The notes beneath the pieces were generated by a model. That model did no database searches, had not been told where the DNA came from, and saw only the letters and a program-made list of their open reading frames with translations. Position numbers and translations under genes: made by a program. From positions 1 through 64,000 of the forward strand of contig CAVYVF010000001.1 in the NCBI GenBank assembly GCA_963771885.1: a stretch of 64,000 bases of DNA. Reading direction: 5' to 3'. Source of the stretch: Candidatus Bathyarchaeota archaeon (GTDB lineage: Archaea > Thermoproteota > Bathyarchaeia > TCS64). The first letter of the stretch is position 1; every line of letters starts with the position of its first letter. Positions 1 to 64,000 of this stretch are shown piece after piece.

Positions 1-122
1 ATAATCAATAATTTAATCCACACACACTTGACCCCTCCGGTATCGTCGCCGTCATCACCCATGACTGTAACGTACAACTATCTTAGTACCAAAGGTAGTA
101 CAAACTTGCCACATGTGTGAAA

Positions 123-132
123 CGCGCGCGCG
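123..132. repeat. Intergenic (CG)5 tract
   Basis: cgcgcgcgcg downstream of the stop at 180. Confidence 0.85.
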
Positions 133-179
133 AGGATTCAAGCGATGTGTGTAGATAAGAGTATTGAGTGAAAGTAAAG

Positions 180-714
180 TCAAGACGCCAACAATGATTT
201 CTTCCTATCTATGACCACATGCTCACCCTTCTCATCCAAAGCCATCACAAGCTGAAGAGAACCCGCATCAAACATCCCAGCAAACACCCTAACCACACCA
301 CCAGCCCTCGCCTTCACACCCACCCCATCAGGACAGGCCAACAAGCACAGAATCATAAGAACCCAACCTATCCAAAAACCCCTGATCAGACCAAGCAGGA
401 TTACCCATCAACGCGGCCACATCCTTATCCGCGGTCCACATACACCAGCCATCATTGAACTCAACACCCGCCTTGATCTTCCTCCCCTCAAGCAGCTTCC
501 TAAGCCTCTCAGCCTCGGCCATAATCGCGTTAGGCATCAACGACTTCTTACCCGTCCCCTCCTCCGTGACGACATCATAGACAGGCACAGAGCGATGATG
601 TGCGATAGCCATATTGGCGCAGCTCATACACCCGGTGATGAGGGTGCTCTTCGAGTCTTTGAGCAGCTCCATTATCTTCGTGTCAGGCAAAGTTACAGGA
701 TATTTAACAATAAG
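180..714 (-). CDS. Cys-motif protein resembling the N-terminal region of MetV/MTHFR-associated proteins; frameshift near 340
   Basis: ORF 328..690 (ITGCMSCA...GWCM...YDSVLV) continues after a 1-nt shift as LACPDGVGVKARAGGVVRVFAGMFDAG to a stop at 180. Pattern GCxxC...C...DxVLVLAC. Start codon uncertain. Confidence 0.5.
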
Positions 715-846
715 TTAACGTTGAAGAAACAAGTACAAATGATTTACGCGAGCGACTTTCAAGATTAGACTTTCAACACTACACGGTTGGGTTAGACTCT
801 AACCTTCTCCTGATTCGCAATACCAAAACTCATCTTCCTAACAATA

Positions 847-1080
847 TCAGGATACCTTCTCCATAAACCGGCTCATCAACTTATCAGACAAGAACTGGAA
901 ATCAGAAAGACAATCCCTAGACCACTCCAACTCCCGATACCTCTCAACAATGGGCTTAAACTTCGTCCAAGTATTAACAATCATATACGCCGTAGAGTCA
1001 TCAATCGCATCTAGATCGATGACTCCCGTCCTGTACTGCTGCTCTATAGAGTTGAAGGATGACATTACTGCGGCTCTCTT
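847..1080 (-). pseudogene. C-terminal fragment of a DUF4760-like archaeal multicopy protein
   Basis: NKRAAVMSSFNSI...GVIDLDAI...WTKFKPIVERYR...FQFLSDKLM aligns by eye with the C-terminal half of 1149..1701; no N-terminal TM half upstream. Confidence 0.5.
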
Positions 1081-1148
1081 GTTGTATGTTTTGTGTGTGC
1101 AATAACCTTATCCTAACTGGCACCCGACTCTAAATCAGGTGTAGTTTG

Positions 1149-1701
1149 ATGGTTGAACTAATAGTTATACAATCAATCTCCTATGTATTAGGGTACATCG
1201 GAGTTTTCATTGCGGGGCTGAGCTTTGCTTACAATACCGTGACAACAGCTAAGAACAGAAAGATCGCGTTGACGAACACCTGATGCAGACAATGGCATCC
1301 GAGGAGGGAGTGAGACGGCAAATCTTCCTCATGAACATGGAGTGGACGGACTTTGATGACTTCATTAAGAAGTATGACTCCCGGGTAAATGAGGAAAATT
1401 TCGCCAAGAGGCAGACTTTCATTTTTCACTGTAATTACCTGGGGTATTTAGATTCCGGGAGTCGTTGACATAGGCTCTGTGTTACCAATTAATTGGTGAA
1501 TCTGTAATGGATATGTGGTTGAGGTTAAAACCCATATTACATAGGTACATTGAGATCGGCGATTACGGTAAGGACTCTTTTGAGAACTTCGAGTTTCTTG
1601 CGAATGGAATGATCAGGGTGAAAACGTTGAAGGATCCTGGTTATGTGCGTAAGCGTATCGCTTTCCCTAGTGATAGAGATAGGTTTCAGGTGCCTGAGTA
1701 G
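1149..1701 (+). CDS. DUF4760-like membrane-anchored protein, broken by about 3 frameshifts
   Basis: Reconstructed MVELIVIQSISYVLGYIGVFIAGLSFAYN (TM)...MEWTDFDDFIKKYDSRVNEENFAKR...GVVDI...WLRLKPILHRY...FENFEFLANGM; joins ORFs 1283..1468 and 1507..1701. Confidence 0.55.
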
Positions 1702-1929
1702 GAAGAAAGGGTAGCAACGTCGAGGCACATAGACTGTGTTGCTATTATATGCGCGAATAATCGTTGAATATGCCCCTCTCTCGCAAGTTTCAATATCAAA
1801 GGCTCGACGTCTGCATATTAAACACGTATAGGCGTGATAAGCACTGAAGACTATCGCAAAGGATTAATCGTCTTCTTACTGTCAGACAACCAGAGTATAA
1901 AGGACCAAATAAAAACATACGCACTACTT

Positions 1930-2110
1930 TTTGAACGCCCTTCCATCTCCTCCACGCAGGCGTCCAAGTTTCGGTTGTATTCAACCAAGTCGGTTCCTTT
2001 GTCTCCTTATACTCTTCTTTTCGCATAGTTATCCGGGTTCACGGAGGAGTCATACTTCCTCTTAAAATCATCAAAGTCCTTCCACTGCATGACCCAGAGC
2101 TCGCTGGCGA
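1930..2110 (-). pseudogene. Internally deleted fragment of the same DUF4760-like family
   Basis: Minus strand reads ELWVMQWKDFDDFKRKYDSSVNPDNYAKRRV*, closely matching MEWTDFDDFIKKYDSRVNEENFAKR of 1149..1701. Confidence 0.6.
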
Positions 2111-2251
2111 AGTGTGTGAGGATAAGGCTATAGAGTGATAGTGTAGAATCGAGCCTTAATCAACGCTCAGGTGATAAGACCATTAGTTAGAACCAATGAT
2201 ATGTATGATTTTATATACAATAAATCTTATTTTTCAACCATGGGGGATTAG

Positions 2252-3112
2252 ATGAGAAATATGAAAATCAATCATAGTTTATTAGCGTTAGCAACTATTT
2301 TGATAATAGGGCAGCAACTAGTGGGTAGCGCATACGCCATCAAAAACGGCGCTCCGGATCAGGAGGAACATCCATACGTATGCTGGATTGCGACGTGGGA
2401 TGGAACTTCCGACTTCATCTACCTCGGTACAGGATCACTAATTACCTCAACAACCGTATTGACCGCTGGGCACATCACGCAGCCACCTGGAGATATCGCA
2501 TTCGCGTGGGTAAATAACGAACCAGAAGCGCAATGGATCGTAGAGAATAATAAAATTCTTGAATCGGAGAAGATAATCGCACTCGGGTGGCACAAAGTCC
2601 TAGCTTGGGAAGCTCATCCAGATTACAGAGCTGTCGGTGAAAAGGGAATAACCGATTGGATAACCCACGATGTCGGAATACTTACTCTTGAAGAACCGAT
2701 TCTCTTAGATGAATATGCTAGTTTGCCAGAACCAGGCTTCGTGGATACGTTACCTAAGAAGCAGGGAGTGGATATTGTGGGGTATGGTGTCCAGGTTCAG
2801 GTGAGGGGCCAGGGTATACCTCCGCCGGGGAATTGGGGCTTTATAAACTTTGGATATCGCTATGGCGCTATTGCCCAGCTGGTAGGGGGCAATGACGTGA
2901 TAAGTGATGAGTTCATGAGGTTGAGTGCTAACCCTGCAAAGGGGAAGGGTGGTACCGCCTTTGGTGATTCCGGTGGCCCTATCCTGCTTGCTGGGACGGA
3001 TACTGTTCTAGGGGTTTGCTCGTGGGGGACTAATAGCAACTTAGCGGGTATCTCGTATGAGCAGCGAATAGATACTGCGGATATACTCGATTGGATAAAA
3101 CACTTTTATTAA
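2252..3112 (+). CDS. Secreted chymotrypsin/trypsin-fold (S1) serine protease
   Basis: Signal peptide ending AYA followed by IKNG; catalytic triad motifs LTAGH, HDVGIL, GDSGGP; SWG. Confidence 0.93.
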   Translation: MRNMKINHSLLALATILIIGQQLVGSAYAIKNGAPDQEEHPYVCWIATWDGTSDFIYLGTGSLITSTTVLTAGHITQPPGDIAFAWVNNEPEAQWIVENNKILESEKIIALGWHKVLAWEAHPDYRAVGEKGITDWITHDVGILTLEEPILLDEYASLPEPGFVDTLPKKQGVDIVGYGVQVQVRGQGIPPPGNWGFINFGYRYGAIAQLVGGNDVISDEFMRLSANPAKGKGGTAFGDSGGPILLAGTDTVLGVCSWGTNSNLAGISYEQRIDTADILDWIKHFY

Positions 3113-3205
3113 AAGCAAGTAAATTGAATAAAATTACGCACGCTCGGGCGATTCGAATTATTCGTGTGCGCGCTCAAAAATTATATCGTTGAATAAATTT
3201 GAGGA

Positions 3206-3430
3206 TTATTTCCCCCATGGATTTAATAAATCACCTAAAAACTTCATTAATTTATCTAAATATTCATTTAAAATGGTGCCCGGCCACGCAGCCATTGCTA
3301 TAAGGACTGTGCTGAAAATGCCGAAACCCCAGATCAATCCACGCACGTTAGAGGGTAAGCGCATATAAAGGGAATCAAAAAAGTTGTTTACCGCACTAAC
3401 GCCATTACCTAACCATTGAAAGAAACCCAT
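3206..3430 (-). CDS. Small membrane protein, hypothetical
   Basis: 74 aa, one hydrophobic helix (LIWGFGIFSTVLIAMAAW); TATA-like TTTATATA upstream. Confidence 0.6.
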   Translation of the reverse strand: MGFFQWLGNGVSAVNNFFDSLYMRLPSNVRGLIWGFGIFSTVLIAMAAWPGTILNEYLDKLMKFLGDLLNPWGK

Positions 3431-3495
3431 TTTTTAAACAAAGCTTTATCGTCTATTTATATATATAAAATTATTTGGGTTGAGGTATGAAATTT

Positions 3496-3521
3496 GCGCG
3501 CGCGCCAATTTCCGAGCGCGT
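3496..3521. repeat. Paired intergenic (GC)n tracts
   Basis: gcgcgcgcgc...gcgcgt in an AT-rich spacer. Confidence 0.85.
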
Positions 3522-3567
3522 ATTGAGTATTAGATCTTTCAGAATCGACATTCTCACCAGTAAATTG

Positions 3568-4017
3568 TTATACGTAATTGATTTTTATTTCTCGACTGGT
3601 ATTAACATCAAAGCCCATACTGATGTCTAGTTTTCCCTCGACCTTGTAATTCTTAGATGGTGGGGAGTTATCCTTGGTTATAGATTTCCATAATCCGCCT
3701 ATTGGGTTGAACGGGGCACCACGGGACGGAGCTAGTAAGCTGAATTGGTAGGTCATGAGTTGACCAGCTGGGTATTCCTTCTCAACGTCCAGGGGGGCCC
3801 TGCTCCACGTGTGTGTATAATTCGTAGTGGTGGACTTTCCCTTCGAGTTTCGTCCCGTCTTTGTCTCTGTACTGGTTAGCTCAACGAAGACACCTTTGCT
3901 CTTCATAGGTTTGTCTAGTAGGAGGGTGACTGTGCCCGTTATCGTCTCGCCTGGGGCGTACACAGTCTTAGGTATCTCAACTTCAATCTTAGTCAAATCG
4001 TTAATTATTTGACTCAT
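3568..4017 (-). CDS. Single-domain arrestin-N / Spo0M-like beta-sandwich protein
   Basis: IEVEIPKTVYAPGETITGTVTL...KGVFVELT...YPAGQLMTYQFSLLAP...YKVEGKLDISMGFD follows the arrestin_N/Spo0M pattern; no signal peptide. Confidence 0.75.
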   Translation of the reverse strand: MSQIINDLTKIEVEIPKTVYAPGETITGTVTLLLDKPMKSKGVFVELTSTETKTGRNSKGKSTTTNYTHTWSRAPLDVEKEYPAGQLMTYQFSLLAPSRGAPFNPIGGLWKSITKDNSPPSKNYKVEGKLDISMGFDVNTSREIKINYV

Positions 4018-4133
4018 TTTATATTAAACATTTTATCGTTACGCTTGTATTGATTTTTTCCGGGTAAGAATCGCTTCAAATAAGATGGGGCTAATGCCGA
4101 GCGCGCAATCGCGCGTGCGTTTTCTGCCTTTAC

Positions 4134-4988
4134 TTATGGCATGAACACAAGGAAGATCGCCGTGTTCATCAACAGCATTATTATGCTGTGTTTAAGACCA
4201 GGCCAGATGGTGCCAGAGCTTAGCTTCGCCGCGATCAGCCCACCGAAGGCCGCCTCCATGATTGCTAGGTCATAGAGCAGAATCTTTAGCTGCTCCTTGG
4301 TAACAGCGACCTTGAGAATAGGACTCTGTATATCAAGCAGCTGCTGCAGACTTCCATATAGCATAATCATCATGGCCAGGAACACGATCAGCGTAGTGTA
4401 TATTATCGTAAGATAGGGCCGCATCTCCTCATTCCTGTCGTCTCGCGCCTCAAGCATCTTCCTAAGGAAGTCGGCGGTGGAGAGGAATGTCGTCTTCAGG
4501 TCTCCACCTAACTCTATTGAGGAGAGCAGCAGAGCCGTGGTTTTCTGGGCCATATCGGTTCCCATGCGATCCGAGAACTTTACGAATGCCTGGTCAAGAG
4601 GGACACCCCAACTCATCTGACTGACTAGTATTTTTAGCTCTCTCGTTATCCAGCCGTAGTCCTTCTTTGCGGCCTCTTCAATCGCCTCGATGAGAGTCAT
4701 CCCACTCATCATCCCCTCCGAAATCTCCTCGAGCACCCTTGGCAGAGCTTTATCGATTTCGTTTTTCCTTACGTCCTGGAGTATCATGATGAATGCGGGA
4801 AGTATCATAGCGACTACTAACCCAATAGCTATGAACATATGGGACTGATACTGATTAATTGTATTTGATAGGAAAAGTAGGTATCCAAAGCCGCCTACTC
4901 CAATACCTGCTAAAATGGATAAGCCTATGGCTACGGCCTTTAGCTTCTTGTTGAAGATTATATCGTTATTAATCGGTATTTTTACCAA
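4134..4988 (-). CDS. Type II secretion system F / TadC-like pilus platform membrane protein
   Basis: EIDKALPRVLEEISEGMMSGMTLIEAI...SWGVPLDQAF...ELGGDL; multiple TM helices; in operon with the ATPase. Confidence 0.9.
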   Translation of the reverse strand: MVKIPINNDIIFNKKLKAVAIGLSILAGIGVGGFGYLLFLSNTINQYQSHMFIAIGLVVAMILPAFIMILQDVRKNEIDKALPRVLEEISEGMMSGMTLIEAIEEAAKKDYGWITRELKILVSQMSWGVPLDQAFVKFSDRMGTDMAQKTTALLLSSIELGGDLKTTFLSTADFLRKMLEARDDRNEEMRPYLTIIYTTLIVFLAMMIMLYGSLQQLLDIQSPILKVAVTKEQLKILLYDLAIMEAAFGGLIAAKLSSGTIWPGLKHSIIMLLMNTAIFLVFMP

Positions 4989-5872
4989 TTCTGAGTCATC
5001 CCATCAATTAATAGTATAACCCCAATTGCTGCTACAGGGAAAATCGCATAAGTCATGAGCTGCATAAGCTGTACAGGTGAAAGCCCTCCACCGACCTCAC
5101 CCCCGAATATTCCCATCAACGAAAGTAGTACGACTAGTATGACAGGGAAGGCAATGCCAAGGGTGATGTATATCTCAGCAGCCATGTTTAGTTTATTCAC
5201 GATGTCCACAAGTTCCCTGCGCCTTACTTCTTGCTCGTGCTTCGCGGTCTCCTCGAGGTAAGTTTTAAGGTCTCCACCCGACTTTGTGATGCCCAGCAGT
5301 CCGTTCAGTAGCTTGAAGTATTTTTTAGAGGGCGTCCTCTTCGTCTCAGCCTCTATCGCAGATATTACGTCCTTCCCAAGCATGCTGATGTCACGGACGA
5401 TTGAGCGGGCACTCTGCCTTATCCCGTAGGTATCCTGGTTCTCGGCGAATGAGTTGAACACATCCTCGGTCATTACCCCGGCGCCAGCAAGCACACTCAT
5501 GTAATTGATTATATACACCATGTTCTTGTCTAGCTTCGCCTTTATCCCATCGGCTACCGACATGGGGTAATAGAGGAAACTAATTAGCGTAACAACGCCA
5601 ACGATCAACGGCGAAGCGAGTACGGTCATGAAATGGTCGGTCATGTTGAACATGGGTAGCACAATGAATGCAGCCGGTGTACTGATTAGGGCAGTAGCTA
5701 CGACGGCTATTACCGTCCAGAAGGTCATGCTACTGATGTAAACGACATGACTCATCCTGAGGCCTGCTCGGTCAAGTTGCTGCTTCACAAAGTCGTTCAG
5801 CGGCAACTTCCTCGAAGGCAGGTCGCCGAAGACGCGGTAGCCGATGCTATGGAGGTTATTGATCCTCTTCAA
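4982..5872 (-). CDS. Type II secretion system F / TadB-TadC-like pilus platform membrane protein
   Basis: INYMSVLAGAG...LGKDVISAI...TPSKKY...KSGGDLKTYL; TM helices; overlaps both neighbours. Confidence 0.9.
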   Translation of the reverse strand: MKRINNLHSIGYRVFGDLPSRKLPLNDFVKQQLDRAGLRMSHVVYISSMTFWTVIAVVATALISTPAAFIVLPMFNMTDHFMTVLASPLIVGVVTLISFLYYPMSVADGIKAKLDKNMVYIINYMSVLAGAGVMTEDVFNSFAENQDTYGIRQSARSIVRDISMLGKDVISAIEAETKRTPSKKYFKLLNGLLGITKSGGDLKTYLEETAKHEQEVRRRELVDIVNKLNMAAEIYITLGIAFPVILVVLLSLMGIFGGEVGGGLSPVQLMQLMTYAIFPVAAIGVILLIDGMTQNW

Positions 5873-7524
5873 CTACTACATCTTCCTCCTTCATCAGACT
5901 GTCCCTAGCGTTCTCCGGGGTACTCATGTATTCCCTGAGTACCTGCGTCACTTCGCCATAGCTCCTCTTGCTGTGGTTAACGAGGTAGGCGAGCATCTCT
6001 GCCCTCGCGTCTATGTCAGCTTGAGCCTGCTCTAGGGTGATGCCCTTCATAATAGCGGCCTTCCTAAGGTAGTGGCTCTGATGGGGCATCTCCCAGCTAT
6101 CGGTCTTCGGGTCCCAATCGAACAGACTCTGAACCTGAATCTCGTTGTCGTCGCCCAACCCCTGCACCTCAGCGGCGGATATGATTCTGCGCCCTGGGCG
6201 TCCATTGATTTCGCGGCGAGCCATGATGACGATCATGTTTAAGCCGGATATCATCATGCGGGGGATGTTCATCGGCTCCGTCTCGAGTCTACGTAGAGCG
6301 GAGTTGACCGACTCGGCGTGAAGCGTTGCTAGACCGAGGTGGCCGGTCGACATAGCCTGGAAGAGCGTGTACGCTTCCTCTCCACGTATCTCACCTACGA
6401 GGATGTAATCAGGGCGTTGACGCATAGCTGCCTTGAGTAGGTCGAATAGGTTGATGCCCTCCGTCGAACCCGTGCCTGGCCTCGTTACTGCCCTAATCCA
6501 GTTCTGGTGGTGCAGTTGAACCTCGGGCGTATCCTCAATGGTGATTATCTTAGCGTCGGGGGCGATGAAGGTGGCTAGGCCGTTAAGCATCGTCGTCTTG
6601 CCAGAGGCTACTCCTCCGCAGCAGAAGATGCTGATCTTGTTCTCCACAAGATACCAGAATAGCCCAGCCATCTTTGCCGAGATCGTGTGGTTCTTGATCA
6701 GGTCGACTATCGTCAAGGGATCAGCCTTGAACTTACGTATCGTGAAGGTGCTGCCCTGCTTAGTAGCATACTTGCCATATGTCATCTGGGCTCGACTGCC
6801 GTCGGGCAGCGCTGCGTCTAGGAGGGGGTTGGCGACACTGATCATCCTCTTTGACTTGTACGCTAGCCTGATGACGTAGGAGTCGAGCTGCGTCTCATCG
6901 TTAAATATAATGCTAGTTGGGATTGACTCGTGGACCCTGTGCCAGATGTAGATCGGTATGTGAGGCCCGTTACAGCTAACGTCCTCGATTAGTGGATCCT
7001 TCATCATGATGTCTATCTTGTCGAAGTCGAGGTAGTCGCGGGTAAGATAATACATCAGTTTTTCCTTCTGGAAATCCTGAAGATTTAGCTTGTGTATCTT
7101 TTCCGCGTCACTAAGGCCATTCTTTAGTGACTCAATTGCCTTATCCCGACTACCCAACTCGGTTAGGGTCGTATCAATTGTTGAAGTGAAATAGTCTCTA
7201 ACGAGCTTGAGCGCTTTTAGTTCAACCTCTGATAATGTTGGCTCAATCGCATCATATTTTGTCTGTTTAGTAATCGGGTTCGTAGAAATTACAGCGTAAA
7301 CTTTCCCATCAACGATTGGATAAATATTCTTTAAAGTAATTCTATCAGGGATGTAAGCGCGCACAGGTGTAAAATCGAAGATTTTACTCTGTGTATTTTT
7401 TTGATCGTCAAGTACCTTCTGAAGTTCTTCTTGGAAAGCCTGAACGACCTCGGGCTTTCCCTTGAACGGGAGCCATTTCAGCCTTGTCTTTTTTAGCCTC
7501 GGTTATTACCTGTTGTTTGTCCAT
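5856..7524 (-). CDS. Archaeal type IV pilus assembly ATPase (PilB/FlaI/VirB11 family); frameshift in an A6 run near 7490
   Basis: Walker A GGVASGKTT, TIEDTPE, RQRPDYILVGEIRGEEA, TGH...TLHA. The frame stays open upstream of 7364 (KTRLKWLPFKGKPE...) and joins ATG 7524 after a 1-nt shift. Confidence 0.93.
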
Positions 7525-7606
7525 TTTCCGCACTCACATTCTCATTATAGTTGCTTTGATATTTTTTAAAAAAGAGAAAAAAGATATCGAGAGTTCAGTC
7601 TCCAGT

Positions 7607-8063
7607 TTACTTGAGTGGCGAAGTGAACGACTCGTAGTAGAATCCACGTCGTCGTGGTCACACGCACTACATAGGAGTATTGCCAGCTAGTTCGCGTCAG
7701 TCATCGAGACCAGCCACTACCACTGAGTGGACTTACCAATCTGTAGCGACGTCAGAGCAGTTCAGGAGTTGCACCATCGTATCGATAGATCCAAGCTCGA
7801 ACCAGCCGTGTTTGTCCTAACCCAGACGGACTCAATGATCGGCGTCAGTACTTCCAGTGTTACGAATCAGACAACGACGTACCAGTTGCTCAAGTCAACG
7901 CTATCAACCCTAAGCTGGGTCTGAGCCTGGCAGACTGGCTGCCGATCATGGACATGACCCACGAGTAGGTCAGAACAGATGCAGCGACCGCAATCGCGAT
8001 CAGAAGCAGCGTCGCAATCAGTGGACTGATACCCTTCCTATTCTTCATCGTTAGGAGTTTCAT
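7607..8063 (-). CDS. Archaeal type IV pilin with class III signal peptide; multiple frameshifts downstream of about 7930
   Basis: KNRKG|ISPLIATLLLIAIAVAASVLTYSWV; pieces in shifted frames read QTQLRVDSV, IRNTGS, IESVWVRTN, YSYVVRVTT, GFYYE. Confidence 0.88.
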
Positions 8064-8438
8064 ATTATTTTTCTCCGACTCAAAAGACATCACTTATCCT
8101 TTATATAATTTTTAGATTATGAATATATATCAACAATCCATAACAAAATAATCCAGTAGAATCAAATTCGATTTTAAATAGCTAAAAATAATAGGTTAAA
8201 AAGACTATGAAGTAATGATATAGACTCCAAATCCATATAATTTCAAATCAAATATTCGTTACAAACCATACGGGATCTGTGTGAGGAGCGACCTACGCCA
8301 ATCTCAAACGCACATATCTACAGGACAATGAGGCTAGAAACGACGTTCGCGCCGATAATCAACCCAATGAGGGTAATAACGCACGAAAACCCCTCATAAT
8401 TAGAAACATTAATTCCAAAATTATATATCTCAACTATT

Positions 8439-8657
8439 ATGTCCGTAAGACAGGCGACTAGTCAAGTGAATATTCAAAGGATATTAAGGCCATTATATGA
8501 TGGACAGTGGCATAAATTAGACGATTTAACCGTTAAAACCAAGGTTAACAAAGAAGTCGTACTTGAAATCGCCAACTCCCTAGAACACTACGGCCTCACT
8601 GAACTAAGCAAAGATAAACAGGCAGTTAGACTAAAAGAGGATTTTATACATCTATAA
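8439..8657 (+). CDS. Small winged-helix/HTH-like protein
   Basis: 72 aa: ILRPLYDGQWHKLDDLTVKTKVNKEVVLEIANSLEHYGLTE...VRL. Confidence 0.6.
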   Translation: MSVRQATSQVNIQRILRPLYDGQWHKLDDLTVKTKVNKEVVLEIANSLEHYGLTELSKDKQAVRLKEDFIHL

Positions 8658-8658
8658 C

Positions 8659-8913
8659 TCAGAGCATCTTTTCCATCTGGTCAAGCTGCTTTAGAAAGAC
8701 CCTGCCCTTATCAGTGATAATATAGGTGCTCTCATCGCCATTCTTAACGACGAGTTCCTTATCCATAAGAAACTTCAGAAACTCGGTTAAACGATTGAAA
8801 TTTAGATTGGACATATAGACGAGTCTGGTCTTATTCGCTCCACGGGGATTATTGGCAACTGTAAGAATGTCCCTCAGCACTTCAATTCGGTCTCGCCTTT
8901 TCCCAATCTGCAA
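8659..8913 (-). CDS. Archaeal winged-helix transcriptional regulator (HTH_45 type)
   Basis: RRDRIEVLRDIL...GANKTRLVYMSNLNF...LMDKELV...YIITDKGRVFL. Confidence 0.88.
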   Translation of the reverse strand: MQIGKRRDRIEVLRDILTVANNPRGANKTRLVYMSNLNFNRLTEFLKFLMDKELVVKNGDESTYIITDKGRVFLKQLDQMEKML

Positions 8914-8956
8914 GGTCTTTCCTCCTAGTTATACTGCAACTGCAAAAGTGACCATT

Positions 8957-8970
8957 TACTATTAATAGTA
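8957..8970. promoter_or_regulatory. Perfect 14-bp palindrome TACTATTAATAGTA, candidate operator
   Basis: Palindrome read directly, 44-57 nt upstream of the wHTH start, loosely flanked by CCAT...ATGG. Confidence 0.4.
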
Positions 8971-9413
8971 TTATGGATTTTAATACACATACGAATAATA
9001 TGGGTTAACTAGACATGTTTAGTTGATTAGCAATCCCGAATCCCACTAATATCTCAAAGTAAAAATGTAATAACAAATGCTACACAGACCTATTGAAGAT
9101 ACTAAGTATGCGTGTGCATCCATACACTCAAATTCAATAGCCACAGGTTTTCATTTACCCAGTAACTTTGCTTTTACCCACGCTAATATCATAAGACTTG
9201 GAAAAACTGAGGGCCTACTTATTAAAAAGTCATTAGACGAGGTTAATGAACATGTAAATTCGATCCAAAATATATTTCATTATCAACTCATTCGTTAAAC
9301 AGTCTTCCTCGTTTCGAGACAGGTATGTGATAAGTTGAATAAAAATAAATGAAAATACTTGCGTGGATATTTACATAAGCAAATCAATATTTTGATACTC
9401 TCACCAGGATAAT

Positions 9414-10082
9414 ATGTTTCACTGGGGATTTTCTATGAATTTCGCCAAGAGGTGGGAAAATAAGAGTGACTCACCCCCCCTCGAAAAAATTGTAGAAAAA
9501 GTAAACCCCTCAACCCCTCTTAAAGACAAGCTTGAATCATCTATTACAAGAATTGAGATAGAATGCAAACGCCTCGACCAATCATACGATCGACTTCAAA
9601 AACAAGACAAGTTATTGTTTGATAAGGCCGTTGAATGCTACAAAGAGCACGACCAGAAACGAGCCGGGGTCTACGCCACGGAGATCGCTGAGAACCGAAA
9701 ACTACAGAAGATGGTTCTCCAGGCGAAACTAGCCCTCGAAGTTGTCGCGTTACGTGCAAGAGCCTCAACTGAGCTCGGCGACATCGCCGTCACCCTCATG
9801 CCCGTTGTGAATACACTTAACGGGATCCAAGAAGGCATTGCCACAATCACACCCCAGACAGAGAAGAACATTGGTGAAATGGATGGGTTGTTAAACGGAA
9901 TGGTAATTGACCTCGGACTAGTGGTAACTGATCCATTCACCTTCCAGTCTTCAAACGAGGGCACATCGAAAATATTGGAGGAAGCTCAGACCATAGCGGA
10001 GTCGAAGATAAACAACAGCTTCCCAGCGCTACCCAGTAACCCGTTCGGTCAAACCATCAAAGAAAATGATTCAACACCATAA
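9414..10082 (+). CDS. cdvB: ESCRT-III / Snf7-family protein (CdvB1/B2-like)
   Basis: NFAKRW...PLKDKLESSITRI...RAGVYATEIAENRK...AKLALEVVALR...ELGDIAVTLMP...KILEEAQTIAE...FPALP follows the thaumarchaeal CdvB-paralogue pattern. Likely start ATG 9435. Confidence 0.9.
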   Translation: MFHWGFSMNFAKRWENKSDSPPLEKIVEKVNPSTPLKDKLESSITRIEIECKRLDQSYDRLQKQDKLLFDKAVECYKEHDQKRAGVYATEIAENRKLQKMVLQAKLALEVVALRARASTELGDIAVTLMPVVNTLNGIQEGIATITPQTEKNIGEMDGLLNGMVIDLGLVVTDPFTFQSSNEGTSKILEEAQTIAESKINNSFPALPSNPFGQTIKENDSTP

Positions 10083-10096
10083 AGGGATGATATCAA

Positions 10097-10813
10097 TTGA
10101 ATAACACAAATATAAACCGCACACTACCCATCACCCCTAACTCCCTTAACGAGCTAAAACAACAGAACCTAAAATTTGAACAATCATGCAGAAGTCTAGA
10201 CGTACGCGAAAAAGAGCTCTTCTCCATGATTAAGGGCGCCCTCAGAGGAAAGGACCAACTACGGGCAAATATGTACGCAAACGAGTTAGCAAGGGTACGT
10301 CACCTGAAACGAGTCTTTTCCCAGAGCCAACTAGCCATCGAATGCATATCGATTCGAATGGAGAGTCTACTTGACCTCTACAACGCCATCCAGCTAGACC
10401 CCATCTCCGAGGCCATCAAAGAGGTAGTAAGCGACATCCAAGGCGTCTCTCCAGAATTCACAGCGGGACTCGAACAACTTACAAAACTCGCAGGAGAGAC
10501 CCTTACACAGGCTAGCATAGGTTTCAAGGAGCCAGCACTCGAGGAGGCCTTCAGCGCCACCAGCCCAGAGAGCATCGCCATATTGAAAGAGGTTTCCAAG
10601 ACAATCGAGGACAGTCTTACTGAGGCGTTTCCTGAGCCGCCCGTCATCAAAGCACCCGCAGTTTCATCACCCCAACTCGAAGCCATCGAATACGGATACG
10701 AGCCCACATATACACCAAAAAAAACAGCAGTGGCCAGCAATAATTTCGATGACCTCTCTGATGATTTTATAAAAATGCTCGAGAACTTTGGATCGAAAAG
10801 CCGCGACAAATAA
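10097..10813 (+). CDS. cdvB: Second, more divergent ESCRT-III / Snf7-family protein
   Basis: REKELFSMIKGAL...RANMYANELARVRHLK...QLAIECISIRMESL...ESIAILKEV...FPEPP; 14 nt downstream of the first paralogue. Confidence 0.85.
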   Translation: MNNTNINRTLPITPNSLNELKQQNLKFEQSCRSLDVREKELFSMIKGALRGKDQLRANMYANELARVRHLKRVFSQSQLAIECISIRMESLLDLYNAIQLDPISEAIKEVVSDIQGVSPEFTAGLEQLTKLAGETLTQASIGFKEPALEEAFSATSPESIAILKEVSKTIEDSLTEAFPEPPVIKAPAVSSPQLEAIEYGYEPTYTPKKTAVASNNFDDLSDDFIKMLENFGSKSRDK

Positions 10814-10994
10814 ATGATTTGTGCGCGCGTAAGTGTTTAGCGATTACGTGTCTAGGCCTTTTCTAGACTCTTATCTCGAGGACGGGACTACAACCGAGTG
10901 AGGCACATATCCCAACGCCTCGAAAAAGTGTATCTAGGAAAGACATACTAGAGGTTAAATGAAATAATCCTGGATTTCCTATGAGAGGATAGTT

Positions 10995-12671
10995 CTGGGC
11001 AATAAAAATACCCTGATTTTTTTAGCGTTAACAATCATTATACTGGGAAACATCGCGCATCTAAGCGTAGCCCAGGCACGGTTCACCCCTTACATCGCCG
11101 CCGAAGAACTCCACCAGGGAGAACTGAGATTTAAAATAAATCCAGACAATAGCATTGTAGTCGACATCGAGGGAAACCTACAAGACGCATCCATAATCGG
11201 TGAGCCCCAGCCGATACAGAACATGTCACTCGACTTAACCCTCAGTCCCTCGGCTACAGACCTCACGAGGATCAAGGGAAACAGCGTGATAAAATTCACG
11301 CCGACATACTCTGAGCAGCTCTCAGCAATCAATCTAGCCCTCAACGTCCACAGCGTGAAAAACGCTGACGAGATAACCATCCAATTCAAGCTAGAAGACT
11401 ACCTCGGAGTAGAAGGTACAATCAACAGGTCTACCGACGAGGCTACATCAGAGACCACGATCACTTTCGAACTCACAGCAACAATATGGTACTCGACTGC
11501 CCCGAAGGAGGCTATCCAAGAGATAACCCAGAACTTCCCCCTCTACAAACAGCAGCTCGAATCCCAGGTAAGCCAACAAATGCAAGGTAAACTGGAAATA
11601 ACGGAGCTGAACTTGGTCAGCAGCAGCTTCGAACCCACATCGGCCACACTTATCCTCTCAGGAACAATGATCGGCGACCTCTACCAAGGCATCTCTACCC
11701 TCATAACCCAGACAACCCAACAGGAAATCGGAGCCCCAACTCAGATAATCAACTCAGCTAAAATCAGGTCCGGCGACATCAACATAGAATTCGACAAGAC
11801 GGAACTTGCTTTCAAAATCGAATTCGATTATTTAGTCGAGGGCGACGTCAACAAGCAAGCCAACGACATGAAGAACCTCCTAGCAGAGGAGTACCTACAG
11901 TCCCCCACCATAACCCCTAAAATGACTAACGTGATAAACGGCCTCTTAATACCTGCCGAACTAAACGTCGAGAATCTTAATGCCCACTACGATTGTGCCT
12001 TCGACGGTCAACTAATGGGTTTTAACTTTCATATCAGCGGCCTGACATTCACCCCACCTACCCAAGAGACGTTCTTCAGCAATCTGAACCTAGCATTAAG
12101 CGAGTACCCATTACCCGGCTACAAAATCGCGTTCGAGGGAGGATCCGACGATAATAGCTATCTTGAGATTGTAACGGTCCAAGCTACCCCTGAGCCAGTG
12201 GAAAATGACCTTCGAACAGCTGTATTCTCATCCAGCGAGCTCGCGAATCTGGATCAGATCTCATTCGAGGCGAAACAATGGCCAACATCGACAATCTCTC
12301 TTAATCAGACAAGTCTAACAGAAGGTGGGGTGGTTAAGGTGGAGGGTACCCTGACCCAGGAAGGAGCCCCGGTGAAAGACCAAACAGTCAACATCACAGC
12401 CAACAATGTTTGGATTGGTACAGCTAAGACGGATATTGAGGGAGGCTTCTCATACGCCTACCAATTCGATAACACCGGAACCTATGAGGTCAAGAGCACC
12501 CTCGTCTTCTACGAGAAAACCGTAGAGTCTCAGCCAGTTAATGTAATGGTCAGCCCTCCAAATGGCGGACTAACCAACCTACTGTTCCCAGCGGCGGGGG
12601 TAGCAATTATCTTGGCGGCAGCCGTCGGAGTCATTATATACACTAGGAAAGCACGAGTCAAAGCCTCATAA
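10995..12671 (+). CDS. Membrane-anchored surface protein with C-terminal Ig-like domain
   Basis: ORF 11223 extends in frame to CTG 10995 after GAGGA, adding a signal peptide (NKNTLIFLALTIIILGNIAHLSVAQA). Ig-like repeat VKVEGTLT...TAKTDIEGGFSY...GTYEV; C-terminal TM plus RKARVK. Confidence 0.75.
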   Translation: MGNKNTLIFLALTIIILGNIAHLSVAQARFTPYIAAEELHQGELRFKINPDNSIVVDIEGNLQDASIIGEPQPIQNMSLDLTLSPSATDLTRIKGNSVIKFTPTYSEQLSAINLALNVHSVKNADEITIQFKLEDYLGVEGTINRSTDEATSETTITFELTATIWYSTAPKEAIQEITQNFPLYKQQLESQVSQQMQGKLEITELNLVSSSFEPTSATLILSGTMIGDLYQGISTLITQTTQQEIGAPTQIINSAKIRSGDINIEFDKTELAFKIEFDYLVEGDVNKQANDMKNLLAEEYLQSPTITPKMTNVINGLLIPAELNVENLNAHYDCAFDGQLMGFNFHISGLTFTPPTQETFFSNLNLALSEYPLPGYKIAFEGGSDDNSYLEIVTVQATPEPVENDLRTAVFSSSELANLDQISFEAKQWPTSTISLNQTSLTEGGVVKVEGTLTQEGAPVKDQTVNITANNVWIGTAKTDIEGGFSYAYQFDNTGTYEVKSTLVFYEKTVESQPVNVMVSPPNGGLTNLLFPAAGVAIILAAAVGVIIYTRKARVKAS

Positions 12672-13216
12672 TCAAGAGCTGCTTCTCTCCCCAACCTCGC
12701 ATATGACTCGTACCAGTGCGCAAACAATTATCGATGACCAGATCAAGGCTTGGGGTCACTAATTGGGAGCTTTACTCAAAATAAACAACCTGCAAGCGCA
12801 TCATGTGTAATGCACTACTTGTGTTTACTAGAAGGGGCTATGAGGAATTCATCGGACTGCGTTGCCTTCTTATAACAATCCATACAGGCTTCACCCTTCC
12901 CCGGGACATATGCAATAAAATTCTTCAGATGAACACCACAGACCTTGCATCGGTTAACGACTTTGTTAGCCAAATCGATAATCGAAAGAAATTTCCCTTG
13001 ACCAATTATATGAGGTCAACGGACAAAATAACCTAACCCATTATCTATATTTTATAAGTTGAATTAGAATTATGTTATCAAATTGCGATTCTGCTATCGG
13101 TTTATAGAACTATATCAATACAGCACAAACCTTGAATACAATTCACCCTAAAACCAACAAGGCGTAAACTACTAACGATACATCAGACTCACCAAACACC
13201 TGAGAGGGGGGATAAA

Positions 13217-13663
13217 GTGAAAAGGACGAAGGAGATAACCGGCAACTCGCTTAAAACATACCTCTACCTCGTCACACATGGCCCCAGCGAACTAAGAGAA
13301 GTACAAAGAGGGTTAGGACTATCAACCCCCTCACTCGCATCCTACCACCTCGGCAGACTCATCGAAGCAGGCTACGCGACGCAGGACAGGGACAGCCGAT
13401 ACGTCGCAGTGAAAGACTCATCAATCGAGATCCTCGAAGGCTATACAAAGATCGGAACCGCTCTTGTCCCGCAACTAGTCTTCTTTGCCATTCTTTTCAC
13501 CATACTAATACCCTTCTTCTCACTGGCCTCACTCGTCTCACCGGGCTTCACCGGCTACCTAATAGCATCCTCACTCGCAATGGTGGCTCTACTCTGGTAT
13601 GAGGTACTCAGGCTATGGCGAAGACTAGTATTAGAAACCCCATCCACACAGGATAGAGAGTAA
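13217..13663 (+). CDS. Membrane-tethered winged-helix regulator (N-terminal wHTH plus 2 TM)
   Basis: LKTYLYL...GPSELREVQRGLGLSTPSLASYHLGRLIEAG followed by two hydrophobic helices. Confidence 0.8.
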   Translation: MKRTKEITGNSLKTYLYLVTHGPSELREVQRGLGLSTPSLASYHLGRLIEAGYATQDRDSRYVAVKDSSIEILEGYTKIGTALVPQLVFFAILFTILIPFFSLASLVSPGFTGYLIASSLAMVALLWYEVLRLWRRLVLETPSTQDRE

Positions 13664-13767
13664 GAAGACCCCTTTCAAGACCCTTGAAAGCCCTACAAAC
13701 GATGTTGCACACTCTTTCAATTGTCTAGGATTAACTAGCTCATCCCCCACCATAATTGCGAGAATAA

Positions 13768-14847
13768 ATGGCAACAAAGAGGATAACCATCAAGTATGGC
13801 CTCGCAGCCACCGTGCTCGCTCTGGCCATCATCGGCGGATCACTCATGATGAACCCGATGACCGCCAAGGCGCAAACCAGCTTCTCAGTAATGCTGACCG
13901 ACCCCCCAACTGTCCCCGAAGGCACCTCGAAGCTCGAGGTAGTATACTCAGACATACAGCTACACGTCAAATACCCAGACGGGACAACCAACTGGGTTGC
14001 ATCTCAGGAGGCTGGTAAGGTAGACCTTCTAACTCTAGTCGGCGTATCCCAGACTATAGCCGAACTTAACCTGCCCACCGGGTCCTCGGTTGACAAGTTA
14101 AAGTTCACGATCTCCTCCGCTTCAGCGATAATTGATTCAGTCACATACCCAGTCACGATAGTCTCGGAGACCCTTATAGTCAATCTCAAGGGAGTAACAC
14201 TCGACGGAGCCAACGCAGGAGCCCTAATCGACCTCCGCCCCAAGCTCCTAGAGGTCAACGCACTCGACGACGAGGGGGAGCCAGTCAGCTACTACGTGCT
14301 GGTCCCAAGCGCCCTAGGTATAGACAAGCGCAACGTCGGCGAGGAGCATAGGAAAATCGGCACAAGGAGACACTTAGACGACAACGAGGAAAACGAGCTC
14401 GAAGAAGAGCTTCAAAACGCTAACAAAAACGTCGCTGTAGCGGCCCAAATCAAGGTAGTGGGAAACACGACGACGCTCACGGTAACATTCACAAACAACG
14501 GTGAGAGAAATGCGACGATAAACGCTCTAGAGATACATGGCGAATACAAATTCAGCCAGACAGCCTCAAGCAACAAACGCAACGATCAGCACCCCCGTAG
14601 CATAGTCTTCAGGGTCACCGCCACCGAGATTATCCCTCATATAAGCGGAGAACACATAAACCGACACATCAAGGGCCTCGAGCTAGAACCCGGAGAATCC
14701 AAGACTATGACCTTCACCGGAGTAATACAAATGAAACACGACCATGGCAAAGCTCCGATAACTATCACACCGATAGTAGGGAGCGACTATGAGGTTCGAG
14801 TATCGGGAGAAGGCTCCCAATCGATCAATGTAACCGCCATAGCATAA
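13768..14847 (+). CDS. Secreted DUF4382-like domain protein with extra C-terminal beta domain
   Basis: Signal peptide; VMLTDPP...YSDIQLH...VDLLTL...LKFTISSA...LIDLRP. Confidence 0.75.
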   Translation: MATKRITIKYGLAATVLALAIIGGSLMMNPMTAKAQTSFSVMLTDPPTVPEGTSKLEVVYSDIQLHVKYPDGTTNWVASQEAGKVDLLTLVGVSQTIAELNLPTGSSVDKLKFTISSASAIIDSVTYPVTIVSETLIVNLKGVTLDGANAGALIDLRPKLLEVNALDDEGEPVSYYVLVPSALGIDKRNVGEEHRKIGTRRHLDDNEENELEEELQNANKNVAVAAQIKVVGNTTTLTVTFTNNGERNATINALEIHGEYKFSQTASSNKRNDQHPRSIVFRVTATEIIPHISGEHINRHIKGLELEPGESKTMTFTGVIQMKHDHGKAPITITPIVGSDYEVRVSGEGSQSINVTAIA

Positions 14848-15353
14848 TCTAAAAACACTGGAGTGAAGATGCCTTGAAATGTCCAAGTTGTGGTCAAAAG
14901 ATGTCACCTGATAAAGCCGTAGAGCTAAGATGGTTCTGCACATCATGCCACGCCCAACATGATATACGATTCATCGACGACGGACATAGAACAAAGTTCT
15001 CAAAAGTCGCTGAAAAAAGGCGCATCGCATCCATGATTTTTTGATTCCTGTAAGTATATAATACACTCATGTGTGGGCGCGCGTAATGCATTCATCATTT
15101 TCATTCTGCCGAGTATTGTCACTCATATAGTGGTCCAGGAAAAAACGACCAGCTTAAGCTCCACCTAGGGTAAAATAAGCCAAAATTGTGTAATAACCGA
15201 GCTTAATGAAAATACCTAGTACAAAAACCTAAGGAATGGGCTCTTAAAAGCGTCAACAAATTGAAGGTGGTTGACAATTCCTTAAGTCGCGAGCGACACA
15301 AAAATGGTCCCATTAGCGCTTATACTTTTTAACTAATGGATCGAAAAATTAGA

Positions 15354-15878
15354 TCATCCAGGTAAAGCCTTTGCGACTGGGATGAGCATATAACCCGAAT
15401 TCTTGGACCCTACGACACGGGGCTCGATGTCGATCACGAGGCTGGACGTCTGCCCACCACTCAACGTAATACCACCCTTAGTAATGGGTATATTCAGCTT
15501 CCCACTCGACACCTTAACCTCCCTGCTTAAGCCATCAATCGTTATCTTCGCCTCCAGCACCTCAAACCTTATGATGTTATAAAGCCCAGGCTCAAGCTTC
15601 GCCTCATTTATCACCTGCTCAACGTCAAGCGCCGTCGATAAGTCGATCCACCCTTCTTTACATATCGATACCCAGCCATATTTTTCGTCGGCGTCACTTC
15701 GATGTATCTCGATGGCGCTGTAATGTATCTCAACGACGTCAGCGTCCCCCCAACTCAGTGGAGGATCCTTCACCTTCAGGGTCAGCGTCGCAGTCGTGTG
15801 GCCGAAATAGAGGTTTGCCCCACCGATGGCAACAAGCAAGATCGCAAGCCATGCCACCGCCATCCTCATCCTAGTCAC
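15354..15878 (-). CDS. Secreted DUF4382-like domain protein
   Basis: Signal/TM; LKVKDPP...YSAIEIH...IDLS...PGLYNIIRFEV...VSSGKL...LVIDI. Confidence 0.8.
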   Translation of the reverse strand: MTRMRMAVAWLAILLVAIGGANLYFGHTTATLTLKVKDPPLSWGDADVVEIHYSAIEIHRSDADEKYGWVSICKEGWIDLSTALDVEQVINEAKLEPGLYNIIRFEVLEAKITIDGLSREVKVSSGKLNIPITKGGITLSGGQTSSLVIDIEPRVVGSKNSGYMLIPVAKALPG

Positions 15879-16159
15879 GGGACATCACCCATTCATCAAA
15901 TGAAAATACTCAGATACATCTAGGAAACAAGTTTTTCATATGCTTTATGGACTAAAAATGTGGATTAAAGGTCACTATAAAACCAGTGGAAACTGATTAA
16001 GTTGCAAGTCAATATCTTGAAAAGAGCACCATTTGAGGTTGGCAGAAAACTAGAAATTTTTTCGTATCAATAATACCAATCAATATCATCAGATCACTGA
16101 TACGGAACCGCTATTATGGCAGATTCGAGTTTTTCTAAGAGATCCGCGGAGTTGCGAAA

Positions 16160-16888
16160 GTGTTTCATATAGAGGTCAATCATCTAACAAGATCCTTCGG
16201 TCATAACAAGGTACTTGATGACATCTCACTGAGGGTTGATGAGGGGGAATTCTTCGGCCTCTTCGGATCAAACGGTGCTGGAAAGACGACGCTTCTGAGG
16301 ATCCTCACCGGCCAACTCTCAGCGGACTCTGGCTCGGTACTCACGGCGGGTATCCCCATCTCCGACCCTATCGGGATCAAGAGGGCGATTGGGATCGTCC
16401 CCGAATCTGAGACACCCCCAACATTCCTGACAGCGAGAGAAGCACTTGAGTTGACCTGCAGAATAAGGGGCCTCGCCGACATACCGAACAAGGTGGATCA
16501 ATGGCTAAGGTTCTTCGACGTCGAATCTCAGAGCGACGTACTATGCAGGGACCTATCCAAGGGACAGAGACAGAAGATAATGTTGGCGAGCGCCTTCATC
16601 CACGAGCCACGCCTGCTGCTCCTCGACGAGGCCTTCATCAACCTCGACCCCATATACCAACGCCGCCTCAGGGAATATCTTTCCGAGCTTCACGAGCAGG
16701 GCCGAACAATCTTCCTCTGCACCCACATCCTCGAAATCGCTGAGAAACTCTGCACGAGAGTCGCCGTAATCGACAGAGGCAGAATAGTCGCCGAGGGAAC
16801 GATAGAGGAACTAAGATCCAGAGAAGGTGAGGGCCTCGAGGAGATCTTCATGCGCGCCGTGGATGGTGAGAACGCACGTGCCCCTTGA
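16160..16888 (+). CDS. ABC exporter ATP-binding protein
   Basis: GSNGAGKTT, LSKGQ, LLLLDE, CTH. Confidence 0.93.
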   Translation: MFHIEVNHLTRSFGHNKVLDDISLRVDEGEFFGLFGSNGAGKTTLLRILTGQLSADSGSVLTAGIPISDPIGIKRAIGIVPESETPPTFLTAREALELTCRIRGLADIPNKVDQWLRFFDVESQSDVLCRDLSKGQRQKIMLASAFIHEPRLLLLDEAFINLDPIYQRRLREYLSELHEQGRTIFLCTHILEIAEKLCTRVAVIDRGRIVAEGTIEELRSREGEGLEEIFMRAVDGENARAP

Positions 16889-18344
16889 CCTAGATCTATA
16901 CCTACTCACCCAGATGGTTAAGGAGGAGTGGAGACTACACAAGTCGCTGTCAGGAGAACTCGGCTCAACATTCTTCCCCCTACTCATCTTCATCATGACG
17001 GTACTCTGCGCATTAATCTCGAGAACCCTACTCATAGGACTAAGTCAGACGACCCTTATACTGATGCTTCACATCGCATCAATGGGATACGGCTTCTTCG
17101 TCGGAGGCTTCGGATCACTCGCGGAGACCATCATGTCCCGGCGTCTCGGGCAGACCAATATGTTACTGCAGCTACCCCAGACATATCCCGTGAAACTCAA
17201 GAAGATGATGTCCATATTCTACGTTAAGGACTCAATCTTCTACCTATTCTACACATATGTCCCAATGGTCCTGGGCCTAGGAGTCGTAGGATCATTTTTC
17301 GGATACTCGGCGATTGGAATCGTGAAGCTTGGGGCAACTACATTTCTGACTTTCATGCTTGGTATGGGCATTAGCTTCGTAGCCTCGGCCGTCGCCAACA
17401 GATCGAGACTATGCGGAATCGCCGCATATCTGACACTGACTATCATGACGGTTCTTGTGTGGCCTCTTGGCTTCCTCGAACCCTACCAAGTGATCCCTCC
17501 ACTTGGGTACTGGGTTAACGGCTCAATATTTTGGCCACTCTTATCCGTCATAATCGCTGTCGTCTTAGCCTATGTGGGCGTGTTATTAGTGAGGGAACGC
17601 CTCGAGATAAGATCCAGAAGATACCCCGAATCGTATCTCAGCTTAGATGGATTCTTCGCCTTCACAGGAATGCATCGGGTGCTCGTAGCAAAGGAATGGC
17701 TAGAGCTGACTCGAAGCGGAAGCTTAACACCGATAATCGGAGGCTATGCACTCCACCTAATCGCAGTATATTTCATAAGCTGGATATTTGAAAACGGCCT
17801 CGGCATAACCCTCGGATTCAACCTACTCTTCTTCAGCGCAATGGTTGGTTTCCTAGGGGTCCTAGTATACAGCAGCCTAACCAGCATAGAACACAACGAA
17901 TATCTGAACGTGATGCCCGTAAGCGTAGCCTCATTAGTCAAGGCGAAACTTTTCGTATACTTCATAATCACGTCTGCTGTGACCGTGGGATACATCGTTT
18001 TAATCGGATGGCTGAAAAACGAGATCACGTTGATCCCCGTGGCTATCCTACTGGCAGAGTGCAACTGCCTCTTCGTTGTCGCAGTCACAGCCTACCTAAC
18101 AGGTCTCTGGACAAATACGATGTTTTTCGGTGCAAAGACAATAATCAGCTTCACTCTTTTCATATTACCCGTCCTGACCGTTGTCGAGATAGGGGCGCTG
18201 CTGCTTCCCCACATGGCAATAACTTCAGCCGTCTTCATCGCAGCGGCTTCTTTAGTCGAAGTGGCTGCCTCAGCTCTTTTGCTTCGTCGACTAAATGGCC
18301 GATGGAGCAGAGCCACATTCTCATACGTGTCAAAGGGTGAATAG
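16878..18344 (+). CDS. ABC exporter permease, multi-TM
   Basis: About 12 hydrophobic segments, KEEWR and AKEWL motifs; GTG 16878 overlaps the ATPase end. Confidence 0.8.
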   Translation: MPLDLDLYLLTQMVKEEWRLHKSLSGELGSTFFPLLIFIMTVLCALISRTLLIGLSQTTLILMLHIASMGYGFFVGGFGSLAETIMSRRLGQTNMLLQLPQTYPVKLKKMMSIFYVKDSIFYLFYTYVPMVLGLGVVGSFFGYSAIGIVKLGATTFLTFMLGMGISFVASAVANRSRLCGIAAYLTLTIMTVLVWPLGFLEPYQVIPPLGYWVNGSIFWPLLSVIIAVVLAYVGVLLVRERLEIRSRRYPESYLSLDGFFAFTGMHRVLVAKEWLELTRSGSLTPIIGGYALHLIAVYFISWIFENGLGITLGFNLLFFSAMVGFLGVLVYSSLTSIEHNEYLNVMPVSVASLVKAKLFVYFIITSAVTVGYIVLIGWLKNEITLIPVAILLAECNCLFVVAVTAYLTGLWTNTMFFGAKTIISFTLFILPVLTVVEIGALLLPHMAITSAVFIAAASLVEVAASALLLRRLNGRWSRATFSYVSKGE

Positions 18345-18424
18345 TCAAAAATTAGCGCACGGCGTTGCTCTGTATCTCATCCACATAAGTCGACATGCGA
18401 GTGAGATTGAGTGCGCACGATGTT

Positions 18425-18799
18425 CTACTTGTTTTCCCTAATATTCTTGGTAAGGTACTTGCTGAGGGGGTTATCAGAATCGAGCTTATCCCTGCGCGAT
18501 TCGGGATTATCGTTATGCTCCTCTACGGTCTGTCTCTCCCTTAGGCATTCGGGACAGAGGAGTAGTTCGTAGTGGCCGCTTGGAGACGTTACCTGTAGGC
18601 CATGAACGTCGCATTTGAAGAGATAAGCCTCTAGTCTATTCTTGCCGCGGTTTATGTGGCCGACTTTTACGTTGCCATATAGTCTAAACTTTATCGAATC
18701 TAGGAAACCAAGCTTGTAGATCTGAGTATGCATTTGCTGGCTGCTCGATGGAACTTCTGTCGCTTCAAGCGGGTTTACAAGCTGAACCTCTGAGGCCAT
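18425..18799 (-). CDS. Small protein with CxxH...CxxC putative zinc ribbon
   Basis: YLFKCDVHGLQVTSPSGHYELLLCPEC; paralogous motif at 34972..35247. Confidence 0.7.
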   Translation of the reverse strand: MASEVQLVNPLEATEVPSSSQQMHTQIYKLGFLDSIKFRLYGNVKVGHINRGKNRLEAYLFKCDVHGLQVTSPSGHYELLLCPECLRERQTVEEHNDNPESRRDKLDSDNPLSKYLTKNIRENK

Positions 18800-18898
18800 A
18801 ACGAGTATCGGAATCAGTTACGGACGCTCGTTATAAACCGGTTATGGAGCAATGATATGTATCATAGTTCGATGCGCACGTGAAGCCTTGAAAAAATA

Positions 18899-21800
18899 CT
18901 AGATATCGCTGCCCATATCAACACTATTTTTAAACTCGATAATGAACGTCGTACCCTCACCAACCTTCGACTCGAAACTAATTGTGCCTCCATAAGCCTC
19001 AACCGCCTTACGACAAAATGAAAGACCCAGGCCAAATCCACCTACTTTGGTCGTGTATAGAGGCCAAAAGACATTCTCCCTTGACTCCTCAGGTATACCA
19101 ACACCTGTATCGCTGATCTTCAAGGACACTCTCCCCTCATTGTTTTGGACGCTTACTAAGAGCCTACCACCGCCGGGCATCGCCTCAACTGCATTCCTGA
19201 CGAGATTGTCGACGACCCTATGAATGACATTTGGATCAGCATTTATGAACGAGCCCTCAGCCACATCGGCGCTAAGCTCCACATCTGTGGGTATTGTGGC
19301 TTCATTGATTACCCTCCCAACGACATTACACAGGTCGATTCTTGAAGGAGCCATGACGATGTCGGTAGTATTAGTCCTCCAGTCATTGATCATCTTCAGT
19401 GAACGAGACGCGTTCTTCTCCACCATCTCAAGCATCTTGGTGGTTAATGATGCATCTTGCTTCGCCATTTGCACAGCTTGCATTATAACATTTAATGGAC
19501 CCCTGAGGTCATGCGCCACCATAGCCCCCATTCTACTCATAACGCTCAAATTCTCGGCGTACCTCAGCTTCTCCTCCAGTCGACTACGCTCCGTAACATC
19601 TCGAGCCACTGCGAAGACTCCCTGGACCTCCCCCTCATCATTCCTGTAAACGGTGGCGTTGTAGAGAACATCTGTGATCCTCCCCGACGTATGCCTGATA
19701 GCGAGTGGGTAATCCCTAACCACCCCTTCATCGAAGACACGTCGATAACCAGCTCGTGCCCTATCCTGATTAGTGAAGTAACCAGTGAAATCGCTACCTA
19801 CCAGTTTCTGCCTAGGGACGCCGGTAACTTCGACGGTGGCCTGGTTCACGTCCATGATTTTACCATCAAGACTTATGGTGACCAGCGGGTCGAGACTAGC
19901 CTCGAGTAGACTCCTCTCGTATCTGGAGGCCTCCCGTACCTTGCCCTCAGCCGTCATGAGCTGTGTTATATCTCTGCGTATGATGCCTAGGTTTGAGCCT
20001 GTCTTAAATGCCCAGGTCGAAGCCCACCGATCCCCGAACTTGGAGATCACCCTATGAACATCTTCGTAGAATGGTTCCCCGGTAGCTAGGATTTTTTTAA
20101 AGGCGCTATATCGGAGAGTGTTTTCGATCCCCGGTGCAAGATCGATAATATTTTTCCCGATTAGACTTGATTTGTCGGTGCCTTCGGGGTATAGATGGAG
20201 AGCCGCCTTGTTGAGATCGATGAGGTTCAGGTCGCTGTCGTAGATGAAGAATGCGTCAGGCGCGGCTTCCATGAAATCTCCGAGTCTCCCACTAACCTCC
20301 TGGATCTCCAGGGTTCTCTCATCCATGCCTCGCTCGAGCTCTACCAGGTATTCCTGAAGTTTCTCTTTAGTTTTCCTTAGCTCCTCGTTAGAAGCTGATA
20401 GACCCACCTCTGATCTTGCAAGCCTCTCGTTTATTGACCAGAGCTGATGCTCAGTGTTAGCCTGTTCGGTGACATCCTGGAATACTGTGGCGAACCCACC
20501 TTTCTTCATCGAGAATACGGAAATGCTGAAGTGCTTGTTCATGGGTGGGAAGAAGGTCCCAAACTTGGTCGGGTTCCCCGTGGACGCCACCTCCGCGTAG
20601 ATGTTCAGGTAAGGGGGTTCACCTGTACCATACAGCTTCGAGGCGTGTTTCCCGACGACGTCCTCTCTGGTTAACCCAGTAATGGAGGTGTATGCGGGGT
20701 TGACGTCGATTATCCTGTAGTCGATAGGTTTCCCGTTGTTATCGTAGATGAGTTCGTGTAACGCGACGCCTTCCACCATAGAGGCGTAGAGACTGGCGTA
20801 CTTTTCCTCGCTTTCCCTGTGTTCAATCTCCGCCAGTTTTCTGTCGGTGATATCCTGTACCATTCCTATGGATCTTGTAACATTGTTCGACTGGTCCCTG
20901 ATGTGCTCACACCGTTCGTAGACATATCTTATCTCACCCGTCGACTTTCTGACGACTCGGTGCTCAACCTCGTACGAGTTACTTTCCTCCCGTAAAGACC
21001 CAGTATAAGCTTGATCGACCTTCTCCCTGTCTTCAGGATGCACGGCTTCTAGGAAGGCCTCGTATGTTGCCCTAAAAATCTGTGGCTTTAAGCCAAAGAT
21101 ACGGTACACCTCATCAGACCAATACAGTTCGTTTGTAGCCAGGTCCAGCTCCCATGTGCCGAGATGAGCCATCTCCTGAGTTTTTCGCAGACGATCATCG
21201 CTCTCTACAAGCGCCTTCTCCGCGTTCTTTCGCTCTGTTACATCGTTGGTTGAACACGAGGCTTGCCGGCTTCCCCATGTAATCAATAAGGCTGACGGAG
21301 GCCTCGAACGTCCTGATCTGGCCATCCTCTCGCTTTACATTGTACTCGTAAAATCGGGGCTCATCTCCTCCCCTCTGCCTGCTAAGTGTCCTATTCGTTA
21401 TCAAATCCTTCTCCATCACGTGGACCCAAGTCAGGATGCTCTTACCGACGAGGTCTTCGGGCTTCTCCAACCCAAGCATCTTAGCCATCGCCCTATTCGC
21501 GTAGACGAAGTTGAGGCCCTGAATTATGGCGAATCCGCCACGGTTGTCCTCGATACTCGCTTCGTAGAGGTTCTGGAACCGTCGCCTCAGAACCGCCGCC
21601 CTTACTCGGCGGGCGAGTACCTCATAGCTAGCCAGTGGCACCTCTTTTCGAATGTAGTCGTCCGCACCCGCTGCGAATGCTGCTGAGGCTACCTCCTCGC
21701 TCCCCCTACCAGTATGGATTATGAAGGGTACATTGCTGAAGGTTCTTATCTTTCTACAAAGCTCAATGCCGTTTAACCCGGGCATTTGAAAATCTGACAC

Positions 21801-21980
21801 TATACACTCATATTTTTGCTCATGCAGGATCGTGAGTGCGTCTACCGGATTCAGTATAATGTCTGCTGAGATCGAGTTGTCCGCGTTCTCGATGTTTAAC
21901 TTCGTTAGCTCGATTTGGCTTGGGTCGTCGTCGATGAGGAGGACGCGTATTCGATCCTGCATATCAAATGAAAGGAACAC
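18899..21980 (-). CDS. Soluble hybrid sensor kinase: receiver, about 5 PAS domains, HisKA, HATPase; frameshift near 21250
   Basis: REC (LIDDD, SDFQMP, TGRG, YIRK); repeated PAS ends (DVTERK, QDITDRK, QDVTE, RDIT, RDVTER); AHDLRGPL, NLVRNAVEAM, DTGVGI, GFGLGL. Joins ORFs 21195..21980 and 18899..21325. Confidence 0.9.
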
Positions 21981-22098
21981 CGAAATATATCAATTAGTGA
22001 ATTTAGGAAATGCTTCATACACCAACACAATTACCCGATAGTGATGAATACCCCAGATATTTTATAATCACACTAACTCTACTCTACTCGATATTCTG

Positions 22099-23177
22099 AT
22101 GACTGAGGTGGAGTATAAGAAAAAGAGTGGGACGACTCTCGACGAGCAGTATATGGTACATCACCCACAGGTGCTATCGGACTTCGAGGAGGAGATGCCG
22201 AGGATCTGGGGTAGGAATTGGAAGGCTAACACGACCATAGGTAAGCTCAGGACGGTGCTCCTCCATAGACCCGGGAAAGAGTTCCTGAGCGTAGGTAAAC
22301 CCACCCCGTGGGCTCCGCATGACTCCAGCCTAGCAGCCTGGAGGATGAGCTACAAGCCGACGGATCTGACGGAGCTCACTAGGGACTTTGAGACTCTTAA
22401 GAAGGCATACAGGGATGAGGGAGTTGAGGTCATCGAGCGGAAGCCCGACCCCTACAATCCCCCCTATCAGGTCAAGGCGATATACACGGACGACGTCTGT
22501 CACCCCGCCGTCTACGGCCAGGTGATACTGAGGATGTATGATAACATCCGAAAGGGGGAAGAACTCCCCACTTACCAGACCCTCGCCGAGGCGGGTTGCC
22601 CTGTCGTAGGCATGATAACGGGGAGGGGGATGGCTGAGGGGGAAACATCGGCTGGCTCGACGAGAAGCACCTCTTCGCCGCGGTCCACTACCCGCGAATT
22701 AACACGGCAGAGCCTGAGGTCTGGCGTGCGAATGACTGGGGCCACGAACAGCTCAAGAGAATTATCCAAACGCAGGACCCCGAGGTAGATGTCCGGATTT
22801 TCCCCGGCTTCGGGCCGCGCCCACTGCTAACCCATTACTGCATGATAGACAGACATACATCGGTTTCAAACCCGAAGTGGCTCGACAGATACACGTTGGA
22901 CTGGCTCAGAAGCGAGATGGACTGGAAGTTCGTGGTTCCGCCCGATGACATATGCAGGGTAGATCAGGGAATGCCTGTGGGACCTGAGACCGGGGTCGTC
23001 CTAGAACCTATGAAGATCCTCGTACCGTCGGGGGCTCCGGAGGGAACGAAGTGGCTCGAAAAGGTAGGCGTTGAGGTGGTTGAGGTTGACATGCCCAGCC
23101 TCGTAGGCCCGAGGAACAGCGGGTCTATACACTGCGCAGCGGGTTCGCTGATAAGGGACCCTGAGCCCAAAGACTAG
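22099..23177 (+). CDS. Amidinotransferase / arginine deiminase / DDAH superfamily enzyme; frameshift in a G-run near 22640
   Basis: IGKLRTVLLHRPGKE, AEG|GNIGWLD, C-terminal GSIHCAAGSLIR; one shift joins ORFs 22099 and 22842. Confidence 0.85.
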
Positions 23178-23437
23178 ATTGACGCCTCGAATAAGAGTGC
23201 TCCAATGCACGAACGCTTTGGTAATGGCATTTGATTCTCCCAGCCGAAGCCATTTACAAGCCTGAAAAGCGCGCATGCGTCGCGCAATGAAGTTGATCGA
23301 GCCAGGTCTATTGGCTAGAATAGTAAGGGGTGGCACGCACATGTCGTATCCCACTAGCTGAAGTAAAGATCAAAATGGAATACCTAAACCCACAACTGTT
23401 CTCATTAAATGGGAAGGTATCCCTAAATTTTTCGTGC

Positions 23438-23989
23438 TTACACAGCGGCAGCTGCACCAGCATTAAAAAATGGAGTATAGTAAGGATTCGCAGGCGCTGC
23501 GAAGACGCGTGTGGACATCTCCCTATCTATCATTAGCAGTCCCCGACCATCATTACCAACAAGCGCAAGGTTTTTCGCTGCCTCATCCGTGTTCGCCTCC
23601 TCCTCTACCTGCTCCTCTGTAAACCAGTCAAGCATCTTGACGGTGGCGAAGTCTTTCTCGGCACGGGCCAGCTCCATCAAATAGTTGATCCTGCCAGTGA
23701 TGTGTAACTCGTGCTCATGCGCCCCCTCGAAGATGGCGAGGGGACTCGCCCACGAAGCTGGGGGCTTCGCCAACGCCTCCAGCTCCACCTTGAGCCTGCG
23801 ATTTATGATGTAATTGTAGAAAATTGTAGCGTGCGCCTGCTCTTCGTGCGCCTGTATCCACATCCAGTGTGCCATACCTTTGAAGTTTTTATCCCAGAGG
23901 TCAGCAGCCATCGCCTCGTAGATGTACTGGCTGTACAACTCCTCATTTATTTGCTTGTTCAACTCCCGTAGGAGGTTCTCAGATACCAT
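23438..23989 (-). CDS. ftnA: Non-haem ferritin
   Basis: LNKQINEELYSQYIY, QAHEEQAHA, HELHITGRIN, LDWFTEEQVEEE ferroxidase motifs; start ATG 23989. Confidence 0.95.
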   Translation of the reverse strand: MVSENLLRELNKQINEELYSQYIYEAMAADLWDKNFKGMAHWMWIQAHEEQAHATIFYNYIINRRLKVELEALAKPPASWASPLAIFEGAHEHELHITGRINYLMELARAEKDFATVKMLDWFTEEQVEEEANTDEAAKNLALVGNDGRGLLMIDREMSTRVFAAPANPYYTPFFNAGAAAAV

Positions 23990-24273
23990 GAATGGGTTTA
24001 GATATCCACTCTTAAAAACCCTTGATACGTGCGGTGGATTTGAGTTTCCTGCAACGCATATCATGGTTTACACGTTTGTGCCTTTACAAGTCTGTATATC
24101 GATACTGGGAGAATAGATATCCATAATTCTAGTAATCCGCACGCGAAATCAAATTCCAAAGGCGCGCGCGGGAGTTGGGGAAGATTAAGCGGGGACGTGA
24201 CCCGGAATATTGGGCGTTAAAGGTAATTTTGGATGATGATGAGTCGGTTAAGATGTAGCGTTTCACTAGCCTT

Positions 24274-24708
24274 TCACTCTACGTCTTTAGGCGCATCGTT
24301 CCAGAACCGGCTCTCGTTCAGGTAGTCGAGCTGCCAGTCCCCCGGCCAGTCATCCATACGACTAATATTACTGAGCCTATCCGCAAACTTGACGATAACC
24401 GCCTTCTTACTACGCAGACACGGAAAATATCGCCCAGACTCCTTAGACCCAACATGCGTACACTCAACGACCAGATCAGCGACCTCCTTGCTAAACTCCT
24501 GCTCCAGCTCCTCACATGTACCCCCCACATCCTCAACGACGTCGTGCAGAATACCCGCACAGAGCGTCGCCTCATCCGACGTAACCACGTTTAGGATGTT
24601 ATAGACCTGGATTAGATGCGCGAAGAAGTAGGGTCGACCCTGATCGTCACGCTGCCCACGGTGCCTAACACTCGCGTACTCAAGCGCCTTATCCACAAGC
24701 GTATTCAC
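24274..24708 (-). CDS. HD-domain hydrolase, Mesh1 / small alarmone hydrolase-like
   Basis: ALEYASVRHRGQRD..GRPYFFAH...AGILHDVVED...FSKEVADLV...VKFADRLSN. Confidence 0.88.
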   Translation of the reverse strand: MNTLVDKALEYASVRHRGQRDDQGRPYFFAHLIQVYNILNVVTSDEATLCAGILHDVVEDVGGTCEELEQEFSKEVADLVVECTHVGSKESGRYFPCLRSKKAVIVKFADRLSNISRMDDWPGDWQLDYLNESRFWNDAPKDVE

Positions 24709-25143
24709 TCAGCCTTCCTCCGGGGCTCCCTGGGCCAGAAGCAGCTCTTCTTCGAGGTAGGTTTCCTGGTCACACTCAGGCCATCCATCCATTGTGACGA
24801 GTCTGCTGAGGCGGTCAGCGTACTTGAGCATAACACCCTTCCTGCTGTGGAGGCGGGGGTAGTAGTGGCTGCCGTCCTTGTTCTCTTCGTAGGTTACCTC
24901 GTTGACGAGGTCTGCTATGTCCTTGTTGAACTCGTGGAGGAGCTCCTGGTAGGTGGTGGGGGTGTCCTCTAGGATGTCGTGGAGTATGGCTGCGCTGAGT
25001 AGAGTGTCGTCATCGGTGACCTCGTTGAGTATGTCGTAAACTTGGACGACGTGTGCGAAGAAGTAGGGTAACCCGTTGTCGTCCAGCTGCTTCTCGTGCT
25101 TCGTGCTGGCGTACTCGAGGGCTTTGTCCTGGTATCTTCTCAA
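24705..25143 (-). CDS. Second tandem Mesh1-like HD hydrolase; probable 1-nt insertion near 24750
   Basis: ALEYASTKHEKQLD..GLPYFFAH...AAILHDILED...LKYADRLS. The shifted frame gives KSCFW (paralogue ESRFW) and a TGA overlapping the next GTG. Confidence 0.88.
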
Positions 25144-25435
25144 GAAGGGTCAATTATTGATTGTGAAACATGTGTTTAAAGAAATTTTCTCTTAAAGATT
25201 ATCCGATTGTTTGTTAGGCAGTAGTTAAGATGCGCATTATTAGGATAGTTAATCTTATCATCACTTCCACCTGATAATTAGCACGCGCGATCAGGATTGT
25301 TTTTGAACTTATTTTAAATTTGGTTTATCTTCGAAAGTTATGAATATCATTGGTTTCGGTTGGGCAATTAAAAAAACGATCAACGTGGAGAAGAGTGTCG
25401 TTTCCCCCTAACGCTCGCGCCGTTCATGCGAGTAG

Positions 25436-27160
25436 TCAAAGCATTTTAGGGGTTATGAAGAGGGAGAGTAGGAAGATGATCAGTGTGATGGCTGTGCCGC
25501 CCGCTGAGAAGAGTATCGCCCGCCTCAGCGCGGGGTTCTCCCCCTCTTTCTTCTTAATGTCGAGGGCAGTCAGCAGGGTAACGATGTTAAAGGGCATGAA
25601 GATTACGCTGAGGAAACACGCCATCGCCATCTTTGAGATCATCTTGGAGTCCCTCTTCTCGGCGTGGTAGGCGGCGTCGGGGGTTATCACGCTGATGAAC
25701 TCGACCTTGTCGAAGGAGTTTTCGACGTCGAGTTTGCCCTTCTCATACCACTTACTCTTGTCGTCGATATGCCTCGCAGGGATGAGGTTAAGCCCAATGG
25801 TTCTCATGGCCCACTCGAGGGTTCCGACGTAGTCAATCTTCTCCCAGAGGATCATTATAACCGGGAAGATCACAAGGATCACCCCGAAGACCAGCAGGAC
25901 CCCGTCCCACATCAGCTTGACCCTCTGCTGCCCAGTAAGGAGGATCGAGACGGCGACCCACACCCCGAATATGAGCCACTGGTTATTGTAGTTGGTTAGG
26001 GAGATGAAGCCATAACGCCTGATGAAGCGCACGATCCGGTTATTGCCGAACTCGTGCCCTATGCCACGCCAGTCAACTAGGTAGATGGTGACCATGGCGA
26101 ACATCACGCCGAATCCGTTGAAGGCGAGGAACTGCCACAGCCAGGTGAATATGCTGACGTACGGCGCGTAGACTGCCTCGAAGTTGTCTGGGAACCAGGA
26201 TCGGTGGAAGCTGCTCTCCGTATACATATTGACGGCTTGAGCCAAACCCGCGCCGTTTGCAACGTTAACCAGCGTGTAGCCGACTCCGATAATGCCCACG
26301 ATGAAGGCGATAAGCCCGATTGTGATTACTCTCTTGACGAAGTGTTTTGGTATTTTATCGGGTGGTTGGCACATAACTATACCAATTATCGAGCCTACAC
26401 AGGAAACTGCGAGATAGGGGAAAAGAGGCTCTTTAGGTGCCGCCAACACCGCGAGGAATGGGCTTATCAGGATGTAAAATGGATTGTCAACGCCTATCAT
26501 GGGCATGTATATCTGTTGCCCGGATGCGGCAGATCGCGCCCAAGGGTAGCCGGGAACTAGGATTCCGACGCCGATCCAGACAGGGATCGTTAAAGCAACT
26601 ATGGCGATGGCGATGAGGGCGTAGTTCCTAATCATGACGGGGACGTTCCTCCACTGCTCCCTCCGGCTCAAGGCGCCCTGTATGATGCCGTTAAAGACGA
26701 CGCACCAGCCGATGGTGTGTATGGTTTCGAAGTGGTTCCACCGGGTCAAGGCGCGTGTGATGATGGAGCTCCAGTTGATGGTGCCGCCGAGGTTTCGCAC
26801 AAGCAGCCCGAAGGCCCCGTTGTAGCCGATCAGTCCCTCGGACAGCATGCCGAAGGCGACAATTAGCAGACCCGTGAATATCTGCCGGAGGACCAGGGCT
26901 CGAATGGGGAGCCCTTTCTCCTGGAGCTTGTACATTGACACCATGTTCGCGATGGCGCTCGTTATGAGGAAGAAACCAGCCAATCCTCCCATGAACGGGA
27001 GGATGATCAACACGAGTATGTTGGCAAGGGGCAGATTATTGATGCTGGAGAACAGTGTGTTTGAGTCCAGAACCTGGTCGACTACGTGTAGACTGATCAT
27101 GAGGAAGATCGCTGACCCCCTCATGAAGTCGAGACTCGCAAAACGTTTCATCTTAATCAC
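25436..27160 (-). CDS. Polytopic membrane protein with HGSNAT/DUF1624-like acyltransferase N-terminus
   Basis: KRFASLDFMRGSAIFLMISLH, FETIHTIGW, PLFPYL, GTLEWAM; more than 12 TM segments. Confidence 0.7.
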   Translation of the reverse strand: MIKMKRFASLDFMRGSAIFLMISLHVVDQVLDSNTLFSSINNLPLANILVLIILPFMGGLAGFFLITSAIANMVSMYKLQEKGLPIRALVLRQIFTGLLIVAFGMLSEGLIGYNGAFGLLVRNLGGTINWSSIITRALTRWNHFETIHTIGWCVVFNGIIQGALSRREQWRNVPVMIRNYALIAIAIVALTIPVWIGVGILVPGYPWARSAASGQQIYMPMIGVDNPFYILISPFLAVLAAPKEPLFPYLAVSCVGSIIGIVMCQPPDKIPKHFVKRVITIGLIAFIVGIIGVGYTLVNVANGAGLAQAVNMYTESSFHRSWFPDNFEAVYAPYVSIFTWLWQFLAFNGFGVMFAMVTIYLVDWRGIGHEFGNNRIVRFIRRYGFISLTNYNNQWLIFGVWVAVSILLTGQQRVKLMWDGVLLVFGVILVIFPVIMILWEKIDYVGTLEWAMRTIGLNLIPARHIDDKSKWYEKGKLDVENSFDKVEFISVITPDAAYHAEKRDSKMISKMAMACFLSVIFMPFNIVTLLTALDIKKKEGENPALRRAILFSAGGTAITLIIFLLSLFITPKML

Positions 27161-27324
27161 CGGCGCGTGGCCGCGAATTCATAAATCATGTGAATGTAAA
27201 TAAGTCATTTATGTTATGGCCAAACACAGAAAAATTCCCTAAGCTGAAAAATGAGCTTACTTGTGTAATCGTGAAATTAGTTAAATTAAATTAATTATAG
27301 TAGGGGAGGGTGTAAGATATCCCC

Positions 27325-29038
27325 ATGCTTCTCGACAAGGCCAACTCGAGCGGAGACGAGAAGCCCTGGTATCGAGTGTGGCCTGACAAGGTCCCAAAGC
27401 ACATCTCCTACCCTCAAAAGTCGCTGGGGGAGCTTCTCGGCTCGAGCGCCGCCAAGCACCCGGACAGGACGGCTCTGGTCTACTATGATAACCGTATCAA
27501 CTACAGGGACCTCGACAGACTAGCTAACAGGTTCGCAAGAGGCTTAGCCGGTCTGGGAGTGAGGAAGGGGGACAGAGTCGCCCTGTACCTCCCGAACACC
27601 CCCCAGTTCATCATCGCGTTCTACGGAGCCATACGTTGCGGCGCGATCGTCACGTCTCTGAACCTGCTGGAAAAGGGAAGCGACATAGAGCATCAGCTGG
27701 TGGACTCAGGTGCTGAGACCATAGTGGCACTGGACCTCTTCTACCCCACACTCTCAGGTGTGATCGATAGGACCCGCCTCAGGAGAGTGATAATCACCAG
27801 GCTGAAGGACTTCATGCCCGCCTCGAAATCGCTTCTGGGAACCCTTCTGGGGAAGATCCCCTCCCAGCCGATCGAGCCTAGAGCAAACCAGTATAACTTC
27901 AAGGGCCTGGTTAACAGAAACGACGATACCCCATACTCCATTGAGATCGATCCCGGCGAAGACATAGCGGTACTTCAGTACACAGGGGGCACGACAGGGA
28001 CACCGAAGGGCGCCATGCTGACCCATCTGAACCTCGTATCCAATACGGTCATGTGCCTAAAGTGGCTGGGGACCGAATCGGATGAGTCCTACCTATCGAT
28101 CCTGCCCTTCTTCCACATCTACGGGCTGATGACAGGCCTCCTCGCGCCGCTGTACATCGGGGCCAAGGTCGTTGTATATCCAAAGTTTGACCCGGGGCAG
28201 GTGCTTCGGGCCATCGAGAAATATAGAATACAGGTCTTCTGTGGCGTGCCGACGCTGTACGACAAACTGCTGAGGGATCCGAGCATCGGAAAGTACGACT
28301 ACTCCTCGCTCAGGTTTTGCATGTCGGGGTCGGATACCCTCCGCCCCGAGCTCAAGGAAAGTTTCGGGAAAGTCTTCGGGTCGACCATTATTGAAGGCTA
28401 TGGCCTCTCTGAGGCATCACCGATTACACACAGCAACCCCCTTGAACCGAAAGTACAGGGAAAAATGGGATCGATCGGAATACCTTGGCCGGACACTGAC
28501 GCAAAGATAGTAGACATCGAGGAGGGAAAGACCTCCCTCAGGATAGGTGAGGTCGGGGAGCTTGCGATCAGGGGCCCCCAGGTGATGAAAGGCTACTGGC
28601 GGAGGCGGGAGGAGACGGACTCGGTTCTCCGAGGCGGGTGGCTCTACACGGGCGACTTAGCCCGTATGGACGAGGAAGGGTACTTCTACATAGTCGACCG
28701 GAAGAAGGACCTGATAAAGTACAAGGGACACAGCGTGTACCCCAGAGAGCTCGAGGCCGTGCTGTATACGCACCCGGATGTTGAGGTCTGTGCTGTCGTC
28801 GGGAGAACCGATTCGGCTGCGGGGGAGATTCCGAAGGGCTACGTTGTTTTGAAGGAGGGGGCGAGGGCATCTGAGGAGGAGTTGATGAGGTTCGTCAACG
28901 AGAGGGTTGCGAGGTACAAGTCCATCAGGGAGATTGAGCTCCGGGCGGAGTTGCCAACTAGCCCAATAGGGAAAGGTCTTGAAGCGTAGCCTCCGTGACG
29001 CATCCTATGATGACGGTTTAGTAAAAAACGGATCATGA
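27325..29038 (+). CDS. fadD: Long-chain acyl-CoA synthetase (FadD-like); frameshift near 28973
   Basis: YTGGTTGTPKG, EGYGLSE, TGD, DRKKDLI; the shifted frame restores GKVLKR and ends at 29038. Confidence 0.9.
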
Positions 29039-29049
29039 ACGCCTCTTCA

Positions 29050-29089
29050 ACACGCGCGCGAGGAAAAGAGTGAAGGGGTATGCGCGCGC
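29050..29089. repeat. Paired intergenic (CG)n tracts
   Basis: acacgcgcgcg and tatgcgcgcgc, just after the fadD stop. Confidence 0.85.
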
Positions 29090-29181
29090 TAATAATTTCT
29101 TAGCTTTCTTAAATTAAAGATACACTTCATGTGCTCTCTTCTCAAAGAAAGGTTAAGTAGAAATATACCACTCAGCTGTTT

Positions 29182-29688
29182 ATGGACCTCACAAAGTTAG
29201 CGGATTATAACCTCTGGGCAAACGACCTCACAAGAGAAAAACTATGCACCTTAACCGAGGAAGAATTCAGCAGAGACGTTCTCCCACCGTATGGGTCCAT
29301 AAAGAACCTCATAACCCACATCGTAGCTGCCATAGAATACAATAGGATTAACAAAGTTGAAGGCGGAAAAATAGAAGGAGACGATCTCCACGGTTTTCTA
29401 TGGCAGATGCCATTAGAGCAGTTACTAAATCATTGGAGAGAAATGGATCTGTGGCTTAAGGAATTTTCTTCGAGTCAGCTGAACCTTAAGACAGTATTTC
29501 CAAACTTTTTGGGTGAGGGTAAGATTTGTGTTGACCACGATGAGTACCTTTTACAATACTTGATTCACACTGTACATCATAGGGCTCAGGTGATGAGTGC
29601 ATTGAGGCTTATGGGTAAGGAAGCCTTAGGTACAGACCTTCTTTTCTACTTGTCGAGTCTACCAGATAAAAAATTGAAGCCTAGATAA
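29182..29688 (+). CDS. DinB/YfiT family protein
   Basis: YNLWAN, GSIKNLITHIV, HTVHHRAQV, GTDL. Confidence 0.88.
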   Translation: MDLTKLADYNLWANDLTREKLCTLTEEEFSRDVLPPYGSIKNLITHIVAAIEYNRINKVEGGKIEGDDLHGFLWQMPLEQLLNHWREMDLWLKEFSSSQLNLKTVFPNFLGEGKICVDHDEYLLQYLIHTVHHRAQVMSALRLMGKEALGTDLLFYLSSLPDKKLKPR

Positions 29689-29785
29689 CCAATAGAACTA
29701 ACCGTTTGGGGTCATCAACTATCTCACTTGCACCTGATACTCGCACCATTATTTTTAAAAAAGGGGAAAATACGATTTGAGTAGA

Positions 29786-30070
29786 CTAGGGCATCGGCAT
29801 CTTCCAGAGTGAAATGGTCCTTGCCTTCGTCATCGGAGCCTTTTCCATAGCCTCAGAGCCGATGTATTTCTCAAAGTCAGTAACTGAACCCTCGAGAATC
29901 ACAGCTGCCCCCTCTGAGACCCCAAATGGTCCAAATGGGCCAACCATCTTCAAGTTATACTTCTTTAGAGCCTTCTCGTAGTCAGCCCATGCTTTCTTGT
30001 ACTCCACCATATCTTTGTACGGCTTGTCTTCCCCGAAGATCACATAATGAGTAAAAGCCATTTTGTTCAC
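29786..30070 (-). CDS. Small hypothetical protein, probable ferredoxin-like alpha/beta fold
   Basis: KKYNLKMVGPFGPFGVSEGAAVILE...ARTI resembles 49695..49979. Confidence 0.7.
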   Translation of the reverse strand: MNKMAFTHYVIFGEDKPYKDMVEYKKAWADYEKALKKYNLKMVGPFGPFGVSEGAAVILEGSVTDFEKYIGSEAMEKAPMTKARTISLWKMPMP

Positions 30071-30226
30071 ACATCCCTTTTTCGCAGGCGATCCAGCATG
30101 CGTGGATGGTTTTTCTCAATTTCTTCATTAATCATGTATGTTTACAAAAGTATACAATTCACACTCGCCTGCACCTTCTCCAGCAAGAAAAGCTAACCCC
30201 AAAGGCTCTTCGCCATTAGCCTCATC

Positions 30227-30739
30227 TTACGTGCAAGACTTACATCTAGTTTTTCTCTGAAAAAATTCAGATAGCAAACGCATATAGTCAGGTAGCTTTT
30301 CCCGGGTTGGTTCCCAGAACTCGAATGTTATCCCGTTACACATTTCTATTCGTTGATTATCTAGAGTGTATGTTTTTCTAAATTTACAGTTGTCACCCCT
30401 CTGGTTTTTACAGTGCTTGCATCTACCGTAATCTCCCGTGAACACTTTTTTGATATATGCAGGAGCGTCCTCGATGAATTTGCGGTGATCATCGATCTTG
30501 TTGAGGAAGAGACGTAGAACGATGCCTTTTTCCCTAATATATATGCGAGCGACAACCTTCCGATTTTTCACTCCTGATCTAGAATAGATTATCATGTATT
30601 TGCCCCAGCAATAACCGCCTCCAATGTTGGGACCTGAATCGTATCCTAGCTTCCTTATTTCGTCGTCGAATGCAAGTATGAAGTCTTTATCATTCTCAGC
30701 CATGAAGCTGAATCTTTCATCGGATAACAGACTTTTCAT
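30227..30739 (-). CDS. Hypothetical Cys-containing protein
   Basis: Clean ORF from ATG 30739; CKHC...C...CNG pattern. Confidence 0.7.
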   Translation of the reverse strand: MKSLLSDERFSFMAENDKDFILAFDDEIRKLGYDSGPNIGGGYCWGKYMIIYSRSGVKNRKVVARIYIREKGIVLRLFLNKIDDHRKFIEDAPAYIKKVFTGDYGRCKHCKNQRGDNCKFRKTYTLDNQRIEMCNGITFEFWEPTREKLPDYMRLLSEFFQRKTRCKSCT

Positions 30740-30757
30740 CTTATTCCTCGCGTAATT

Positions 30758-30774
30758 TACGCGCGCGCATACAC
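30758..30774. repeat. 17-nt alternating purine-pyrimidine tract in a divergent spacer
   Basis: tacgcgcgcgcatacac. Confidence 0.85.
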
Positions 30775-30854
30775 TCCAAAAGTGCACGCTCGCGACATTG
30801 ATATTATTAATTTCGGAGTCTCGTATATAATCAATCCATAGAAGCCTGATTGCC

Positions 30855-31948
30855 GTGAATTACGCTATTGAAACGATAAACCTGGTAAAACGCTACCCCA
30901 CCAATTCCAGAATTGCTACAGGCATACCTCGAGGCCCCACTCGGGGCTCAGTAGGATCACTCGGCGCCATAATAGAGGCCATCAAGGGTTCACAGGGTCC
31001 CTACATCGAAGCCCTGAAGGGAGTCAATCTGAAGATCCGAGAGGGGGAGATATTCGGGATCCTGGGACCAAATGGCGCCGGGAAGACGACCCTCATCAAG
31101 ATCCTGTGTACACTCGTCCTTCACGACGAGGGGGAAGTCTATATCAACGGCCACGACCCACAGACAGAGACTACAGAGGTCCTGAAAAACCTGCAAGCCG
31201 TTCTCCCGGAGAGCAGGGGTTTCAACTGGCGCCTCACAGGCAAACAGAATCTCGAGTTTTACGCCCTCCTCTATGGACTCAGCGACGCGGATGCTAGAGA
31301 GCGGATCAAGAATCTCCTCGACTTCACCGGATTAACAACGAGAGCTGATGACGGGATCCAGCGATATTCAACGGGAATGCAGAGGAGGCTACTCCTATGT
31401 AGGGCGCTTCTCAGGGACACCCCGATTATCGTCTTCGATGAGCCCACATCTGGTCTCGACCCATCATCAGGTGCAGAGTTCAGGAGGATGATTATAGATA
31501 GGCTAGCGAGAGAGGAGGGGAAAACAGTTCTTCTAAGCACTCATAACCTGCAGGAGGCGCAGGGACTCTGCGATAGACTCGCTATACTTGAGCGTGGAAA
31601 AGTCATCGCAATGGATACTCCTGACAACATTAGACACCTCGTGATTGAAGACCGACTTATGAGAATCACTCTGACGGGGCAACCTCTGTCGGAGACCGGC
31701 TCGTCAAGGTTCTTGAGGAGAATGATGGCGTCCATAGCGTAGTATCTGAATATGATAATGTCAGGGAGTTACAACATCTAACACTCCACGTCGCGAAGGA
31801 GATGGATCTATCAAACATCCTCAAGTCATTAACCTCGAGCAGCCTAAAGATCTACTCAGTGAACGTGGAGGAACCCTCCCTCGAGGATGCCTTTAACGTA
31901 ATTACGGGCCATGACACGGAGCAGGGGCACATGAATGGAGGCGCCTAG
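30855..31948 (+). CDS. ABC-2 type ATP-binding protein; frameshift near 31695
   Basis: GPNGAGKTT, YSTGM, FDEPTSGLD, STH; the shifted frame supplies C-terminal EEPSLEDAF. Confidence 0.9.
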
Positions 31949-32765
31949 ATGGATCTGCCCATCGCCTTGAAGCAAATCATAGCCTTCACCCAGAGGGACT
32001 TTCTCAGCTGGGCTACCTACCGCACCGCAGCGATGACGCAGATCGCTGGAATCCTGCTAGGGAGTGTTTAGCTGGGGAGTCGGTGCCGCCTATGTCCAGA
32101 GACCTGTGCAGGAGATGTATGGAAGCGATTACCTCTCGTTTCTCCTCGTAGGGGTCGCCGTGAGCAGCCTGATTATGCCACTGATGCAGGGCATCCAAAA
32201 CCAGCTAAATCCTTGGACCCTCGAAACTATCCTTATGACGGGGGTAAGCACCCCGATCTTCGTCCTAGGTAACATAATGTGGACATACATCTTCTCAATA
32301 ATCAGCTTCGTACCCTACTTGATAATCGGAGTATACTACTTTCACGCTTCAATCAACGCGAATATTCTCGCGATCATTCTCGCATTCATCATCTCCGCAG
32401 CCATTATGATGGGACTCGCAATGGTTTCGACGGGGCTTCGCATCATTACTAAGTCGATGGATCCGGTAACCTGGGTACTCACCGTGCTGGCCAGCCTATT
32501 CGCTGGAGTCGCGTTTCCAGTAACATATCTAGACTCCATACTGTTCCCAGGCGCCTCTAGTGTATCCTGGTTTCTCCCGCAGACCTGGGTATACCACCTG
32601 TTTCGATTATCCATGTTGACAAACCCCTCTCTATCAGATCCTGCGGTAATGCTAGCATTCATAGAGGGAGCAATATTCGCCATTATCATACTTCCTCTCG
32701 GTTACAAGGTGTTTTGGTGGGGCGTTAACAGATCAAAAAGAGAGGGAACCCTGGGGTGGTATTAG
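31949..32765 (+). CDS. ABC-2 permease; frameshift near 32060
   Basis: ATG 31949 MDLPIALKQIIAFTQRDFLSW... joins ORF 32064; DYLSFLLVG, LETILMT, FAGVAFP, KREGTLGWY. Confidence 0.88.
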
Positions 32766-32925
32766 TCAAAGTTTATTCGCTAGATCAGACGCATGCGCAC
32801 GCACAGCCTATAAGAGGATTCTCGACAACCTATCTGAATACTTCTCACAGGACCCTCGTTAATCAAAGGGCGTGCATACTCACTAGTCTTTTCCATGCCT
32901 AAACAGACTTTAATCACAATTACCC

Positions 32926-34249
32926 ATGAGGACCAAGAAAAGTATGAAATCATCGGTGCATCTTTTAGTTCTAGATCCCGGTCATTTCCACGCAGCTTTG
33001 TTGCAGAAATTCATGTATCCGGAGATCAACCAGATTGTAAACGTCTATGCTCCAAAGGGTCCGGAACTTGAGGAACATCTCAAACTAATCGATGGATTTA
33101 ACAGTCGTTTAAAGAACCCGACGAATTGGGATGAACGAGTCTACTCTGGATCCGATTATTTACAGAAAATGTTAGACGACAAAGCGGGTAACGTTGTCAT
33201 AATAGCGGGCAACAGCACACGTAAAATGAGCTACATCCTAAGCTCATTGGAGGCGGGATTCAACGTTTTAGCCGATAAACCGATGGCAGTCACACGCAGT
33301 GACTTCGAGCTCCTCCGACGAGCCTTCGAAATAGCGGAAGGAAATAAAGTCCTTCTCTATGACATAATGACTGAGCGATATGATGTAACTAACATCATTC
33401 AGAGAGAATTAGTCAGCAAGCCGAGGGTTTTCGGCGTACTTGAGAAAGGCTCCCCAGAAGAACCAGCGGTAGTGGTGGAGACTCTTCACCAGCTCCATAA
33501 AAGAGTCGATAATAAGACCCTGAAACGTCCCAGTTGGTTCTTTGACACGCGCCACCAGGGCGGAGCAATTGCCGATGTTGGAACGCACCTCGTTGACCTG
33601 GTTCAGTGGATGTGTTTCCCTGACCAGATCTTAGACTGGAGAAATGACGTCAAGATAATCTACAGTAAACGCTGGCCCACCAAACTGTCACTCGCTCAAT
33701 TCCGATCAATAACCGGCCTAGACGAGTTTCCAGAACAGCTCAAAGAATATCTAACACCCGACAATTGCTTACTAGCGGATAAAAACGGTGAAGTTCTGTA
33801 CACCCTCCGGGGTGTTCACATACTATTGAGGACTCTCTGGAACTTCGATCCTGAACCGGGTGCATGCGACACTCATTGGTCAGTAATAAGGGGGAGCAAC
33901 GCTAACCTCACCGTAACGCAGGGCATCGAGGAAAAAGTGGAAACGAGTGCTCTTCATTGAGAAGAAGATCGCGGTATCAAATGTTGAATTTGAGAAAAGG
34001 CTGATCGCCTCGATATCCTCGCTTCGTGAACGGTGGCATGGTCTAGGAATCAAGGCTAAGGGAGATAACTGGGAAGTTACTATACCTGAGGAAGCTGAGA
34101 CAAGCCACGAGGACCATTTTTCGCAGGTGATTGAACGATTCCTGCGTTACATTGCTGTAGGCAGGTTACCCGAGTGGGAGATGCATTCCATGATCGCGAA
34201 GTATTTCACGACCACGGAGGCGAACGACCCTGAAAGTAACGCTACATGA
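32926..34249 (+). CDS. Gfo/Idh/MocA-like oxidoreductase; frameshift in an A-run near 33935
   Basis: LDPGHFHAALLQK, NVLADKPM, YDIMTERY, DVGTHLVDLVQW, HEDHFSQV, AKYFTTT. Confidence 0.85.
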
Positions 34250-34495
34250 TATTCACGACGGCACCCAAGACAGGAAATAATACAGGTACCGCCAAGACTA
34301 GCTTCAGTGTAAAATGATGCGCGCCAATTAACTTTGGATTTAAATCTCTCAAAATTAATGTGAGATGTCATAAGTTAGTTTAATACACGTTCGACATCGC
34401 GTGCGTAACGATCTTAACTGGGTAGTCGCGCGCATCATCCCCGCACTCGCTAAGCCATTATAAGTCTCATATGACACACTAAATTACTGACGGCC

Positions 34496-34735
34496 ATGGC
34501 GGAAGGGGAGATAATCGGGGCGATCGTGCTGCTAGTGTTCGCCACCATCCTAGAATTTGTCAGTCTCTGGCAGATAGAGATAGTGAGTTGGAACACAGAT
34601 GAGAACTTCGAGTTCCCCTTCTTCGCCAAGATCGTGAACAAGTGGATTGCGAGGGACTTTTGGTACGGGGTTCAGATAATTGGGTGGATACTGACCATCG
34701 TCGCCGCCGCATACCTAGGAAAACTCCTATTATAA
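34496..34735 (+). CDS. Small 2-TM membrane protein
   Basis: 79 aa with two hydrophobic helices around WNTDENFEFPFF. Confidence 0.65.
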   Translation: MAEGEIIGAIVLLVFATILEFVSLWQIEIVSWNTDENFEFPFFAKIVNKWIARDFWYGVQIIGWILTIVAAAYLGKLLL

Positions 34736-34971
34736 AACAGAGCACGCGGCGAAAATAGGGCAAAACAACGTGTACGCTACATAAGACAGCTATTAACTGA
34801 ACACACCCTCCACGTTTTCCAAAAATGTGCACGCAGGTGTCAGATCCCGACCAACACGCTTATACCCACTCGTATAAGCGGATGAAAAAAACCGATGAAA
34901 GAGTATATTAGCTTGAAATAATCATATGCGAAGATTAATCTTCTCCCAGGTTACAGACTGTTGAAGGGTTT

Positions 34972-35247
34972 ATGGATAAGCGACTGCTAGCCGGTTTGAG
35001 CCTGATGAGTGCGTTTTCACTCCGACAGCTCGACCCCAACTTGATAAATCAGATCGTCGCCGACATAAGTCTCACACAATACCTAACCCTTCTGATAACC
35101 GGATCAGTATTATTGGATTGGCTTAAGTGTGCAGGGTGGAGAGACAAAATTCCCTTCTACTTGATAAAGTGCGAGAAACATGGCTATCAGCTCAGTTATC
35201 CGAGTGGATACGGAATGAAATTATTCTGCCCAAAATGCGTCGAATAA
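34972..35247 (+). CDS. Small protein with hydrophobic N-terminus and CxxH...CxxC zinc ribbon
   Basis: FYLIKCEKHGYQLSYPSGYGMKLFCPKC. Confidence 0.7.
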   Translation: MDKRLLAGLSLMSAFSLRQLDPNLINQIVADISLTQYLTLLITGSVLLDWLKCAGWRDKIPFYLIKCEKHGYQLSYPSGYGMKLFCPKCVE

Positions 35248-35267
35248 TCAGCTAATAATTATACAGT

Positions 35268-35278
35268 CGCGCGCGCGT
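35268..35278. repeat. Intergenic (CG)5 tract
   Basis: cgcgcgcgcgt. Confidence 0.85.
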
Positions 35279-35349
35279 TCGTAACGTATTCATGCACTAC
35301 AACCCTTTTAATGCGCAAAAGTTCATAATATGAGAAGGAGGCCTAAAAA

Positions 35350-35556
35350 ATGGAAACCCTAGAATTATCCAAATGCGAACTCTGCGGAAAGACTGGAGAA
35401 GACCTGACACTACTCGGAGTCAGACACAAAGAGTTAGGCTGGATCGAGATCTGTGGAGACTGCTGGAAAAACAGCTACAATGAAAATAGTCTAGTAGCCG
35501 GGACAGGCGGTAAAAGCGGGGGCTGCAGCGGCTGCTGTGGCTGCAAATCCTGCTAA
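35350..35556 (+). CDS. Small Cys-rich metal-binding protein
   Basis: GGAGG RBS; CELC...CGDC plus C-terminal GGCSGCCGCKSC. Confidence 0.75.
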   Translation: METLELSKCELCGKTGEDLTLLGVRHKELGWIEICGDCWKNSYNENSLVAGTGGKSGGCSGCCGCKSC

Positions 35557-35718
35557 ACACAATTCTCTCGTCGCTCCCCCTTAGGAAGCGAAACCCTATA
35601 CGAGACCAACAAATATGTTGGCGTGCAATATTGAATTACACCAGTGCGATTTCTAACGCGCGCATGACATTGGAACGCCTAAGACAATCTCCCCAACCTT
35701 ACCAATGCAATCGACTCT

Positions 35719-35925
35719 ATGACACGCCGCCAACCCGCACCGACTCGCCCCGTCGAAAAACACTCCACCCAGGTTACCCTCGCCGAGTGGCTCGTCGCAA
35801 CATGCGCATACGAGCCTATTAGCCTCAAAATCCCCCAGCAAACTCGCCCTCTCAAGCAATACATGAAGATGCGTGCTCGGGTAGGCGAAGCTGCACAACT
35901 TTTCCCGCTGAACCATAAACCGTAG
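35719..35925 (+). CDS. Small hypothetical protein (strand uncertain)
   Basis: 68-aa ATG ORF bounded by (CG)n tracts; competing minus-strand ORFs overlap it. Confidence 0.35.
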   Translation: MTRRQPAPTRPVEKHSTQVTLAEWLVATCAYEPISLKIPQQTRPLKQYMKMRARVGEAAQLFPLNHKP

Positions 35926-36063
35926 CCATGTCCAAACCCCTTTTTGACCTTTACGGATTTAACCATTAAATCCGCGCACACTTAAGGAGGGCAGAGCGCG
36001 AAGAATCCTCGTAAACGTCTTAGACATGCAGCTGCGCCAACTCCTACGCAATCCAAACCCAAT

Positions 36064-36666
36064 ATGTTTAAAGGACATCATGGTACACATTTTTTGATGA
36101 TTCTGAATAAAGATGACACAATATTCTCGCTACTAGCCATAATGGTCTTCTTTGTTTTCATAACAACTTTTTTCGGAATCATGGCAAACCCACAGATTGA
36201 GTATGGTTTAGCCTCAAACATAACCGCCAACGACACAATAAATGTTGACGAATACATTCGAATCAACGTCACAGTGAAAAACGCTGGTTATCTTTTAAGT
36301 AGCACCAAGGTGACGGTGAGGTTCTATAACTTAACAAGTCAGAATCACGATTACCTAGCCATCGACAAGGGAAACTATAGCGAACAAACCATACCCTTCG
36401 ACCTCAACACAGGGGATACAAAGCAAAAACAAATTGAATTGACCTTCCTCCCAAAAGAAAACGCTAACAACCTAGTCCTCTACGCGTACGCCGCGAAGAA
36501 TTATAGTGGCGACCTAGTTCAAAACTATGGCACAAGCTTCAGCACCATCACACTCACTGGGAAAAACGTGCTATTATTGAGCAAAGAAGGCGAAATCTAC
36601 AAGAAAGGTGGTCAAGAGGAATTTAACGAGCTTTTAAAAACGTACCCCAATCTCCTCAAACGATAA
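36064..36666 (+). CDS. Membrane-anchored protein with Ig/CARDB-like domain
   Basis: N-terminal TM, then INVTVKNAG beta-strand pattern and several N-x-S/T sequons. Confidence 0.65.
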   Translation: MFKGHHGTHFLMILNKDDTIFSLLAIMVFFVFITTFFGIMANPQIEYGLASNITANDTINVDEYIRINVTVKNAGYLLSSTKVTVRFYNLTSQNHDYLAIDKGNYSEQTIPFDLNTGDTKQKQIELTFLPKENANNLVLYAYAAKNYSGDLVQNYGTSFSTITLTGKNVLLLSKEGEIYKKGGQEEFNELLKTYPNLLKR

Positions 36667-36694
36667 TATTTACGCGTTAAAGAGTCGGCGTGCG

Positions 36695-37153
36695 TTATCG
36701 AATATTAGTTATTAGCCCGACCAAAATTGTAAACCAAGCCACGCCGAATATTACGGGTAGAAACTGGGTGACGTATGACAGACTTAGATAAGGCCTCTTT
36801 TGGGCTAGTGACTCGATTTCAACATAGCACTTGAACCGGTCTAACTCGGCATCCAGTTTAATGACTTGCTCCCTCCACCTCTGCTGGAAGTATACCGCAC
36901 CCCTCATCACGAGGAACCAGACTAAAGCCACACCGAGGCCGAGCAGAGGTATGCTAAGGCTAAGAAGTTTTGGGCTCACCTCAAGCCCGGGATAAGTTAC
37001 TACGAAGGCTGAGAAGAGGCCCGCATGCGCGACAAGAAAAAAGTTCGCTCGCGACCAGAACTCGCGGGTATCCTGCTTAAAATGGTCGACAACCATCTGA
37101 TAGACGACGAGGTCGCTCACACATGTAGCATCTTTAGAGTCGCTCATACCCAT
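36695..37153 (-). CDS. Small 3-TM protein resembling the RipA/Rip1 octameric membrane protein family
   Basis: REFWSRANFFLVAHAGLF...LGLGVALVWFL...W...IKLDAEL...LPVIFGVAW. Confidence 0.55.
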   Translation of the reverse strand: MGMSDSKDATCVSDLVVYQMVVDHFKQDTREFWSRANFFLVAHAGLFSAFVVTYPGLEVSPKLLSLSIPLLGLGVALVWFLVMRGAVYFQQRWREQVIKLDAELDRFKCYVEIESLAQKRPYLSLSYVTQFLPVIFGVAWFTILVGLITNIR

Positions 37154-37266
37154 CGACTCTACTGTTGTCAACATCCGCCTAAAAGTATGAGCAGTTGAGC
37201 CCATCCCTTGACTGAATGATTTCAAATAGTAAGTTGCCTCGAGTAAATACAAAGTCCCATGCCGGG

Positions 37267-39148
37267 ATGGCTATGGCTGAGGAGAGAGACAAATACACAA
37301 GGAGCAGCCTTGTGATCGGTATCAACTTCCTCTTCTTCTTCCTCGGCATACTCGTGGTTGACATCTACGAGGAGGCGCTCTGGTTCAACTATACCCTGGT
37401 CATGCTCACATTCTTCTTCGCGCTCTTCGTCGCCATCGGCCTAAGCTTCCTCAACAGGACCCCAGTTGGAGGGGTGATAATCGGGTTATCCCTATCCGGG
37501 TCTTACTGGATCGGCTTCCTGACAAGCCTACTCATCAAGTTCAGATTCACCTCGAACACGGACGCCATCAAGATCTTTCGGGCCCTACGCGCTATACGTC
37601 GCCGGAGCCTTCTCATGTCTGGGACTCTTCTTCGGGGTGCTTGGCTACCTCTCCGAGCGCCTCTTCATCGAAAACCCGATCATCGAGACCTACGTATACC
37701 GCGATTACTGGTCGAACGTCTACGGTCTAGGCAAGAACGTCAGGAGGGAGTACGAGAGCCTTGACAGGAAACTGACCCGCGCACACGTAACCGTCGGCGA
37801 CTGGTGGAGGCAGCAAATCCACCGCATCAAACAGGTAAAACCGGAACTCATGTACGTGGGCAACCCCTCAAAGACCGCGGGGAATAGGTTCGGCGACGTC
37901 TACGAGATCTCCTCAGGTAAGGGCCTCTACCAGGGCATAGTCGACCCCAGCGACCTCATCGGCGTCTATAAACCGACCATAATCAGCATCCCGAGGACCT
38001 CGGATGAGGTTGGGGGAGGTAGGAGGCTCGCCTTCGAGGAGCTTGTTTCGAGGCTTCTGGGCTGGTTCGCCCAGTCTAGGGTAATCTGGGCGTTATACTT
38101 AGCAGCTTCATCGGTCTTCACCTACTCACTCTATGCATATTTCGATGGATTGGTGAAGTCATGGGGGAGCTACCTGTATAACAGCGACATCGAGGCCCTA
38201 TTGATTACGGGCGTCGCTCTCTCCTCAATCACCCTGTATTTCGTCTACAGGTTTAGGTCGATATCTAAAACGCTTTTCGAGAATCGGCCGGACGAGAGGA
38301 CGATGGTATTCGCCGTATACGTGATTCTATTCATGTTTTACGGACTGTATTATCAGGTCATCACCTCTATGGATGTCGTTATGCTAAACATGGTGTCCCT
38401 CTTCGACATAGGTCCCACGCCATGGATCATCGCGATAAAGTGGTTTCTGATCTTCACAGCGATTCTCACCATCACATACGTCTTCATCCACAGAGAGTGC
38501 GAAATCTCAAATGTCTACCTCTACGACAATTCAACCAAAGGCGACACCTTGTCTTCGCCTTCCCCCTATCGCGACGAGAGGGATCGGCCGCATTGGCTGC
38601 AGGACGACGGGGTTGCTCAGTACTGGGTTCTACGCTTCATGTACTTCTGGCGCTACGAGCTAACCCTGATCCCCCACAAGGACTGGGAGAGGGTTGAGGT
38701 ATGGGTCGACGCGAAGACGGGTGAGGCAAAGTGGATAGTCAGCGACTACCACTACAGAGAGCTCTGGTACAAAGTCGAGGGAGATCTTCGAAATATGGGG
38801 CTTCACGTCGGATTCCTCGCAAACTTCCACACCCCGATACCATACGTGATCGAGGGTGAACTCAAAAGGTTCAGGGACATTCTTAGCGAGAGTAGAAGGA
38901 GCCTCCTGAAGCTGCTAGCGAACGGCCGACTATACATGGGGGGCTCGATCGAGAAGAATTACTGCGTCTCTCACCCCGCGGACTGGGTTGAGGGCTTCGG
39001 GTTAAAGGGACTAGCCGCGAACTTTTGCAGCGACCTCAACTGGTGTTACTGGCGCTATCCCTGGGGAATCGACGACTTGGATAGATACAGGGAGTATCCC
39101 TCGGCACTCCCGGAGGAGCAACCAGGTTTCTCGCTGGGCGCCGCCTAG
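37267..39148 (+). CDS. Large multi-TM protein with C-terminal HxDWE-motif soluble domain; frameshift near 37577
   Basis: Joins ORFs 37216 and 37637 (KIF|GPYALYVAGAF); C-terminal RFMYFW...PHKDWERVEVWVD...SDYHY...FHTP. Confidence 0.7.
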
Positions 39149-39150
39149 GC

Positions 39151-39537
39151 TCATTCCTCAGTGAGGAACCCGAGCATTCTCTCCGCGAATCTTTTGAAGG
39201 GCACCCGAATGTACTTTGTTACCTCGGGTGAGGGCTGGAAGAAGCCTCTCCTTGTTAGATCGAAGCCCAAGCCAGTGTAGTCGTCCACTATGACCGCCCT
39301 TATCGAGTCGAGCCCCCTGAGTTTCGCCGCCCTGAATCGGTGGTGGCCGTCGAGAACGGCGTAGAGGGTCTTTGATGGGTGCTTGATGACGATTATGGGA
39401 GTAATTTTCCTAGGGTCGTGTCTAGTTAGGTCTCTGGCATAGCCCTCGTCGATTAGGTCGTCACTCTCAATTTGCGCGAGTGGGAGCTCTACGGCGTGCT
39501 CATCTGGGTTGATGTATGCTGTGATTAGATCTGTCAT
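39151..39537 (-). CDS. ParB-N / sulfiredoxin-like domain protein
   Basis: ITPIIVIK...YAVLDGHHRFRAAKLRG...IRAVI. Confidence 0.85.
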   Translation of the reverse strand: MTDLITAYINPDEHAVELPLAQIESDDLIDEGYARDLTRHDPRKITPIIVIKHPSKTLYAVLDGHHRFRAAKLRGLDSIRAVIVDDYTGLGFDLTRRGFFQPSPEVTKYIRVPFKRFAERMLGFLTEE

Positions 39538-39751
39538 CGGGCTATTCTTTCTAGTGTTAAGGTGCTTATTGCATTATTGGAGGGCACGTAATGAACGTAC
39601 ACAGCGTCGAATGCACCTAGCGGCGTGCACGTACATAGAGGTAGACATCCACGAGCGTCCTAACCAGTACCAGAATAACTAGGAAACCCATATTCCCCCG
39701 CGCGCGACTCTAGCGAGTGCGTTAGTAGGGACCCAATAGCAAACATACGAG

Positions 39752-40966
39752 TCACTCTGATGGTTTTGACCCCTTTTTTCTCTCGAGCTGTCTCCGACTA
39801 TAAGTCTCAACCCCGAATACCGCCGTGATGACCCCGCTCACGAGCACTATCCCCGCCATGAAATAGAACGGGGTCTTGAGATCAGTCGTATCAGCAAGCA
39901 CCCCCATGAGGAGAGGCCCTAGGATGAACGCAATGTCACCAAAGAACCTGAACACCCCCATGCTTATTCCACGAGGCTCCTTGTCCGTCGCATCCGTTAC
40001 CATCGCAAAGGGCGCCTGCCCACTACCGATCGTCGCAACGCCCATGAAGACCGCCGCCAGGCTTAGAGAGAGGTAATCACCTGTGAAAGGGTAGATGGCG
40101 CAGGAGACCGCGGATAATAGCAGAGCAATCCAAGTGATCGGCTTCCTGCCAAAGTAATCCACGCAGAATCCAACAGGCATAGTGAGAAGGAGCCCCATCA
40201 ACGACGCATAAGTCAACACCGTCCCGATGCTCACCTGATCAAGGCCTAAAACGCTGCTGGCATAGAGGCTAATCATGTAACCCCGGATACCGGTCATCAT
40301 CAGAAAACCAGAGAAACTCGCAATACAAGCTATGGCGAAGGCTCGGATCCCGAGAAGGTGGCGAACATAGCCGATGCTGAACACGTGCGAACCCCCCTCA
40401 ACTTTACGGGGAGGCTCAATCAAGAAGAAGTAGCTAAGCAACATACTCGCGATCCCAGCGATGAAGTACGCCATGAAGGGCGCCCGGATCCCCCAATACT
40501 CCGCGACGAATCCTCCTACCGTAGGCCCCATCGAGGAACCGAGGAGCATGAAAGTGGAAAAGTAACCCATTACGCGGCCCCTCTCCTCCGGCTTCAACAT
40601 ATCCGCCAGAATCGAAGTACGCGCCGTCTGCCACATGCTAGAGCCTACACCCTGTATGAATCGAAGAGCGATGAACCAGGCAAAGTCCGGAGCGTAAAAG
40701 TTAAAGAAAGCGCCAAAAGCGAGCAGAATCGTACCCATGACTGTTAATCGGCGACCACCTATGCGATCCGCGAGAATCCCCATGGGGATATCCGCGATCA
40801 GCCGCCCCACAGCGTACATACTAACCGCGAGGCTGACCAAGGTATAAGAAACCCCGAAGCTCTTCGCGTAGAGTGGCAGACTGGGAGTAACTATGTTCAT
40901 CCCTAGGAAGACAAAGAAAGTCGGCAAGTAAAGCGAGAGAAAGTCGTTAAACTTAGAGCGCTCCAA
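39752..40966 (-). CDS. MFS transporter
   Basis: GILADRIGGRR and DYFGRK motif-A repeats; about 12 TM. Confidence 0.93.
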   Translation of the reverse strand: MERSKFNDFLSLYLPTFFVFLGMNIVTPSLPLYAKSFGVSYTLVSLAVSMYAVGRLIADIPMGILADRIGGRRLTVMGTILLAFGAFFNFYAPDFAWFIALRFIQGVGSSMWQTARTSILADMLKPEERGRVMGYFSTFMLLGSSMGPTVGGFVAEYWGIRAPFMAYFIAGIASMLLSYFFLIEPPRKVEGGSHVFSIGYVRHLLGIRAFAIACIASFSGFLMMTGIRGYMISLYASSVLGLDQVSIGTVLTYASLMGLLLTMPVGFCVDYFGRKPITWIALLLSAVSCAIYPFTGDYLSLSLAAVFMGVATIGSGQAPFAMVTDATDKEPRGISMGVFRFFGDIAFILGPLLMGVLADTTDLKTPFYFMAGIVLVSGVITAVFGVETYSRRQLERKKGSKPSE

Positions 40967-41135
40967 CTCATACTCCTCAACAGCCTCTAGTACTTAACCT
41001 TCAGTCAAGCACTGATGAAGCGAGCAGCACATCTTCCATGACTCGGGTTGGGGAAGTATGGCCTCTCGAAGATTACTGCATAAGAAAGGCACTTATGCAC
41101 TGCCACAAACTCACACCGTTTTTATTTTTCGCGGG

Positions 41136-41633
41136 CTACTTGGCATGAGGCGCCTCATCTTTCGGTTGTTTGACGACGAAGAGGCAGTGAGGATCGTCCT
41201 TCGTGAGTATCTCCGGGATTTGCACGTCTATATCTGGGCGGTAGGTCTGCCAAAATGCGTGGTGGAAATTCTGGCAGTAAACGAGGCCGAGGTCGGTGCC
41301 GTCGTGTGAGCGCCAAACCTTCTCGTAGGGGCATGCGTAGGTATAGCTTATCAACTCGTTATCTGTAAAGACCTTCCTCTCCTTTTTCGTGCCGGAAGTG
41401 CCGGGGAGGTCGTATACCTCGAAGAGACTGCGCATGTTAATGGGTAGATTCATTTCCTCATGCCTCACCCGGAGCCGCTCCCCCCGTGCAGCCCCATAGC
41501 TCCTCACGGCCCTCACTAACGCCGCCCTCCCCTCCTCGCCGAAGCTGTCAACCATCTCCTTAGCGAAGATGTAATACATCAGGCTCCACAGGTCGCCGAA
41601 CTCGTCGATATCCCTCTGAGATACCAAGGTCAT
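41136..41633 (-). CDS. L-2-amino-thiazoline-4-carboxylic acid hydrolase-like (V4R-related) protein
   Basis: FGEEG...AVRSYGAARG...CPYEKVW...GLVYC...DDPHCLF. Confidence 0.75.
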   Translation of the reverse strand: MTLVSQRDIDEFGDLWSLMYYIFAKEMVDSFGEEGRAALVRAVRSYGAARGERLRVRHEEMNLPINMRSLFEVYDLPGTSGTKKERKVFTDNELISYTYACPYEKVWRSHDGTDLGLVYCQNFHHAFWQTYRPDIDVQIPEILTKDDPHCLFVVKQPKDEAPHAK

Positions 41634-41778
41634 CCATAAAATGGATGGCTCATTGGGTTAAAATTTCTCGCTTTGCACTGAGCTCGCGCCAAAGGAGCTA
41701 GCCTGTGTCCCGGTTTTTAATTGGTAACTGTTCGTCACTTTATATCACGCTGTTTCCCTACTTCACCTGGAGATTGGC

Positions 41779-42276
41779 TTGGAGTTTAACGAAGTTCTGT
41801 CGAGTAGGAGAAGTATCCGCAAATACAAGGAGACCATCATCAAGAGGGAAACGATTCTGAGCATCCTCGAAGCCGCGAGGATAGCCCCATCAGCAAGCAA
41901 CAAGCAGCCCTGGCACTTCATAATAGTTGAAAACAGGGAGACGATAAAGCAGCTCGCGAAATCAGAGTGGGCCCAGAATGCGCCACTCATGATCATCGGC
42001 TTGGCAGATCAGGAAGCCTCCCCCAGTTGGTGCGGCAACGACTTGGGCATCGCGTTCGAGCACATCGCCTTGGCCGTCACTAATCTCGGCCTCGGGGGAT
42101 GCTGGATGGGTCAGACCGGCCGAGAGGACATGATTCGGAAGCTGCTGAACATCCCCGACAGGCTTAAGCCGGTTGCGGTAATGCCAATCGGCGTGCCCGA
42201 TGAGAGCCCTCCGGCAAAGGAGAGGAAGAGTCTAAGCGACATCGTAAGCTGGGAGAAGTACGGCAAATCAAAATAA
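41779..42276 (+). CDS. Nitroreductase family protein
   Basis: RRSIRKY, APSASNKQPWHF, LGLGGCWMG, IGVPDE, RK. Confidence 0.93.
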   Translation: MEFNEVLSSRRSIRKYKETIIKRETILSILEAARIAPSASNKQPWHFIIVENRETIKQLAKSEWAQNAPLMIIGLADQEASPSWCGNDLGIAFEHIALAVTNLGLGGCWMGQTGREDMIRKLLNIPDRLKPVAVMPIGVPDESPPAKERKSLSDIVSWEKYGKSK

Positions 42277-42642
42277 ATAACGCAGAGCGCACAACAAACT
42301 CCATTTTTTACGTGCTTCTCATACACGTCGTGCGTATATGTAAAATCCGCATCAAACACCTTCAACGCAGTAAATCTTTAATCTAGACTGCAGAAACCCT
42401 ACAAATTCAACTATACACAAACAGTTAATTTGTTTTCTACCAGGTGCATGCTTATGTTAGTTTATGCGAAATAAAACTCGTTAAAAAAAAACGGAAGCAA
42501 TCTTGACGCACTTGTATTATTCGATTAATCTGCATAGTAATTAACCTAATTATTGACGAAAAATTGATTAGTTCATATTAAATGCAATTGTTCTAAATAT
42601 ATGGGACAATTATATGATTAAAATATCGGAACATAACCACTC

Positions 42643-44797
42643 TTGGTTACCAATTACACTTTCGAGGTAGCGCCATTGAAGTATGTAAGAAAAAGATCGG
42701 GGAAGCTGCAGGAGTTCAACGCTGAAAAGATCAAGGAAGCCATACTACACGCCTTAATCGCGGTCGGTGAGAGGGGTGATGAGCAGGCGATTGAGCTAAC
42801 GGAGAAAGTCGTGAGGCATCTAGAGAAGAATTTTGGCGAAGACGGAGTTCCCACGATCGAAGAGATCCAAGACGTCGTTGAAAAGACGTTGATAGACAAC
42901 GGTTTGGCGCGCACCGCAAAGGCCTACATAATCTATAGAAAGGAACACCAAGACCTCAGGGAACTCGCTACCATCCTGAGTCAGGATGAGCTCGTGGACA
43001 AATACATAATGAAGGCAGATTGGAGAGTTCGCGAAAACTCCAACATGTCCTTCTCGCTGCAGGGTTTGAACAATTTCCTCTCATCGGAGATCACCTCGAA
43101 GTATTGGCTAAATAAGATCTACTCAAGCAGCATTAGGGAGGCACATGTATCGGGAGAGATCCACATACACGACCTCTCCGTGCTAGGTCCCTACTGTGTA
43201 GGGTGGAGCTTACCCGACCTCCTCCTCTCCGGCTTTAAAGGCGTGTCAGGGAAGATCGAGAGCGCTCCAGCCAAACACCTCTCTTCTGCCCTCGGCCAGA
43301 TCGTGAACTTCTTCTACACACTCCAAGGAGAGGCAGCAGGAGCACAAGCTTTCAGCAACTTCGACTCCTACCTCGCACCATTCATCAAGAACGACGATTT
43401 GAGTGAGAGAAGACTGAAGCAGAATCTGCAGGAGTGGCTATTCAACATGAATATACCCACCCGCGTAGGCTTCCAGACACCTTTCACAAACATCACAATG
43501 GACATCAAAGTCCCAGATTTCCTTAAGGAATGAACCCGTGATAATTGGCGGAAAAATGCAATCCGAGACATACTCTGAATACCAAGATGAGATGGATCTT
43601 TTCAACACCTGCTTCGCAGACGTCATGGAGGAGGGGGACGCAAAAGGCAGAGTCTTCACCTTCCCCATCGCAACCTACAGCATCACTGATGACTTCGACT
43701 GGGAGTCGAAGACCTCTGAGAGCATATTCCGCATGACCGCCAAGTATGGAACCCCATACTTCTCCAATTTCGTGAACAGCGACATGAAACCCGACGATGT
43801 TCGGAGCATGTGCTGCAGACTGAGGATAGACAACAGGGAGCTAAGAAAAAGAGGAGGAGGATTATTTGGGTCAAACCCACTCACAGGGTCAATAGGAGTA
43901 GTGACAATAAACCTCCCCCGGATAGCCTACGTCCAAGGAAACGAAACCAGATTCTTCGAAAAACTCGACGAGCTGATGGATACGTCGCGGGACAGCCTTG
44001 AAAACAAGAGAAAAATCCTTGAAAAGTTTTCCGACGCAGGACTATTCCCCTACTCCTCCTACTATCTACGCAACCTAAAGGAAGCATATGGACAGTACTG
44101 GCACAACCACTTCTCCACAATAGGTCTCATAGGCATGGCAGAGGCCATTCGCAACCTACTAGGAATAAGCATAGCGACGCCTGAAGGGCTAAGCTTCGCA
44201 CAGAAGGTACTCGAACACATGAGGAGCAGGCTTAGCGACTACCAAGACAAGACGGGAAACATCTACAACCTCGAAGCAACACCCGCCGAAGGCACCTCAT
44301 ATCGTCTAGCCAGTATAGACAAGAAGAAGCACCCAAACATCATCGTAGCGAATGAGAAGGAGCTGGCAAAGGGAAGTGCACCATTCTACACCAACTCATC
44401 CCAACTGCCAGTTGATCAAACCACGGACCTCTTCGAGGCACTTGTGCACCAAAACCAGCTTCAGCCCCTATACACCGGTGGCACAGTATTCCACACTTTC
44501 CTCGGCGAGAGAATGCCCAGCTGGAAAGCCACCGCCCAACTAGTCAAGAAGATGACAGGCTCCACTAAGATACCATACTTCACAATCACACCCACATTCA
44601 GCGTCTGCTCAGAACACGGATACATCGCAGGTGAACACTTCAAGTGCCCAACCTGTGAAAAGACCGCTGAGGTCTACTCGAGGGTAGTCGGATACATGAG
44701 GCCAGTAACACAATGGAACGACGGAAAACAAGCCGAATACAGCATCAGAAACACCTTTGACGAGGCAACGCAGAAGACAAGCGTGTTCACGAAATGA
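42643..44797 (+). CDS. nrdD: Anaerobic (class III) ribonucleoside-triphosphate reductase with ATP cone; frameshift near 43530
   Basis: ATP cone (VRKRSG...IEEIQDVVE), IHIHDL, SMCCRL, NLEATPAEG, CxxH...CxxC, glycyl-radical loop SRVVGYMRP. Confidence 0.95.
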
Positions 44798-45468
44798 AGT
44801 TCAGCGGGATCCAGAAAACCAGCCTGATAGATTACCCAGACAACGTCTCCACTATCCTCTTCACACCAGGGTGTAACCTGAGATGCCCCTACTGCCACAA
44901 CTGGAGGATCGTACTCGGAGAAGCAGAGCCCCAGATCTCCGAAGAGGACGCCGTGAAGAGCCTCGAGCAACGTAAGGAATTCATCGACCACGTCGTCATC
45001 TCAGGCGGGGAGCCAACTCTACAGAGAGACCTCCCCAAATTCCTGTCCCGGCTTCAAACCCTCGATTTTAAGCTGAAACTTGACACCAACGGGTTGCTCC
45101 CCGAAGTACTAGAGGAGTGTTTACCATACCTGGACTATGTAGCGATGGATGTGAAGACGTCAATAGAGCGGTACCCGCAACTTGGAGCAGTAGAGCCGGA
45201 CGCTTTGATTAGAAGTATAGGATTACTGAGGGACGGAGGGGTCGACTATGAGTTAAGGTGCACCGCAGCACCAGGGTTCGTTGACCTTGACTCTGTCAGG
45301 GATATGGGGGAGATTGTAAGGGGAGCTAAGAAATTCGTATTCCAGCAATATGTACCCGCGGACACGCTGGAACCACAATTCACCAAGAGTACCTACAGCA
45401 GTAATGAGATATTATGCTTCGCCAAATTGATGAGAAATTACGTCATTGAGGTTCAAATCAGGATCTAA
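44794..45468 (+). CDS. nrdG: Anaerobic RNR activating radical SAM protein
   Basis: GCNLRCPYCHN, SGGEPT, KLDTNG; ATGA overlap with nrdD. Confidence 0.93.
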   Translation: MKFSGIQKTSLIDYPDNVSTILFTPGCNLRCPYCHNWRIVLGEAEPQISEEDAVKSLEQRKEFIDHVVISGGEPTLQRDLPKFLSRLQTLDFKLKLDTNGLLPEVLEECLPYLDYVAMDVKTSIERYPQLGAVEPDALIRSIGLLRDGGVDYELRCTAAPGFVDLDSVRDMGEIVRGAKKFVFQQYVPADTLEPQFTKSTYSSNEILCFAKLMRNYVIEVQIRI

Positions 45469-45779
45469 ACTCTAACCCTCAAATTATCTATAATATTCAC
45501 GTGCGCACGAGTGTGGAAAAACAGAATTTTTCTGGAAATATATAAAAAAAAATAGCGCGCGCAAAATCAAGTCAGGCTTTACAGAACAGATAAGCAGGAC
45601 GCATTTCAAGTTCTTCAAGTCCCTAGGATTGCCTCTCGAGAAGATTAACGGAGTATTCTGCGGGGGTGGCTTGGATCAACTGGAACTAGTTCACGCGATT
45701 ATCGAATAACTTTCGGATACGTACTTGCGCACGCATGAGCTCATCCTGTTGTAAGGATTGACATTCTTTAAAAAAAATG

Positions 45780-47636
45780 TCACCTTCTTCTAAAAAGTAG
45801 AAGCATCATCACGCTAAGTATGACGCCTATCGCGATGACCTCGGTTGGGTAGCCCGGTACCCCACCACCTCCACCCGTGCTTTGAGTTTGCAGAGTTATC
45901 GATGCGGTGACGCTGCTTCCGGCGGTAACTACCGCTGCTCCCGAATTAGTAACATAACCCGACTTGCTCGCTTCAAAGGTGTATGAACCAGCAGCAACAT
46001 TTGTGAAGGTGACGGATCCATCCGTCCCTGAGACGCCGCTCAAGACTGCCTGCCCTGAGGGCGTAGTCTTCGATGATACTGTGGAGCCGATTATAGGTTT
46101 GCCGTCTTTATCTAGAACGGTGATCTTGACCCCGCCGGTGGTTACCGGGGGTGTTGTAACGGTGAAGGCTGAGGACTCGCTTCCCGCGGCGTTATACTGC
46201 GCATTCCCAGCCCACGAAGCCTCAACACTCCATAAGCCCACAACGGATGGCGCATAACTGTCAATATACCTACCATCGCTCCCGGTTATAGCGGTTCTCG
46301 ATAGTTCGGTTGTGCCCGACTTATACTCAACCTGTACAGATGCGCCTGCGACAGCGGGCGTGATTGCCCCAGAGACAGTGAGTGTATCACCTAGTTGGAT
46401 GCTAGATTTGTCTGGAGTACATGTGACCAAGCTTGACTGTTTATTTGAAAGTGGATTATCCTCTCCGACGACTACCCCGGATATCTTACCCGAGTTTTCG
46501 GAGGGGACCGTCACCAACTTGAAGTTGATGCTAGATGTAGTGCTACCAGTGGTGACGGAGACACCGGTCTTTTCCTGTGACTGATAACCGGGTGCTGAAG
46601 CCGATACTGTGTAGGTTCCTGTTGGTAGTCCACTCGCAATCTGGTAAATGCCCTCCGAGTCAGTTAGGTCGTGTCCCGAACCAGCTGAGACACTTGCCCC
46701 GACTATGGGATTATTATCAACGTCTAAGACGACACCCGTAATTATTCCAGATAATTGGATGATCACATCAAGTGTTAGGTTCACATTAGCGGTATCTTGG
46801 CCGACTGTAGCCGCTATGTTTGTTTTCTGGTCGAAACTTACGCCTGAGAAGACGGTCACGGTGTAGGTGCCTGTGCCGAGGCCGCTCTCAATCCTGTAAC
46901 TTCCATCCGCCTCTGTGGTTGCGAATCCGTTATAGTTTTGGCCTCCGTCTGATACGGCGGATACTATTACCCCTCTTACTGGCTGGCCGGTTGGAGTTAA
47001 TACTTTACCCGATATTATTGCGGAGCGATCGAGAGATATGTTGACGTTTTTTGTTTCGACGCCGGCTGTGACGCTCACTGCGCCAATTGTCTTTGAATTA
47101 TGTCCAGAGGCAGAGGTGACAGTGAGGTTATAAACCCCGGTTTCAAGGTTGGAGATTATCTTATAGTTGCCATTCGAGTCTGTATTTGCGAACCAGCCAT
47201 AAGTTTCATTGCTGAATGCCGTGATTATGACATCCGCGATTCCAGCCCCTGACACAGAGTCGATGACCTTACCGCTAATCCCGCCTGAGCGTTTGAGGTT
47301 GAAGTTGATGTTTGCAGTGAGAGATCCGACGGTGACGGGAACTCCTCCAATGTTCTGATTAATATAACCTTCAGCATATGTGGTGACGTTGTAAGTTCCC
47401 GCCGTTAGGCCCTCAGTGATTATGTAGTTGCCATTCGGCAGCGTAAAATTGAATCCGTGCCCATCATCGTTAGTGGCGATTATGATCGCTCCGGAAACAG
47501 GGGAATCGGGGTTCGCGGCCGCGCTGAGAATTGTGGGATACACTATCTGCGACGTTACTCCGAGTATTAATAAGAGAAAGATTGTATAGGATACTATTCG
47601 CTGATTCAAATTATTTTTTTTACTCAAAACTATCAC
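45780..47636 (-). CDS. Surface protein with carboxypeptidase-regulatory-like (transthyretin-fold) repeats and a PGY-type C-terminal sorting signal
   Basis: Repeats ISGKV...TDxxGxYxI..GLxTGTYxVT; ends GGGGVPGYP, TM, RRR. Confidence 0.85.
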   Translation of the reverse strand: MIVLSKKNNLNQRIVSYTIFLLLILGVTSQIVYPTILSAAANPDSPVSGAIIIATNDDGHGFNFTLPNGNYIITEGLTAGTYNVTTYAEGYINQNIGGVPVTVGSLTANINFNLKRSGGISGKVIDSVSGAGIADVIITAFSNETYGWFANTDSNGNYKIISNLETGVYNLTVTSASGHNSKTIGAVSVTAGVETKNVNISLDRSAIISGKVLTPTGQPVRGVIVSAVSDGGQNYNGFATTEADGSYRIESGLGTGTYTVTVFSGVSFDQKTNIAATVGQDTANVNLTLDVIIQLSGIITGVVLDVDNNPIVGASVSAGSGHDLTDSEGIYQIASGLPTGTYTVSASAPGYQSQEKTGVSVTTGSTTSSINFKLVTVPSENSGKISGVVVGEDNPLSNKQSSLVTCTPDKSSIQLGDTLTVSGAITPAVAGASVQVEYKSGTTELSRTAITGSDGRYIDSYAPSVVGLWSVEASWAGNAQYNAAGSESSAFTVTTPPVTTGGVKITVLDKDGKPIIGSTVSSKTTPSGQAVLSGVSGTDGSVTFTNVAAGSYTFEASKSGYVTNSGAAVVTAGSSVTASITLQTQSTGGGGGVPGYPTEVIAIGVILSVMMLLLFRRR

Positions 47637-47839
47637 GAGTAATCTTAGTAAAACATTTTATATGAACTTATAGTTTCTATCTCATATCATAAGAGCTAGG
47701 AATAACTATCCTCTAGCCTTCCTCTTAGCTTTCCCAATCTCTTCATGAGCCGTTCCTTACGCTGTGCGCGATGATAATTTTATAGTGATTTTACGCGAAA
47801 ATTGCGTGTATGACCTCATTCACGTGGGCGACAGATTGA

Positions 47840-48736
47840 ATGGTTTATTGGACGCAGGCATGTAACCCAGTATCAGATGGAGAACAACCCTTGGGAATTT
47901 CACGTAGACTCAGCGTAGTTCAGAGTGCTCGCCTTGCCCAGTACCTGGAGCGTGAGAACTGCATCAGACAGCGCCTAAGAAGTCCTGAGGGATACAAACT
48001 CAGATTCGACAAACCTTACCTACGGGCAAGCGAGATCGCTGAGCAGTACTACTGCGAGAAAAAGGTGGAGATGACCAACATCCACGGCCGCGTGGAGACA
48101 GAGACTAAGAGACAGGGAAGCGAAGGACACGAGTCACTACTCGCGGAATCCACCATAGTCGACCGCGGTGATGTGCTCGAGGAGATATTCTACGGCGACC
48201 AAGTCATCATTCAGGAGATGCCCCTACTCGCTGAGCACAGTGGCGTACCCCTCGTCGGGCAGCCAGACGCCGTCGCCTTCAGGGAAGGCAATCCCACCAT
48301 GGTCCTCGAGGCAAAATTTAGCCACTCACCCCTCCCCTACCGGAGCTACCACGCTCAGGCAAGGGTCTATGGGAGGATGCTCGACGGTGCTGGTTTCGAC
48401 ACAAGCGACTTATTCTACGTGATAGCGGTGGCCCCAAGGGATAGGCGGGGCGACGAAACAATTTTCCGTAAAGTCGTCGATGCTCTTAGGGATAGGGGAG
48501 CCTCCGAGGAGAGCTTCGAGGTCGACGGTGTGCACGTCTACGTCTACGAATACAGGCAGACGGAGGCGGTAAAGGATCTGGATTGGGCCATTGAGTACTG
48601 GACTGGATCAAGAGAAGCGGAGCCCGCGGAAAACGGTGCGAAGTGTAGAAGTTGTGAATATCAAGCGGAATGCATCAACGCCTCGAACTCCCACGATACG
48701 CGTCCACTCAACCCGAAGACTCCATCAAAGGAGTAG
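47840..48736 (+). CDS. Solo Cas4 / Exo5-like PD-(D/E)XK nuclease with Fe-S cysteines
   Basis: ASEIAEQYYCEKK, GSEGH, GQPDAV, LEAKF, QARVY, KCRSCEYQAEC; start may be TTG 47891. Confidence 0.85.
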   Translation: MVYWTQACNPVSDGEQPLGISRRLSVVQSARLAQYLERENCIRQRLRSPEGYKLRFDKPYLRASEIAEQYYCEKKVEMTNIHGRVETETKRQGSEGHESLLAESTIVDRGDVLEEIFYGDQVIIQEMPLLAEHSGVPLVGQPDAVAFREGNPTMVLEAKFSHSPLPYRSYHAQARVYGRMLDGAGFDTSDLFYVIAVAPRDRRGDETIFRKVVDALRDRGASEESFEVDGVHVYVYEYRQTEAVKDLDWAIEYWTGSREAEPAENGAKCRSCEYQAECINASNSHDTRPLNPKTPSKE

Positions 48737-48849
48737 AGATTATAATTCACCGCGCGGTATACATCTAAAAAGCATGCATGACTGCTGCGCTCTAGAAGCG
48801 ATCGAATAAATAAACGAAGCCCCATCATCGTTGTATCTGCTTTCTACGT

Positions 48850-49143
48850 TCAACACCTCGCTCTATGATTTCCAGCGCCTTCAAGTCTCTGAGCTGTTCT
48901 GCCTGTCAGAGTCTCGTTAATTCGCTCGCGAACCAACTGGTATGGCGTATCCTGGGTGAAGATGCCAACCTCTCGTATCCTGAGATATGTCCTACCTAGT
49001 ATCTCCTTATCCTCTCCGACGCTGGCGTAGGAGGACTCTAGCGCAATCTTAATGGTCCCATCCCCCTTAACGCACTGAGGTAGTGTGTTCTTCCTAAGAG
49101 CTAGATCTGTCGTATCCACGGGTTCATCCTCGTCGGAGTTCAA
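48850..49143 (-). CDS. Hypothetical protein
   Basis: 97-aa ORF filling the gap between genes; no recognised motif. Confidence 0.4.
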   Translation of the reverse strand: MNSDEDEPVDTTDLALRKNTLPQCVKGDGTIKIALESSYASVGEDKEILGRTYLRIREVGIFTQDTPYQLVRERINETLTGRTAQRLEGAGNHRARC

Positions 49144-49228
49144 TAAAGTAGTAATACAACCTATTCAAGCTTATCCGTAAACTCGTGCATTCGATTGGAG
49201 CGTGCACTTTTCGCATCGTTTACCTTAG

Positions 49229-49624
49229 CTACCAGAGGCCACCCTTCGTCTGCAGCGTGACCGCTCCCTCAAGCGAGCCGAAGCCTATAGTGCCGAATGT
49301 AAAGGTGTAGTGCCCCGGGGAGATGGTAAGCCAACCGCTCCGATACGAAGTCTGTGATCCCTGGGAGGCAGAGTGGCTCCAAACCGTCACGTTACCAGAT
49401 ACGAGCATCGCCCCCCAAAGGGCGTTTCCATTCGTAACACTCACCTCAATATTGTACCAATCCTGAAGAGGGGGAACATCAAACTCAATGGTTTTCGACT
49501 CAGCACCGAACTTGAATGAAACAGGTATAGTAGCTACAGTCTTGGGGTAGGTTAGGGCGGCGTACCCTCCAACTACTATCAACGCTACTAAGACCAGCAC
49601 TATAGGGACAGAGACCCTTGGCAT
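49229..49624 (-). CDS. Membrane-anchored small beta-sandwich protein
   Basis: N-terminal TM, then beta-rich domain with PGHYTFTF. Confidence 0.7.
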   Translation of the reverse strand: MPRVSVPIVLVLVALIVVGGYAALTYPKTVATIPVSFKFGAESKTIEFDVPPLQDWYNIEVSVTNGNALWGAMLVSGNVTVWSHSASQGSQTSYRSGWLTISPGHYTFTFGTIGFGSLEGAVTLQTKGGLW

Positions 49625-49694
49625 AGATTATGCCTTCTAGTCATACATTAAAAACAATGTGGAGCCTATGCAATAACTCGCACCATGTAGGTAA

Positions 49695-49979
49695 CTAGTT
49701 GATTGTTACCGTCCTCGTATACGAGATCAACTTACCCGCATTAGGAGTACCCAGTTCAAGCCAATCCCTCATAAACTTGAAGTAATTATCCGAGTGCCCC
49801 GGAGCCTCAAAGGCTAGAACAACATTCTCTGCAACGCCGAGGGCGTTTCCCCCAAAAAGCAGAACCAATCCATATTTCTTCGCCATCTCGGTCCACTTCG
49901 GTATGAAGCTCTCCCTCTCCTTGAGTGATAACTGGAGAAACTGCGGAGTAACCATGACGAAGCAGATGTAGTGAACCAT
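49695..49979 (-). CDS. Small hypothetical protein related to 29786..30070
   Basis: AKKYGLVLLFGGNALGVAENVVLAFE...TRTVTI. Confidence 0.7.
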   Translation of the reverse strand: MVHYICFVMVTPQFLQLSLKERESFIPKWTEMAKKYGLVLLFGGNALGVAENVVLAFEAPGHSDNYFKFMRDWLELGTPNAGKLISYTRTVTIN

Positions 49980-50232
49980 GCCCCCACTAGCTACATAAAT
50001 AATATAACATTATCGTATGCGTAAACCTGTGAGCCAGACGGCTTCAACGTCAGAATGACAGAATTCGACCATAGGTCCACCCCGGTAAAAGGTTGAACTC
50101 TCGAAACAAGGCCACAAATAGAGGTGGGGGACGTGAGGTCGACCCAAGCGCGCATAATAGTGCTACGCTTGCAATTCCATGAGAATAAATCCGCATAGAA
50201 AGCAGCTTAATACATAGAAACAAAGTGGAAGG

Positions 50233-51582
50233 ATGATATTGAGCTTGAACGAGGCAAGGACTCGTCTGCTAAAAAAGGGTAAGTCAACTACAGGTCCAGT
50301 AGTTTACTGGATGAGTAGAGACCAGCGCGTCGAGGATAACTGGGCTCTTATCTATGCACAGCAAATAGCGCATGGAACCAGTCAACAGTTATACATAGTT
50401 TTCTGCATTAGCCCAAACTTCCTGAATGCCTCACGGTGGCAATACGAGTTCATGATCGAAGGCTTACGATTAGTTGAACAACAGTCAGCCGCTCTGCAAA
50501 TCCCATTTATACTATTAATCGGCGAACCATCAAGGGAAATACCTAAACTCGTTGAATCGATAGGAGCATCAGCGCTGGTAACAGACTTCGATCCTTTAAG
50601 AACGAAAAAAAATTGGAAACAGGGAGTAGTTGAGGAAATCCAGATTCCCATTTATGAGGTCGACTCACATAATATAGTTCCCTGTTGGGTTGCATCAACG
50701 AAACAAGAATACGCGGCCTATACGTTGAGGCCGAAGATAAACAGGCTTCTACATGTTTACCTTGAGGAATTCCCAACTCCAAAAAAAATGCCGTATAAGG
50801 TGAAGGAGAGGGGTGATGCCTCTAACTGGGATAAGGCTCTTGAACTAATCCCTGAGGACGCCAACAAACCTTCTACTTTACAAAAGTCAGGGTCAGAGAA
50901 CGCGAAGAGAAGCCTACAGAGAATTCATAACCAATAGACTTACCGGCTACTCAGAGGCTCGAAACGATCCTAATTTGGATGGCCAATCAAGGCTCTCACC
51001 ATATCTTCACTTCGGACAAATATCCGCCCAGAGGGTCGCATTGGAGGTAAAAGCTAGTTCTTCAGCCATGATCGATAAAGATGCGTACCTTGAAGAACTC
51101 ATCGTTAGGAAGGAGCTCTCAGATAATTTTCTAAATTACAACGATCATTATGACACTTTTCATTGCCTCCCAGCTTGGTCTAAGAGAACTCTGGACGAGC
51201 ATAGGTGGGACCGAAGAGAATACACTTATAAATTAGCTGAGTTTGAGCGAGCTGAGACCCACGATGAGTTATGGAACGCAGCTCAGAGACAAATGCTCAG
51301 AACAGGAACGATGCATGGCTACATGAGGATGTACTGGGCTAAGAAGATCCTTGAGTGGTCAGCTAGTCCAGAAGAAGCCTTCGAGGCCGCATTAGCCTTA
51401 ACGATAGATATGAGCTCGACGGAAGGGATCCCAATGGCTACGCAGGCATCGCTTGGAGTCTGGGTGGTCTTCATGATAGGGCGTGGGGTGAGAGGCCAAT
51501 TTTTGGAAAGATAAGGTACATGAGCTATAAGGGATGCAGATCAAAATTTGATGTAGATAGATACATAAGAAAATTTAGTTAG
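50233..51582 (+). CDS. phrB: Class II CPD (deoxyribodipyrimidine) photolyase; frameshifts near 50918 and 51397
   Basis: [64 protein letters not shown]; shifted frame gives DGRDPNGY...HDRAW...GKIRYM. Confidence 0.93.
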
Positions 51583-51601
51583 CCAATTTTCGGATAATTA
51601 A

Positions 51602-51664
51602 ACGCGTTTTTCTGAATTAGGTAGCGCGTACACTAGGTCTCGCGTGTATTATTATACGCGCGCG
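51602..51664. repeat. Cluster of four CGCG-core tracts between convergent genes
   Basis: acgcgt, gcgcgtacac, cgcgtgtat, tatacgcgcgcg. Confidence 0.8.
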
Positions 51665-52515
51665 GCGGGAGCCGTTATTGTAAGCAAATCCTCACCTAAG
51701 ACAACTTCACCAGTGAAGTCCCGCCTGACCTCCACAACCATCCTATCAAGTAGTTCACGGGGCTTCTCCCTAATGTGGGTGAGGACCAGCTTGGAAACCC
51801 GGGCGTAACATGCCAGTTTCCCGACCTCGAGAGAACTCAAGACGTGCTTCGAGATAAGCTTGGTATCGAAGTCGTTAACCTCCTCCCCAGAATAATAGCA
51901 TCCCGCCACCATGATATCGGCGCCTCTAGAAAAATCGATAAGTTCTTCGCTGATGACCGCGTCACCCGTGATCACGGTACTCACTCCACCCTCTGAGACC
52001 CGGATTGCATGGCAAGGCCACTCATGCCTACTCAAGCCAAGCCCGTGACCGTGGTTAACATCACACACGTCCACCCTCCAACCGCCTTTAGAGATAACCT
52101 GCCCAGCCACAACATCATGCACCTTAACCATGTCACGTATATCGACCAGCCTCTCCGTGGTTAACGCCGTCTCCTGAAGCCTATACCAGATATCCCTCTC
52201 ATGGGCATCCAGTAGACTCTTAACCATCGCAGAGGTACCCGCCGGCCCATAGACGTTTATAACCCTGTTCGTAGCCAGGTTCCAGCTGCTAAAAAGAAGG
52301 TCAGCCAACCCCGAGGTATGATCAAAGTGAAGATGGGTCAAAAATACATCACTGAATTCGGTCACCTTGACACCGGCTTGAACCAACTGAGTGGAGACAC
52401 CACGCCCAGCGTCAACAATCAGGTTTCCCGAGTCGAGCCTCACCAAAACTGAAGGCCCCATCCTGTTGGGGTCAGGTCTAGGCCCACCTGTCCCAAGGAG
52501 AGTGATCCTCATCAA
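51652..52515 (-). CDS. MBL-fold metallohydrolase, RNase Z/BN-like
   Basis: LLGTGG, VDAG, THLHFDH, TGD, LVLTH. Confidence 0.9.
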   Translation of the reverse strand: MMRITLLGTGGPRPDPNRMGPSVLVRLDSGNLIVDAGRGVSTQLVQAGVKVTEFSDVFLTHLHFDHTSGLADLLFSSWNLATNRVINVYGPAGTSAMVKSLLDAHERDIWYRLQETALTTERLVDIRDMVKVHDVVAGQVISKGGWRVDVCDVNHGHGLGLSRHEWPCHAIRVSEGGVSTVITGDAVISEELIDFSRGADIMVAGCYYSGEEVNDFDTKLISKHVLSSLEVGKLACYARVSKLVLTHIREKPRELLDRMVVEVRRDFTGEVVLGEDLLTITAPAARV

Positions 52516-52778
52516 ATACTCCTCGTCGTCCCACCTAATAACTCGCGCATGAATTTCGGTTAGACCCCGCGCGCTCCTGCGCGTATTCTTACGCTTTGGA
52601 TAGTCTAATTACAATGACAGAACCATTTTGAGGAACGAACCGACAACGCATACGCGCATATCCAACATCGGGTTTAATCATTAGGGTAAACTAGTTGCAT
52701 TAACTATTTTCTTCGAATCACAAGTCCGAAAGAGTCGCCCCAACTCCTTTTAAATAATTATTAACCATATACCTCACA

Positions 52779-53078
52779 CTGTCCCATAACAAGCCTCAGT
52801 TCGAGATATGTCTCGAACTATTAACCCAAGTAAAGCTAGGAAACTGCCACAAAAATGCGCTGATGAGGTGTGCCAATCTGTCACAACATGAATTTGAGGA
52901 ACTAGTATCTCCCCTACTATCAAACAATATATTGATACAAATGAGGGGCAGCGAAGCCACGGGGTCCCAGTATCAGCTCACTTCCCAAGGCGAACATTTC
53001 ATCGACTTCCTCATCCTCGGACTCAACTATGTAGAACTTGGGGACAACACTGAAAAACCGAAAGTTATGCATGGATAG
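52779..53078 (+). CDS. Winged-helix protein (HTH_45-like), probable CTG start
   Basis: In-frame extension of ORF 52863: KPQFEICLELL...KNALMRCANLS...YQLTSQG. Confidence 0.7.
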   Translation: MSHNKPQFEICLELLTQVKLGNCHKNALMRCANLSQHEFEELVSPLLSNNILIQMRGSEATGSQYQLTSQGEHFIDFLILGLNYVELGDNTEKPKVMHG

Positions 53079-53145
53079 AGGGATATCGAGCTAACTACAT
53101 CAGCTCAAGAACCTAAGATAGATCTTCTTCACCTATACATCGAAT

Positions 53146-53361
53146 TCAATCAGACTTTAAACCGAGAAGCGCCATCGTCTTATCGGATAACGCATATCTC
53201 TTCCCACAAGAGGTGTTCAGCACCAGAATACCCAGCTTCTTCATATGTTCACGGGTAACCTTGTTCAAAACTTTACTGGCAATGATTCCGGAGTACATCT
53301 TAAGAAGAGCAGATCGATTAAACTCCACCATGTTTTTGAAGCTATATTCTTCAAAGTCCAT
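53146..53361 (-). CDS. Small hypothetical protein, possibly wHTH-like
   Basis: ATG 53361; KKLGILV...RYALSDK. Confidence 0.5.
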   Translation of the reverse strand: MDFEEYSFKNMVEFNRSALLKMYSGIIASKVLNKVTREHMKKLGILVLNTSCGKRYALSDKTMALLGLKSD

Positions 53362-53721
53362 CTCTCGCAGATAAGTCCGATCTGAAAACACGGATTCACT
53401 CGGTTCCAACCATGCATACCTCCAACACTGATGGATTAGCAACTTGAGTAAGGGGTAGGTTATTTCGCCCCTTAGTAAATTGATATGAAAAAATCTTATA
53501 AAATGTTTATTGATGTGAAATATGTATCCGGAAAACTCAATCAGTATACTGCTCGCTTGCGCGACAGTGACGAAGACCGCGGCGACCAGCATCTCTACCA
53601 CAATCGAGGTGATGGGAAACCGGGAAACACCACCAATGCGTAAAGACCTCTATTTTCACTTCACAAAATAAGGTAAGAAGCTGACAAGCAGCTCCTAGTG
53701 ACCCGCGAGTGCGCTTCAGGC

Positions 53722-54714
53722 TTAGAGATTTAGGAGATTACGAGGATTCTTTTGGACCAGGGTTTTTATCGACTCTGAGCTTATCCCAAGGTCAAGTAGG
53801 CAGGCGATAAACTCTCTCATTCCCTCTACGGGTGGGGGTAATGTGTAGACCCCGAGATCTGAAGCGATTAAACAGTGGTCTTCGCCATATCGTCTAATAT
53901 GGTCTGCCACGTTCTTGATTGTGAACTTGGGGTAATTTCCAGGGATTGGATCAGAAGCATATTCAAGCTCTACATAATAGTCCGTCTTTCTAGTTCCCGT
54001 GCTGTGCGTGTAACCCGCAAGGGTATATTCTAAGTATGCACCATACTTGACCATCTCGTCGAGCTGCTCCAGCGTCGCCAGCTTCGGGATTGTGCTGCTT
54101 ACAACAACTTTGTTTATTCCATAATCCTTTGCCAGCTCACACAGCCTAACCGATTCCTCCGGTGAAACATGCCCTGTGATCATGTAGACATCTGGGTTTT
54201 CAGCAATAAGCTGCAGCACCTCGTCGATCTCGGGAGTCGGCTTCCCCCCGGGTATCCTTATGCTGCGGCCTAGTTCCTCCTCCTTGAACTTCGAGAATCT
54301 AACATGGCTAGGCATCCATTGACCATCTACATATTGGCCTTCTCTGCTCGTCATCCAATGTGTGCTATGTGTTCCGAAGGCTACGTACTTAGCACCGTCT
54401 CCGTAGTATAGTGCAGTTTTAACGGCGCGTGGGTTCACACCGTTGTAGACGGTATTTAGGTTGATTCCACCGAATGTCTTGATGCCGTCGACTACTCGGT
54501 TGACTATCCAGCTTGTGCCGTTGCTTGATTTGAAGACGTCCATGTAGACTATCGCAGCCATACCAGCCTCTTTTGCCTGAACCGCGGCCTGAAAGGGGTC
54601 GACGCTCCGGGGACTTGATTTTAGATGTGGCCCAGCGTGTACATGGATATCCACCGCGCCTCTAAGCAGCTCGCTGCTTAACTCGTAGCTTCTACCTTCT
54701 GGCAGCACGTTCAT
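53722..54714 (-). CDS. DUF6282-like amidohydrolase-superfamily protein
   Basis: AVDIHVHAGP, GGINLN, TGHVS, ASDLG. Confidence 0.82.
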   Translation of the reverse strand: MNVLPEGRSYELSSELLRGAVDIHVHAGPHLKSSPRSVDPFQAAVQAKEAGMAAIVYMDVFKSSNGTSWIVNRVVDGIKTFGGINLNTVYNGVNPRAVKTALYYGDGAKYVAFGTHSTHWMTSREGQYVDGQWMPSHVRFSKFKEEELGRSIRIPGGKPTPEIDEVLQLIAENPDVYMITGHVSPEESVRLCELAKDYGINKVVVSSTIPKLATLEQLDEMVKYGAYLEYTLAGYTHSTGTRKTDYYVELEYASDPIPGNYPKFTIKNVADHIRRYGEDHCLIASDLGVYTLPPPVEGMREFIACLLDLGISSESIKTLVQKNPRNLLNL

Positions 54715-55724
54715 CCCTCCAACCCGAGGAGCTTCTCGGGATTGATTTTCGCCATGTTCTTTATCTCACTCTGGGAAAATCCGAGGTCAAGAAGACACGC
54801 CATAAACTCCCTCAGCCCCTCCACGGGCTCTGGCAGGGTATAGACGCCGAAGTCGGTGCATATTATACAGTGCTCTGATCCTAGGCGTCTTATCTGGTCT
54901 GCGGCTTGCCTTACACCGCCGCTGGGTTCACTGCTCATGCCCTCATCTATACTTGCGTACTCTTTCTCCACGTAGTAGTGGGTCTTTGGGATGGTTGTTG
55001 TGTGGGTGTAGGCTGCGAAGGTGTATTCTATGTAGGCGCTTCGAGACATTTCCCTGAGTTGTTCTTCAGTTGCTTCCTTGGTCACGGCGCTTGAGACCAC
55101 CATTTTTTCTATTCCGTATTCTCTACCAAGTTCAACGAGTTTCATCGCCTCAGGGACCGATGTGTGACCGGTGATCAGGTATACGTCGGGGTTAGCTGTG
55201 ATTAACTCCAATATCTCATCTACGCGCCGGTCTCGGCTGCCATCAATAGGTATTTGGATCGTATTCTTTAGTTCGTCTTTGAATCCTGGGTAAATTTCGC
55301 TGAGTGGTGTGAATCGGCCTTCAATTAATCTGCCCTCCCGCGAGGCCTGGTAATACGTGGAGTGTGCGCCGAAGCTGACATATTTTGCACCTTCGCCGTA
55401 GCTAAGGGCGGTTTTTACGGCTCTTGGGTTGATGCCACCGTAGACGGTGTTTAGGATGATGCCGCCGAAGGTTTTGAAGTTAGGCACAGCCCTGTTGACG
55501 AGCCAAGCCGTTCCATTGCTCATCTCAAAGACATCCATGAAGACTATGGCGCGCATCCCAGCGTCTCTCGCCTGGATAGCCGCTTCTACGGGATCTATCC
55601 TTCGGGGACTGCTGAAGATATGGGGCCCAGCGTGCACGTGGATATCGATTGCGCCTCTAAGTAGTTCCCTGCTAAGTGCGAGGGTTCGGCCTTCAGGTAA
55701 CATAGAGTAAAACTGACTGCCCAC
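54711..55724 (-). CDS. DUF6282-like amidohydrolase-superfamily protein, tandem paralogue
   Basis: AIDIHVHAGP, GGIILN, TGHTS, CTDFG; ATGA overlap with the downstream copy. Confidence 0.82.
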   Translation of the reverse strand: MGSQFYSMLPEGRTLALSRELLRGAIDIHVHAGPHIFSSPRRIDPVEAAIQARDAGMRAIVFMDVFEMSNGTAWLVNRAVPNFKTFGGIILNTVYGGINPRAVKTALSYGEGAKYVSFGAHSTYYQASREGRLIEGRFTPLSEIYPGFKDELKNTIQIPIDGSRDRRVDEILELITANPDVYLITGHTSVPEAMKLVELGREYGIEKMVVSSAVTKEATEEQLREMSRSAYIEYTFAAYTHTTTIPKTHYYVEKEYASIDEGMSSEPSGGVRQAADQIRRLGSEHCIICTDFGVYTLPEPVEGLREFMACLLDLGFSQSEIKNMAKINPEKLLGLEG

Positions 55725-55785
55725 GGGATAAACCTACTACTTCTTTCTCGTATGAGAAGAGCTCTCCGAGGAAGCGGGTGTAGCA

Positions 55786-56922
55786 TTAGTCAACAATTGT
55801 TAGGTCTTTATGGAATTTTGTGAAGGGCTCTCCCCCTCTTTTCGTGACAAGGACGACGTCCTCGACCCGTGCGCTCCAGCTCTGAGGCAGCAATATACTC
55901 GGCTCAACGGTGAATGTCATGCCTTCTCTCAGTACGGTGTCGTCGGGTATGTAGAGGAAGGGTGGCTCATGAACGGTAACGCCGATGCCGTGGCCGAGCC
56001 TGTGCATGAAGTAGTCGCCGTAGCCAGCCTTCTCTATGATGATTCTCGCCTCATTATCTAGTTCCTGTGCTGTGATCGACCCGTCTACCATCTTTTCTAT
56101 GCCTTTCGCCTGGCTCTCCATCACTATGGCGTGTATCTTTTCAACCTCAGTTGGAGGATTACCGCAGAAGGCGGTTCTTCCGAAGTCGTTGGCGTAGCCT
56201 TCTAGTAGGCAGCCAAAGTCAAAGCTAACGGTGTCGCCTTTCTCCAGCTTTCTTTTATGTGGTGGAGCAAGTCCACTTGGCTTCTTCGGGCTTCTGAATC
56301 TCGCCGCAGTTACGAAGCTGTTCTGTTCCGCGCCGTAAGCAGCATAGAGACGGTCTATCTCCTTCTCAACTCCCGCTTCGGTGACCCCACTCCTAAGATA
56401 CTCAAGTGTCTCTGCGTATACCTTGTCTGTGAGCCTAGCTGCGGCTTTCATAGCCTCTATCTCTTCAGCATCCTTGATCATTCTCATCTCGAAGATGACG
56501 GGTCCGGCGAGGCTGAGTTCAACGTTTGGTATGTTTCGCTTGATTGTGTCTATTGTCTGCGCCCACGCGCGGTCATCGACCATGACTTGGCGGGGATTAT
56601 GTCTCCTCAGAACCTCTTTCTGAACATCAGCGGGGTTCCTATGCTCATCGAAGATCAATACTTCAGTAACGTATGGTTTTCCATCGGCCTCAGCCCTCCA
56701 CCCCGAGCCACCCATTCTGGGTCCAACTAGGGTGAGTTTATCCTGCGTAAGATAAGCGCCGCAGACGTAGTCGCCATAAGCGTTGTGGTCCGTGAGTTCG
56801 GCTCCTCTGCGCCTTACACCGGTAAGGTACCAGAGGTTGGCGCCCCTGGTCAGGTATAGGAGATCAACTCCACGTCTCGTCATCTCTTGGCGGATCCTTC
56901 TGAGTCGCCCTGCATAATCCAT
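55786..56922 (-). CDS. Xaa-Pro peptidase, M24 family
   Basis: FDFG...YANDFGRT, HRLGHGIG..VHEPP, TVEPS, RVEDVVLV. Confidence 0.93.
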   Translation of the reverse strand: MDYAGRLRRIRQEMTRRGVDLLYLTRGANLWYLTGVRRRGAELTDHNAYGDYVCGAYLTQDKLTLVGPRMGGSGWRAEADGKPYVTEVLIFDEHRNPADVQKEVLRRHNPRQVMVDDRAWAQTIDTIKRNIPNVELSLAGPVIFEMRMIKDAEEIEAMKAAARLTDKVYAETLEYLRSGVTEAGVEKEIDRLYAAYGAEQNSFVTAARFRSPKKPSGLAPPHKRKLEKGDTVSFDFGCLLEGYANDFGRTAFCGNPPTEVEKIHAIVMESQAKGIEKMVDGSITAQELDNEARIIIEKAGYGDYFMHRLGHGIGVTVHEPPFLYIPDDTVLREGMTFTVEPSILLPQSWSARVEDVVLVTKRGGEPFTKFHKDLTIVD

Positions 56923-57085
56923 GCAATTTTTGAAGTATGGTAACGTTTAGCGTTTATCCCATAGCACCTGGAAATATACGTATTTTAGTATCAGCATAGA
57001 TGCTTCATACACAGTTTTTGTACATTGGTGCTCATTCCTTAAGAAGCATAAAGAAAATTATACTCGCGTTGGGCTATGTAATTCT

Positions 57086-58489
57086 ATGAGTGAGCTCCGC
57101 GTAGCCCAGTCAAGCGTCGTCTTAGGTGATCCCCATATTTGTAGCGACTCAAGAACGAGGCTTAGTCTCCAAGCCGCCATCTATGAACCATTGGTTGGCC
57201 GTATAGGGCCAGGTCGATTCACTCCTCAGCTTGCAGAAGCGTGGGAAACTCGGGATGGGCGAGTTTGGGAGTTTCTTCTACGAGATGAGATAAAAGCGCA
57301 CAACGGTGCCTCATTCGAGGCGGATGACGCTGTCGCCAACTTGATGAGCATCATCGATCCAAAGGTTGGAGGGGCATTCGGAACCGAGGGCGTCTACGCA
57401 AGCTATCTTGGTAAAGCTGCCTTCACCGCAGTGGGGCGGCTTCGACTAAAAATTTCCCTCCCTGAGCCAATGGCTGATTTACTGGAGCTACTGGTGGAGA
57501 TGCCGATGCTGCCGGAGAATGTGATGGATGATCTGCCTGACACACACGTCGGGACTGGAAGATATTTGATCAGAGACGTGAGCAAAGAGAACGTAATCCT
57601 TGAGCGCAACCCCTACTATTGGGGCTCCAAACCAAAATATGAAAAACTACACTGGGCGGGTATCGGTGGGGAAGCGGATAGACTGAGTCTCGTTAAGAAG
57701 GGGGAGGCCGACATCGCTTCGGGTCTCAGCAGGAGGGGGATAAAGGAAGCTCATCGAATTGGGGTAAGTACAGTTTCTCAGCCAGGTTATCTATCAGTGA
57801 TCTTCATGTTCAACTGCGCATCTGAGCCCTTTAGCAACGTGAAAATTCGCCGAGCCCTCAACTATGCCACTGACGTTGGGGAGATCATCAGGGATGTGAT
57901 GCATGGATCGGCGGACGGCCTGAACGGGCCATTTACGCCCCACCATTTTGGATACAACTCCGAAACAAGACCATACACCTACGACCCTGCAGAAACGAAG
58001 AGACTGCTCCGCGAAGCTGAGCGATCCGACCTCTCCGTAACAATGGATGTGCCAAGCGTCATGCCGGATGAATCCGTCGAGCTATCACGGGTAATTGCGA
58101 AGCAGTGGGGGGAAGTCGGGGTCAGCGTGACGACGAGGGTGCATGAGCACCGTGAACAGTACAGCCACATGGTTCGTGACAAAAAAATTGGTGATATTTG
58201 CTGCTTCGACTCAAGCCCGATGAGTTCATTCAGGGTGCTTAGGGAAAAGATCCACGGCGGGTTGAAGGGTCCCTGGTGGGAGGGCTACGAGAACCCGCGT
58301 GTGGACTCCCTAATAGATGAGGCCCAAGCAACGGTGAACGATGAGGCTAGGAGAAAAATCTATAGAAACGCGTACCAAATGATACGAGACGACGCGCCGT
58401 GGGTTTTCCTCTACAGCCCTCGACTACATTTTGCTTTGAAGGGTGTGGATTGGAAGCCAAGCTGGGAGGGAGTAGTTAGAATCGAATGA
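57086..58489 (+). CDS. Family-5 (peptide/nickel) ABC substrate-binding protein lacking signal peptide and anchor
   Basis: IYEPLV...PQLAEAWE...FLLRD...HNG, GTGRY, LERNPYYWG, VKIRRALNYA, DDAPWVFL. Confidence 0.85.
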   Translation: MSELRVAQSSVVLGDPHICSDSRTRLSLQAAIYEPLVGRIGPGRFTPQLAEAWETRDGRVWEFLLRDEIKAHNGASFEADDAVANLMSIIDPKVGGAFGTEGVYASYLGKAAFTAVGRLRLKISLPEPMADLLELLVEMPMLPENVMDDLPDTHVGTGRYLIRDVSKENVILERNPYYWGSKPKYEKLHWAGIGGEADRLSLVKKGEADIASGLSRRGIKEAHRIGVSTVSQPGYLSVIFMFNCASEPFSNVKIRRALNYATDVGEIIRDVMHGSADGLNGPFTPHHFGYNSETRPYTYDPAETKRLLREAERSDLSVTMDVPSVMPDESVELSRVIAKQWGEVGVSVTTRVHEHREQYSHMVRDKKIGDICCFDSSPMSSFRVLREKIHGGLKGPWWEGYENPRVDSLIDEAQATVNDEARRKIYRNAYQMIRDDAPWVFLYSPRLHFALKGVDWKPSWEGVVRIE

Positions 58490-58644
58490 TTCTTTTCTAG
58501 TGCCGCGCGTCTTCGCCAATACCCACCTTATTCCCCATCTAACGTACGTGACGCATGCCGATGTGAAATCCGGAAGATTACATGTAAAAAAGGGGATAGG
58601 CTTGTCGTTCCACAAGTTAAGAAAAAGGGAGAGGGAGACTCAGA

Positions 58645-58842
58645 CTAGTCGGGGGTTTTCCTGATCACACGCAAGACCCTGTTAGCGTTATTCACGCCTC
58701 TGCGGTCACCTCGAGAGAGGTATCTAATATATTGCCTCCAAAGTATCTCGTCTCGGTTAACCGCATACCTGCTCTCGAGCAGTTCCTCAGGAAACCCAGC
58801 CGTCCTCCCTGGGTTTATTGGCTCTTCGAGTTCAGCTATCAT
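58645..58842 (-). CDS. Small hypothetical protein
   Basis: 65-aa ATG ORF in an otherwise empty gap. Confidence 0.4.
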   Translation of the reverse strand: MIAELEEPINPGRTAGFPEELLESRYAVNRDEILWRQYIRYLSRGDRRGVNNANRVLRVIRKTPD

Positions 58843-59211
58843 ATAATTTCAACTTCTTTAGGTCTGAAGGTTCTCCCTTCAGCATTTATTTCAGAATTAA
58901 TTAACCAATATAAAGGAAACGGACAATTATTTCTAACTCCTCGTAATGCCCTCAAACATCGATATGGTCAGTTATGCTGACCTCGCGGACAGGTAGTCAA
59001 GCGCGCGTTAGGCAGTTTGGTTTCCTCTCAGCAGACCTGTACATTCGCTGGAGTGATGAGAGAGAAGCCCCATGGCAACGCCTCCGCCTAGCCGAGATCC
59101 AGAGGGGGCTAATTTGCCGGAACATCGCGTAAACATGCGAGACGCGCAACGGATCCGTGGGATTCACCTTACTTACTCATCTTTTATCCCCCTGACTCCC
59201 AGTGCTAAGCA

Positions 59212-60330
59212 ATGTCTGACTCGAAAACGAAGCCGAGGGCGAGAGACCTGGGCATCCCGCTCCAAGGTAGAACGGGGAAATACAACGCCATAACTGACGT
59301 TCAAGGCGTAACTGTGGGCCACGAAACCATCATCGCCGGCGAAGGCAAGCTCGAGGTAGGCATAGGCCCCATAAGAACAGGCGTAACAGCCATACTCCCC
59401 AGAGCCGACCACAGCGACCCCGTCTTCGCCGCCTGGTCCTGCCTGAACGGAAACGGCGAGATGACGGGAACCACATGGGTGGATGAATCAGGCTTCCTTA
59501 GCGGCCCCATATTGATAACAAACACCCACAGTGTCGGAGTCGTCCACGACTCGGTCATTGAGTGGTCGCAGAGAACCCGAAAATCTAGGGTCGGCAACCC
59601 CTGGTCTCTGCCAGTAGTAGCCGAAACCTACGACGGCTTCCTGAACGACATAAACGGCTTCCACGTCCGAAGGGACCACGTTTTCAAAGCCCTCAACAAC
59701 GCCTCTGGAGGCCCAGTTGAGGAGGGAAACGTCGGCGGCGGTACGGGTATGATCTGCCACAAGTTCAAGGGGGGAATCGGCACATCATCACGAACTCTAC
59801 GCTTGGCAGACTCAGACTATGTGGTTGGGGCGCTAGTTCAGGCAAACTACGGGCTCCGTGAGCAACTAACAATCTCAGGAGTCCCAGTAGGCCAAGAGAT
59901 CCCCGACCTCTTGCCCGTGGAGAATGGGCAAACACCTCGAGACGGCGAACAGGGATCCATCATAGTAGTGATTGCCACCGACGCGCCTCTTCTCCCACAC
60001 CAGCTTCGCAGGCTAGCCAAGCGCGCGCCAATGGGCATCGCGAGGGTCGGGGGAATTGGCGGCAACGGTTCCGGCGACATATTTGTCGCGTTCTCCACCG
60101 CAAATCCACACGTGATGAGTGATAAGGAGGTGAAGACAGTTCAGATGCTCCCTAACGAGTTGATGACTGACCTCTTCCAGGCTACAGTCCAGGTAGTGGA
60201 GGAAGCTATCTTGAACGCCCTCGTCGCCGCGAGAACAATGACGGGCATAGATGGCAACACGGTCTACGCGATTCCCCATGAGCGACTCAGAGAAGTGCTT
60301 AGAAAATTCAATCGTCTAGCCAAAGAATAG
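59212..60330 (+). CDS. dmpA: DmpA / P1 (S58) family aminopeptidase
   Basis: RARDLGI, NAITDV, NGNGEMTG, EEGNVGGGTGM, GSIIVVIATDAPL (autoprocessing G|S), GSGDIF. Confidence 0.93.
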   Translation: MSDSKTKPRARDLGIPLQGRTGKYNAITDVQGVTVGHETIIAGEGKLEVGIGPIRTGVTAILPRADHSDPVFAAWSCLNGNGEMTGTTWVDESGFLSGPILITNTHSVGVVHDSVIEWSQRTRKSRVGNPWSLPVVAETYDGFLNDINGFHVRRDHVFKALNNASGGPVEEGNVGGGTGMICHKFKGGIGTSSRTLRLADSDYVVGALVQANYGLREQLTISGVPVGQEIPDLLPVENGQTPRDGEQGSIIVVIATDAPLLPHQLRRLAKRAPMGIARVGGIGGNGSGDIFVAFSTANPHVMSDKEVKTVQMLPNELMTDLFQATVQVVEEAILNALVAARTMTGIDGNTVYAIPHERLREVLRKFNRLAKE

Positions 60331-60397
60331 ATACGAATCTACCAAGCCTCAGCGCGCGCAGGTGACTGACATTAGTTTTATTAAAAAATGGAGTAAA

Positions 60398-63135
60398 TTA
60401 CAAGTGGTGAGAATTTTTCCAATCCATCGTTTTACGAGTCGTCACGAGAGTTGTTAGACATATCGTTGTGATAATGAATCCCCCTGCTGAGGCAGTCATA
60501 ATAGATCCCGAATATAGTGTCTCTGCTATTACCATCGTTACTATACTACCCAACCAGAAGAACAAGGCTAATTGTATTGACTTAGTTGATGGTTTAACAT
60601 TTATTTTACGATTCAATAAAAGTAGGAGTGGTAGAATATATATTAAAGTGAAAAGGAAACTAGCGCTAAAACCGGCACAGATTATCCCAATCTCAGGATT
60701 CGAACTGAGTAAGTTGAAAGTTTGTTCGCTAATAAGCAGAATTCCGATAAGAGGATATAAAGCGACTTTCAAAGATCCCCTCATGATCTCATTATTGCGG
60801 ATGGTTGAGGCAATTGATGGACTGAAACCGTAGTAGAAAGAATAGAAAGCTGCCATAAAATTGCTCCCGGCAAATGTGCTTAGGACAGTATTATCCCTGA
60901 ATCCCCTGAGAAACTGAACATCTGGGCTGAGTTCGGATATATAGGTGGCTACTTGGATGAAGCAATTGGAAGAGGAACCGGGTGAAGTAGCCTTGACCTT
61001 GAACGAGTTGCTGACACCAGTCTTACCGCCTCCATTTGTTGTTATGGTTACGGCATCGGCTATCGTACCAAACCTTACTTTGATTTTGCCGACACCATCA
61101 GAAATTGCCAAACTCGTTGGTTCAATGGGTATTGGAGTAGACGATAATGTGTTTGTACCTTGATAGTTGGTAATTGTGTAATTATGAGAATCTACCGCTG
61201 TTATATATATTTCAAAATATACCCCTACCTCTTGCTCAGGTATCTCATCAACGAATATTCCATCCGAAAATTGGATTTTAAAATGATCTAATGAACCGAG
61301 AGGATAGTCTAAAACATCGAATGTATTACTAGTGCCATATTCATTTCCTTGCGATCTTACTGTTTTCAAATATTGAGAATGTCCAAGCATGCCTAAAGTA
61401 ACTGAACCTTCCCAGATGCCTGATTCAAAGGTAATGCTTCTTGGTGACAACGGATCAAGTAATTCAAGGGTATTACTGAATAACTTCAAGCTATTAACTT
61501 CAGAGTAACTCTCCACTAGCTGGTCTGATGCATCAACTGCAGTAATTTTAACACGGAATGGTGAATTCTTCACGACTGAAGAACTAATTAAGTCAAAATT
61601 GAAGTGATGTAAAACTCTGGGAGACTCATCCTTGAGAGTAATAATTATAGAATTAACCGAACTTTCATCTATGAGGACATTCTCTAGGTCTGCAATTTCG
61701 TTGCCTTTTTGTGCCTGTATCTTATAGATGCCGAGAATAAGCTCATCAAAAAGAACTGTGCCGCTTATCGGTGTTATTTGTTCTTCAGGTATTGATTGTC
61801 CGGGAGGGCACTCTGTTATTCGTACAGTCGCTCCCTCAATTGCATCTCCACTAAGCTCAATAACTTTTACCTCTAAGCTCCTAGTCTCAGCAATTATTAG
61901 CGTGGTTCTTGTAACCTGACCTGCTGAAACCTCTGTTGATTGGCTTACTAGGACTTGTCCATCCCTAGATGTTTCAAGGGTATAGACACCAGGTCTTACC
62001 CCTTGAACTCAGCGATGCCATTCTCATCGGTAGTTCCCTGGAGTGGCGTCTGTCCCTCAGGCTGACTTGTCGAGATGATATCTGCAGTACTTAGAGGCTC
62101 TCCTCGATTGTCGGTACATGCAGCTACTAAGGTTCCCGTAGTTGGTATGAACTTCTGGATTCTCCCATTACCAGTATCCGCTATATAGAATGTTCCCCCT
62201 TTATCCACTGCGACTCCACGAGGATCGTTAAATTTGCCGTTTCCAGACCCTTGACCGCCCCACACATCAGTCAACGTACCGTTGACATCGAATCTCTGGA
62301 TGCGACTATTATCGGAGTCAGCTATGTAGACATTGCTGAATATATCTACGGCAACATCCTCGGGATCAATAACCTGGCCTTCATTGTCACCATAACTTGC
62401 TAAAAAATATTCAAAGGTCCCATTACTGTTGAATTTCTGGACCCTATTGTTCTCTTCATCCCCAACATAGATGTTACCTTCGCCATCTACTGCCACACTT
62501 TCGGGACAATTAAACTGGCCAGGTGCAACTCCATAAGATCCGAACTTAAATATGAAAGTCCCATTAGGATAGAACTTCTGGATTCGGTGGTTCTCTCTAT
62601 CCGCGACATAGACGTTGCCATAATTATCAACAGCGATCCCCGCCGGATTTATGAACTGGCCCGGCCCAGAGCCAAAGCTTCCACTAATCCCTATGAAGGT
62701 TCCGCTAAGGTCGAATCGCTGTACGCGATGATTGTTACAATCTGTTACATATACTAATTTACGCTCACTATCTACGGCGATTCCCTCAGGATCGTTGAAT
62801 TGCCCAGATCCTGTACCGGAGCCGCCCCAAGTTTTTAAAAGCGTTCCATTCGAATCATATTTATCAATCCGATTTGTGTTTCGTCCCGCGACGTACACGT
62901 TACCAAACTCATCCACATCAATAAAGTATGGATCCGGGTTCCCCCACTGAAGCTTATACTGGTAATTGCTGTCTGACACAGCGTTAACGAAACCCGGCGC
63001 AAACGCTTGTCCAACAATAATAAAAACGAGATAAACCAATAGAATCATGTGCCTATTGCCCTGATTGTAGAGCATAAACAACATCACTATACTTCCAAGG
63101 AACAGTAAGATATTTAAAATAATGGCTATAACCAA
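60398..63135 (-). CDS. Large surface protein: NHL beta-propeller, transthyretin-like and Ig-like repeats, CFI-box-CTERM; frameshift in a G-run near 62000
   Basis: About six NHL repeats (GQFxxPxGIAVD..GNVYVAD..NHRIQKF); FKG|VRPGVYTL joins in frame to ORF 61573; CFIQVATYISELSPDVQFLRGFRD...FYYGFSP plus TMs. True start probably 63048-63075. Confidence 0.85.
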
Positions 63136-63224
63136 CCGAGTTAACTGCGCTTGCGAAAAATGGAAGATATGTATTCTGAAACCGCATCACTTAAACAAGG
63201 TCAAACAAATCAAACCTTAGAGAA

Positions 63225-64000
63225 ATGGCGCAATCCCACAATCCAAAAACAATCACGGTGCTAAACGCCCTCATCCTACTCTCCCTACTAACACTTCCAA
63301 CCCTAACCATCCTAACCATCGCCAACATCGCTGGAATAGCACAGACAATTAACCTCGAAGACACCAACCAAGCCTACACTGAGAACAAGGTCACCATGTC
63401 AGCCACCCTCACCCTCAACAACCCCGGACCATTCCAAGCAGAAACAAACATCGAGGCAACACTCAGAGATACACACGGAAACAAGTACCCGATAAACGGT
63501 CCACAGCTAATCCTCCCCCCGGGGCCGCACAGAGTCCCCGTAGAAGTAACCGTCGACCTAACCAACCTCCGGGAAGAACAGCTACAGAGCCTAGCACTCA
63601 ACCCAGAGAATTTCACCCTGACAGCCGTCGCCACGGTAGGCCTGCAGCCCATCGCATCCATAACCGCGGATACGACGGCGACCATTCACTGGATGCCACC
63701 CATGCACAACCTCACCATAAGCGAGCCGAGAATCACATCTATCACCCCCACCCAGATCACAATAGAGACACTGGTATCATTCGACAACCAGTCACCCACG
63801 CAGCTCAACGCTGACCTACGGGTCAAAATCACAGACTCAAACAGCCAACAGGCGGGCGGAGGGTTACTAGCCATCACAGCCGACCCCGGATCCCGATACT
63901 CGCAGCCCCTACAGCTAAACATAACACCGCCGACTAAAATAGACCCCTTAACAGACCACACTTACACCTATATGGTGACTCAGGAGCTCACACTAACCGA
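63225..64000 (+). CDS. Membrane-anchored beta-rich protein (LEA-2-like), truncated by the window end
   Basis: ATG 63225 MAQSHNPKTITVLNALILLSLL..., LTLNNPGPF, VSFDNQSP; no stop before 64000. Confidence 0.7.
   Translation, partial: MAQSHNPKTITVLNALILLSLLTLPTLTILTIANIAGIAQTINLEDTNQAYTENKVTMSATLTLNNPGPFQAETNIEATLRDTHGNKYPINGPQLILPPGPHRVPVEVTVDLTNLREEQLQSLALNPENFTLTAVATVGLQPIASITADTTATIHWMPPMHNLTISEPRITSITPTQITIETLVSFDNQSPTQLNADLRVKITDSNSQQAGGGLLAITADPGSRYSQPLQLNITPPTKIDPLTDHTYTYMVTQELTLT

Follow-up and report, generated by a model that had tools for sequence, protein, structure and literature searches.

The filler or N-nucleotides left by end joining (Ku/LigD NHEJ, terminal transferase) are either random or copied from nearby DNA. 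REP/BIME elements are imperfect palindromes of 20–40 nt with conserved heads that are mobilised by RAYT transposases, and the REP elements found at bacterial gene ends bind gyrase. The cyanobacterial highly iterated palindrome HIP1 (GCGATCGC) is also plentiful in coding DNA, and the mobile GC clusters of yeast mitochondria are structured elements of 30–40 nt that form families and have flanking target sites.

The alternating CG tracts described here, for which a literature search found no previous description, share features with each of these systems. As with NHEJ filler, a short stretch of additional DNA occupies the exact point where non-contiguous sequences meet, flanking DNA often being lost, and the host genome has a Ku/LigD/primase-polymerase operon; the tracts differ in being one fixed alternating dinucleotide of 7–10 nt, in that Ku does not follow them within the family, and in that some pre-exist in the intact allele. 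Z-DNA and other non-B fragile sequences likewise alternate CG or CA/TG and have rearrangement endpoints at the tract, but the tracts here are enriched 17–72-fold between genes, are very short for a B-to-Z transition and are kept at the joint. They resemble REP/BIME as extragenic palindromes favouring gene 3' ends and convergent spacers, yet consist of 7–10 nt of pure CG with no flanking motif and no Y1 transposase. Like HIP1, a lineage-specific 8-nt palindrome tops the over-represented words of a genome compartment (here the intergenic one), although the tracts are depleted in coding DNA (observed/expected 0.36–0.66) and no C5 methyltransferase was found. In common with the yeast mitochondrial clusters they are GC-only palindromic islands in AT-rich intergenic DNA tied to recombination and rearrangement, but each is a bare dinucleotide run. 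The available part of one preprint describes DRT3b, a bacterial defence reverse transcriptase, as carrying out protein-templated synthesis of poly-(dCdA) without a nucleic-acid template, the products self-annealing and not being joined into the genome (bioRxiv 10.64898/2026.05.04.722794). As described there, DRT3b demonstrates that strict dinucleotide alternation can be the product of an enzyme; it makes CA whereas the tracts are CG, and a reverse transcriptase was found in only one of 41 genomes here.

Tracts in the window and across the genome

The window is a 64-kb stretch from a metagenome-assembled genome (MAG) of an uncultured archaeon of the Bathyarchaeia, a bin that is 92% complete with 6.66% contamination and in which strain mixing is possible, so that some "paralogous" contigs may represent two strains. 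At all 34 places listed in the original prediction an alternating C/G run of at least 4 nt lies within 14 nt; 25 have a pure CG run of at least 6 nt, and the remaining nine are purine-pyrimidine alternations of 6–17 nt with a CG core (e.g. 32789–32805). According to gene calls from our own crude hexamer caller, in which start codons are especially approximate, 33 of the 34 are intergenic. The tracts of the window, listed without strand, are as follows.

123..132, CGCGCGCGCG, 10 nt, intergenic, 195 nt past the stop of gene 328-690(-)
1746..1755, purine-pyrimidine run of 10 nt, CG core of 5 nt
3168..3173, GCGCGC in an 11-nt purine-pyrimidine run, convergent spacer, 55 nt past the stop of 2321-3112(+)
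3496..3505, GCGCGCGCGC, 10 nt, same convergent spacer as 3168..3173, 62 nt past the stop of 3568-4017(-)
4101..4115, GCGCGC and CGCGCG with 3 nt between, 18-27 nt past the stop of 4134-4988(-)
10823..10829, GCGCGCG, 7 nt, 9 nt past the stop of 10097-10813(+)
15077..15083, GCGCGCG, convergent spacer
18411..18419, purine-pyrimidine run of 9 nt, TGCGCACG type
18872..18882, purine-pyrimidine run of 11 nt
23269..23280, GCGCGC in a 12-nt purine-pyrimidine run, convergent spacer, 91 nt past the stop of 22842-23177(+)
24162..24170, GCGCGCGCG, 9 nt, tandem spacer
25284..25289, CGCGCG, tandem spacer
29053..29060, CGCGCGCG, first member of a pair 3' of the AMP-ligase gene
29082..29089, GCGCGCGC, second member of that pair, 3' of the AMP-ligase gene
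30760..30768, CGCGCGCGC in a 17-nt purine-pyrimidine run, at the right-hand end of 920 nt deleted in other strains
32789..32805, purine-pyrimidine run of 17 nt, 24 nt past a stop codon
34319..34324, GCGCGC, 69 nt past the stop of 33947-34249(+)
34427..34433, CGCGCGC
35268..35277, CGCGCGCGCG, 10 nt, 20 nt past the stop of 34972-35247(+)
35657..35663, CGCGCGC
39699..39706, CGCGCGCG, 45 nt past the stop of MFS gene 39752-40966(-)
45498..45509, purine-pyrimidine run of 12 nt
45555..45562, GCGCGCGC, convergent spacer
45726..45737, purine-pyrimidine run of 12 nt
47763..47770, purine-pyrimidine run of 8 nt, CG core of 5 nt
48751..48756, CGCGCG, convergent spacer, 14 nt past the stop of 47840-48736(+)
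50148..50153, GCGCGC, divergent spacer
51657..51664, CGCGCGCG, within the final codons of called gene 51652-52512(-)
52568..52574, CGCGCGC, 55 nt upstream of the start of 51652-52512(-)
52646..52661, purine-pyrimidine run of 16 nt
58504..58509, CGCGCG, 14 nt past the stop of 57086-58489(+)
59001..59007, GCGCGCG
60021..60028, GCGCGCGC within the peptidase S58 gene, one of the seven runs of at least 6 nt in called genes
60352..60359, GCGCGCGC, convergent spacer, with the two stop codons 21 nt and 38 nt away

The whole window contains 32 runs of at least 6 nt, 25 of them intergenic and seven within called genes, against 14.9 expected (maximum 26 in 100 first-order Markov simulations). For the intergenic DNA of the window (14,314 nt, 42% GC) the corresponding simulations, 300 in number, gave 3.5 expected runs of at least 6 nt (maximum 9) where 24 were observed, and 0.22 of at least 8 nt (maximum 2) where nine were observed. 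The claim that tracts mark almost every spacer was overstated, with a run of at least 6 nt in 20 of the 54 spacers of 20 nt or more (7/12 convergent, 9/26 tandem and 4/16 divergent). Their reported presence between divergent genes is thus borne out, as is their position within 100 nt past a stop codon, which holds for 16 of the 25 intergenic runs (derived by hand from the coordinates). Pairing at 10–30 nt, also proposed, is above chance but weakly so genome-wide, where 79 spacers carry at least two tracts (65.3 ± 5.4 expected) and 10 tract-to-tract gaps measure 10–20 nt (5.6 expected).

Genome-wide, 8-letter alternating-CG windows were compared with expectation by compartment and contig GC. 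In intergenic DNA 102 were observed against 1.4 expected on low-GC contigs and 153 against 9.0 on high-GC contigs, which is the 17–72-fold excess given above; coding DNA falls below expectation (3 against 4.5 and 64 against 175.5, respectively). None of the other dinucleotide repeats (AT, AC, AG, CT, GT) is comparably enriched, all being at or below 3.9 times expectation. The enriched intergenic words all alternate purine and pyrimidine, with abundant transition variants of the CG tracts among them, and no motif was found beside the tracts. Oligo-T ranks second among the enriched intergenic 8-mers and peaks past stop codons, which indicates that ordinary archaeal terminators are present in this genome. 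Run lengths are bimodal, with 167 runs of 6 nt, 97 of 7, 87 of 8, 47 of 9, 23 of 10, none of 11–14 and one of 15, giving a second peak at 7–10 nt.

Runs of at least 6 nt occur in 292 of 1,922 spacers. Tracts are carried by 52 of 244 convergent spacers, by 85 of 1,172 in tandem and by 43 of 473 between divergent genes; convergent spacers are the densest in tracts (9.2 per 10 kb) and divergent ones the sparsest (3.6 per 10 kb), the reverse of what the suggested Z-DNA sink for transcription-driven negative supercoils would predict. When the stops of 2,657 genes were scanned from -35 to +200 nt, 45 of 200 tract occurrences started within 25 nt past the stop; tracts are scarce within 40 nt upstream of starts.

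Tracts at homology breakpoints, strain joints and gene stumps

Tracts are found where homology breaks off abruptly, at structural-variant joints that distinguish strains, and where gene stumps have been cut. Within the assembly, 22 of 124 internal alignment ends (at least 85% identity) have a tract no more than 5 nt away, whereas compartment-matched random positions gave 2.4 ± 1.6. Past 29 of these breakpoint ends the following 120 nt show 48–60% identity, the level of random pairs (median 54%), and the ends are therefore true breakpoints. In independent metagenome contigs 7 of 66 homology ends lie within 5 nt of a tract (0.8 ± 0.9 expected), and 10 of 175 truncated gene ends in spacers lie within 10 nt of one (2.6 ± 1.6 when positions are drawn at random from the spacer concerned). 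Among 100 breakpoint pairs, 71 have no tract, 24 have a tract in one partner and five in both; most rearrangements thus proceed without tract involvement. Most tracts, in turn, could not be linked to an event because no close relative was available for their spacer.

When other metagenomes were compared with window positions 27000–36900, five of the 10 joints listed ended at a tract or no more than 1 nt from it (29058, 29081, 30760 twice and 32789). One contig of run X1 lacks 77 nt, with 29058 joined to 29136 and the deletion beginning inside tract 29053..29060, and in a contig of run X2 positions 29082–29137 are swapped for 12 letters, again with a CG tract among them. The stump of gene 29786-30043(-), cut at 29839–29840, abuts 30760 in contigs of runs X1 and X3, two runs from different studies. 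A contig of run X3 diverges from the window at 32789, and joints in runs X1 and X3 end 18–22 nt beyond tract 34427..34433. At 35268 there is a loose end, a run X1 contig being unlike the window from there on and the alignment of a run X4 contig stopping there. Pre-existing tracts serve again as joint points.

Contig C10 has a 10-nt (GC)5 in place of 2,078 bp with two genes in C20, and a 19-codon stump of one of these genes remains in C10. A tract-bounded cassette with a zinc-ribbon gene (132 aa) occurs in two different contexts (C5 and C6), its empty site carrying one tract, and a cassette with a 514-aa gene is present in three copies with a tract at the start of each.

At one orthologous gene end (tract 32789 in the window) a tract is present in 7 of 78 loci, at varying distances and with unrelated flanks, indicating that tracts arise repeatedly and are not inherited. 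Among 45 tracts inside alignments of homologous pairs, none was missing from the partner as a clean insertion, two absences were pieces of larger indels, and 34 tracts were identical between copies 80–99.7% alike; in one pair the tract differed by a 2-nt length change and a transition. Substitution was lower in tracts than in flanking intergenic DNA (3.6% vs 8.3% and 1.8% vs 4.8%, from small samples of ∼170 positions each with every pair counted twice), which hints at constraint, unlike a pure scar.

A break-and-rejoin reading and its rivals

The position of tracts at breakpoints and truncated-gene ends points to DNA breakage and rejoining rather than to a regulatory cis-element. The cis-element of the original prediction holds as far as being genome-wide, non-random and lineage-specific, with intergenic enrichment over the null and tracts present in independent reads and related genomes; its suggested roles as an RNA hairpin, a supercoil sink or a methylation target are not supported. 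With a probability of roughly 55%, they are seams that remain where DNA was broken and rejoined and that can become joints again; in appearance they are traces of a break-and-rejoin route not described before, unlike gene-control signals. A self-complementary (CG)3.5–5 run, or a transition-decayed variant of it, would mark each joint at which a block, usually a whole gene plus its promoter, was deleted, inserted, duplicated or swapped. As (CG)n self-pairs in any register, it could act as a universal sticky end or microhomology. Such a tract may be written onto broken ends prior to ligation as filler, or may be a site prone to breakage at whose edge a second end is attached, and the two may operate side by side: the 24 pairs with a tract in one partner only fit filler, and the five with a tract in both, together with tract 30760 in the intact allele, fit reuse. 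Survivorship would set the placement, only joints that spare genes and promoters persisting, and from this would follow the peak 0–25 nt past stops, the scarcity before starts and the highest density in convergent spacers; a transcription role is not needed. The second length peak, with its absence of runs of 11–14 nt, fits an enzymatic or annealing length limit.

The same placement could reflect a functional DNA-level boundary element at the ends of transcription units, such as a protein or type II topoisomerase site or a Z-prone structure, with rearrangements as a by-product of breaks made at tracts. The crowding into convergent spacers and directly past stops, the lower substitution, the purely purine-pyrimidine character of the enriched words and the parallel with gyrase-binding REP elements at bacterial gene ends all suit this proposal, which nevertheless appears rather unlikely given that only 292 of 1,922 spacers carry a run, orthologous positions are unconserved, some same-genus genomes have next to no tracts and a flanking motif is absent; a Z-alpha search also gave no match, as did its control, which matched nothing anywhere. 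That the tracts are transcription terminators or 3' RNA hairpins is very improbable. Stop-proximal tracts and convergent enrichment would be expected of them, but T5+ follows 14% of tract-bearing and 16% of other gene ends, six tract regions folded no better than dinucleotide shuffles (z values of -0.5 to +1.9), as seen for the tract pair 4101..4115, there were no Rfam matches and divergent spacers carry tracts too. The RNA hairpin offered in the original prediction thereby finds no support.

A neutral CG microsatellite, generated by polymerase slippage in unconstrained DNA with unstable runs above ∼10 nt being lost, would reduce the breakpoint link to fragility. The 2-nt length difference in one pair and the abundant transition variants are compatible with slippage, and Z-forming repeats provoke deletions in bacteria according to the available part of the preprint (bioRxiv 10.64898/2026.05.04.722794). 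It seems improbable, since no other dinucleotide is similarly enriched, even self-complementary (AT)n in AT-rich spacers, the bimodal lengths have no slippage tail and most tracts are identical between diverged copies. Ends or excision footprints of a mobile-element family, or sites of an integron-like cassette recombinase, would explain tract-bounded single-gene cassettes in different contexts, but these encode ordinary enzymes and no transposases. Across 3,236 tract pairs no enclosed terminal inverted repeats were found, and there was no sign of a multi-copy element (no stretch occurs three or more times), although this absence is not proof because MAG assembly can lose repeated elements. 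Searches for tyrosine or serine recombinases and Y1 or DDE transposases (PF00589, PF00239, PF01797, PF01609) gave no match, and TnpB (PF07282) matched below the cut-off only, leaving this origin distinctly improbable.

Joining enzymes and tract abundance among relatives

The suggestion of a methylation target found no support, as a search of the 92%-complete genome, covering the C5 class only, returned no C5 methyltransferase. CG enrichment recurs in some family relatives and not in the other Bathyarchaeia sampled, and some genomes of the same genus are almost tract-free. The Ku, LigD ligase-phosphoesterase and primase-polymerase operon of the host genome does not follow tract abundance in the family: Ku was not found in G021, which has 250 occurrences of GCGCGCGC, and is present in G001 and G010, where GCGCGCGC occurs once each.

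Alternating CG tracts in the genome and its relatives

The source assembly comprises 2.46 Mb in 23 contigs (C1–C23), the window being the opening 64 kb of C1, and the closest relatives of the proteins encoded in the window are found in Bathyarchaeia MAGs. The window contains 32 maximal runs of at least 6 nt in which C and G strictly alternate. A tract, either such a pure run or a purine-pyrimidine variant with a CG core, was present at all 34 coordinates listed in the original prediction; 25 of these hold a pure run of at least 6 nt, with the remaining nine being purine-pyrimidine runs of 6–17 nt with a CG core, and 33 of the 34 are intergenic according to the crude gene calls of a purpose-written hexamer log-odds caller. 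The 14.3 kb of intergenic DNA in the window (42% GC) includes 24 runs of at least 6 nt and nine of at least 8 nt, compared with 3.5 and 0.22, respectively, expected from a first-order Markov model. Tracts are common in spacers, as had been proposed, but their presence in almost every spacer was overstated, as a run of at least 6 nt is found in 20 of 54 (7/12 convergent, 9/26 tandem, and 4/16 divergent). One nominal spacer, at window 21287-22098, has protein-level similarity to several proteins of the same genome (E down to 2e-27), which identifies it as a pseudogene or an overlooked gene rather than real spacer DNA.

The contigs fall into two GC classes, 16 of 44–52% GC (349 kb, window included) and seven of 53–58%, and the bin may represent two strains or include a flexible low-GC compartment. 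The predicted intergenic enrichment over a composition null was borne out genome-wide, with 102 eight-letter windows of alternating CG observed versus 1.4 expected between genes of the low-GC contigs and 153 versus 9.0 in the high-GC contigs; the corresponding counts in coding DNA were 3 versus 4.5 and 64 versus 175.5 (observed/expected 0.66 and 0.36). As (AT)n, (AC)n, (AG)n, (CT)n, and (GT)n repeats reach at most 3.9 times expectation, the CG enrichment is not a product of general slippage. When all intergenic 8-mers were ranked without bias under a third-order model, the top three were, in order, GCGCGCGC (z = 33), T8 (z = 31), and CGCGCGCG (z = 29). Transition variants came next, among them TGCGCGCG, GCACGCGC, and CGCACGCG, all of which alternate purine and pyrimidine.

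The lengths of pure runs between genes decay geometrically up to 6 nt (7596, 1941, 523, and 167 runs of 3, 4, 5, and 6 nt, respectively), with a second population beyond (97, 87, 47, and 23 runs of 7, 8, 9, and 10 nt, none of 11–14 nt, and one of 15 nt). The same shape was observed in 645 kb of independent metagenome contigs (22, 18, 14, and 6 runs of 7–10 nt and none longer), in 60 kb of G016, a genome of the same genus, and in 400 kb of G021, from another genus of the family, which also has a few runs of 12 nt as judged from overlapping matches. The position-wise composition of 470 tract flanks revealed no extended motif, only a slight bias toward A following a final C.

Tracts also recur in independent data and in relatives, as the original prediction required of a real element. 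In addition to their presence in the metagenome contigs, their enrichment outside ORFs reaches 46-fold and 19-fold in two genomes of the genus, G016 and G013, respectively, and 28-fold in G021; G011, G012, and G014 are likewise tract-rich, and two further genomes of the genus, G001 (33% GC) and G010, hold one GCGCGCGC each. Other Bathyarchaeia loci (288 kb) showed no enrichment (12 observed versus 16 expected), and nor did G036, from another family (52% GC; 0 versus 0.5 expected outside ORFs and 1 versus 7.1 inside), and G037 and G039, also from outside the family, gave 0 versus 0–0.4 expected, a comparison with little power at low GC. The presence of (CG)5 in 19/24 family genomes versus 1/16 outside agrees with this pattern, although the tally has low power at low GC, takes this repeat in its other phase as the "control", and is not a clean test of absence. 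According to a survey of prokaryotes (PMC4060949), alternating CG and purine-pyrimidine runs are generally suppressed, a tendency that the tracts contradict and that makes the tract-bearing lineage an outlier.

Tracts at breakpoints and rearrangements

Same-genus genomes share only ∼65–85% DNA identity, in scattered pieces, so that spacers cannot be aligned across species. The genome itself holds contig sets that are 89–97% identical over kilobases (C2/C3, C5/C6, C10/C20, C17/C18, and C7/C8/C9), which may be duplicates or a second strain (bin contamination 6.66%). Among the internal alignment ends at ≥85% identity, 22/124 lie within 5 nt of a tract, compared with 2.4 ± 1.6 for compartment-matched random positions, and the sequences past these tract-associated ends are unrelated, their 48–60% identity being that of random pairs. 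An independent metagenome set, consisting of 80 loci around one orthologous gene, gave 7/66 ends within 5 nt of a tract versus 0.8 expected; when the first 400 kb of G021 were aligned to themselves, four alignment ends resulted, too few for a breakpoint test. Similarly, the truncated ends of gene fragments in spacers fall within 10 nt of a tract in 10/175 cases (2.6 ± 1.6 expected). Taken together, these data suggest, with a probability that we put at roughly 55%, that the tracts are seams at which DNA was broken and rejoined.

Individual events were resolved in the window by placing contigs from four public DNA runs on positions 27000-36900, in which the following features are relevant.

29786-30043: gene whose last 18 codons are fused to a tract in two runs
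30760-30768: tract, within a 17-nt purine-pyrimidine run
35268-35277: tract at which one loose end begins (at 35268)

Five of the ten joints listed for this region have an end at a tract or within 1 nt of it. The fusion of the last 18 codons of gene 29786-30043 directly to the tract at 30760 was seen in two runs from different studies and corresponds to a 920-nt deletion with its endpoint exactly at the tract edge. Elsewhere in the genome, a 10-nt (GC)5 in C10 replaces 2,078 bp containing two genes that are found in C20, reducing a pyridoxamine-oxidase-like gene to a 19-codon stump. Two families of single-gene cassettes occur in different contexts bounded by tracts: a 132-aa zinc-ribbon gene, which together with its upstream region is found in C5 and C6 with tracts on both sides and whose empty site has one tract, and a 514-aa hydrolase gene, present in three copies with a tract at the start of each.

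At the end of one orthologous gene, a tract is located within 70 nt in 7/78 loci, at varying distances and with unrelated flanks, which argues that tracts arise repeatedly. Of 45 tracts inside homologous alignments, 34 are identical, eight carry substitutions, one differs in length, and two are absent, both within larger indels; a clean insertion of a tract between homologous copies was seen for none of the 45.

A tract at a joint could have been written onto the broken ends before ligation, as in end-joining filler, or could be a break-prone site that is reused. Like filler, the tracts sit exactly at joints of non-contiguous sequences, but their absence from the unrearranged allele is mixed: among 100 distinct breakpoint pairs, a tract is missing from both partners in 71, confined to one partner in 24, and present in both in five. 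The one-sided pairs fit synthesis at the joint, as does the C10 (GC)5, for which no tract exists at either corresponding end point in C20. The two-sided pairs, the C5/C6 cassette with its one-tract empty site, and the tract at 30760, which is already present in the intact window allele, instead fit reuse of tracts as joint points or microhomology, and both processes may act. Homologous copies differ less within tracts than in flanking intergenic bases (3.6% versus 8.3% and 1.8% versus 4.8%, from small samples with pairs counted twice), which leaves room for a functional site, for instance one for a protein or topoisomerase, that is also recombinogenic.

Placement relative to genes and known systems

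Tracts of at least 7 nt are present genome-wide in 52/244 convergent, 85/1,172 tandem, and 43/473 divergent spacers, with densities of 9.2, 4.8, and 3.6 per 10 kb, respectively. Around the stops of 2,657 genes (−35 to +200 nt), 200 tract occurrences were counted, 45 of which start in the first 25 nt 3′ of the stop, where they peak; tracts are scarce within 40 nt upstream of called starts. If tracts are seams, a joint would persist only where the gene or promoter was spared; the accumulation 3′ of stops, the scarcity 5′ of starts, and the surplus in convergent spacers would follow because only such joints survive, the last also because convergent spacers lack promoters. Survivorship accounts for the placement whether the tracts are filler or reused break sites.

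The tract observation is real and strong, and the regulatory readings are not supported. A Z-DNA supercoil sink, one of the functions originally proposed, agrees with the alternating CG and purine-pyrimidine composition: runs of the latter kind of at least 12 nt number 235 versus ∼62 expected. As to length, on which a flip into the Z form at cellular supercoiling would depend, the pure CG runs measure 7–10 nt and the purine-pyrimidine runs up to 23 nt. Such a sink should be placed where negative supercoils build up, behind polymerases and at divergent promoters, but it is in divergent spacers that the tract density is lowest. A search for Z-alpha domains gave no match, and its control matched nothing either. 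The 3′ position would also suit a terminator or 3′ RNA hairpin; however, T5+ within 100 nt of the stop is no more frequent at the 72 tract-bearing gene ends (14%) than at 2,312 others (16%), and the folds of six tract regions are no better than those of shuffled sequence (z −0.5 to +1.9). Tract pairs, to which the original prediction had drawn attention, are only weakly enriched genome-wide, and a role as hairpin stems was rejected for this reason and because of these folds. A terminator confined to gene 3′ ends was rejected given the tracts in divergent spacers, and there was no Rfam match within the window; the 24 public runs returned for positions 27000-36900 included no RNA run. As for ordinary terminators, T8 ranks second in enrichment among intergenic 8-mers and T5+ runs peak 0–20 nt after stops, as is usual in archaea, with only 16% of genes having T5+ within 100 nt of the stop.

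Several known systems share features with the tracts. REP/BIME elements are likewise extragenic, 3′-biased palindromes, but they are imperfect palindromes of 20–40 nt with a conserved head or flanks and an associated RAYT, whereas the tracts are 7–10 nt long without a flank motif, and the Y1 (RAYT) transposase (PF01797) has no match in the 92%-complete genome (control matched in 6/14 genomes). HIP1-type repeats are over-represented in coding DNA as well, where the tracts are depleted, and the C5 class (PF00145) of the cognate methyltransferase has no match in this 92%-complete genome. The single-gene cassettes bounded by tracts (132 and 514 aa) resemble those of integrons; an integron, however, uses a tyrosine integrase and a structured attC of 57–141 nt, compared with a site of 7–10 nt here and no match to the tyrosine recombinase family (PF00589) in the 92%-complete genome, the control matching in 14/14 genomes. 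Transposon ends or footprints were rejected, as no inverted repeats were found inside any of 3,236 tract pairs and no element has three or more copies. Searches of the genome likewise gave no match for serine recombinases or the DDE_Tnp_1 transposase and none above cut-off for TnpB. Repeated elements may be missing from a MAG, and the lack of mobile elements and XerA is either a remarkable trait of the genome or the result of an assembly gap. An insertion of 552–556 bp at C7:118245-118802, seen when C7 is compared with C8 and C9, lies between direct repeats of ∼20 nt; it is devoid of a CG tract and may be a small non-autonomous element.

Candidate enzymes, implications, and further observations

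A complete NHEJ cluster is located at C23:379320-382859 (locus L179), encoding a LigD primase-polymerase (289 aa), Ku (323 aa), and an ATP-dependent ligase with a 3′-phosphoesterase domain; one paper (PMC7554672) describes the full Ku/LigD complex as extremely rare in archaea. Ku was found in 15/24 other genomes of the family and 0/16 outside it. Within the family, (CG)5 is present in 12/15 Ku-positive and 7/9 Ku-negative genomes, G021 has 250 GCGCGCGC with Ku not found, and the Ku-positive genomes G001 and G010 have a single copy each. Dependence of the tracts on Ku/LigD was consequently rejected, Ku being family-specific but unlinked to tracts within the family. A reverse transcriptase occurs in 1/41 genomes, and PolX was discarded as a tract-specific candidate, its palm domain being found in 33/41 genomes, tract-free lineages included. 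Additional PolX copies are encoded on C17 and C18.

A recent preprint (bioRxiv 10.64898/2026.05.04.722794) reports enzymatic synthesis of a strictly alternating dinucleotide through protein templating, making a CG-writing activity just conceivable. We regard as possible, but rather doubtful, a previously undescribed end-joining route of these Bathyarchaeia in which an enzyme, using no nucleic-acid template, writes a short alternating C/G tail on broken ends by protein templating or self-templated slippage. Such tails would be complementary in any register, so that any two ends could anneal and be ligated, leaving a (CG)n seam of 7–10 nt that could later serve as microhomology again. Were this route correct, single genes would be freely exchangeable modules and every rearrangement would be readable.

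If the tracts are seams, they flag sites at which DNA was once broken in an uncultured, globally abundant archaeal group, and gene loss, gain, and movement could be read at the grain of single transcription units. They would imply a repair or recombination activity beyond the machineries tested (Ku-LigD, reverse transcriptase, recombinases, and Y1/DDE transposases), and an enzyme that acts at (CG)n, by writing or by cutting, would be interesting both for its mechanism and for practical use. On a more modest reading, the tracts would be a fragile microsatellite specific to the lineage, and even this would be an unusual source of genome plasticity. No published description of the phenomenon was found in a literature search that covered few subscription journals.

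Several genes in the window are split or truncated, with no tract at the breaks.

42643-43533 and 43538-44797: NrdD (anaerobic ribonucleotide reductase), split
33001-33960 and 33947-34249: oxidoreductase in two overlapping ORFs
50245-50937: photolyase N-terminal domain, followed by a 179-aa ORF without a family match (region 50245-51514)

At one metagenome locus (L167:8323-8420), a tract after the orthologous stop is followed directly by a putative tRNA gene, as judged by eye. Finally, an arrestin-like domain protein (148 aa; window 3568-4017) and a trypsin-family protease (2321-3112) adjoin a type IV pilus-like cluster of ATPase and membrane-protein genes at 4134-7364.

What the first reader, a model, noticed from the sequence alone, without database searches (positions are those of the whole stretch)
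180..64000. Kilobase-scale sawtooth in strand composition that flips at the (CG)n-marked spacers
Seen by eye, not computed: the + strand tends to be G/T-rich just left of a marked spacer and C/A-rich just right of it, whichever strand is coding. C/A-rich examples: 180-560, 24300-24700, 29200-29400, 39800-40900, 51700-52400, 59230-59700, 63230-64000. G/T-rich examples: 1450-1740, 2760-3110, 24760-25140, 28780-28950, 39300-39590, 56760-56880. Single genes (S1 protease, DinB, DmpA) drift from C/A-ending codons at the 5' end to G/T-ending codons at the 3' end. There are exceptions, such as 25436-27160. Known: G+T versus A+C skew usually reflects replication strand asymmetry and flips at origins and termini. 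Inference: a strand-asymmetric process (dispersed replication initiation or termination, repair, or resection) may be anchored at these spacers.
Basis: partly seen in the sequence, partly recalled or inferred. Interest (0 to 1): 0.72.

Follow-up and report, generated by a model that had tools for sequence, protein, structure and literature searches.

The report
Gene-polar strand-composition ramp in archaeal islands
In the low-GC accessory DNA of this sediment archaeon, each gene or operon drifts from C/A-rich at its start to G/T-rich at its end and resets at long spacers, which looks like a local strand-specific mutation bias and not like scattered replication origins.

Summary
In this Bathyarchaeia MAG, low-GC3 genes show a 5'-to-3' ramp of sense-strand keto skew at fourfold sites (per-gene slope 0.18 +- 0.026, n=304, p=4e-11). 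High-GC3 core genes show none (-0.009 +- 0.010, n=1184).

The ramp consists of transitions only (C to T, A to G). GC stays flat, and the ramp does not depend on the following base. In tract-adjacent genes it affects all three codon positions, so it looks mutational rather than a codon-choice effect. It continues across operon junctions and resets at long spacers.

It recurs in 4 of 5 congeners. It is absent from 1.2 Mb of other Bathyarchaeia run through the same pipeline.

(CG)>=4 tracts are 10-25x enriched in spacers. Marked spacers show a larger sign change (orientation-adjusted excess +0.035 +- 0.012 here, +0.019 +- 0.011 in congeners). Three results argue against the tract as cause:
- Tracts inside genes cause no flip.
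- The 100 bp next to a tract carry no skew.
- There is no dose-response with tract length.

Convergent gene pairs show the opposite raw sign. There is no replichore-scale skew, and two Orc1/Cdc6 genes exist.

Best reading: a transcription-unit-anchored asymmetric transition bias. Break and resection at spacers remains a live rival. Dispersed replication is unlikely.

The parts
123..132 (.). (CG)5 tract in the spacer downstream of the - strand gene 328-690
   Evidence: The adjacent gene has third-position skew 0.1.8.7.8.79 from 5' to 3'.
328..690 (-).
   Evidence: No Pfam match.
2252..3112 (+). Trypsin-like (S1) protease gene with a strong ramp; a (CG)5 tract lies downstream at 3496-3505
   Evidence: fourfold slope .90
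3496..3505 (.). (CG)5 tract in a convergent spacer
23438..24064 (-). Ferritin-like gene with a tract upstream; ramp slope .56
24162..24170 (.). (CG)4 tract between two - strand genes
24274..25143 (-). Tandem HD-domain paralogues (24709-25143 upstream, 24274-24708 downstream; 54% aa identity). Third-position skew is about -.6 and +.6 on the same strand, a step with no spacer between them.
27325..28989 (+). AMP-binding enzyme gene. Its last sixth turns G/T-rich (+.30) just before the tract pair.
29053..29089 (.). Two (CG)4 tracts (29053-29060, 29082-29089) in one co-directional spacer. Strain-level deletions end in or beside them.
   Evidence: joints at 29058 and 29081
29182..29688 (+). DinB-family gene with the steepest ramp in the window (slope 1.26)
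30760..30768 (.). (CG)4 tract at the called 5' end of the - strand ORF 30227-30787. A 934-bp strain deletion ends here.
35268..35277 (.). (CG)5 tract in a co-directional spacer
39151..40966 (-). Gene pair around the tract at 39699-39706. The MFS gene 39752-40966 (tract at its 3' side) has skew of about +.2 throughout. Gene 39151-39537 (tract at its 5' side) has -.45 to -.05.
45555..45562 (.). (CG)4 tract in a convergent spacer
51657..51664 (.). (CG)4 tract at the 3' edge of the - strand metallo-beta-lactamase-fold gene
59212..60330 (+). Peptidase S58 (DmpA) gene. Third-position skew runs from -.42 to -.06/-.15. Tracts lie at 60021-60028 (genic) and 60352-60359 (22 bp past the stop).
63225..64000 (+). 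Gene with strongly C/A-ending codons (third-position skew -.62 to -.31); it runs off the window

Best explanation
**What it is (shown).** This is a ramp in strand composition that follows transcription units in the low-GC, accessory part of the genome. Reading the sense strand from 5' to 3', C gives way to T and A gives way to G while G+C stays constant. The ramp runs through operon junctions and resets at long spacers.

Every unit is C/A-rich at the 5' end of its own sense strand and G/T-rich at its 3' end. The + strand therefore shows a sawtooth that looks independent of gene orientation.

**How it most likely works (inferred).** A strand-asymmetric transition bias is tied to transcription. 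The non-template strand is single-stranded more often or for longer toward the 3' end of poorly translated, AT-rich accessory genes, for example through R-loops or RNA polymerase uncoupled from ribosomes and pausing before termination. Hydrolytic deamination there gives C to T and A to G.

The bias shows only where selection for C-ending codons is weak. Core genes stay flat.

(CG)n tracts are a separate, strongly enriched spacer element. They mark spacers with larger amplitude but neither cause nor centre the flip. Replication is not involved.
For: **The ramp.**
- Low-GC3 genes: slope .151 +- .027 in small contigs (n=307, p=4e-8).
- Length-only ORF calling without a codon model: .182 +- .026 (n=304, p=4e-11), against -.009 +- .010 (n=1184) for high-GC3 genes.
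- It persists in the central 15-85% of genes.23 +- .038.
- It is also present in clustered low-GC3 genes inside the big contigs (.26-.36).

**Signature.**
- T/(C+T) rises from .40 to .50, and G/(A+G) from .39 to .46.
- GC4 slope is .003.
- The ramp is the same in all four next-base contexts.
- In 83 low-GC3 tract-adjacent genes, all codon positions shift.076.108 and .355. Third-position skew runs from -.245 to +.068.

**Transcription-unit level.**
- There is no reset at gaps of 60 bp or less (d -.047, n=42; -.09, n=19).
- There is a reset at gaps above 150 bp (d +.18, n=83).
- Spacer DNA itself has almost no skew.

**Pipeline control and replication in relatives.**
- 85 other Bathyarchaeia loci (1.22 Mb): slopes -.03 to -.06.
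- A same-class genome: -.012 +- .019.
- Five congeners, 674 genes.115 +- .019 (p=7.5e-8), positive in 4 of 5.

**Against replication.**
- The autocorrelation of strand-oriented skew vanishes by about 12 genes.
- Global skew is weak.
- Orc1/Cdc6 genes lie on C2 and C17.
Against: - The direction of mutation is inferred from composition only. No polarised substitutions could be obtained, because the closest homologues are 53-65% identical at the amino-acid level.
- No RNA data exist, so transcription units are guessed from gaps.
- Plain non-template-strand deamination predicts only a 3' rise. In low-GC3 genes of 1200 bp or more, the 5' 450 bp are also lower than mid-gene: -.056 +- .030, against +.042 +- .011 in core genes. 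A spacer-anchored symmetric process predicts exactly this.
- The levels at the two gene ends do not grow with unit length. This argues against a simple distance-from-promoter clock.
- The local tract effect is not explained by this model: per-gene slope increments up4 +.186 (t=4.0) and dn4 +.166 (t=3.9). In high-GC3 genes the slope is .154 for adjacent genes and 0.000 for the next gene.
- Opposite-strand neighbours share + strand skew: coding-oriented r is -.24 and -.17, or -.30 and -.21 in high-confidence genes. This points to a DNA-level component.
- The gene calls are my own crude ones, and the genome is a MAG with 6.7% estimated contamination.
Confidence: 0.4

Rival explanations
1. Spacer-anchored DNA breakage or nicking, possibly favoured at Z-DNA-prone (CG)n tracts, is followed by bidirectional 5'-to-3' resection. 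The 3'-ended single strands left on each side deaminate (C to T, A to G) and are copied during repair. This writes G/T-richness left of the spacer and C/A-richness right of it on the + strand, like a fixed, recurrent form of the strand-coordinated mutation clusters seen at resected breaks.
For: - The sign fits standard single-strand deamination chemistry without extra assumptions.
- The pattern is reverse-complement symmetric.
- The signature is transitions only, context-free and present at all codon positions.
- The range of roughly 500-1000 bp is, from recalled knowledge, about the length of resection tracts.
- There is both a 5' dip and a 3' rise relative to core genes.
- The effect is local and tract-specific on the adjacent gene half: h1~up4 -.069 (t=-2.65), h2~dn4 +.077 (t=3.25).
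- Only adjacent genes are affected.
- Excess flip at marked spacers: +.035 +- .012 here and +.019 +- .011 in congeners.
- Strain-level deletion joints end in or beside tracts at 23270, 29058, 29081 and 30760.
- Opposite-strand neighbours share + strand skew.
Against: - There is no skew in the 100 bp next to tracts, where exposure should be greatest.
- Non-coding sites at 100-600 bp give only .023 +- .019.
- The 54 genic tracts are silent.
- There is no dose-response with tract length, and (TA)4 and other anchors behave alike.
- Gene-level tract adjacency was not reproduced in congeners (MWU p=.50).
- In G000, convergent spacers gain nothing from a tract (-.061 against -.057).
- Joints at tracts could be alignment ends at a conserved low-complexity word within hypervariable spacers.
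Confidence: 0.22
2. Selection rather than mutation causes the ramp. C- and A-ending codons, which pair Watson-Crick with G34 and U34 tRNAs (recalled knowledge), are favoured early in messages. G/U-ending codons are tolerated or favoured late, for example for mRNA structure or stability, or because 3' codons of often-truncated transcripts are translated less.
For: - The effect is largest at synonymous sites.
- It is confined to coding DNA.
- It follows the sense strand.
- The 5' parts resemble the core genes' preference for C.
Against: - Codon positions 1 and 2 shift too in tract-adjacent genes (p=.012 and 5.5e-5).
- G/(A+G) rises toward the 3' end, that is toward the core preference, while T/(C+T) moves away from it. 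This is not a simple fading of codon bias.
- Third-position skew crosses zero to +.068.
- The ramp is absent from core genes, where translational selection should be strongest.
- It is absent from other Bathyarchaeia.
Confidence: 0.1
3. There is no anchored process. The accessory DNA is a mosaic of genes and gene pieces of different origin, orientation history and codon habit (transfers and inversions). The average ramp is a by-product of that heterogeneity, of MAG mis-binning, or of my gene calls.
For: - Per-gene skew is very heterogeneous: sd .215. The tandem paralogues show +.6 against -.6.
- The window's AMP-binding gene has no orthologue in 17 congeners (36-38% identity only).
- Estimated contamination is 6.7%.
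- Several window genes appear to be split.
Against: - A mosaic has no reason to be polar. 65% of 304 low-GC3 genes have positive slopes (p=4e-11) under two independent gene-calling schemes, and also in the central 70% of genes.
- The same sign appears in 4 of 5 congeners.
- The same pipeline gives none in 1.2 Mb of other Bathyarchaeia or in G030.
- The codon frame signal (G at position 1) stays intact to the ninth decile.
Confidence: 0.1
4. Dispersed replication initiation or termination at the marked spacers. Each spacer acts as a small terminus, or each gene middle as an origin, and leading/lagging mutational asymmetry writes the sawtooth.
For: - The sign is that of a bacterial-type terminus: G/T left, C/A right.
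- There is no strong global skew that would compete with it.
Against: - Units of about 1-2 kb that coincide with genes and operons are not plausible replicons.
- There is no reset at operon junctions.
- Spacer DNA carries no skew.
- Two canonical Orc1/Cdc6 genes are present.
- The effect is confined to accessory DNA.
- Genic tracts are silent.
Confidence: 0.03

Closest known systems
Transcription-associated mutational strand asymmetry (excess C>T and A>G on the non-template strand; recalled from work on E. coli and mammals, not read here)
   Same: It follows the sense strand of transcription units, involves the same two transitions, and is strongest at synonymous sites.
   Different: - Here it is a ramp within each unit, C/A-rich at the 5' end and G/T-rich at the 3' end. 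It is not a uniform or 5'-weighted offset.
- It is confined to low-GC accessory DNA of one archaeal genus.
- Expression dependence could not be tested.
Time-single-stranded deamination gradients of mitochondrial genomes (Seligmann 2012, PMC3269015, search-listing abstract only: A>G and C>T gradients, strongest at third and weakest at second codon positions; the same abstract notes gradients from single-strandedness during transcription)
   Same: The same two transitions are involved. The change is monotonic with distance from an anchor. The size order third position much greater than first and second is seen here.
   Different: - The anchor here is not a replication origin.
- The period is one gene or operon rather than a genome.
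- The organism is an archaeon with ordinary Orc1/Cdc6 genes.
Bidirectional strand asymmetries originating at human CpG islands (Polak & Arndt 2009, PMC2817419; abstract read)
   Same: A CpG-rich landmark is flanked by opposite complementary-substitution asymmetries on its two sides.
   Different: - The human pattern is origin-like, extends up to about 1 Mb in intergenic DNA, and was measured from substitutions.
- Here the sign is terminus-like, the range is about 0.5-1 kb, the effect lies in genes and not in spacers, and it was measured from composition only.
Strand-coordinated mutation clusters flanking resected double-strand breaks (kataegis-like; recalled, not read here)
   Same: The mutated strand switches across the break. 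The sign matches 3'-tail exposure after 5'-to-3' resection.
   Different: - Those are single events in one cell lineage driven by cytosine deaminases with sequence context.
- Here the pattern is an equilibrium-like composition, context-free, includes A>G, and leaves no mark next to the supposed break site.
Generic 3'-end codon bias toward AT-rich codons (Zahdeh & Carmel 2019, PMC6892556; abstract read)
   Same: Core genes here show that effect: less C and more A/T in the terminal deciles at both ends.
   Different: The ramp has flat GC, spans the whole gene, exchanges C for T and A for G, and is absent from core genes.

Membership tests
Replication-associated strand skew (origin/terminus switch) | Skew of one sign persists over a replichore, independent of gene orientation | tested here: not met
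   The autocorrelation of strand-oriented fourfold skew falls from .37 (lag 1) to about .02 by lag 12 and is 0 beyond that. Contig-scale skews are weak and patchy.
Replication-associated strand skew (origin/terminus switch) | The sign change coincides with an origin or terminus (initiator gene, origin repeats) | tested here: not met
   Orc1/Cdc6 genes lie at C2:265899-266984 and C17:20806-21900, with none in the window. Flips occur at hundreds of spacers. Origin repeats were not searched.
Transcription-associated mutational asymmetry | The asymmetry follows the sense strand of transcription units | tested here: met
   The ramp has the same sign in + and - genes. It continues across gaps of 60 bp or less and resets at gaps above 150 bp. 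Units were inferred from gaps, not from RNA.
Transcription-associated mutational asymmetry | Excess of C>T and A>G on the non-template strand, measured as substitutions | not testable with these tools
   Only composition shifts were seen. The closest fetchable relatives are 53-65% identical at the amino-acid level. The single read-laying run gave summary counts only.
Transcription-associated mutational asymmetry | Strength scales with expression | not testable with these tools
   No RNA holder was listed.
Single-strand-exposure deamination gradient (mitochondrial type) | Monotonic C>T and A>G change with distance from an anchor, in the order third > first/second position | tested here: met
   Slopes of .355 (position 3).076 (position 1) and .108 (position 2) in 83 genes.
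Single-strand-exposure deamination gradient (mitochondrial type) | The anchor is a strand-displacement replication origin | tested here: not met
   The period equals a gene or operon.
Z-DNA-prone (CG)n fragile site | Alternating CG run of 8 bp or more, enriched beyond composition | tested here: met
   10 matches against .55 expected in the window. 506 and 257 per Mb of intergenic DNA, against 20 and 28 per Mb of genic DNA.
Z-DNA-prone (CG)n fragile site | The tract acts wherever it lies, and more strongly when longer | tested here: not met
   54 genic tracts give d of about 0. Fourfold d is .096 for n=3.092 for n>=4 and .106 +- .11 for n>=5.
Z-DNA-prone (CG)n fragile site | Rearrangement end points cluster at tracts | tested here: inconclusive
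   4 joint ends of 15 listed joints lie in or beside tracts. Only the best-supported joints were shown, and an alignment artefact is not excluded.
Generic gene-end codon bias (AT-rich codons near the stop) | A rise of A/T-ending codons confined to the gene end | tested here: not met
   The GC4 slope is .003, and the ramp is present in the central 15-85% of genes.

The most novel reading that the evidence does not exclude
Spacers of the flexible genome of this Bathyarchaeia genus, especially those carrying Z-DNA-prone (CG)n tracts, are recurrent break or nick sites. Bidirectional resection there exposes 3' tails that deaminate before repair. Over evolutionary time this writes a permanent, reverse-complement-symmetric, kilobase-scale mutational sawtooth into neighbouring genes and even changes their amino-acid composition. 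The spacer DNA itself turns over too fast to keep the mark.
Probability: 0.17. Interest if true: 0.8.

Novelty: new variant of a known kind. Interest (0 to 1): 0.52.

Why it matters
**If the ramp is mutational.** It would be a readable footprint of which DNA strand is exposed, where, and for how long, in an uncultured archaeon. No genetics or RNA data exist for this organism. The footprint would also show that accessory genes there evolve under a position-dependent bias strong enough to alter proteins.

**What it could distinguish.** It could tell transcription-linked exposure from repair-linked exposure in archaea by sequence alone.

**Practical warning.** Gene-scale composition in such islands is not stationary. 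This affects codon-usage-based gene finding, binning and transfer detection.

**If it is only transcription-linked bias unmasked by weak selection.** It is then a modest extension of known asymmetries.

Tried and rejected
- **RNA evidence.** No RNA holder was listed for window 24000-33999, so there was no test of transcripts or antisense RNA.
- **Close relatives for polarised substitutions.** The genome contigs and metagenome-contig scans with the AMP-binding protein returned only 41-65% identical homologues. The read-laying run showed 85-99% relatives in four metagenomes but printed only 40 of 1763 differences. No positional spectrum was therefore possible.
- **Conserved motif or TATA box beside tracts.** None was found in 302 outward-read flanks.
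- **Tandem repeats in 1-2000.** None.
- **CpG- or deaminase-type context.** The ramp is equal in all four next-base contexts. The previous-base half of that script crashed and was not rerun.
- **Out-of-frame ORF tails or over-extended starts as the cause.** Rejected. The position-1 G signal stays intact to decile 9, and the ramp is present in the central 15-85% of genes.
- **Codon-model bias of my gene caller.** Rejected by length-only calling and by null results on other genomes.
- **Hypermutated patches.** The spread of local third-position skew in low-GC3 genes (sd .247) matches that of other Bathyarchaeia (sd .242). Only the position within genes differs.
- **My interim claim of no 5' dip.** It rested on 22 long units. 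I withdrew it after the gene-level comparison with core genes.
- **Earlier notes of this scan on skew.** None were found.
- **Prior description of such a ramp or of (CG)n spacers in archaea.** Three full-text searches found none. Subscription journals are not covered.

Full report
**Setting.** The window is the first 64 kb of contig C1 of a 2.46-Mb, 23-contig assembly.
- A full-length archaeal SSU rRNA lies on C23. Estimated completeness is 92% and contamination 6.7%.
The nearest named homologues of a window gene are Bathyarchaeia MAGs.
- Four big contigs have 55-58% G+C. Nineteen small ones, including C1, have 44-55%.
- I called genes with a simple self-trained ORF scorer: 2529 genes, 81% coding.
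- Pfam matched 40 of the window's 60 called proteins at E <= 1e-5. They are ordinary accessory functions, with no transposase, integrase or phage family among the matches.

**Is the observation there?** Locally, yes.
- All 7 intervals named C/A-rich lie at the 0.1-14th percentile of same-length windows.
- Five of the 6 named G/T-rich lie at or above the 98th percentile. One (56760-56880) is at the 80th.
- The three named genes drift as described, and the named exception is flat.
- Over the window's 51 genes of 300 bp or more, the fourfold-site slope of sense-strand keto skew (G+T-A-C) is .117 +- .060, with 32 positive.

**Genome-wide, the drift is a solid property of low-GC3 DNA.**
- Slope in small contigs.151 +- .027 (n=307, p=4e-8). 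In the big contigs.021 +- .009.
- It depends on the region, not the contig. Low-GC3 genes that sit in clusters inside the big contigs have slopes of .26-.36, and isolated ones .06.
- Calling genes by length alone (200 aa or more, no codon model) gives .182 +- .026 for 304 low-GC3 genes (66% positive, p=4e-11) and -.009 +- .010 for 1184 high-GC3 genes.
- The ramp is as strong in the central 15-85% of genes (.23 +- .038), so it is not an end or start-codon artefact.
- The codon-frame signal stays intact to the ninth decile, which rules out out-of-frame tails.

**What changes along the gene.**
- At fourfold sites, T/(C+T) rises from .40 to .50 (slope .079 +- .016), and G/(A+G) from .39 to .46 (.098 +- .014).
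- The same holds at twofold sites. GC4 is flat (.003 +- .010).
- The shift is equal whatever the next base is.
- It is thus a pure amino-to-keto exchange by transitions. It is not a fading of the host's codon preference, because G/(A+G) moves toward the core value while T/(C+T) moves away from it.
- In the 83 low-GC3 genes that adjoin a (CG)>=4 tract, all codon positions shift (.076 +- .029.108 +- .027.355 +- .051). Third-position skew runs from -.245 to +.068.
- In the 360 other low-GC3 genes only position 3 shifts clearly (.106 +- .020).
- This pattern, and amino-acid differences such as those between the tandem HD paralogues (R, G, V, C against K, E, N, D, T), point to mutation pressure rather than synonymous codon choice.

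**What anchors it.**
- In low-GC3 co-directional pairs, the skew does not reset across gaps of 60 bp or less (3' flank minus next 5' flank: -.047 +- .042, n=42; -.09 +- .043, n=19). It does reset across gaps above 150 bp (+.18 +- .036, n=83).
- Anchored at the 3' end of inferred units, the skew climbs smoothly per 200 bp: -.30, -.26, -.24, -.23, -.20, -.15, -.14, -.10, -.05.
- The end levels do not grow with unit length.
- Relative to mid-gene, low-GC3 genes of 1200 bp or more are lower at the 5' end (-.056 +- .030) and higher at the 3' end (+.124 +- .026). Core genes are +.04 at both ends.
- Spacer DNA itself carries almost no skew.

**A point of logic.** A unit that is C/A-rich at its sense-strand 5' end and G/T-rich at its 3' end looks the same after reverse complementation.
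- A gene-polar ramp and a process anchored symmetrically at spacers therefore predict the same + strand sawtooth in all four gene arrangements.
- What can be said is that the raw claim fails for convergent pairs. There the general C/A excess of sense strands dominates and the + strand is C/A-rich on the left and G/T-rich on the right.

**The (CG)n tracts are real elements.**
- The window holds 10 CGCGCGCG matches, against .55 expected.
- Genome-wide there are 506 (small contigs) and 257 (big contigs) tracts per Mb of intergenic DNA, against 20 and 28 per Mb of genic DNA.
- They have no conserved flanks.
- (CG)5 occurs in 16 of 18 genomes of the genus. Tracts are rare in other Bathyarchaeia: 76 per Mb intergenic, and none intergenic in G030.

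**Evidence that tracts are associated with the sawtooth.**
- The averaged + strand profile around 154 intergenic tracts changes sign. All sites at 100-600 bp: +.019 left, -.022 right, difference .0415 +- .012, p=7e-4. Fourfold sites.092 +- .047.
- Low-GC3 genes without an adjacent tract have slope .129 (n=360). With one downstream it is .389 (n=45), and with one upstream .394 (n=31).
- In high-GC3 genes the figures are -.004 (n=1661).129 (n=52) and .14 (n=45).
- With GC3, gap length and contig class as covariates, the increments are +.186 +- .047 and +.166 +- .043. Each acts on the gene half that faces the tract.
- The effect is local. High-GC3 genes next to a tract have slope .154 +- .039, and the next gene 0.000.
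- Orientation-adjusted, marked spacers exceed unmarked ones by .035 +- .012 (n=112, p=.004).

**Evidence against the tract as cause or centre.**
- The 100 bp next to a tract have skew .005 +- .012 and .008 +- .011.
- Non-coding sites at 100-600 bp give only .023 +- .019.
- The 54 tracts inside genes give no flip (.004 +- .036 and -.013 +- .036).
- Exact (CG)3, (CG)>=4 and (CG)>=5 give the same fourfold difference (.096, .092, .106).
- Other intergenic anchors behave alike: (TA)4 gives .153 +- .067.

**Relatives.**
- The same pipeline finds no ramp in 400 kb of a same-class genome (-.012 +- .019), or in 85 other Bathyarchaeia loci (1.22 Mb, -.03 to -.06).
- In a mostly core 400-kb stretch of congener G013, 47 genes with GC3 of .45-.65 give no clear ramp.
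- In 785 kb fetched around (CG)5 sites of five congeners, the ramp is present: 674 genes, .115 +- .019, p=7.5e-8. By genome: G009 .134, G007 .163, G011 .087, G016 .190, G008 -.023.
- The all-site sign change at 171 intergenic tracts there is .032 +- .010 (p=8e-4). At 52 genic tracts it is .012 +- .020.
- The orientation-adjusted excess over unmarked spacers is +.019 +- .011 (p=.07).
- Tract-adjacent genes there are not steeper than their neighbours (MWU p=.50).
- These regions were chosen for having tracts, and congeners are not independent samples.

**Replication.**
- The strand-oriented residual skew of neighbouring genes is correlated at short range only.37 at lag 1.07 at lag 8, and about 0 from lag 12.
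- Contig-scale skews are weak.
- Two Orc1/Cdc6 genes are present, on C2 and C17.
- Nothing suggests kilobase replicons.
- One unexplained DNA-level signal remains. Opposite-strand neighbours have anticorrelated sense-strand skew (r = -.24 convergent, -.17 divergent; -.30 and -.21 for high-confidence genes), which means they share + strand skew.

**Strain comparison.**
- No RNA run was listed.
- Contigs of four metagenomes that are 85-99% identical cover window 20001-40000.
- Of the 15 listed deletion or replacement joints, four end in or beside a (CG)n tract (23270, 29058, 29081, 30760). Several replaced segments contain GCGC words. This hints at instability at tracts, but it could be alignment ends in hypervariable spacers.
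- On the + strand, window-G/relative-A differences outnumber window-C/relative-T in all four runs (174 v 82, 71 v 44, 266 v 156, 51 v 18). A/G and T/C differences are balanced. I could not place these differences along genes.

**Explanation.**
- The shown part: a transition-type, strand-asymmetric ramp that follows genes and operons in accessory DNA of this genus and resets at long spacers.
- The inferred part: I rank transcription-linked single-strand exposure of the non-template strand, increasing toward 3' ends of poorly translated AT-rich genes and visible where codon selection is weak, first at about 0.4.
- It accounts for confinement to coding or transcribed DNA, operon continuity and the silence of genic tracts.
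- It does not account well for the 5' dip, the local tract effect or the shared skew of opposite-strand neighbours.
- Break or nick plus resection at spacers fits those three points and the chemistry. It is contradicted by the skew-free zone beside tracts, the silent genic tracts and the missing dose-response. I rank it at about 0.2.
- Selection on codons or mRNA, mosaic origin or artefact, and dispersed replication rank lower.

**Comparison with what is known.**
- The components are known: non-template-strand deamination bias (recalled); time-single-stranded gradients in mitochondria (PMC3269015, listing abstract); opposite asymmetries flanking human CpG islands (PMC2817419, abstract); strand-switching clusters at resected breaks (recalled).
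- The generic AT-rich codon bias near stops (PMC6892556, abstract) is seen in the core genes here but is a different thing.
- A survey of Z-DNA-prone sequences reports about 1.7-fold enrichment in archaea against dinucleotide-preserving shuffles (bioRxiv 10.64898/2025.12.30.697008, passages read). This is far below the 18-fold excess in this window.
- Three full-text searches found no description of a gene-scale keto ramp confined to archaeal accessory DNA, or of its link to (CG)n spacers.
- I file it as a new variant of a known kind, of moderate interest, with mechanism open.

Noticed in passing
window 42643-44797; 32926-34249; 50233-51514: Three genes look split or truncated. (1) Anaerobic ribonucleotide reductase NrdD lies in two adjacent ORFs in different frames (Pfam NRDD positions 1-169 and 166-562). 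(2) An oxidoreductase C-terminal domain lies in two overlapping ORFs (positions 1-180 and 184-274 of 278). (3) A photolyase ORF holds only the N-terminal domain and is followed by a separate ORF. These are either decaying accessory genes or assembly indels.
   Followed up: partly
window 20001-40000 (joints at 23270, 29058, 29081, 30760; replaced letters in table 5c): Related strains in four metagenomes differ from the window by deletions or replacements. Several ends of these lie in or beside (CG)n tracts, and the replacement letters contain GCGC words. The spacers seem hypervariable, with the tracts as break or junction points.
   Followed up: partly
window 20001-40000, + strand: Differences to related contigs are strand-asymmetric for one transition pair only. 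Window-G/relative-A exceeds window-C/relative-T 1.6-2.8 fold in all four runs, while A/G and T/C differences are balanced. This is unexplained and could not be placed along genes.
   Followed up: no
whole genome; window tracts at 123, 3496, 24162, 29053, 29082, 30760, 35268, 39699, 45555, 51657, 60021, 60352: Stand-alone (CG)4-5 palindromes with no conserved flanks are 10-25x denser in spacers than in genes. They are far above dinucleotide expectation, are shared by 16 of 18 genomes of the genus, and are rare in other Bathyarchaeia. Their function is unknown.
   Followed up: partly
window 24274-25143: Two tandem 144-aa HD-domain paralogues (54% identical) on the same strand, with no spacer between them, use opposite codon endings: about 80% G/T against about 80% C/A at third positions. 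Their amino-acid compositions are shifted to match.
   Followed up: partly
G000:C17:20806-21900 and the 19 small contigs (about 375 kb in total): One of the two Orc1/Cdc6 genes sits on a low-GC small contig. The small contigs might together be a secondary replicon rather than scattered islands. The window's AMP-binding gene has no orthologue in 17 congeners (best 36-38% identity).
   Followed up: no
genome-wide, neighbouring genes on opposite strands: Sense-strand fourfold skew of opposite-strand neighbours is anticorrelated (r -.17 to -.30). This means a shared + strand component over a few genes, also in core DNA. No model tested here explains it fully.
   Followed up: partly
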